Below are positions 1-28,859 of a stretch of 28,859 bases of DNA, piece after piece. Positions within the stretch are counted from its first letter, which is position 1. Every line of letters starts with the position of its first letter. Source of the stretch: a virus (Duplodnaviria; Caudoviricetes). The notes beneath the pieces are model-generated. The model was given only the letters and a program-made list of their open reading frames with translations, had not been told where the DNA came from and searched no databases. The position numbers and the translations under genes are program-made. Where the stretch lies: positions 1-28,859 of IMG/VR virus record IMGVR_UViG_3300028293_000022; one strand, written 5' to 3'.

Positions 1-5
1 AGTTA

Positions 6-617
6 ATGGATGAGTACATAATATCTCCCAATCTTGACAGGAGAACCAAAGAGGGTAAGCGCATGTATGAAGAGTTTCTGGAGGAAGCTACCGGAAGAAA
101 GTGCGTCAAGGGTGAAACATGGGATCAGGCTGTCGAGATGTGCGCATCTTTGAAAGCAAATAGTACTGTTGGCGATCTGTTGAACGAAGCCAAAATGGAA
201 AAGTCTATTTACTGGAAGCATGAGGCCACGGGATTGATTTGTAAAGCGCGACCTGACGTTTGGCGCGATAATATCATCTCAGATTTGAAAACAACGCTTG
301 ACGCAAGCTACAGGGGTTTCCAGCTATCGGCTTACAAGTACGGGTATTTCCTGCAAGCTGGGATGATTTACGAGGCTATGAAGAGCATTGGAGAGACTCC
401 TGTGAGCTTTGTAAATATCTGTGTGGAGAAAATGCCGCCCTATGCTGTAGCCCTGTACTTGATGGACGATGAGGCTTTGCAGTTCGGGATCGATATGTTC
501 CACTCGATTATGGAACGGATTGCAATTTGCTATCAGCGTAACGTCTGGCCTGATTACGGGATCCAGAAACTTACAATTCCCAATTACGCATCAATGGAGG
601 TTCAAGGTGAACAATAG
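6..617 (+). CDS. RecE/exonuclease VIII-like PD-(D/E)XK nuclease (DUF3799-like), probably 5'-truncated by the window edge
   Basis: Motifs DRRTKEGK, EKSIYW..TG..CKARPD, DLKTT, YGYFLQA..Y, VEKMPPY and WPDY are typical of phage ExoVIII-like nucleases. Confidence 0.85.
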   Translation: MDEYIISPNLDRRTKEGKRMYEEFLEEATGRKCVKGETWDQAVEMCASLKANSTVGDLLNEAKMEKSIYWKHEATGLICKARPDVWRDNIISDLKTTLDASYRGFQLSAYKYGYFLQAGMIYEAMKSIGETPVSFVNICVEKMPPYAVALYLMDDEALQFGIDMFHSIMERIAICYQRNVWPDYGIQKLTIPNYASMEVQGEQ

Positions 618-906
618 AAACCCTAACAAGCTCAATACTTACCCAAATTTGACATCTTGGTGCGAAAAATATCACAAGGATTCTGGTATTAAAGTGTATC
701 CCACCAACATTCCCGTTGATTTGGTATTGGAAGATTTGATGGAAAGTTTTGTGAAACTGGGATCATGGGTGGCCCTTACTGTACAAAGATTGGACAAAGC
801 CGAGTCTGAAATTGTACAAACTAATAAATTCATGCTGGAAGCCACTGAAATTATCCAAGAGCTTCTGAAAGGAAAAGAAGACAAACAGACAAAGGTGAAA
901 AAATGA
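607..906 (+). CDS. hypothetical protein with C-terminal coiled coil (GTG start at 607 preferred over 469)
   Basis: GGAGG upstream of GTG 607; overlaps the upstream stop region and forms an ATGA overlap with the next gene. Confidence 0.6.
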   Translation: MNNRNPNKLNTYPNLTSWCEKYHKDSGIKVYPTNIPVDLVLEDLMESFVKLGSWVALTVQRLDKAESEIVQTNKFMLEATEIIQELLKGKEDKQTKVKK

Positions 907-1775
907 ACAACCAATTAAGCGACACGGGATTTACCAATCCATTGACCAAATTGAACAATAATTCATTAATGCAGGTCTCTGAATCAAGAGCGGTTGCTGA
1001 AGTGCAAGCTGCTTATGTGATTGCAAAAAAGTTTCCAAGAGACGAGAATGCTGCATACATGCGCATTATAAAGGCATGTGAAAGACCTCTTTTGGCTGAG
1101 CAAGCCATGTACGCTTACCCAAGAGGCGGTCAATTAGTGACTGGGCCTTCTATTCGTTTGGCTGAAGCCTTGTCGCAAGCTTGGGGTAACATTGATTGTG
1201 GTATTCGGGAAGTGAGCCAGTCAGACGGCGTGAGTGTTGCAGAAGCTTATGCGATAGATTTGGAAACAAATACCCGGATTACAAAAACATTCCATGTTCC
1301 CCATTCGAGAGACACAAAACAGGGAAAGAAGCGTTTAACGGATTCTCGGGATATTTACGAGCTGGTTGCCAATCAGGGTTCAAGAAGGTTACGGGCTTGT
1401 ATATTGGGAATTATCCCCGGGGATGTGATTGACGCAGCGGTTGCAAGATGTGGAAAGACTTTAGAATCCAGTGACGTGCCGATGGTTGACCAAGTTAGGA
1501 AGCTTGTATCAGCATTTGATGAAATTGGTGTTAAAACAGACCATCTTGAAAAGCGGTTAGGACACAAGCTCGACGCGACAATACCACAAGAAATTGTGAC
1601 GCTGAGAGGGATTTACAAAAGCATCAAGGATGGTATGGCAGATAGAAGCCAGTTTTTTGATATTGCCAGCGTTAAAGGTGAATCGGCACGAGCCGAATTG
1701 CTGGAAGCTGTAGGCAAAAATAAAAAGGAACTGAGCAATGAAAAAGGTGAAAGTGACGAAGGAATTCCGGGATGA
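903..1775 (+). CDS. conserved phage protein, putative single-strand annealing/recombination protein partnering the exonuclease
   Basis: EVQAA..AKKFPRD, YAYPRGG..VTGPSIRLAE, WGN, DLETN and RRLRACIL motifs; sits where RecT/Erf-type genes usually sit; function is inferred. Confidence 0.55.
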   Translation: MNNQLSDTGFTNPLTKLNNNSLMQVSESRAVAEVQAAYVIAKKFPRDENAAYMRIIKACERPLLAEQAMYAYPRGGQLVTGPSIRLAEALSQAWGNIDCGIREVSQSDGVSVAEAYAIDLETNTRITKTFHVPHSRDTKQGKKRLTDSRDIYELVANQGSRRLRACILGIIPGDVIDAAVARCGKTLESSDVPMVDQVRKLVSAFDEIGVKTDHLEKRLGHKLDATIPQEIVTLRGIYKSIKDGMADRSQFFDIASVKGESARAELLEAVGKNKKELSNEKGESDEGIPG

Positions 1776-1830
1776 CTTTGCAGAAGCCATGAAAAAGATT
1801 GACGAAGCCTTGAAGAAAACCCCGCTATGA
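1738..1830 (+). CDS. possible 30-aa peptide MKKVKVTKEFRDDFAEAMKKIDEALKKTPL
   Basis: Hand-translated; AAGGA upstream; fills the gap to the terminator. Confidence 0.3.
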   Translation: MKKVKVTKEFRDDFAEAMKKIDEALKKTPL

Positions 1831-1843
1831 GCGGGGTTTGTTT
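1817..1843. terminator. probable bidirectional intrinsic terminator between convergent operons
   Basis: AAACCCCGCT-ATG-AGCGGGGTTT stem-loop with A-rich and T-rich flanks at the convergence point. Confidence 0.7.
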
Positions 1844-2391
1844 CTCCACTCCTTAGCTATTCGATAAACGCTGGCCTCTCCTATGCCAAGTTTTTTGGCA
1901 ATCCAGACTTTGGAAACGCCAGTATCTAGATACGTTTCAACCATCTCTTTGATAGAATTTGGCAATGGTTTTTGACCTTTGTATTTACCTTCTTTTTTGG
2001 CCTTTTCTATACCTTCCCTTTGACGCTCAAGCATTATCTCACGCTCAAAATCTGAAAAGGCGCACATCATATGGAGCATGAGCTTGCCATTGGCATTATC
2101 AGTATCAATTCCCATTGCAATAATTTGTAAATTAACCCCTTTTCCTTTTAGCAAATCAATGATGCGAAACAGGTCGGGCAATGAACGCGCCAACCTGTCG
2201 AGTTTTGTAACGATTAAAGTATCCCCAGACCTAACAAATCCGAGTGCTTTGTCCAAACCATCGCGCTGCTTAACGGCTGAGGCATGCTCTTGAAAAATCT
2301 TCTCGCATCCCGCAGCTTCCAAATCCCTTACTTGTGCTTCAATCCCTGCTATTTGCTCGATGGTGGACGTTCTTGCGTAGCCCACCTTCAT
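1825..2391 (-). CDS. small serine recombinase (resolvase/DNA invertase family) with C-terminal HTH
   Basis: GYARTST catalytic Ser motif, GDTLIVTKLDRLARS, FEREIMLERQREGI..AK..GKYKG, HTH (IAKKLGIGEASVYR); 188 aa like Hin/Pin/TnpR. Confidence 0.95.
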   Translation of the reverse strand: MKVGYARTSTIEQIAGIEAQVRDLEAAGCEKIFQEHASAVKQRDGLDKALGFVRSGDTLIVTKLDRLARSLPDLFRIIDLLKGKGVNLQIIAMGIDTDNANGKLMLHMMCAFSDFEREIMLERQREGIEKAKKEGKYKGQKPLPNSIKEMVETYLDTGVSKVWIAKKLGIGEASVYRIAKEWRNKPRS

Positions 2392-2401
2392 AATTTCCCC
2401 T

Positions 2402-2782
2402 TTAATTTACAGTTGGCATTGAATTGATTTTTTTTCCAAGGCTCATTAAATCGTGTGCTTGTTCTAGCATTAAATTGGCTATTATTAAACAAACATCCCC
2501 ATTTGTCATACAATCAATCTTTGAGGATTTTCTCAGATTTACTTCCTTTCCTACGGCACGACCAGATTCCAGAATTAAACGTGCACCAGTTCGCGCAATC
2601 ATTTCATCTATTGGACAATTTTCATCATACCTTTCAATGAAAGCTTTCAAAAATTCAACGGGGGAATCATTTTTGATTGCTCCCAATTTATGGATTAATT
2701 TTTCCAACATTAGTTTGAATTCTTCTGGAAAATCCTTTACTGCGCTTTCTAGTTCATCTTGACTTACTTCAATTATCTTCAT
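2402..2782 (-). CDS. hypothetical protein
   Basis: 126-aa ORF with AAGGAG RBS in the leftward operon. Confidence 0.7.
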   Translation of the reverse strand: MKIIEVSQDELESAVKDFPEEFKLMLEKLIHKLGAIKNDSPVEFLKAFIERYDENCPIDEMIARTGARLILESGRAVGKEVNLRKSSKIDCMTNGDVCLIIANLMLEQAHDLMSLGKKINSMPTVN

Positions 2783-2800
2783 TGTTTTTTTGCTCCTTGG

Positions 2801-2977
2801 TTATTCGATTGTTTTTAATTCTTCAGATTGTTGGTTTGTTATTTCATCTAAAAGAGCGACAATTTGATTGTATGCCCTAACAGAATTATCATCTTGCTTT
2901 TGATTGGAACCAATAACAGCCATAAAATTCCTGCAAACCGTCATTAATTTGTAAACCTGTTTTTCACTGATTATCAT
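2801..2977 (-). CDS. hypothetical protein (MIISEKQ..., 58 aa)
   Basis: Start trimmed to ATG 2977, which has a G-rich RBS and only a short overlap with the upstream gene. Confidence 0.6.
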   Translation of the reverse strand: MIISEKQVYKLMTVCRNFMAVIGSNQKQDDNSVRAYNQIVALLDEITNQQSEELKTIE

Positions 2978-3182
2978 AATCCGCCCCGCATTTTTTGCAT
3001 GAATGAACCTCATAATAATTACCCATATCAAGTGAAAAAATATCATGCTCACAGTGGTTATCAATCATGTATTGGATTTTTTCTATCAAAGGGTCTGGAT
3101 TAACACAGTCTTCAACCCATTGCCTTTCTTCAAAAAGGTTGGTCCAGATTCTTTTAAGTTCTTCTTTCGTGAAATCATTCAT
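2964..3182 (-). CDS. small Cys/His protein, paralogue of 3175-3402
   Basis: MNDFTKEEL...KIQYMIDNHCEH...CKKC. Confidence 0.7.
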   Translation of the reverse strand: MNDFTKEELKRIWTNLFEERQWVEDCVNPDPLIEKIQYMIDNHCEHDIFSLDMGNYYEVHSCKKCGADYDNQ

Positions 3183-3402
3183 TTAATAAATCTCTTAATA
3201 TAAATTTATTGCACTTAGAACAGTTATCAACGAATATTTCAGACTCACCTCCGCAGTCATCATGCTCACAATAGCTTTCAATCATTTCCAAAATTTTCCC
3301 CCTAAGTTCTAGGGTGGACTGTGTTTTATTTACAGGAAAAATCATATAATTAAATAATGCTGAACTAATGATTTTAAGTTCCTTTTTCGTGAAGTGTGAC
3401 AT
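3175..3402 (-). CDS. small Cys/His protein, paralogue of 2964-3182
   Basis: MSHFTKKEL...KILEMIESYCEH...CSKC. Confidence 0.7.
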   Translation of the reverse strand: MSHFTKKELKIISSALFNYMIFPVNKTQSTLELRGKILEMIESYCEHDDCGGESEIFVDNCSKCNKFILRDLLNE

Positions 3403-3405
3403 AAT

Positions 3406-3744
3406 TTATTCCCCACAAATAAGAGACTTTAGTGCTTCTTTGGCGAATCCAAGCCTGTGTTGCCCTTTATCAAGGTCAATTACCATCCGGTCTTTCCATT
3501 CCAGATACCAATCGCCAATTTGATAGCAGATAAAATCGATTTGCTCAGGCGTAAATGATCCTTGCATCTTTTTGTTTTTCTCGTATCTCTCTTTGAATCC
3601 CGGGCAGCGGTCTTCCAGTATGTCAACCGTGCTTTGCCAGTCTTGAACCAAGTCACGCTCCGCTGCGTGAGCCTGTTCAAGTTTGCAAGCTTTTTCAATC
3701 ATTTTTTTGGTTTGGTAATACCATTGGTAAAGTGTTGCGCTCAT
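3406..3744 (-). CDS. hypothetical protein
   Basis: 112-aa ORF, AAGGAGG RBS, ATGA overlap with the upstream gene. Confidence 0.7.
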   Translation of the reverse strand: MSATLYQWYYQTKKMIEKACKLEQAHAAERDLVQDWQSTVDILEDRCPGFKERYEKNKKMQGSFTPEQIDFICYQIGDWYLEWKDRMVIDLDKGQHRLGFAKEALKSLICGE

Positions 3745-3914
3745 TTTTCCTCCTTAAGTCTTTCAACAAATCTGTTCAAAGCCTCCAAAACTTGTGGTTC
3801 TAGCCCTATCTGATTATCACACTCCATTTCGTCATGATGTCCAGTGCGCAGCCAAAGCATTCCACGCTCGAAACAGGCGTAAACGCCGTCTCCCAAGTAT
3901 TCGTATTCACCCAT
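3741..3914 (-). CDS. small phage protein (57 aa, not in the ORF track)
   Basis: Hand-translated MGEYEYLGDGVYACFERGMLWLRTGHHDEMECDNQIGLEPQVLEALNRFVERLKEEK; GGAG RBS; exactly fills the gap between neighbours. Confidence 0.7.
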   Translation of the reverse strand: MGEYEYLGDGVYACFERGMLWLRTGHHDEMECDNQIGLEPQVLEALNRFVERLKEEK

Positions 3915-3918
3915 TTTA

Positions 3919-4155
3919 TTACTCCATAGAACTATGCTGTTTATCAGCGTATTGAGCTATTGCCATGTTTAAAAATTGCCTAAGTTTAACGGCTTCATGG
4001 ATAGTTAATTCAAGACAATCGAAAGGAGGGTTTTCTCCCTCCTTAAACCTCTCAAAAAATACTGCCTCACTCCCGCACGTAAACAGGTGTCCAGTTTTCT
4101 TGATTTCAGGATCGCCCGTGTACATGAAACTGCGTACCCATTTAATTAACCCCAC
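3919..4155 (-). CDS. hypothetical protein (start uncertain)
   Basis: ORF track; co-oriented with the operon. Confidence 0.5.
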   Translation of the reverse strand: MGLIKWVRSFMYTGDPEIKKTGHLFTCGSEAVFFERFKEGENPPFDCLELTIHEAVKLRQFLNMAIAQYADKQHSSME

Positions 4156-4182
4156 AACCCCACCCCACTGATAAAACGTTCA

Positions 4183-4278
4183 TTAACCCACTAAAAACCC
4201 TATCCCATAACAAAACCACCACATAAAGATAGGAAGCCAGTGAAAAGCCCAGCCTCCTGCCCCTGTGAGAGTAGTCAC
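4183..4278 (-). CDS. possible 31-aa hydrophobic membrane peptide
   Basis: Hand-translated MTTLTGAGGWAFHWLPIFMWWFCYGIGFLVG; GTGA overlap with the J-domain gene stop. Confidence 0.4.
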   Translation of the reverse strand: MTTLTGAGGWAFHWLPIFMWWFCYGIGFLVG

Positions 4279-4763
4279 GCAGCCTTTAACTTGCTGCGCT
4301 CTCTCAGCGTTACCTTTTCGCTTCCATGGCGCAACCTGATATCGTCCATACTGAAATTACCCCGCGCCTTGCTCTTGTAATCAGCCGGGCGGTAATACCA
4401 TAACGCCTTCTTAGGCGCCCACATAAAACCGGCTTCCTTCAAAAGCTCTTTGTGAGGCTTTGTATCACCATGTAACCAAACCCAACTACCGCAAACTTCA
4501 ATATCCAGGCCCAGGTGAATAATCTTGCTCAAAGATTCGGATATCTCACTGCCGTAGTCGCTGGCCTCACCGGCTGCCTGCGCTTGCCCTGATTCTTCTT
4601 TGAGGGCTTCATATGCCTGGTTCACCATTTTCATCATCTCAAGCCCGGCTGGGTTCCTGTCGGGATGATAGATACTGCAAGCCTTGCGGTAGGCTTGCTT
4701 GACGGATTCTGGCGTGTAATCGCCAGTAATCCCTAAAATATTCAGCGCGTCTGATAGTTTCAT
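4275..4763 (-). CDS. J-domain (DnaJ-like, class C) protein with an uncharacterised C-terminal domain
   Basis: ALNILG...VKQAYRKACSIYHPDRNP...MKMVNQAYEAL is a J-domain with intact HPD; GGAGG RBS before ATG 4763. Confidence 0.9.
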   Translation of the reverse strand: MKLSDALNILGITGDYTPESVKQAYRKACSIYHPDRNPAGLEMMKMVNQAYEALKEESGQAQAAGEASDYGSEISESLSKIIHLGLDIEVCGSWVWLHGDTKPHKELLKEAGFMWAPKKALWYYRPADYKSKARGNFSMDDIRLRHGSEKVTLRERSKLKAA

Positions 4764-4975
4764 GCTGCTACCTCCGCAGGCCATTTGTAGCCGAACATGT
4801 CAATCAATATGTCTCTAACTGCTTCCCGGTCAATTGAATCGCCTACAAATGGCGGCCTATTCTTTGTCCGAAAGAGAATACACAAGGCATTCCAGGCATC
4901 ATCCCGCGATACTCCCATGTCGTATATCTCACCGGGGCCGTAAAAGCTCATGACGTAATCTATGAAGTCTTTCAT
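4760..4975 (-). CDS. hypothetical protein (MKDFIDYVMSFYG..., 71 aa)
   Basis: ATGA overlaps at both ends; GAGG RBS. Confidence 0.7.
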   Translation of the reverse strand: MKDFIDYVMSFYGPGEIYDMGVSRDDAWNALCILFRTKNRPPFVGDSIDREAVRDILIDMFGYKWPAEVAA

Positions 4976-5118
4976 GCTGGAACCCTCACAACGATAAAGT
5001 ATTGCTTTTCCCATTCGTTGCTATAACAAAGCTCATCAAGCGCATCCTCGGCATCCTCACGTGTGCCAAATGTCTGTGAATAATACTCTGCGTTCTCTTT
5101 ATCAAATATTGCGTACAT
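4972..5118 (-). CDS. 48-aa acidic protein, first gene of the leftward operon (not in the ORF track)
   Basis: Hand-translated MYAIFDKENAEYYSQTFGTREDAEDALDELCYSNEWEKQYFIVVRVPA; GAGG RBS; ATGA overlap. Confidence 0.65.
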   Translation of the reverse strand: MYAIFDKENAEYYSQTFGTREDAEDALDELCYSNEWEKQYFIVVRVPA

Positions 5119-5150
5119 CGTTGTTACCTCTTTGCTAGTTAAGAGATTGC

Positions 5151-5179
5151 ATTAAAACACACCCCATTAAGTTTGTCAA
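5151..5179 (-). promoter_or_regulatory. sigma70-type promoter for the leftward early operon
   Basis: On the - strand: TTGACA (5179-5174), 17-nt spacer, TTTAAT (5156-5151), about 30 nt upstream of the first ATG. Confidence 0.7.
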
Positions 5180-5251
5180 CTACTTTCGTTAATTAATTTC
5201 ATGCATTAGGTTAGTGTGTTGACATGTCGATTCTATTGGCATAAATAGTTA

Positions 5252-5460
5252 ACGCGGATGCGCGCGCTACTATATAGGGCGACCGAGATTCAATTCCGGC
5301 ACGCGCCCGAGCCGGCAGGGGGGGACCGGGGGATCGCCGCTGGGGAGGTCATCCGGTGGGCTGTAACTTTTTCGAGTAAGCCACCAGTCGATTCCAGACC
5401 TGCGCAATATTCGAACTCAGAGGCGCGACCGGGTTGACCGGGAAGGGTAGCCCCTGTTAA
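5252..5460. other. GC-rich non-coding island with G-runs; candidate packaging/terminus or origin signal
   Basis: Clearly more GC-rich than flanks; G7, G5, G4 and G3 runs at 5318-5360; CCGGC/GCCGG hairpin at 5296-5315; lies between divergent early and late arms. Confidence 0.4.
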
Positions 5461-5512
5461 CCTGTGACCAATTCATCGTTGGCGCGATTGGTTGAAAGTA
5501 GGACAAGTATTT

Positions 5513-5523
5513 TGTGATAGGAT
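5513..5523 (+). promoter_or_regulatory. candidate extended -10 promoter inside the repeat, pointing inward (mirror copy at 28809-28819, - strand)
   Basis: TGTGaTAGGAT fits TRTGnTAnnnT; GGTGGGG RBS-like tract at the inner end of the repeat. Confidence 0.4.
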
Positions 5524-5533
5524 TAGGATTCCT

Positions 5534-5563
5534 TAAGTCTGATTATATCGATAACCAGACTTA
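5534..5563. promoter_or_regulatory. dyad in IR-L; candidate serine-recombinase crossover site or operator
   Basis: TAAGTCTGATTAT-ATCG-ATAACCAGACTTA, arms 12/13 complementary, asymmetric central TC. Confidence 0.6.
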
Positions 5564-5658
5564 TCACCGGGGTGGGGTACTTATGGACGAGGAACCCGAT
5601 GACGAATGGGATGGCGATTTGGATGAGTAAATGAATTTTCAAATCTTTGAGGTGTCAC

Positions 5659-5880
5659 TTGGATAAGAAAGAGTGGAACGAAAAAGTACACAGGTGCCCA
5701 AAAGCAGCAGAAGGCTTTGAGCCATATCACAAATGGATAGCAATCAACAAATCGATAAATCCCGGAAGTGAGTCAGTTTCAATGTTGATGTGCGGAATTT
5801 GTTTTCACGAAGTAAACATTTCAGAAGCCTTCAAACACCGAGACGTTTTCAAGACTTCACAAAATCCTGGTACTTCTTGA
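5659..5880 (+). CDS. small putative Zn-binding protein
   Basis: GAGGTG RBS then TTG at 5659; HRC...H...CGICFH. Confidence 0.55.
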   Translation: MDKKEWNEKVHRCPKAAEGFEPYHKWIAINKSINPGSESVSMLMCGICFHEVNISEAFKHRDVFKTSQNPGTS

Positions 5881-6328
5881 TTGAATCCTCTTTTTTGGCT
5901 TTTCCCTTATCGGTATTATAATATTTTTTGTAGTAATCCCATAATCCATCGATGTCAGATGCGTCAGGAATGTTACCAGGTTTACTATAATAAAAAATTC
6001 TGGTCATGGCTGTAGCAAAGTTTAAATCATAAATCATTCTTTCAAGTTCAGGAACTCGATTGCAATTAAAGTGCATACTCATTAAGGTAGCAAGTTGATT
6101 GCGATTCCGGATAAAATTTGCCCACAAATCAGAATAGGTAACAGGTTCCATTTGATAGATTCCGAGGCCCGGTCCCTTTACTTCCATAAGAAAAGTGCCG
6201 CCAAGAGATTCTGAGGCACATGTGAAAACCATTAACTCCTCGGCACCCTTCGAGTAAAGTTTGAGCTTTGATAATACTGGTTCTACAATTAAACTTCTAA
6301 ACTGGGAGCAAATAAACATATAATTCAT
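5849..6328 (-). CDS. lysozyme-like / lytic transglycosylase-family protein
   Basis: TCASESLGG (catalytic ES), GPGLGIYQMEP, ATAMTRIFY and YYKKYYNT..GK follow the lysozyme-superfamily pattern. Confidence 0.7.
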   Translation of the reverse strand: MNYMFICSQFRSLIVEPVLSKLKLYSKGAEELMVFTCASESLGGTFLMEVKGPGLGIYQMEPVTYSDLWANFIRNRNQLATLMSMHFNCNRVPELERMIYDLNFATAMTRIFYYSKPGNIPDASDIDGLWDYYKKYYNTDKGKAKKEDSIKKYQDFVKS

Positions 6329-6341
6329 CCTTAAATTAAAT

Positions 6342-6352
6342 TGTGTTATATT
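6342..6352 (+). promoter_or_regulatory. extended -10 promoter candidate for terS and the late operon
   Basis: TGTGtTATATT about 27 nt upstream of the ATG. Confidence 0.45.
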
Positions 6353-6378
6353 AAATCATATGGACAGGGATTTCATTT

Positions 6379-6960
6379 ATGACAGAGATTGATGCAAAAC
6401 GGATTTATTTGCAATTTAAAACTGGTGGCAGAAAATATAACGAAGAAATACATTGTCCCATGATACTGGAAGTAATGAACAACGAAGGCACACAGGTTGC
6501 ATTCTGCAAGAAGGCTGTTATAAGTAGTAGTGTGTTTTATGAGTGGACAAAAAAGCATAAAGTTTTTGCAGCGTGTTATGCATATGGCAAGATTCTTTCA
6601 AAGGCAAATTGGGAAGAAGAAGGAGTCAATGGTAAAGACGAGGAATTTTTTAACTTCGATCTCTGGCGTATGACGGGTGCGATGCGCTATGGTGTCGGAA
6701 AGAATCGGGTGCGATTTGGAATTGATGCGAAGGCAACACCCTACATTCAGTATCAGCAATTAGTGGAACTGGCAAACTCGGAAGAATTTAATGCTTCTGA
6801 AATTAAACAGTTGATGGAGTCGATAAACGTTGGAATCAGGGCATATGAATCCTACGAACTTCAAGGTCAGGTTTCAAAGATTCAGGAAGAAGTGAACCAG
6901 ATGGGGATCCGAAGTGCCAACAATTTTAACTCAATTGAGAAAGCTTCAAAAACAGATTAA
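6379..6960 (+). CDS. terS: terminase small subunit (N-terminal HTH type)
   Basis: GRKYNEEIHC...FC....IS...FYEW.KKH..F..CY..GK....NWEE.G resembles the HTH of phage TerS proteins. Confidence 0.65.
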   Translation: MTEIDAKRIYLQFKTGGRKYNEEIHCPMILEVMNNEGTQVAFCKKAVISSSVFYEWTKKHKVFAACYAYGKILSKANWEEEGVNGKDEEFFNFDLWRMTGAMRYGVGKNRVRFGIDAKATPYIQYQQLVELANSEEFNASEIKQLMESINVGIRAYESYELQGQVSKIQEEVNQMGIRSANNFNSIEKASKTD

Positions 6961-7048
6961 AATACCATATGTTATCCAGTTTGTAGAACGGGAAGTTTTA
7001 GAGACAGAGTATCAGGATAAAGTAATTTATGTACACATTTGGATTTGA
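6914..7048 (+). CDS. possible 44-aa protein (not in the ORF track)
   Basis: Hand-translated MPTILTQLRKLQKQIKIPYVIQFVEREVLETEYQDKVIYVHIWI; GGGGA upstream of GTG; fills the gap. Confidence 0.45.
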   Translation: MPTILTQLRKLQKQIKIPYVIQFVEREVLETEYQDKVIYVHIWI

Positions 7049-7063
7049 TAGGAGATCAAACGA

Positions 7064-7354
7064 ATGAGTAAATTATCTACTTGGTTGCACAGAACCGAGA
7101 AAAAAATATCAAAGGCCATTCCACACCAACATTCGGCTGAAAGACGTGCTGCGAATCAGGCGGTTGCCGAACAGATTCAATATTATCAAGACGCAAAAAA
7201 AGAAATGACAGAAGAAAAAAAACGCGTTGAAGGTGAGCGCGAGCGCGAGGAAGACAAAATCGGCAAGAAGAAAATTCGCGCCGCACGTCGGGCTTATCGT
7301 GCACCGGGCTTTATGGAAGAAGCAAATCCAGCATTAAGTGATACATTGGGTTAA
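7064..7354 (+). CDS. small virion-associated protein upstream of portal
   Basis: AGGAG RBS; charged coiled coil; ends SDTLG; position like T7 gp6.7/7.3. Confidence 0.6.
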   Translation: MSKLSTWLHRTEKKISKAIPHQHSAERRAANQAVAEQIQYYQDAKKEMTEEKKRVEGEREREEDKIGKKKIRAARRAYRAPGFMEEANPALSDTLG

Positions 7355-7372
7355 TCAGGGCAGGGAAAGGTT

Positions 7373-7630
7373 ATGGCACTACTCACAAGTACTTTGATTG
7401 GAAAAAATCCTTTATCTCAAATGAAACCTATGGCAAATAATAATAATCTGCCAGCTCTTGGTGAAAATACGTCTGTACCGAATATTGTTTACAATCCCAC
7501 TCAGCGTACTGACAATCAGATGAAAACCACGAAACAGATATTGAATTATACAGCAGCAAAATCCATGGCTGAGCAGGGACGAACGGATATGCGCGGCAGC
7601 ATGGTAGGATATTCCGATACACTGGGTTAA
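7373..7630 (+). CDS. small virion-associated protein upstream of portal
   Basis: Ends SDTLG like its neighbour; immediately before the portal gene. Confidence 0.6.
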   Translation: MALLTSTLIGKNPLSQMKPMANNNNLPALGENTSVPNIVYNPTQRTDNQMKTTKQILNYTAAKSMAEQGRTDMRGSMVGYSDTLG

Positions 7631-7641
7631 AAGGGAATTAA

Positions 7642-9246
7642 ATGAAAATTGAGGACATGGTAGACGAATTTCTGGTTCCTCAGAAACTTTGGGATATGTT
7701 CAAAAAGAGAAGGGACAATGCCCAGACTGTAGCATGGCTGTGGGCGGCTCTCCATGAGGCTTGCTATTATTACGCTGTCCCAAACAGAAACAGATTCTAT
7801 CGTCCGAAAGAGCAACAGGGAGAATTCAAGGCAACACGTATCTATGATACGACAGCCGTTGAAGCCACAAAAACATTTGTTTCAAAACTTCACGATGCAA
7901 TGACACCTCCGCAGGTTCAATGGGGTTATCTTGATATCGATGAGTCTTTTGACAGCGAGGAAGACATAGACCAGAATGCAGCGCAGGAAATGCTTGATAA
8001 TTATATGCGCCGGCTATTTGAATATATTCATGAGTCAAATTTTGATGTAGTCATAAACGAATGCTATTTTGATTTGGCAATAGGAACAAGCTGCTTAGTG
8101 ATAAACGGATTTACCGACAAGCAGCCATTATTATTCTCATCTGTACCAATGGACAAGCTTGCAATTGAAGAAGCTATGACGGGGCGTGTTGAATCCTGGT
8201 ACAGATATTGGGAAAATGTAAAGATTAATGAAATACAAATACGCTGGAAAAATGCAATCCTCACGCCTGAAATGATGATGATGCTCGTTGATAATCCGGA
8301 TGCTGTAACTCAAATGCTTTACGAGGGCGTGATGTATATGCCTCATAGAAAAAAACCCTATCTGTATATGGTAGGAACACTGGATACGCCAATTCTATGC
8401 GAGGAATATGAATCAAATCCCGGGATTGTCTGGCGATTCCAGAAAATAAATTCAGAAGTGTTTGGACGCGGGCCGGTTATGGACGCGCTTCCATCCATTA
8501 TTTCTTTGAATGAATTGGCAAGAATAGAATTAGCTTCAGCCAATTTAAACGTATTTAAACCATACATGGGATTTTCAGATGCCGTCTTTAATCCTCATAC
8601 TTTTAAGCTTGAGCCTTTTACAGTCATACCAATCGCCCCTATTGGCACTGGGGGCAGCCCTCCTCTCATACCTTTGCCTGATAGTTCAAATCCGCAATTC
8701 GCCCAGCTTACAATTCAGGATTTGCGGATTCAGATTAAAACGCTTTTGTTCAACGATGTTAATCCAAATGAAAGTGTGCAACCAGAAACCGCCGCCGCTG
8801 TAATGATTCAGCAGCAAAATTTGGCACAAAGAATCGGGCCTTTATTCTCGCGATTACAGCAAGAATTTTTGGAGCCAGTGATAGCACGATGTTCTTACAT
8901 TCTGGATAAAATGGGAATTTTGCCAAAGCCAGAGATGAAAGGAATTAAGGTTAATTTCAGATATCGTTCACCCTTGGCGTTAACAAAAGCACAGCAGGAT
9001 ATATCTCGCTTTACTCAATATTACCAATTGATGCAGGGTATCTTTGGCCCGGGGCCAGCCTTGATGTTTATCAATCCCGGATTGGCCCCGTACCTTATAG
9101 CAGAACAAATGCAAGTCGATCCTCGTTATTTGAATTCACCGCAAGAAGTACAGTCAGCTTCGCAGGATGCTCAAAATATGCAGGATGATGCTATGAGTGC
9201 AGCGCAAGAAGGACAACAATCACCACAAGGACAAGCTTTACAATGA
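7642..9246 (+). CDS. portal protein (T7 gp8-like head-tail connector)
   Basis: 534 aa; IYDTTAVEA, DLAIGTSC, VWRF....EVFGRGP.MDALP, ETAAAV, IGPLFSRLQQEFLEP, YRSPLA and a Q-rich tail. Confidence 0.92.
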   Translation: MKIEDMVDEFLVPQKLWDMFKKRRDNAQTVAWLWAALHEACYYYAVPNRNRFYRPKEQQGEFKATRIYDTTAVEATKTFVSKLHDAMTPPQVQWGYLDIDESFDSEEDIDQNAAQEMLDNYMRRLFEYIHESNFDVVINECYFDLAIGTSCLVINGFTDKQPLLFSSVPMDKLAIEEAMTGRVESWYRYWENVKINEIQIRWKNAILTPEMMMMLVDNPDAVTQMLYEGVMYMPHRKKPYLYMVGTLDTPILCEEYESNPGIVWRFQKINSEVFGRGPVMDALPSIISLNELARIELASANLNVFKPYMGFSDAVFNPHTFKLEPFTVIPIAPIGTGGSPPLIPLPDSSNPQFAQLTIQDLRIQIKTLLFNDVNPNESVQPETAAAVMIQQQNLAQRIGPLFSRLQQEFLEPVIARCSYILDKMGILPKPEMKGIKVNFRYRSPLALTKAQQDISRFTQYYQLMQGIFGPGPALMFINPGLAPYLIAEQMQVDPRYLNSPQEVQSASQDAQNMQDDAMSAAQEGQQSPQGQALQ

Positions 9247-9563
9247 GAGAAGAAGAAAACCCATATCTACAGCAGGAAAATTATTTTGAAGGCTATCAGA
9301 AAAAAATTGAAGAACTTAAGCAACGGCCTGATATTGTTGAGCTTGATAAGCTTTGTTATCTGGTATTCGCGACGGAAGACGGCAAAAAATTGCTTGAAGT
9401 GTTTGTCGAGCGATACCTGTTGCCTGGATTCGTTAATCCTGGAGGCGAAAATCCCGGGATGGCAGCATTGTATTATGAAGGATTCAAAGAGGGTTTCAGA
9501 TTGATTCGAGGGAGTATCAAGGCCCATGAACAACGTATTGAAGCGGAGAAAAAATCAACATGA
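9243..9563 (+). CDS. conserved small protein between portal and scaffold (Bbp19-like)
   Basis: VFATEDGKKLL...YYEG pattern and position; ATGA overlaps on both sides. Confidence 0.6.
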   Translation: MREEENPYLQQENYFEGYQKKIEELKQRPDIVELDKLCYLVFATEDGKKLLEVFVERYLLPGFVNPGGENPGMAALYYEGFKEGFRLIRGSIKAHEQRIEAEKKST

Positions 9564-10267
9564 GTTTATTAGATGAAGGCACTACAACCACACCAGATTC
9601 AACTGATGAAAATCCGGGAGAAACTACAAACAATGAAGGAGCAGCATGGCACTGGGATGACAACACACCCGGACAGGGAGACAGACCAGAATGGTTGCAA
9701 CCAAAATTCAAATCAGTTGCGGAAGCCGCGAAAAGCTTCAATGAGCTAGAGAAGCTCAAAGGTTCAGCTCCACAGGAATATGACTTATCAAAGGGAGAGG
9801 CATGGATTGAACCGGCCTATGAACCTTTTCAGGAAATGCTGGACTTAGCCAAAAGCAAACATGTGCCTCAAGAGGTAATGGATAAAATTCTCGATAGTGT
9901 CGGTTCCTATCTTGATGAATTCAAAACTGACATGGCAGAAGAAAAAACCAAGCTTGGAGAGAAAGCTACAGAGCGTTTACAGATATTAAACAATTGGGCA
10001 AAATCAAACCTTTCACAAAAGGCTTACAATGCGTTGACAACGGGCATGAGAACTGCCGAACAAATTGAAGCTTTAGAAGAAATACGTAGCAAAATGCTAT
10101 CAAATAATACGATGGTTCCGGGAGCAAATAACAGCGTTGCCTCTGGGAACATGACGATTGAAGAATATCGTTCGGAATTGAATGCCAATTATACCAAATT
10201 TAAAACAGATCCGGCTTATCGGAAAGAGATGAACCGAAAACTGGAATCAATTGTGGGAAGTAATTAA
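9560..10267 (+). CDS. capsid scaffolding protein
   Basis: Acidic disordered N-terminus, RPEWL.PKFKS...AKSF.ELEK, helical body, DPAYRK C-terminus; precedes the capsid gene. Confidence 0.85.
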   Translation: MSLLDEGTTTTPDSTDENPGETTNNEGAAWHWDDNTPGQGDRPEWLQPKFKSVAEAAKSFNELEKLKGSAPQEYDLSKGEAWIEPAYEPFQEMLDLAKSKHVPQEVMDKILDSVGSYLDEFKTDMAEEKTKLGEKATERLQILNNWAKSNLSQKAYNALTTGMRTAEQIEALEEIRSKMLSNNTMVPGANNSVASGNMTIEEYRSELNANYTKFKTDPAYRKEMNRKLESIVGSN

Positions 10268-10285
10268 TCTATCATGAGGATGGGC

Positions 10286-10314
10286 TTTACATATTCAATA
10301 TTGTTGATTATATT
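10286..10314 (+). promoter_or_regulatory. sigma70-type promoter for the capsid gene
   Basis: TTTACA (10286-91), 17-nt spacer, TATATT (10309-14). Confidence 0.6.
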
Positions 10315-10329
10315 AGAGTCAATACGAAC

Positions 10330-10431
10330 AGGACAACTTTCACAAAGGCCCGAGAGGATAACCTTACAAATGTGATAGCCCTTAAACGTAATTGAGTCGT
10401 TTTGCCGATATCGGTAAGGCGTTATTAATTA
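10330..10431 (+). ncRNA. candidate structured cis-regulatory leader RNA of the capsid mRNA
   Basis: Nested stems with two C/AYAA internal loops and a GAGA tetraloop (10330-10382), then a long hairpin (10389-10431) ending just before the RBS. Confidence 0.55.
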
Positions 10432-10447
10432 TTTGAGAGGGATTATC

Positions 10448-11278
10448 ATGTCATTGTCACTTACTGCCGTCCAACAAACAGATTTCGATGAATTGGTAAA
10501 AGCAGAATACCGTTCCAAGGGTTTTTTACTGCGCGATTCAGTTCGATTAAAAAATGATGTTATTGGTGCCTACGAACAGTTTCGCAAGGTTGACCAAGTA
10601 ATATCCGTACCAACAGCCTATTTGGCCGCTGTAACAATTCAGGATCCAGATTACACCAAAGTCACTTGTACAATTCAAAAGTATACGACCCCAACAGCTG
10701 TCGATACTGTGCAAGAGCTAACTGTAAACTTTGATGCCAAGATGGAAAATGCCATGCTTGTCGGACAAGGCATGGGTCGACGTTCGGATCAGATAATCAT
10801 TGATGCTTTAGCCGCGGGTCCCGGCACTACCATTGTTGATGGTGGAACAAACTTTAACTATCTGAAATTCACAGAAGTTTATGAAAACTTCGAGAATAAC
10901 GCCGTACCTAAAGGTGAACGATGGATTGCTCTAAGTGCATCCAACATTCGATCCTTGATGCAGGATGACCAATTCGTATCAACCTTCTATACAGAAAACA
11001 GAATGCTGGATAGAGGTTGGGTACTTGATTATTTGGGTATTAATCTCGTAACCATTCCGCAGATGACTGAAGGCGGATTACCACAAACTGGCAATATTCA
11101 AACGGCTCTTGCATGGCACAAGATGTCAACTGGTATGGCTATTGGGCATGATTTCAGAACTGAAATTAACTATATCCCCTTAAATACATCCTGGCTTGTA
11201 AACGGAATTTTCTCGGCAGGTGCGGTCGTTATTGATCCACGAGGTGTGATAGCAATCAACAATGACGTATCTGTCTAA
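10448..11278 (+). CDS. major capsid protein (podovirus type)
   Basis: GAGAGG RBS then ATG 10448; FDELVKAEY, GMGRRSDQIIIDAL, N.VP..ER, YLGINLV and GAVVID.RGV motifs. Confidence 0.9.
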   Translation: MSLSLTAVQQTDFDELVKAEYRSKGFLLRDSVRLKNDVIGAYEQFRKVDQVISVPTAYLAAVTIQDPDYTKVTCTIQKYTTPTAVDTVQELTVNFDAKMENAMLVGQGMGRRSDQIIIDALAAGPGTTIVDGGTNFNYLKFTEVYENFENNAVPKGERWIALSASNIRSLMQDDQFVSTFYTENRMLDRGWVLDYLGINLVTIPQMTEGGLPQTGNIQTALAWHKMSTGMAIGHDFRTEINYIPLNTSWLVNGIFSAGAVVIDPRGVIAINNDVSV

Positions 11279-11295
11279 TTTAAGGAGAATTTAAA

Positions 11296-12129
11296 ATGGC
11301 ATTTGAACCTTTACGTTTTGTACGAACTACACTGGCCTTTAACTCTGGACAGATTAGTACAACTTTTAACCCAAACACACCTACCGTTATTGAAGGTGGC
11401 CCAGCAATTTTCACTTATGCGTCAGCAGATGACGCCATAGCGACAATTGGTGGTGCAAATTACTTCGCAGCTGTCTGCTATATGCTTGCTGTGAACGACC
11501 TGATTTTCTGTACAGGTTCCGATTCTTCTGTAATCTATCAGGTTGCAACTGTTGACAGGGATGCAGGCACAATTACAGTTGTATCCTATACAGCAGCCGG
11601 TACCGTGGGGACAGCCAATATTACCAACTTGGCAGTTACAACGGCGAAATTGGCTGACTTGAACGTGACAACAGGCAAGTTAGCAGATGCCGCTGTGACT
11701 TCAGCCAAAGTTAGTCCCCTGTTGATTCAATACACAACGGTGGCCATAACTGCGGCCCAGTTCAATGGCATGTATGCAGCTCCAAAATTGTTGGTAGCCG
11801 CAGCAGGGGCTAATACGTTAATTGTACCCATTCAAGTGCAATTACTCATGACCTATGTTTCTGCCAACTATGCCGCTGGTGGCGTGGCAGCAGTTCAATG
11901 GGATAGCACAGCAAATGGCGCGGGTGTAATCGCATCTACAACCCTGTCAGCCGCCACATTCCAGGCAGCAGCAAGTACCGGGTTTGTATTTAACCCTGGT
12001 GTAGTTCCAGAGACATTTACCACGACCGTCAACAAGGGACTGTATCTCAGTAATATATCTGGCGCGTTTACCACCGGGGATTCAACCTTCGTGGCTCATG
12101 TTTGGTATCGTGTAATACCAACTGTGTAA
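11296..12129 (+). CDS. capsid decoration / head-fibre-like structural protein
   Basis: AAGGAG RBS; Ala/Thr-rich; YASADDAIATI...NYF N-terminal domain; 10-aa VT.AKLAD repeats. Confidence 0.6.
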   Translation: MAFEPLRFVRTTLAFNSGQISTTFNPNTPTVIEGGPAIFTYASADDAIATIGGANYFAAVCYMLAVNDLIFCTGSDSSVIYQVATVDRDAGTITVVSYTAAGTVGTANITNLAVTTAKLADLNVTTGKLADAAVTSAKVSPLLIQYTTVAITAAQFNGMYAAPKLLVAAAGANTLIVPIQVQLLMTYVSANYAAGGVAAVQWDSTANGAGVIASTTLSAATFQAAASTGFVFNPGVVPETFTTTVNKGLYLSNISGAFTTGDSTFVAHVWYRVIPTV

Positions 12130-12138
12130 GGATGCACA

Positions 12139-12729
12139 ATGGCCGAGACAAAGGAATCGATAGTAAGTAATGCAATCACTTTGCTCGGCCATGCTCCAAT
12201 TTTAAGTTTTGAAGGCGGGGATCAAATGGTTGTGGCAGCGGAGCAAGCCTTCGATCTGCTATATCCATCCGTGTTAGCTGAGAACAACTGGCGATTCGCA
12301 GCTCAAATTCAGCAATTGTCTGCATCAATTGAAGTACCACCAAATCCTTGGAAAACAATTTATTTACTGCCAGCTGGATGGCTTAAAACTATTCAGGTTT
12401 ATCCGTTAATTTATGTCTGGGATATTTATGAGAATTCTAAAATATATGCTCAATTTCAGGGTGAGTTCTGGATGGAATACATTTTTCAACCTGATATTAG
12501 CAAGTTACCTTCTCATTTTGTTAAGTATTTTGTTTATGAAATTGCTGCATATCTTGCCTTAAGCAGTGCACAAAGACCTGACTTCTATGCTCCATTGGAA
12601 GCAAAGCGAATTGCATCCTATGCAATGTGTGCCGCTGTTGAAGCACAGAATAGACCGCAGTTTACGCAAGCAGTATTCCCGGTACTGAATCAGCGCAATA
12701 GAGGTACGATTATCGGTAATCAGATATGA
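12139..12729 (+). CDS. tail tubular protein A / adaptor (T7 gp11-like)
   Basis: IVSNAITLLG..PI.SF, WRFA, YLLP, LPSHF...F.Y.IA..LA; size and position. Confidence 0.85.
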   Translation: MAETKESIVSNAITLLGHAPILSFEGGDQMVVAAEQAFDLLYPSVLAENNWRFAAQIQQLSASIEVPPNPWKTIYLLPAGWLKTIQVYPLIYVWDIYENSKIYAQFQGEFWMEYIFQPDISKLPSHFVKYFVYEIAAYLALSSAQRPDFYAPLEAKRIASYAMCAAVEAQNRPQFTQAVFPVLNQRNRGTIIGNQI

Positions 12730-15275
12730 CGCAAATTTTATGGTCACAGGATTATTTCGCCAAAGGGGAACTTTCCCCGCTTATGTATGCTCGCATTACA
12801 TTGCAAGGATATTATCAGGGATTAAAGCGCGCAAAAAATGTTATATGCTATCCTCAAGGCGCAGCAGGTAAAAGATTTGGAACAATATTCCAATATCAAC
12901 TGGATTCATCCTTAACCAATTATCAGCAGATTTATTTCAAATCGTTCCAGTATCTGAATGAATGTTGTTATGTGTTATTTTTTTATAATAATAGCATAAT
13001 AATTTTGCTAGAGGGACAGGTTCAAGCTACCGTTACTGGTACTGGAATCATGGCTGATGAAGTGGCTTTAATAGATTTTACAGTCATAGATAATTTATTC
13101 CGAGTAACAACCGGAATTTTTCAACCTAAAGAATTAAAGAGAGCAGCAAATTCCTCGGAAGCTGTCACGGCCTTTGGATCCAATACATTAACAACTGGGA
13201 CTACCCATACCGCAGCCACATGGTTTCCAGCCAGATTTACAGCTGTGGCTATGCCCACAACTTCTCCCCAAATTCATGCCAATAGAACCTACTTTATACG
13301 ATTCATAACTGCTACTACCTACAAAATTTATAATACAGCTCAAGATGCGGCTGCGGATGTCAATTCATTTACTATAAGTAGCGCAGGCACTACAGCATTT
13401 CTTATAATTCAAAACACATGGTCTTTTAATAATGTGGCTTTTAGTTTCTTGCCTAAATTCGATTTTGCCGGGGGCTATGACTCTATTACTTTTACACCCG
13501 GAGCCACAACTGGATATGGGATCACAATTACCTTAAGCGGTATATTAACTGCCCCAGCAACCCTTGATAGCAAATATGTCGGCGGCACTTTTGAGGCACC
13601 AATAGGTTTAGCCAGGATTATCTCAGTTACTGATACAACGCATTTTGTCGTAAACATTGTTCAGGATTTTAAAAATACTACACCTGTACCCGGTAACCTT
13701 TGCCTCCTGACAGAACCTGCATGGTCTGATTTAAGAGGGTGGCCCAGAAAATGCTCATCCTTCCAGAATCGAGCTTTCTTTGCGAATACTGATTCTTTAC
13801 CAAATGGTCTTTGGGGTTCATTCACAAACGAATATAACAACTTCAACGATCTCGAAGATCAAACCGATGATGATGCAGCCATAAGCTGGTTCCCGACCTC
13901 TGACACAGTAAACTATATCCAGTTCATTGTTCCATACAGAAGCTTGACCATTCATACAAATTCAGGCGTTTATTCAACCCCATTGTCTGTTGAAACAGCC
14001 ATAACTCCGAATAATTTTTCATTAGCCCTTCAGGATTCTACGCCAGCAGACGAAGTACAGCCACAAGGAATTGATAACCAGATAATTGTTCTCTCTGGTA
14101 ATGATGCGCATAGTCTTCTTTGGGACGGTTTTAATAATGCGTACACATCAAACATCATATCAATAGCAAATGAGCAATTAATCAGAACGCCAATTGACGA
14201 AGCTCCTTACACCGACAGAGTGCGAGCAGGTTCGAGATATATGTTCATCGTAAATGACGATGGCACCATGGCGATTTATCAATCTCTTATTGGTGAAAAT
14301 GTTTCAGGATTCACAGAAGTTGAAATGGAGCAAACCTATGGAAATGCCTATTTCAGAGCGGTTTGTTCAAACTTCGATGGACGAGCCTGGTTCCTGATAG
14401 AAAGACAACTTGCCATAGCAGCAAGCCCTGTCGCCTTAACGGGGAACAATACTGATACATTCACAGCAGTAGCATCCAATCTTTCCACATCGACATTTAC
14501 AGCAGTTTTGTTTACAACAACTGGCGTTTTACCCGTTACATCTCCTCAAATTGAATTGCTTACATTCTACTGGGCTGTTGGTGTGGATGCCGATCACTTC
14601 AAAGTTTATTTGTCCCAAGCCGATGCCTTAGCCGCCGTTAATGCGATTCAGATTACAAATTTTGGCACCACAAGCTCAGTGGTTGCTTATCCTCTTTCTA
14701 CTCGACTCATGATAGAACAATTGAGCTTTGATTCTGAAATGGATTGTGAGGGATTATATCCAACACCTTTGGTAAGTGGCGCGACCAGTGCTATCTCTGG
14801 CAATCCAAGATTCGATGCCCAAGGTATTTATATGCAGGGAGATGGCTTTGGTTTTAAAACAATAGGCGAAGGGGGAATAGTTAATTTTGATGCCCACGGT
14901 AGTGCAGTTCAAGTTTCCACAGCTCAATATGGCTTCCCGATTAATGTAGAAATCACACCTTTACCGATATCAATGTCCATGTCAGGAAATCCAAAAGGTA
15001 GCAATCTGGTAGATACCAAGCATCTTAAATGGGCAACCTTCCTTTTCGCTGATATCATTGGTGGTACAATAACCCAAGATAATCTCACTTTCCCGATTGT
15101 CTTGACCAATATTAATGAGGTTGAACCCGGTTTGCCACCAATACCACAAACAGGTTCTTTCCTGATATCAGTAATGGGCGCATGGGATGATTTTAATAAA
15201 AGTAGCTTTACAATAAATCATTCTGAGCCTTTTGGCATGAAGCTAACTGGTATTTTCTACAAGGTAGAGGCTTAA
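12726..15275 (+). CDS. tail tubular protein B / nozzle (T7 gp12-like)
   Basis: QDYFAKGELSP..YAR, NV...PQG...KRFGT, WS..RGWP....FQNR.FFA; 849 aa. Confidence 0.88.
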   Translation: MTQILWSQDYFAKGELSPLMYARITLQGYYQGLKRAKNVICYPQGAAGKRFGTIFQYQLDSSLTNYQQIYFKSFQYLNECCYVLFFYNNSIIILLEGQVQATVTGTGIMADEVALIDFTVIDNLFRVTTGIFQPKELKRAANSSEAVTAFGSNTLTTGTTHTAATWFPARFTAVAMPTTSPQIHANRTYFIRFITATTYKIYNTAQDAAADVNSFTISSAGTTAFLIIQNTWSFNNVAFSFLPKFDFAGGYDSITFTPGATTGYGITITLSGILTAPATLDSKYVGGTFEAPIGLARIISVTDTTHFVVNIVQDFKNTTPVPGNLCLLTEPAWSDLRGWPRKCSSFQNRAFFANTDSLPNGLWGSFTNEYNNFNDLEDQTDDDAAISWFPTSDTVNYIQFIVPYRSLTIHTNSGVYSTPLSVETAITPNNFSLALQDSTPADEVQPQGIDNQIIVLSGNDAHSLLWDGFNNAYTSNIISIANEQLIRTPIDEAPYTDRVRAGSRYMFIVNDDGTMAIYQSLIGENVSGFTEVEMEQTYGNAYFRAVCSNFDGRAWFLIERQLAIAASPVALTGNNTDTFTAVASNLSTSTFTAVLFTTTGVLPVTSPQIELLTFYWAVGVDADHFKVYLSQADALAAVNAIQITNFGTTSSVVAYPLSTRLMIEQLSFDSEMDCEGLYPTPLVSGATSAISGNPRFDAQGIYMQGDGFGFKTIGEGGIVNFDAHGSAVQVSTAQYGFPINVEITPLPISMSMSGNPKGSNLVDTKHLKWATFLFADIIGGTITQDNLTFPIVLTNINEVEPGLPPIPQTGSFLISVMGAWDDFNKSSFTINHSEPFGMKLTGIFYKVEA

Positions 15276-15290
15276 AAAGGAGTTTAAAGC

Positions 15291-15818
15291 ATGGATCCAA
15301 TGACAGCTTTTTTATTGTCAATGCAAGCCGCAGGATTGGTAACTTCTCTCTTTGGCGCGCGTAATCAGGAAAAATATATCCAGCTTGGCCGCAAACTAGA
15401 AAAAGAACAATACGCTGCAAATCTTGAAGCCATACGTCTCCAAAGTGCCGAATCTTCCCTTGATGAAATGAAACAGCTTCGCCAGAACATTGGAACCCAG
15501 ATTGTAAATCAGGCCGCAAAAGGAAATAGAGGCGGCTCCAGTTATGCCGGGATTGCCAAATCTTCAGAGAATTTCAACAAGGATGAGCGAGCCAGACGCA
15601 TGAACCTTTTGGCCAAAGAATCTGAATTAAGAGCCAATCATGTACTTTCAGGTCTACATACCCTCGAATCTGAATCAAGATTAGGCCAAAGTCTGACTTC
15701 TACATTCATAAACACATTACAGACTACATCTTTATTAAAACCTGAATGGACTAATCCAAAAAAATCAAAAGATACCAATAAATGGGTTAATGAAGAAAAC
15801 TTCAGTTGGGGATATTAA
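15291..15818 (+). CDS. internal virion/ejection protein (T7 gp14-like)
   Basis: MDPMT.. hydrophobic Ala/Gly N-terminus, Q/A-rich helices, position after the nozzle gene. Confidence 0.7.
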   Translation: MDPMTAFLLSMQAAGLVTSLFGARNQEKYIQLGRKLEKEQYAANLEAIRLQSAESSLDEMKQLRQNIGTQIVNQAAKGNRGGSSYAGIAKSSENFNKDERARRMNLLAKESELRANHVLSGLHTLESESRLGQSLTSTFINTLQTTSLLKPEWTNPKKSKDTNKWVNEENFSWGY

Positions 15819-18253
15819 TGGCTGGAGAAATCGCACCCATAATGGAACGTCAAGTAAAACTGGATAATACTACAGCTCCAGCTCCATATACCCAATCATT
15901 CGATAGCATGGCATTGTCGCCAACAGCTCTTGGAACATTTGGCGCACAACTGGCAATAACAGCATCGACTACATTGGCTCAAAAAAGTGGTTACGAAGCA
16001 GGAAAAAATCCCCATGGCTCGTTGTTGCCACCCTTAACTCAAACTGACAAGGCATTTGCAGATGCCTATATTACGCAATCTCAGAATACGCTTGGTCTAC
16101 AAGCCACGAAATTAATGCAGGAAGGTCAGGCAACATTGGCGAAGGCTTGGCGTTTAACGCCTGATATGCTCTCTGAATATACGAAAAACATGAGCCAAGG
16201 CTTGAATGACATTATCAATAATGCACCCCTTCAGGCGCAACCAGGATTAGCCGCTCAATTTAATAATTCTCTCATGCAGTCTACAGGAAGCCTTAATCAA
16301 AAGATGATAGGGCAGCAAAAACAGCAAGCTTTACAAAATGCCACTCTTTTTAACAATAGTCAGTTATCTGCAATCTATGAAGCCACGCGAAATGGAAATT
16401 TTGAAGCTGCCGACAAGATGCAAGCTGATATGTTGGCACGTACCAAATCTATGTCAGGTTCTGGCATGATTACACCCTTGCAAGCAGAATCAACGGCCAA
16501 ATCAGCACGTATGGCTTATTACTCAGGAAAGTATACAGGTCAAGCTTTAAAAGCCTTTGATGTCAAAGAGTCAGATGAATATCTGGCTAATTTACTGGAT
16601 ATGAAACCTGCCGGTATGAATTCGCTTGAATGGGAAAGTATCGCTAAAACCGTAATGGGTGAAGTCGCGTTACAGGAATCTTTCCAGCAACGCAATGAAA
16701 CGAGTCTCTATTCCGAAGCAAACAGACTATTGAATGAAGGCACATTAACCCCGGATTTTATAGCCCAACTTGAATCTGAAACTACGAATAAGCCAAAATT
16801 CAATAATTTTATGGCCCAAGTTGCTACCTACCAGCGTAAGCACTTCAAGAGTAACGAAGCTGTAGCAGGTCTTATTCCAAATTGGACAAAACCATATGTA
16901 ATGGCCACGGCCAGCAATAAGACAAAGAACATGGCTTTGTTACAAGCCGGTCAGGATGTACAGCAACGAGCTGCCGACAATGGACGAAGCCTTGATGACT
17001 TTGAGGCACAAGCTGAAGCTATGTCTACAGCCGGTAGTCCGGTTCAAGACTTCACCAAACAAATGAATGCAGGATTTTTATCTGGCAATCCTCAACTCAT
17101 GACCAGAAATCTCAATGCTTATCGCGCATTGACCAAATCAAATCCCAAAGTTTTGAATGACATTAGCCCAGATGCAGAAGCAATGATGAATCAATTTGAA
17201 TCACAAATGGAGAATGGAAATGCACCAGATGTGGCCGCTCAAAATGCTAGTGAAATTGTTCTTAAGAAAACGAAAGAACAGAGGGAAATTAATACTGAGT
17301 TGGTCAAAGAATGGCGAGATAAAAATGTTAATACTCCATCAAAGCGCAATTCTTGGGCTTCTGGCTTCGCTGATCTTACTGATGGGGCCAAGATAAATAA
17401 TCTGCCAGCTTTTGCTATTCACCTACAGCATATTTATGAATCCAATCTGGCTTTGCAGAATGGCGATAAAATCAGTGCTGACAAGATGACAAAGGACGGG
17501 ATTGACAGGGCTTGGGGTGTAACCAATATCAATGGCAAGCCTGAATATGTATTCCAGCCTGTTGAACAAACCTTGGGACTTGATGCGGGTGCTAATCCTT
17601 TAATCAAGCATGATATCTATCAACAGATAGAAAAACAGATTGCGCCCATGAAGGAAGCTTTTGACAAGGGTGTTGAGGCGAAAGATCAACGTTTGAGTTT
17701 TTTTTATAGGCTCGCGCCCAGACCTTCCTATGAGCAGTTCAGAGATGCCCAGAAAACTATAGCCAAAAAGTCAAAAGAAAAAACAGACAGGAATGTGTCC
17801 CAAACTGGAGGATTAACTCCTGTAAGCTCCATAGCTCCTGAAGACAAAGAATTCAACGAGGCAATAAACACAGTTAACCAATTCAAGAACGAAAATATCA
17901 AGATTGAAAAAGTCTATGCTGACAAACGTGTCGAGCCATTCGATCTGGCTATACAGGCCAATCCCGGATTGCAGCAGGACGCACAAGGGAATCTCGGTAG
18001 TTACAATGTTTCAATCAGAATGAACAATGGTCCTAATGCGCCGATGGCAGGATGGTTTGCAGGCCCATTAAGCGAACCCGTCTACATGCCTAACCAGCAA
18101 CAAATCCGCGATAGATACTTTGAACTGGTTGGATTAAATCCAAGTGGCATGACAGCCGCTGAAATGAATAAGGCAAGAGTGGATCGCAAAAATTTCTACA
18201 AGCAGGAAGGTCTGGACGAGAGTATTAATAGATATGGACGAGGGTTTCATTAA
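15818..18253 (+). CDS. internal virion/ejection protein (T7 gp15-like)
   Basis: About 811 aa, helical A/Q/N-rich; TAATG coupling at both ends; call is from synteny. Confidence 0.6.
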   Translation: MAGEIAPIMERQVKLDNTTAPAPYTQSFDSMALSPTALGTFGAQLAITASTTLAQKSGYEAGKNPHGSLLPPLTQTDKAFADAYITQSQNTLGLQATKLMQEGQATLAKAWRLTPDMLSEYTKNMSQGLNDIINNAPLQAQPGLAAQFNNSLMQSTGSLNQKMIGQQKQQALQNATLFNNSQLSAIYEATRNGNFEAADKMQADMLARTKSMSGSGMITPLQAESTAKSARMAYYSGKYTGQALKAFDVKESDEYLANLLDMKPAGMNSLEWESIAKTVMGEVALQESFQQRNETSLYSEANRLLNEGTLTPDFIAQLESETTNKPKFNNFMAQVATYQRKHFKSNEAVAGLIPNWTKPYVMATASNKTKNMALLQAGQDVQQRAADNGRSLDDFEAQAEAMSTAGSPVQDFTKQMNAGFLSGNPQLMTRNLNAYRALTKSNPKVLNDISPDAEAMMNQFESQMENGNAPDVAAQNASEIVLKKTKEQREINTELVKEWRDKNVNTPSKRNSWASGFADLTDGAKINNLPAFAIHLQHIYESNLALQNGDKISADKMTKDGIDRAWGVTNINGKPEYVFQPVEQTLGLDAGANPLIKHDIYQQIEKQIAPMKEAFDKGVEAKDQRLSFFYRLAPRPSYEQFRDAQKTIAKKSKEKTDRNVSQTGGLTPVSSIAPEDKEFNEAINTVNQFKNENIKIEKVYADKRVEPFDLAIQANPGLQQDAQGNLGSYNVSIRMNNGPNAPMAGWFAGPLSEPVYMPNQQQIRDRYFELVGLNPSGMTAAEMNKARVDRKNFYKQEGLDESINRYGRGFH

Positions 18254-21200
18254 TGTCCATAAATCCTGAATTCAAACCAATAGAGGACTTTTACAGCAAT
18301 GAACAAAAGCCTTTATCAATGCCAGAATTACCAGCCGAGGCATATCGTGATGATCCGGGCACAATGCTCATGCCTTCAGAGGCTCCAGTTTTACCACAGA
18401 AGGAAGCCCGCAAAAAACCCGGATTCTTTGCAACGATGGGTCATGCCTTCTCTGAATACAACGAATTTGCCCAGCTCGGTCGATATGTAAATCGCGAAGC
18501 TCAATTTGTACATCCGGCTGAAGATGACGTGCCTGATGATTTTAATCCAGATGATATTAAAAATCTCGAAGGTTACCCGCCAAATTATTGGGACTGGATA
18601 AGTGAGGCTCAAAGCCCAAATGAAATCAGAGCGCGTCAGGCTTATGTAATGGATAAAGTTCAGGAGAAAGAATCATATGATAATGGTTCTTTTGCCGCGA
18701 GTCTTATAGGAGGCTTGGGAGCAGCTATATTAAGCCCATCTTCCTATTTGCCATTTGCAGCAGGCGTGAAGTATATGGGACTTGCCGAGAATGTGATAAA
18801 GAACACAATGAAGGCAGCCCCTTCTTTGGCTCTTCAAACAGTTGCGCATGAGGGATTCATGCAAGCCACGGACGCAGGAGGAAATCTTGAGGACTTCGCT
18901 ATTAACTCTCTACGTGATGCTGCTTTTGGTGCTGCTTTCATTGCAGGCGGTGCTGGTCTTGGTGTTGCTTACCGCGGTGGTAAACTCTGGAATGTTAGAA
19001 AGGCCGCGAATTTTAACTATGAAGGAGTTGAATTCAACCACGTTATTGACCCTAAAACCAACGAGCTTACTGGAGAAATCAAAGCCAGTGCCGCACCTGG
19101 ATTTAGCTTAAGTGCTGCCAAGGTTGAACAGGCCCAGCAATTTGCTGACGCGGCTATGCATCAAGGATTTTTGTTTGGAATTCCCGGAGTCAGCAAACTT
19201 GCGGGTAACTCGATTCTTGGTAGTCCTATTGTTAAAGGGTTATCAAATCGATTTGAAACCATACGTGGTTTGACTGACAGACTTGCCACACATTCCATTA
19301 TTACCAAAGGGACTATGGAAGGAAAAGCACGGGCTGATTCCGCTGAGGATATATTCTCAGCTATCAATGCGGGATCGGTAGATTTTAATTTGAGATATCG
19401 CAGTCACTTTTTGGAAGAAAACGGCATTGAAGGAGGCTATAACGTCCGGAATGCCACAAAGGCTTTATCCCAGCGCGCATTGAAAGGCCAAAGAACCACT
19501 TGGGAGGACTTTAATTACAAGGTTGTCGATGCGACTATCACACAGGAATTTAATTACTCCAAGAGCATAAATGCCGCTTCCAAGGCATATACAGAATATA
19601 CCGACGCCATATACAAAGAGTTGCAGCAGGTTCGGGGATTTGATCCAGAGATTCTGAAACCAATAAATGCGCATGGTTATTTTACACAGAACATGGATAA
19701 CATGGCCTTGGTTAAATACGCACCAAAATTCCGGGAAGTTGTGGCGAATGAATTTAAAAGACAGGACGCCATATTGAATGATATTACGCGTCCCCTTGAA
19801 GAAGCTCAGGCATTTTTAGACCAATTGGAAACTCATAAATTATCTGGAGAAGCTTATGACAGAAGTGCCGCCAACGAAATCAAAGAGGCAAGAGAACGAG
19901 TTAATGTGGCTCGAAGAGAAATCGAGCGACAAGCCCGGGACGAAGAAGATGTGGCGATATTACTGGACGATCGTAACTTTGTTACCATGGATAATGCACA
20001 AAAAATTCGTGACCTTCATGCGCCGATTAATGAAGCTCAAAAACTGGTAAACATTCAAAAAGGCGATATTACAAAGCTTAAGTCAAAATTATCTTCAGCA
20101 AAATCTTCAGCTAAAAAAAATGTAACGAAAGAGGCTACACTTCGTAATATTGATAAAATGAAGACGCTTGAAAAAGAAATTGAAGCCGCTGAATCAAACC
20201 TCCGGGAACTGTCAAATAATGTAGATGAGTTGACTGATGAATTACACCAGCGCGCTCACAAAGGTGAGATTGATCAAAAGCTCTTTACAAAAGACCAGAA
20301 CATTATTAACTTCAGAAATCCTGATGAATGGGCCAGATTCAGAAAACCATTTGCCAATGACAACGAGCGAATTGCTGCCGCTGAGGCTCAGAGAAATCTT
20401 TATCTTAATAATACAACAGAGCAAATTCAGCAATCATTGCTAGGTTCGATGATGCCAAGTCTGTTTGCAAATCCTTTGAAAAAAAGAACATTTCCGATTC
20501 CAGCCAAAGTTTTAAATGATGCGAGATTTATTGCATCCGATGTTCCAAAAGCCGCATCCTCTTATGCCCGCGCTCTTGGCCGTCACATAGCCTTGGGAAA
20601 GGTTTTCAAGGATATAAATATGTTTGAAGGAGAAATGGGGCCAATAGGGATGGCGCGCGTTTTGGGTGAGGAACGTGCCAAAATTGAAAAGGGAATTGAT
20701 GAGAACAAACATTTAACCGAGGAGCAACGTGGTAAAGAACGAATAAAGCTAGATAACGATTTTAGAAAAGCCACGCAGTTCATGAAAAATATGCTGGATG
20801 CTTTTATGGGACGTTCCAATGCTTCAGCCAGTACATTAAGAGTAACCAGAGCCATTAAGAATTTTGCAGCAGCCACAAAGCTTGGAGGCGTTCCAATAGC
20901 TCAGATTACTGATACTGGGGCAATTGTACTTAAGCATGGCTTATGGCCATACCTTCGCGATGGCTTGAAACCCATGATTCAAACCCTGAATGGTTATGTG
21001 AAATCAGACTTGTCAGAAATTCAAAGAAGAAACTCCGCAGATGCTTTGCTTTCCCTTCAGCACATGGAGAATGGGTACAGCACAAAATATTCAGATAATC
21101 TTTCAGTAGGTGATGTTCCAATTGCCACACATTTGGAGAGTGCGCTCGAAAAGGTTGGCCATATATCAGGTAACTTCTATGGCACAAACTTTATTGAAAA

Positions 21201-22053
21201 TGCAAATCAGCGTGTAACAGCCGGAATCATGCAATCAAAAATCATGCGTCATATGTATGATTTTAAAAATGGAACTTTATCAAAAACAGATGAACTTGGA
21301 CTTTTGCAATATGGATTAGACCCAAAAATTTGGTCTGACAGGTTTATAAAATCATTTGAAGACGGTTCAGGTTGGAAAACCAAATCAGGAGCCTATCAAT
21401 CAAAGTACTGGGAATGGGCTGATAATGAAGCCGTATCCAGAATGGCTATGTCAATACGCCGAGGTGTCAATGACACTATCGTCCAAAGAGGGCTTTTTAC
21501 ATCTCCTTTTTGGACAAATAATCCAGTTCTTGGCATGATTTTCATGTTCCATGGCTGGGGATTTGCAGCATTCAATAAGTACACTGTACCCATGATGCAA
21601 CGTCCAGATGCTTATAAATTACAAGGTATTATCTTCATGCTGGGTTTGGGTGCTATGATTGACCCATTAAGGAAACTTGCCAATGGCAAAAAGGCTGATG
21701 TCGATAATGACGACACATGGTTTGGTAAGGCATTTGAGACAGTTTCTAATTCAGGACTTTTAGGCCATACACCAGATTTGCTTCAAACCATGAACAAGTT
21801 TTTAGGTGGTCAATTATTGCCGAAAACCACTGAAAAATTTCAGGGTTGGAATAAATGGAGTGTACTGGGTCCGGGCGCCGGTATTGCAGATGATATAGCA
21901 ACAATACTTTCCCATTGTATGGGGCCAGATAAAAAATTTACTACAAGTGACGCAAAGAAGTCTATTCGACTGGTTCCATTAACTGGAAGTCTTGCAACCA
22001 GAGGATTATTAAACCAATGGGCTGAATCATTGGGATTGCCTGATAGACAATAG
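18253..22053 (+). CDS. large internal virion/ejection protein (T7 gp16-like)
   Basis: 1266 aa, helical, with Gly/Ala hydrophobic segments; last gene before the tail fibre. Confidence 0.65.
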   Translation: MSINPEFKPIEDFYSNEQKPLSMPELPAEAYRDDPGTMLMPSEAPVLPQKEARKKPGFFATMGHAFSEYNEFAQLGRYVNREAQFVHPAEDDVPDDFNPDDIKNLEGYPPNYWDWISEAQSPNEIRARQAYVMDKVQEKESYDNGSFAASLIGGLGAAILSPSSYLPFAAGVKYMGLAENVIKNTMKAAPSLALQTVAHEGFMQATDAGGNLEDFAINSLRDAAFGAAFIAGGAGLGVAYRGGKLWNVRKAANFNYEGVEFNHVIDPKTNELTGEIKASAAPGFSLSAAKVEQAQQFADAAMHQGFLFGIPGVSKLAGNSILGSPIVKGLSNRFETIRGLTDRLATHSIITKGTMEGKARADSAEDIFSAINAGSVDFNLRYRSHFLEENGIEGGYNVRNATKALSQRALKGQRTTWEDFNYKVVDATITQEFNYSKSINAASKAYTEYTDAIYKELQQVRGFDPEILKPINAHGYFTQNMDNMALVKYAPKFREVVANEFKRQDAILNDITRPLEEAQAFLDQLETHKLSGEAYDRSAANEIKEARERVNVARREIERQARDEEDVAILLDDRNFVTMDNAQKIRDLHAPINEAQKLVNIQKGDITKLKSKLSSAKSSAKKNVTKEATLRNIDKMKTLEKEIEAAESNLRELSNNVDELTDELHQRAHKGEIDQKLFTKDQNIINFRNPDEWARFRKPFANDNERIAAAEAQRNLYLNNTTEQIQQSLLGSMMPSLFANPLKKRTFPIPAKVLNDARFIASDVPKAASSYARALGRHIALGKVFKDINMFEGEMGPIGMARVLGEERAKIEKGIDENKHLTEEQRGKERIKLDNDFRKATQFMKNMLDAFMGRSNASASTLRVTRAIKNFAAATKLGGVPIAQITDTGAIVLKHGLWPYLRDGLKPMIQTLNGYVKSDLSEIQRRNSADALLSLQHMENGYSTKYSDNLSVGDVPIATHLESALEKVGHISGNFYGTNFIENANQRVTAGIMQSKIMRHMYDFKNGTLSKTDELGLLQYGLDPKIWSDRFIKSFEDGSGWKTKSGAYQSKYWEWADNEAVSRMAMSIRRGVNDTIVQRGLFTSPFWTNNPVLGMIFMFHGWGFAAFNKYTVPMMQRPDAYKLQGIIFMLGLGAMIDPLRKLANGKKADVDNDDTWFGKAFETVSNSGLLGHTPDLLQTMNKFLGGQLLPKTTEKFQGWNKWSVLGPGAGIADDIATILSHCMGPDKKFTTSDAKKSIRLVPLTGSLATRGLLNQWAESLGLPDRQ

Positions 22054-22079
22054 GACAGGGGTACTCAGGGAGATGAGAA

Positions 22080-24842
22080 ATGACCCAGGTGATTATAGAT
22101 GACATCATTCCACGTACCCAGCTCGTGGCAACAAGTGGACAAACAGTTTTCAATACAAACTGGACAGCCGACGTTGCCTCAGACATTCTCGTTTATGCGA
22201 GAAGTGTTGGTATTGAGCCTGATGATTCTACACAACTTGTAAGTGATGTTGATTACAATGTGACATTCATAGGTGGTAGTCAGACAGTACGTGTCACTTT
22301 TCTCGTAGGCCGCGTTATTAATGATGTTATTACCATTGTTCGGAATACCCCAGCCGAAAGATTGAATCTCTATATCAATACTAATTTCACGCCCATCATG
22401 CTTAATCAGGACTTTGGGATATTAACCCTCGTCGACCAGCAAGCTCAAATGTACGATGTTGTGGTTAATCCGGGATATAACGTATCTGCAACTATAGACC
22501 CTATTGTCGATACAGTATTACCAATTCTTGATGAACTTCAAGTCTGGGTAATGAATTACGGAAGAACTGGCATTGTAGCTATGCCTTATAATTCAGGAGG
22601 AGGTGGAGGAGGTGCCCCTGCCGATGCAACCTATATTCTCCAGCATGCTGATGCTATCTTGCCTAATGCCCAGAACCTTGATGCATTGGCTACAGGCTTT
22701 ATGTATAACACAAATTTAACAGGTGTTATAGGAAGCCGGGTATTAACTGGAACCTCAAATCAGATAGATATTGCCAATGGTTCAGGTGCGGCTGGCAATC
22801 CCACCTTAACAATTTCATCAACATTGAATTTGCCTGGCACCTTTTCAATTCAGTCATCTACCGTCATTAATCAAATTATTAATGACCCGACAATGGCAGC
22901 TTCAACAACTTCTAATTTGAGCACAAGTGCAGCTCTTAAATCCTATATTGATTCTTTGGTTGTGGGCTTAAGCGTAAAAGGCTCTTGCGTTGCTGGTACC
23001 ACCACAGCATTAACAGCAAACTATTCCAATGGCGCGGCTGGCGTCGGGGCTTCCCTTACAAATGCTACTACGCAAGCTACATTTACCATTGATGGTGTGA
23101 TCCCTTCTGTAGGTCAGCGTGTATTAATCAAAAATCAGGCTTCAAGTTTCCAGAATGGAATTTACACAGTGACCGATGCAGGTAGCGGTTCAACCAACTG
23201 GGTTCTTACCCGTGCTACAGACTACGATACCACGGCTGAAATTCATCCAGGGGATTTGGTAATCCTGACGGGTGGCACAACACAAAATCAATCCTCATGG
23301 ATTGAAACGGCAACGGTAAATACCATCGGCACCGATGCTATAACCTTTGTTCAATTTACTGCAAGTTTACCAGTTAACGTCGCAAGCGGAGGAACCGGAC
23401 GTACAACCTTCACCGCTTACGCCCCAATTGTCGGTGGCACCACAACGACTGGATCACTTCAACAGGTAACCACAGGCTTAAGTACATCCAATGCCCCCAT
23501 GGTTTCCCAAGGAGCCTCTGCGGTTCCGATATTCTCTACAACACCTTACCTGACATCGGTTAACGATATCAGCGGTAATATAAATGCTGCCTTCGTTTCT
23601 GGCGGGGCACTTTCAGTCAATTACGTTCAATTCGTAAGTGGACTTACAGGAGCTGCGGCTGCATTACAGGCCAATGGTTCAGATACAGATGTCGGTCTTA
23701 CAATTGCGACGAAAAATGCTGGAGCCATGGGCTTTCAGACTACTGCAACCTCAAATCAGTATGTATTTTATTCAGGTGCTGCTTATCAACACTCCAGCAT
23801 TATGTCATTCCCGTCTACGGCGGTAGCAAGAACCTACACTTGGCCTGACGCAACTGGAACGGTCGCATTAACCTCCGGAGCTTCCGGAATTATTAACTCA
23901 GGATTAATCAATCAACTAGCATATTATGCTGCCGCTGGCACAACATTGTCCGGGTTGGCAACGGCAAATAGTGGGGTCCTGATCACTGATGGTTCAGGTG
24001 TTCCATCTATCAGTACCACGTTGCCGAATATGCATATTGGAACCCCTATTGACGGCGTTTTAACTAACTGTACTGGATTGCCATTAACTACGGGGGTTAC
24101 TGGAAATCTTGGAGTATCACACCTGAATTCAGGAACAGCCGCCTCATCTTCAACATTCTGGCGCGGTGATGGGACTTGGGCCTCTCCTACTGGCACAGGG
24201 TTCTTAAGCATGACTGTTCAGGTATTCACAGGTAATGGAACCTATACCCCTACCGCTGGTATGCTGTACTGCACACTTGAAGTTGTTGGAGGCGGTGGGG
24301 CTGGTGGCGGGGCCGCTGGAGGCGCGGGAGTTTTTGCCGCAGGCGGTGGAGGCGGAGGCGGGGGCTATTCGCGAAAAACTGTTCCAGCCGCTACAATCGG
24401 TGGTTCTCAAACAGTTACCATTGGTGCCGGGGGAACAGCCGGGACTACCGGAAATCACCCGGGCAATGCAGGCGGAACAACTTCTGTTGGTTCAATTGTA
24501 ACGGCCACCGGTGGAGGAGGTGGAGGCGGCTCCGGGGCTGGCGGGGCAACGGGACAAGCATTAGGCGGCCCTGGGGTGGGAGGAGTTGGAGGTTCTGGAG
24601 ATTTTAATGCCAATGGTGGCGCAGGAATATGGGGTTTTTCACTTGGTGGTGTAAATGGATTGACAGGTAAAGGCGGAGATTCTATTTTTGGTGGTGGTGC
24701 CGTGCAAAATGCAGGATCAACCGGAGCAACCGGTACCACATACGGTGGAGGCGGTGCTGGTGGTGGTGTGGCTAACTCAGCCGGCACCGTTCAAGGTGGA
24801 CCGGGAGCCGCAGGCATAGCCATAATCACAGAATTTATTTAA
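22080..24842 (+). CDS. tail fibre / receptor-binding protein with Gly-rich C-terminal domain
   Basis: gp17-like N-terminal adaptor ([23 protein letters not shown]...QQ); [20 protein letters not shown] module; [10 protein letters not shown]; [13 protein letters not shown]...VVGGGGAGG domain. Confidence 0.85.
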
Positions 24843-24854
24843 AAGGAGTAAAAA

Positions 24855-25133
24855 TTGGACAAAGCAGATATTGAAAAAAGATTAAATACAATCGTAACTG
24901 AAATGACACAAATGAGAAATAATTATACAATGCTTGAAGGGCATTTAAACGAATGCCGACACTGGCTTGTGGAGATTGAAAAAAAGGAGAGTGCAAATGG
25001 CGAAATTAACAACGAAGGAACGGAACAAAATTCCGAGCAAGGACTTTGCGGAACCGAAGGAGAGGAAATACCCGATGGAGGACCGGAGCCACGCAGCGAA
25101 TGCGAAAGCCCGTGCCCAGCAACAGTACAATAA
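24855..25133 (+). CDS. small coiled-coil protein after the tail fibre (possible fibre chaperone); 3' half overlaps the next gene
   Basis: AAGGAG then TTG start; heptad-like N-terminal half. Confidence 0.55.
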   Translation: MDKADIEKRLNTIVTEMTQMRNNYTMLEGHLNECRHWLVEIEKKESANGEINNEGTEQNSEQGLCGTEGEEIPDGGPEPRSECESPCPATVQ

Positions 25134-25197
25134 AGGCAACCTTTCCAAATCTGAATTGAACAAAATTGATGCTAAAGCTAACAAGAAACTTAAATAA
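24997..25197 (+). CDS. small basic protein (DUF6582-like)
   Basis: AAGGAG RBS; MAKLTTKERNKIPSKDFA.PKERKYPM.D.SHAANA.ARA pattern. Confidence 0.75.
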   Translation: MAKLTTKERNKIPSKDFAEPKERKYPMEDRSHAANAKARAQQQYNKGNLSKSELNKIDAKANKKLK

Positions 25198-25209
25198 AAA
25201 GGAATTAAA

Positions 25210-25332
25210 ATGAAAAAGGATGATATGGCTCAAGACAAAAAACTTGTTAAAAAGGAAATTTCTTCTTACGCCAAGAAGGACAAGAAGGAGGACATGAAGA
25301 TGATGAAACAAATGAAGGGTCGCAAGAAATAA
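25210..25332 (+). CDS. 40-aa Lys/Met-rich protein (not in the ORF track)
   Basis: Hand-translated MKKDDMAQDKKLVKKEISSYAKKDKKEDMKMMKQMKGRKK; AAGGA RBS. Confidence 0.65.
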   Translation: MKKDDMAQDKKLVKKEISSYAKKDKKEDMKMMKQMKGRKK

Positions 25333-25342
25333 GGGGATTAAT

Positions 25343-25474
25343 ATGCCTTTTAAAAGCAAAGCACAAGCACGTTTTATGTTTTCCCAAAAACCAGAACTTG
25401 CTCAGGAGTTTGCCGACAAAACAAAAAGCATTAAAAAATTGCCTGAGAGAGTAAAAAAAAGGAGCAAGAAATGA
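25343..25474 (+). CDS. 43-aa basic protein of the phage MPFKSKAQ type (not in the ORF track)
   Basis: Hand-translated MPFKSKAQARFMFSQKPELAQEFADKTKSIKKLPERVKKRSKK; AAGGGG RBS. Confidence 0.75.
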   Translation: MPFKSKAQARFMFSQKPELAQEFADKTKSIKKLPERVKKRSKK

Positions 25475-25650
25475 AAGGACGCGATTTTAGCGATACTTCA
25501 CCTGTTCGATGTTCACCCACGCTTGTGGATGACAGGGTTCAATACGAGCCGAACTATGATGCCAAGACGCAAACGGGTGTTGAATCTGCCACAATAAAGG
25601 TTGGCAAGAAATGCCCACCGCAATCCAATCAAAAGCCATACAGGCGTTAA
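25471..25650 (+). CDS. 59-aa hypothetical protein (not in the ORF track)
   Basis: MKGRDFSDTSPVRCSPTLVDD...KPYRR; AAGGAG RBS and ATGA overlap. Confidence 0.6.
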   Translation: MKGRDFSDTSPVRCSPTLVDDRVQYEPNYDAKTQTGVESATIKVGKKCPPQSNQKPYRR

Positions 25651-25660
25651 TATTTTTTGA

Positions 25661-26011
25661 ATGACTTTAACGTTTGAATTGCCATGGCCTCCAACTGCCA
25701 ATACCTATTGGCGTAGAAATGGGGATCGTTATTTTATTTCTAAATCCGGCATAGCATATCGGAGAAGTGTTTATTTTTTATGCCGTCCTTTTCAGGGATT
25801 TTTCTCCTCAAATCATAGCCTGAAAATTAACATCCATGCCTATCCACCAGACAAACGCAAACGTGATTTGGATAATCTTGGAAAGGCTTGTATGGATGCT
25901 ATGCAATATGCAAAAGTTTATGACGATGATTCACAAATTGATGAACTTACATTCAAACGTATGCCTGAAAATCTGGACAAGATAGTTGTAACTATTGAGA
26001 GAATCCAATAG
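25661..26011 (+). CDS. rusA: RusA Holliday junction resolvase
   Basis: LPWPPTANTYWR, PPDKRKRDLDNLGK..DAM...VYDDDSQID catalytic motifs. Confidence 0.95.
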   Translation: MTLTFELPWPPTANTYWRRNGDRYFISKSGIAYRRSVYFLCRPFQGFFSSNHSLKINIHAYPPDKRKRDLDNLGKACMDAMQYAKVYDDDSQIDELTFKRMPENLDKIVVTIERIQ

Positions 26012-27327
26012 TGTATATAAAAGTGCCCTATGGAATGATCCCCCGGCATTACCAAGTTGAATTTTTACAAGCAGTAAGACAGGGCAAGAACGTTTGCTCT
26101 GTGATACATAGAAGGGCTGGAAAAGACGTAATCTCTGTTCAAGCCTGGTTGCTTCGGGCTTTGACACGCGTTGGTACACACGTTTACCTTTTCCCTCTCA
26201 TTCAACAAGCACGTGCTGTAATCTGGAAAGGCATGGATTTTGATGGCCGTCCTTTCCTTGCGGCCATTCCTGATGCTCTCGTATCCAAAAAGAACGAAGC
26301 CAGAATGGAAATTGAATTGATAAACGGTTCAAGGATGGTGCTGGGTGGTAGTAATAATTATGATGGACTTATGGGCACCAATCCCGTTACCATCATTTAC
26401 TCTGAATTTTCTTTACACAATCCTCTTGCACGTTCATATCTTAACCCCATTCTTGTTCAAAATCGTGGCATTGAAATTTTCCAGTTTACCCCTCGTGGCA
26501 AAAATCATGGGTGGGAAGTTTTGGACACGATTCGTGATAACCCGCATTATTTCGTTCAGCATTTAACAGTAGAGCAAACATTCCTCGATGAGGCCCGTAC
26601 TCAGCGCGTAATTCCAGCGGTCTATATTGAACAGGCACGTGCCATGGGAATGTCTGAAGAACATATCAGGCAGGAGTTTTATTGTGATTTTGATGTCGGA
26701 AACATCGGCGCATACTTCACTCGTGAAATGTCTGATATGGAACAGGAAGGGCGTATTACTTTCCTGAAACCAAATCCACGCCTTCCACTACACACGGTCT
26801 GGGATTTGGGCGGAACTGATGCGACTGCTTGCTGGCTTTTCCAGCTTGAAGGGAAATATATAAATTTGCTCCATTTGGTGCATGATTCAGGCTATGGTCT
26901 TAAATGGTATCTTGATAAGGTAGAACAAATTCGCCAATCTTTTGGCTGTAAATGGGGACAACACTTCATGCCGCACGACGTAAAACAAGCCCACCAAGGC
27001 TGGGAGCAAGCAGAATCAAGGCTTATGATTGCTCGTCAACATGGCTGGTTTTTTCAAGTAACTCCAAAAGTAAACTTTGAAGATGGTCTGGAAGCGATGA
27101 GATATATTTTTCCAAAGATTCGTATAGACAAAGGTAATTGCCAGATAGGAATTCGGGCAATTCGAGAATATCAACGTCAGTGGGATGAGCAGCGGGCATG
27201 CTATCTGAAGAAGCCTCTGGATAATTGGGCAACTCATATCGTGGACACAATCCGATATCTCGCTGTTAATTTTCGCAGACTTTATGATACCCCGCAAAAT
27301 ATCATAACGTATACAACCACGGTATAG
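26011..27327 (+). CDS. terL: terminase large subunit
   Basis: PRHYQ adenine motif, HRRAGKD Walker A, IIYSE Walker B variant, TPRGKNH, QEFYCDF, nuclease WDLG...D, PHD, H.VD..RY. Confidence 0.93.
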   Translation: MYIKVPYGMIPRHYQVEFLQAVRQGKNVCSVIHRRAGKDVISVQAWLLRALTRVGTHVYLFPLIQQARAVIWKGMDFDGRPFLAAIPDALVSKKNEARMEIELINGSRMVLGGSNNYDGLMGTNPVTIIYSEFSLHNPLARSYLNPILVQNRGIEIFQFTPRGKNHGWEVLDTIRDNPHYFVQHLTVEQTFLDEARTQRVIPAVYIEQARAMGMSEEHIRQEFYCDFDVGNIGAYFTREMSDMEQEGRITFLKPNPRLPLHTVWDLGGTDATACWLFQLEGKYINLLHLVHDSGYGLKWYLDKVEQIRQSFGCKWGQHFMPHDVKQAHQGWEQAESRLMIARQHGWFFQVTPKVNFEDGLEAMRYIFPKIRIDKGNCQIGIRAIREYQRQWDEQRACYLKKPLDNWATHIVDTIRYLAVNFRRLYDTPQNIITYTTTV

Positions 27328-27352
27328 TGTGCTATAATATTTTTGTGCTATA
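27328..27352 (+). promoter_or_regulatory. extended -10 promoter with a TGTGCTATA direct repeat
   Basis: TGTGcTATAAT at 27328-27338; TGTGCTATA repeated at 27344-27352. Confidence 0.55.
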
Positions 27353-27391
27353 TGATTTATAATTTATCAATAGCGCCTTTAGGAGTTCAAT

Positions 27392-27718
27392 ATGAGCCGA
27401 TTTATATTGAAAGAAGATATAGAATGTATTGAATGTAATCTTCACATTCTTGTCCAACAAGGAGAAATGATAATGACTGCTATTAGCGATTTTGCTGCAA
27501 AACAGAATGCTTTTAATGACAGAATGGATGCCGCCATTGGTGATTTGCAAGGTGATGTTCAAAATCTTAATGATCAAATCACCCAATTAAAAAATAACGG
27601 TGCCATTACCCCAGAAGATCAAGCCTCACTTGATGCGCTTCAGACTCGTGCTTCCAGTATTGCTGACAAGCTGGATGCACTCGATGCTTTAACTCCTCCG
27701 GCAGTTCCTGCTGGCTAA
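27392..27718 (+). CDS. coiled-coil protein; alternative internal start at 27473
   Basis: AGGAG before 27392 and AAGGAG before 27473; heptad repeats; Pro-rich end. Confidence 0.65.
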   Translation: MSRFILKEDIECIECNLHILVQQGEMIMTAISDFAAKQNAFNDRMDAAIGDLQGDVQNLNDQITQLKNNGAITPEDQASLDALQTRASSIADKLDALDALTPPAVPAG

Positions 27719-27722
27719 TGTT

Positions 27723-27759
27723 AAGTTTCCCCTCGATCTCCGGGGGGAACTTTTTATTT
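27723..27759 (+). terminator. intrinsic terminator
   Basis: AAGTTTCCCCTCG-ATCTC-CGGGGGGAACTT hairpin followed by a T tract. Confidence 0.75.
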
Positions 27760-27772
27760 ATGGAGGATTACG

Positions 27773-28186
27773 ATGCCTTCTTTCAGTAAGAATTCTTTAG
27801 AACATTTAGCGACTTGTCATCCTGATTTGCAAACCTTATTCAATGAAGTCATCAAATATTTTGACTGCACAGTAACGGAGGGCTTTCGGGACAAAGCCGC
27901 TCAAGATGAAGCCTATGCGACTGGGCACAGCAAAGTAAAATGGCCAAATGGGAAACACAATCATAATCCTTCCTTGGCAGCCGATGTTTATCCCTACCCA
28001 ATTGATTTTAATAATACAAAACTTGCTTTATGGTTTGGAGGCTTTGTGCAGGGTATGGCTATAATGCTAAAAGAACAAGGTAAAATCACTCATGATATCC
28101 GCTGGGGCGGTGCCTGGAATGGCTTAGGCAAATTGAATACAAGCGGGATGCTCGATGATACAGGACATTTTGAAATTCAAGCTTAA
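27773..28186 (+). CDS. endolysin, M15 family L-alanyl-D-glutamate peptidase (T5/Ply500-like)
   Basis: FSKNS...L..CHPDLQ, EGFR...Q, KH....SLAADV, IRWGG.W, D.GHFE with Zn ligands H, D, H. Confidence 0.9.
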   Translation: MPSFSKNSLEHLATCHPDLQTLFNEVIKYFDCTVTEGFRDKAAQDEAYATGHSKVKWPNGKHNHNPSLAADVYPYPIDFNNTKLALWFGGFVQGMAIMLKEQGKITHDIRWGGAWNGLGKLNTSGMLDDTGHFEIQA

Positions 28187-28195
28187 GGAAAAGTC

Positions 28196-28543
28196 ATGGA
28201 TATTGAAAAGATAATTATTGCAGCAATCAATCCGGGATTTGCTTTAATTGGAATGATGTTCGCTGGTGTCATGTCTTATTTAAGCATGAGAATCAATTCA
28301 AAAATGGATGATGCCAAAGTTGTGCAGGATGCTACGCATGATTTGGTAAATCATAATTTGGGAGTTCAATTGAAATTGGTATCCGATCTTAGTAGACGAA
28401 TTGCTGAGCTTACTAAAACTCCTTCGGATATTGCCGTTGCTACTGAAGCATTGCGTATTTATCAGGATCATGTCAGAAAACAGAATTTCCTGGATGCTCA
28501 ACACTTTTCAACTGGTACTGATATTCCGCGCTCAGAATCGTAA
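28196..28543 (+). CDS. membrane protein next to the endolysin; putative holin or spanin-like
   Basis: One N-terminal hydrophobic segment (GFALIGMMFAGVMSYL) plus a helical soluble part. Confidence 0.45.
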   Translation: MDIEKIIIAAINPGFALIGMMFAGVMSYLSMRINSKMDDAKVVQDATHDLVNHNLGVQLKLVSDLSRRIAELTKTPSDIAVATEALRIYQDHVRKQNFLDAQHFSTGTDIPRSES

Positions 28544-28752
28544 TCAGGTTTTTTTGTATTAGAACTATTTATTGCCTTTAATAAGAATGAAATCAACTCT
28601 TTTATTTCTTCGTTATCTAATCGTGCAGTTGGGTAAATTCCTGCTCTACCTAGAATAATTTTATGGTCCTCAATGATAGACCCATCTACGTACATTAAAA
28701 CTATTTCGTTCTGATATTTTTCCGGACTAAATTTAAAACCAACTGTAAGCAT
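28498..28752 (-). CDS. hypothetical protein starting at the inner edge of IR-R
   Basis: ATG at 28752 directly after the repeat's GGTGGGG tract; frame also open from GTG 28818 inside the repeat. Confidence 0.5.
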   Translation of the reverse strand: MLTVGFKFSPEKYQNEIVLMYVDGSIIEDHKIILGRAGIYPTARLDNEEIKELISFLLKAINSSNTKKPDYDSERGISVPVEKC

Positions 28753-28858
28753 TACCCCACCCCGGTGATAAGTCTGGTTATCGATATAATCAGACTTAAG
28801 GAATCCTAATCCTATCACAAAATACTTGTCCTACTTTCAACCAATCGCGCCAACGATG
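28753..28858 (-). repeat. right copy of the perfect 106-bp inverted repeat (IR-R); dyad at 28769-28798
   Basis: Exact reverse complement of 5474-5579. Confidence 0.97.
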
Positions 28859-28859
28859 C

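Follow-up and report, generated by a model that had tools for sequence, protein, structure and literature searches.

Phages of the family described here carry an early (E) and a late (L) genome segment, and each segment is flanked by inverted copies of a repeat, R. The window, a stretch of 28,859 nt of a soil phage (IMG/VR record IMGVR_UViG_3300028293_000022), covers one arm of E, a full copy of R (1,429 bp), all of L and the tip of the inverted copy R'. We give about even odds to the reading that R is a twofold inverted control segment between the genome halves and holds the packaging cut, with a herpesvirus-like linear virion DNA whose halves flip through R.

Results

A 1.4-kb inverted repeat divides early from late genes

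The first-pass annotation had described 5474-5579 as the exact reverse complement of 28753-28858, with virion, packaging and lysis genes between the two copies. The match is indeed exact, the window holds no other repeat of at least 20 nt, and portal, capsid, tail, internal virion, terminase large subunit and endolysin genes were all confirmed between the copies (Table 1). The length of 106 bp, however, was wrong, and represents the assembly-truncated tip of a 1,429-bp unit. In Logan contigs of the public runs X1 and X2, positions 4151-5579 form a single piece of 1,429 nt, at a depth of 20.5 against 11.6-12.6 in the flanks for X1 and of 17.9 against 8.0-9.3 for X2; a similar increase over R is found in X3 and X4. 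X1 and X2 are possibly the source of the window DNA, and X3-X6 are marked as other samples. R branches four ways, at both ends, and the earlier suggestion that the assembly had broken on a branch is borne out. Its outer edge at 4151 was confirmed by a locus from the same phage (L143) that enters R from the other early arm. Past 28858 the repeat carries on in contigs of X1, X5 and X6, and the last base of the window is therefore an edge error; at the other end, a contig of X2 extends 2,667 nt past position 1. The GC-rich island, formerly placed outside the repeat, lies within R, and so does a DnaJ-domain gene, which is therefore duplicated.

Could R be an artefact of assembly or amplification, or could E and L be separate segments or phages that share it? 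The right copy abuts the contig end and all data are short-read assemblies, but the depth of R is double, not single or fourfold, both E arms (A and B) and L are equally deep in several runs, R is unbroken across its motif in X1 and X2, and 16 records show the same layout with different repeat sequences. We consider an artefact very improbable. A 23-kb transposon-like element with terminal repeats was also rejected, as the repeat measures 1.4 kb and contains early genes.

Table 1. Features of the window, in order of position (^, predicted cut).
Position	Strand	Feature	Basis or remark
1..4150	.	early (E) segment, arm A	branch at 4151; rest of E and arm B outside window
6..617	+	Exonuclease VIII-like PD-(D/E)xK nuclease	phrog_412, E 2e-50; 5' part outside window
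903..1775	+	likely single-strand annealing protein	Rad52/Sak-like N-terminal, Red-beta-like C-terminal part
1817..1839	.	hairpin at meeting point of two convergent early transcription units	direct reading
1825..2391	-	small serine recombinase (resolvase/invertase family)	PF00239, E 2.6e-41; best PDB match DNA invertase 4m6f, E 8e-27
4151..5579		repeat unit R, first copy, 1,429 bp	single contig, ~2x depth, branches at 4151 and 5579
4275..4784	-	DnaJ-domain gene	PF00226
5151..5179	-	sigma70-type promoter facing early segment	11/12 match
5310..5390	+	family-wide motif, candidate packaging/terminus site	G tracts, TCC^GGT...AAcT...CCAG; predicted cut between 5354 and 5355
5534..5566	.	imperfect dyad and TTATCA, candidate resolvase site or operator	13-16 nt from inner edge of R
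5580..28752	+	late (L) segment, 23,173 bp	structural, packaging and lysis genes
6379..6960	+	HTH protein preceding portal; position alone suggests terminase small subunit	Atlas HTH clusters 0.83-0.88, lead only
7642..9246	+	portal / head-tail connector	PF12236, phrog_332
10433..11278	+	major capsid protein	PF19821, phrog_3437
12139..24842	+	podovirus-type tail, internal virion and tail-fibre genes	phrog_394, 376, 342, 863
25661..26011	+	RusA Holliday-junction resolvase	PF05866
26011..27327	+	terminase large subunit	phrog_2; 30-36% to annotated terminases
27773..28186	+	endolysin	phrog_465
28498..28752	-	84-aa ORF	start codon directly after R'; no family match
28753..28858		second, inverted copy R', 106 bp before contig end	exact reverse complement

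The layout is conserved in a phage family

The genome-scale inverted-repeat layout proposed earlier is upheld and extends to relatives. An inverted repeat bounds L in 16 of 23 related records that span the portal end and the terminase, the other seven stopping too early, and E folds back at either end in all eight relatives whose early arm is complete; both unique segments are flanked in this way. R measures 487-1,193 bp in relatives with both edges visible. Total genome length is about 32-36 kb in the six records with a measurable R, a narrow range compatible with either headful or fixed-cut packaging. One record picked up by its motif alone (G031) has the predicted layout. At E 1e-30 or better, 656 capsid proteins match; among the best 120 homologues, 29 lie on contigs of at least 20 kb. 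Contigs about as long as L, of 20-25.5 kb, account for 27 of these, and no contig is longer than 33 kb. In 13 relatives without the dyad discussed below, R takes in the 3' end of the terminase gene, which places one copy where a T7-like end-to-end junction would be.

No circular family member with a single R was found; G011, G032 (direct terminal repeats) and G030 proved to be non-members. Among 921 terminase matches no cultured phage exceeds 37% identity, and the literature searched, which excludes most subscription journals, contains no description of this family. A search of 185,579 genomes gave one match (L123), a 25-kb contig of an assembled bin that we do not take as a host. Tyrosine integrase (PF00589) was absent from all nine records tested, the early arm of the present phage lying partly outside the window, and Rfam gave no matches.

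Between relatives R has diverged beyond alignment, yet within each relative both copies collapse into one. Their identity was measured over overlaps of 24-234 nt and is elsewhere read from that collapse; within the overlaps, the copies of G022 and G031 differ at 3 places each. These small differences would suit a static arrangement, in which a promoter and packaging unit is simply duplicated, each phage has one orientation and occasional gene conversion keeps the copies alike. Inversion, moreover, is something we infer: short-read contigs offer no direct sighting of it, and the orientation assembled across so long a repeat is arbitrary. Against a static duplication speaks the collapse of copies that cannot be aligned between relatives, and one would expect inverted repeats of 1.4 kb to recombine in a phage that has an exonuclease, an annealase and RusA of its own. 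We judge a static arrangement quite improbable.

The early arm encodes recombination genes

The exonuclease is present in eight of ten early arms and the annealase-like family in seven of ten, RecT (phrog_561) taking its place in two further relatives. The product of gene 903-1775 is likely a single-strand annealing protein, judged by its predicted fold: VIA-align gave Z 5.3-5.8 to Rad52, Sak, Mgm101 and the Red-beta C-terminal domain, values that unrelated rows equal, and the best Foldseek row was 80a Sak (E 0.039). It has no sequence match in PDB and received no named family from Atlas. A resolvase is found in none of the eight relatives with a complete early arm and is therefore not what maintains the repeat; it is the exonuclease and annealase-like pair that is conserved in the family in its place. 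The earlier idea that a 106-bp res-type site and its recombinase had caused the layout fails on this count as well as on the length of the repeat.

Every repeat contains a directional motif and most an outward promoter

Every repeat has an invariant TCC^GGT...CCAG motif (36 distinct copies in the consensus), with one copy per collapsed record that always points into L. The TCC before GGT was not part of the search pattern, and it is present in 10 of 10 family matches versus 0 of 19 others. The packaging cut site likely lies here, in the repeat. Among six runs covering the predicted cut, two low-depth runs have contigs that end exactly at it, X4 at 5354 and X5 at 5355; X3 breaks across the site, at 5372/5344; the contigs of X1 and X2 are continuous through it; and X6 starts at 5383. 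We count X1, X2 and X6 against a terminus, and likewise the viral contigs: among 29 motif matches and the other contig starts inspected, none begins at CC^GG. The breaks at CC^GG are a weak hint of a virion end inside the repeat, and drop-out in the G tracts could also concentrate contig breaks at this position. Two close relatives (L007 and L137) are 98% alike to the left of the site and divergent from position -1 onward. Six pairs more than 80% alike on one side were compared for such mosaicism: three are much more alike on the left, two are more alike on the right and one is even, and the switch falls at the site itself only in L007/L137.

Does the motif mark a fixed cut, or is it a headful pac site? 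With the latter, genomes would be circularly permuted, the repeat would duplicate pac and early promoter, and isomers would arise by recombination in the concatemer, a route proposed for the A-1(L) cyanophages in the sections cited (10.64898/2026.02.14.705889). The motif is asymmetric and directional, as a pac site would be, and headful packaging requires only the L-side end at 5355. The X4 end at the complementary base, 5354, is not predicted by a one-sided series start, and we hold headful packaging to be unlikely.

An outward sigma70-type promoter, matching at least 10 of 12 positions, occurs in 29 of 35 distinct repeats versus 6.5% of shuffles. The early promoter escaped a promoter scan whose pattern requires A as the second base of the -10 box. 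R is less likely to contain a replication origin, since E of the relatives carries lambda O/P-like initiator genes. The origin of lambda-type replication lies inside O.

How, then, might such a genome be packaged and restored? In our preferred reading, the fixed cut, the terminase would cut one copy of R at CC^GG (between 5354 and 5355), package into the late segment, pass the inverted copy and stop at the next direct copy. The predicted virion molecule is linear and herpesvirus-like, cut inside the repeat; its structure would be Rb-L-R'-E-Ra, without terminal redundancy, and the end packaged last would bear the early promoter. After infection, the phage exonuclease and annealase would make both half-repeat ends pair with the internal copy, which is still whole. 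Such pairing would rebuild the junction and keep the copies identical, and inversion of L and E would be its by-product.

A serine recombinase and a dyad mark a single clade

The gene outside the repeat pair that had been called a resolvase/invertase encodes an intact small serine recombinase, with catalytic Ser9, a DRLAR motif in agreement with DRLxR, the PF00239 domain and a C-terminal HTH. Its close homologues, sharing 59-81% identity, number about 85 and come mostly from contigs below 12 kb. In R, the dyad is followed by a G-rich, ribosome-binding-like tract and then a start codon. The dyad is found only in the resolvase clade: all seven dyad-bearing loci that reach the resolvase position, self excluded, encode the enzyme (L130, L135, L139, L144, L147, L150 and L152). 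Resolvase and dyad together mark one clade (support 96/100), and seven rows lack both. In this clade the terminase gene ends 319-1,429 nt before the inner edge of R, which lies just past the dyad; in other relatives the edge falls within the gene. As for the expectation that relatives would keep both elements, the inverted repeat is family-wide, while the recombinase is confined to this clade and the repeat occurs without it elsewhere; the refuting case named beforehand was the converse, relatives with a recombinase and no repeat. In our reading the resolvase was added later, in this one clade, and it probably binds the dyad at the inner edge of R. The resolvase arm appears on the terS side in the window, L144 and L150 and on the terminase side in L130, L147 and L152; this placement is arbitrary across the repeat and was not counted.

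From the co-occurrence in seven of seven loci, the resolvase may flip the late module in this clade. In this rival reading, which moves the earlier idea to a 30-bp site within a longer and older repeat, the enzyme would bind the dyad (5534-5563) in both repeats and invert the 23-kb late segment site-specifically, possibly redirecting replication forks or resolving replication products. The position of the inner edge, the number of homologues and the intact catalytic residues agree with this, the 20-bp core of the dyad shares its starting register with the Gin core (PMC3985619, Table 1), and the dyad is of a size that fits the 26-bp inverted crossover sites of Fis-dependent invertases. But the co-occurrence is not independent evidence, because one clade is one evolutionary event, and all eight other complete early arms have the layout without any recombinase. 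Five further dyad loci, with 0.95-2.0 kb of early-side sequence, have no resolvase match, but they either stop short or run into the opposite arm and so count neither way. Across 13 variants of the dyad the 4-5 bases at its centre differ freely, as in an operator. Only some 45 bp (5534-5579) are conserved at 90%, and a TGATAG-like half site further upstream is less constant; res and six sites comprise crossover and accessory binding sites over about 86-120 bp. Viral contigs scanned for exact matches to the 28-bp dyad of the window gave none. Fis-dependent invertases are marked by basic residues at Hin positions 47, 48 and 51 and by Gln151/Arg154/Leu155 (PMC3798978, in the part cited); aligned against 4m6f, our recombinase has D, K, G and M, T, Y, so that these residues are mostly absent. 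We regard site-specific inversion as the main explanation as rather doubtful.

Discussion

Taken together, these observations allow a fuller and more tentative picture, to which we would not lend more than modest weight: a large uncultured podovirus family with a herpesvirus-type genome, in which the terminase would make a blunt cut within an inverted repeat and the ends would be rejoined on the intact internal copy as template, in place of terminal redundancy. Isomers would differ in the early arm that enters first, perhaps a hedge against host defences, and one clade would have added a serine recombinase that flips the 23-kb virion module at the inner edge of R.

Genomes of this kind assemble as a late contig of 21-25 kb and a separate early contig, or seem complete minus one repeat copy; catalogues consequently misreport their size and ends. 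The family combines small genomes and hundreds of relatives with candidate enzymes and a cut site predicted to the base. Clades with and without a site-specific recombinase provide a natural contrast, which makes it testable why the repeats are kept and what flips them.

Segment isomers have long been a trait of herpesviruses and plastids. In tailed phages, two 2026 preprints describe them and, in the sections cited, leave the mechanism open (10.64898/2026.02.14.705889; 10.64898/2026.10.21.760668); there, both isomers of inverted-repeat-flanked segments were seen by PCR and no recombinase is named. Phage isomers flanked by inverted repeats are thus already in print, and ours is a further variant. 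In the Anabaena A-1(L)/N1 cyanophages, a segment of tens of kb lies between inverted repeats of 400-700 nt throughout the clade (10.64898/2026.02.14.705889). The present phage likewise has a large flanked segment (23,173 bp, with 1,429-bp repeats), and in both groups the repeat sequence diverges between phages. The cyanophage genomes, however, are about 70 kb and described as headful and circularly permuted, with no motif common to all repeats in the sections cited, whereas those described here are podovirus-type, of 32-36 kb, with a repeat that separates early from late genes and carries an invariant motif and a promoter, and with one clade that has a serine recombinase and a candidate site.

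The genome of the Burkholderia jumbo phage Matilda is linear; long inverted repeats bracket its segments and its physical ends lie at repeats, so that four isomers are possible, and a homologous 'flip-flop' has been proposed (10.64898/2026.10.21.760668). As described there, it has 267 kb in three parts and two different repeats (1.5 and 18 kb) at its two ends; our family has two parts and a single repeat, with one copy predicted to be divided between the ends and the other to be intact internally. The L-region of halovirus phiH1 is an 11-kb, repeat-flanked invertible module of a tailed virus (PMC6210493), but the repeats there consist of insertion sequence copies, found on one side or on both, and it is a module of replication genes that can leave as a plasmid. 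Like Gin/Hin/Cin and beta/Sin, the resolvase clade combines a small serine recombinase with a pseudo-symmetric candidate site in inverted repeats (PMC3798978, PMC3985619). In the parts cited, Gin, Hin and Cin switch expression by flipping 1-4 kb; our recombinase largely lacks the Fis-contact residues, and because both copies of R carry the same promoter and ribosome site, a flip would alter the start of no gene. The likeness to herpesviruses of class E such as HCMV (ab-UL-b'a'c'-US-ca), whose terminal sequences are repeated internally in inverted form and whose isomers arise by recombination between repeats (PMC8111061), is one of layout. Both have two unique segments, each flanked by inverted repeats; in the animal virus, as described in the part cited, the a sequence is directly repeated at both ends, whereas the cut predicted here would leave no redundancy.

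Extent of the inverted repeat and genome map

How far does the inverted repeat extend, and how is the genome arranged around it? Sequence comparison and gene calls bear out the first-pass annotation in its description of an exact inverted repeat with the late genes between its copies, and a whole-window search found no other repeat of at least 20 nt. Podovirus-type portal, capsid, tail, internal virion and fibre genes lie between the copies, together with RusA, the large terminase and endolysin; an exonuclease VIII-like gene, a gene for a 290-aa protein and a small serine recombinase (resolvase) lie outside. The repeat length of 106 bp, however, proved too short. Logan contigs of public sequencing runs give a unit of 1,429 nt (R).

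Part of the window DNA is contained in 15 public runs, all as Logan contigs, and seven of these (X1-X6 and X8) were compared. R forms one 1,429-nt contig in X1 (depth 20.5 versus 11-13 in the flanks) and in X2 (17.9 versus 8-9), two runs that may be the source of the window DNA, and the rise in depth is also present in X3 and X4. Loose contig ends mark where a further arm joins R, at 4151 in X1-X4, and where R connects to the distal end of the late module, at 5579 in X1, X2 and X4. Beyond 28858 the repeat sequence goes on in contigs of X1, X5 and X6; the right end is uncovered in X8. A separate assembly of the same phage, L143, has the order arm B (early DNA outside the window), repeat, late start, and matches at 99.97% from 4151 onward. 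Contig depth, loose ends, right-end continuation and L143 together give the genome map E-R-L-R', in which R and its inverted copy R' separate an early segment (E) from a late segment (L) of 23,173 bp. Judging from the arm lengths, the total genome size is probably near 35 kb.

Features of the window phage
Feature	Position	Strand	Remark
Early arm A	1-4150		part of E
290-aa gene	903-1775	+
Resolvase gene	1825-2391	-	small serine recombinase
R, first copy	4151-5579		1,429 bp
R, outer edge	4151-4180	-	TTATCA-nn-GGGGTGGGGT + start codon
DnaJ-domain gene	4275-4784
Motif	5310-5390		predicted cut 5354|5355
Exact 106-bp match	5474-5579		exact reverse complement of 28753-28858
Dyad	5534-5563		imperfect palindrome
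R, inner edge	5561-5579		same arrangement as outer edge
L	5580-28752		23,173 bp
Acidic ORF	5583-5630		15 codons
phrog_3108 gene	5849-6328	-
Charged small ORFs	24967-25650		after tail fibre
R', part in window	28753-28858		inverted

Layout across relatives

Searches of viral contigs used the gene that precedes the portal (54 loci) and the terminase (26 loci), and longer related records, picked by length, were rebuilt or fetched. The E-R-L-R' type of layout is family-wide. Inverted repeats flank L in 16 of 23 records with both portal end and terminase, the remaining seven beginning or ending within L or at its edge, and both ends of E fold back as well in each of the eight records whose early arm is complete. 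The length of R, in records that show its two edges, is 487, 539, 817, 984, 1,170 or 1,193 bp, and about 497 bp in the distant relative G001; repeats of different phages barely align with each other. The best 120 capsid homologues include 29 contigs of at least 20 kb, of which 27 are 20-25.5 kb long, the size of L. No cultured phage with a terminase identity above 37% was found. The repeat layout is thus real, larger and more widespread than originally reported.

The phrog_3108 gene stands head to head with a putative small terminase in nearly all relatives, and a strongly acidic ORF begins directly after the left repeat copy of the window phage. Its tail fibre is followed by a group of short, highly charged ORFs, one of them DUF6582; early arms of the distant relatives G001, G008 and G010 hold similar low-complexity small genes plus RusA. 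RusA has moved between segments.

Contents of the repeat

What does R carry? A profile made from ten repeats was used to search for its central motif, which each record contains once. Copies preceding the portal are on the plus strand and copies following the terminase on the minus strand, so the motif points towards L in every case. In the consensus of 36 distinct copies, G tracts are followed by TCC|GGT, AA and CCAG, whose spacing is constant. Scanning with the right half alone gave 29 stretches, in which TCC precedes in 10/10 family members and 0/19 others, and led to a new record, G031, with the predicted layout. A sigma70-type promoter facing E lies 115-200 nt from the motif in 29/35 repeats; for the three remaining choices of strand and side, one is present in 4, 4 and 1 of 35 repeats (shuffles, 6.5%). 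The last terminase codons fall inside R in 13 relatives, so R' there runs from the terminase end through the motif and the early promoter into the early genes, as would be expected where two T7-like genomes are joined end to end in a concatemer. R is most likely a packaging and early-promoter unit, held as two inverted copies.

A DnaJ-domain gene lies within R or across its edge in the window phage and in the distant relatives G009 and G016 (50% identity), a position that makes it an early, duplicated gene. In G016/G017 (L201:3345-3509), G005 and G008, an inverted, non-coding duplicate of the 3' end of the terminase gene, up to ~165 nt long, precedes the late genes; by analogy, these fragments resemble the pseudogene fragments at plastid repeat borders.

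Is there a genome end inside R? One contig stops at 5354 in X4 and one starts at the equivalent of 5355 in X5, both at the centre of CC|GG, an observation made post hoc at a place where G tracts may lower coverage. X3 is broken across the predicted cut site (5372/5344) and X6 starts at 5383; contigs of X1 and X2 read through it, as an intact internal copy would permit. The close relatives L007 and L137 show 7/400 differences to the left of the predicted cut and dense differences from -1 to +123. Against a genome end here, none of the viral contigs checked begins at CC|GG. We put a fixed genome end at CC|GG (5354|5355) at about even odds. Between central motif and dyad, a patch is swapped or hypervariable in otherwise 95-99% identical repeats (L007/L137, L135/L142).

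Recombination genes and the dyad

The resolvase family PF00239 occurs in 2/29 records, in 1/21 further records (that one outside the family) and in 0/8 complete early arms. The resolvase is not an isolated stray: it has about 85 close homologues, its gene is intact, and one clade conserves a dyad that lies inside the 106 bp. Dyad pattern scans returned 8 viral and 24 metagenome loci; the resolvase is encoded in 7/7 non-self loci that extend to its position. On the early side, five further dyad loci are too short to reach it or show the other arm, the remainder being without early arm. Resolvase and dyad define one clade (support 96/100), whose members have the inner R edge directly behind the dyad and not within the terminase gene. 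The dyad core shares the register of the Gin core (Table 1 of PMC3985619), its centre being variable, and the resolvase is without most Fis-contact residues listed in PMC3798978. The dyad may serve as a crossover site or, alternatively, as an operator that covers the inward promoter. A single dyad half, possibly there by chance, lies near the outer R edge of the resolvase-free relative G007. Among the dyad loci checked, only the window phage repeats the inner-edge arrangement at its outer edge.

An exonuclease is present in 8/10 early arms and the 290-aa family in 7/10, with RecT in its place in two; none of nine records has a tyrosine integrase. In a structural model of the 290-aa protein (pLDDT 66), the first half matches Rad52, Sak and Mgm101 and the second the Red-beta C-terminal domain. 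These fold matches are middling (Z 5.3-5.8), and the modelled protein is likely an annealase.

Proposed mechanism and known systems

Past the layout itself, we infer all steps as follows. Terminase would make a first cut in one R copy, pack L, the inverted R copy and E in turn, and make a second cut at the next copy in direct orientation, yielding Rb-L-R'-E-Ra. The free half-repeats would then pair with the internal copy by means of exonuclease and annealase, RusA resolving the junctions formed; such pairing would restore the junction, homogenise the R copies and invert segments. Because both R copies are alike, a flip would leave the promoter of every gene unchanged, and would alter which early arm comes after the first-entering promoter.

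Literature searches returned no account of this family, nor of any phage whose cut site lies within an inverted repeat in the genome interior. In the parts of the reports drawn on here, A-1(L)-like cyanophages carry a ~30-kb segment between inverted repeats of 400-700 nt, with isomers shown by PCR (10.64898/2026.02.14.705889), and the jumbo phage Matilda has bidirectional terminal segments (10.64898/2026.10.21.760668); those parts name no enzyme for either. Halovirus phiH1 is described as having an invertible region flanked by IS (PMC6210493). The predicted linear form of the window phage genome resembles the HCMV layout (PMC8111061).
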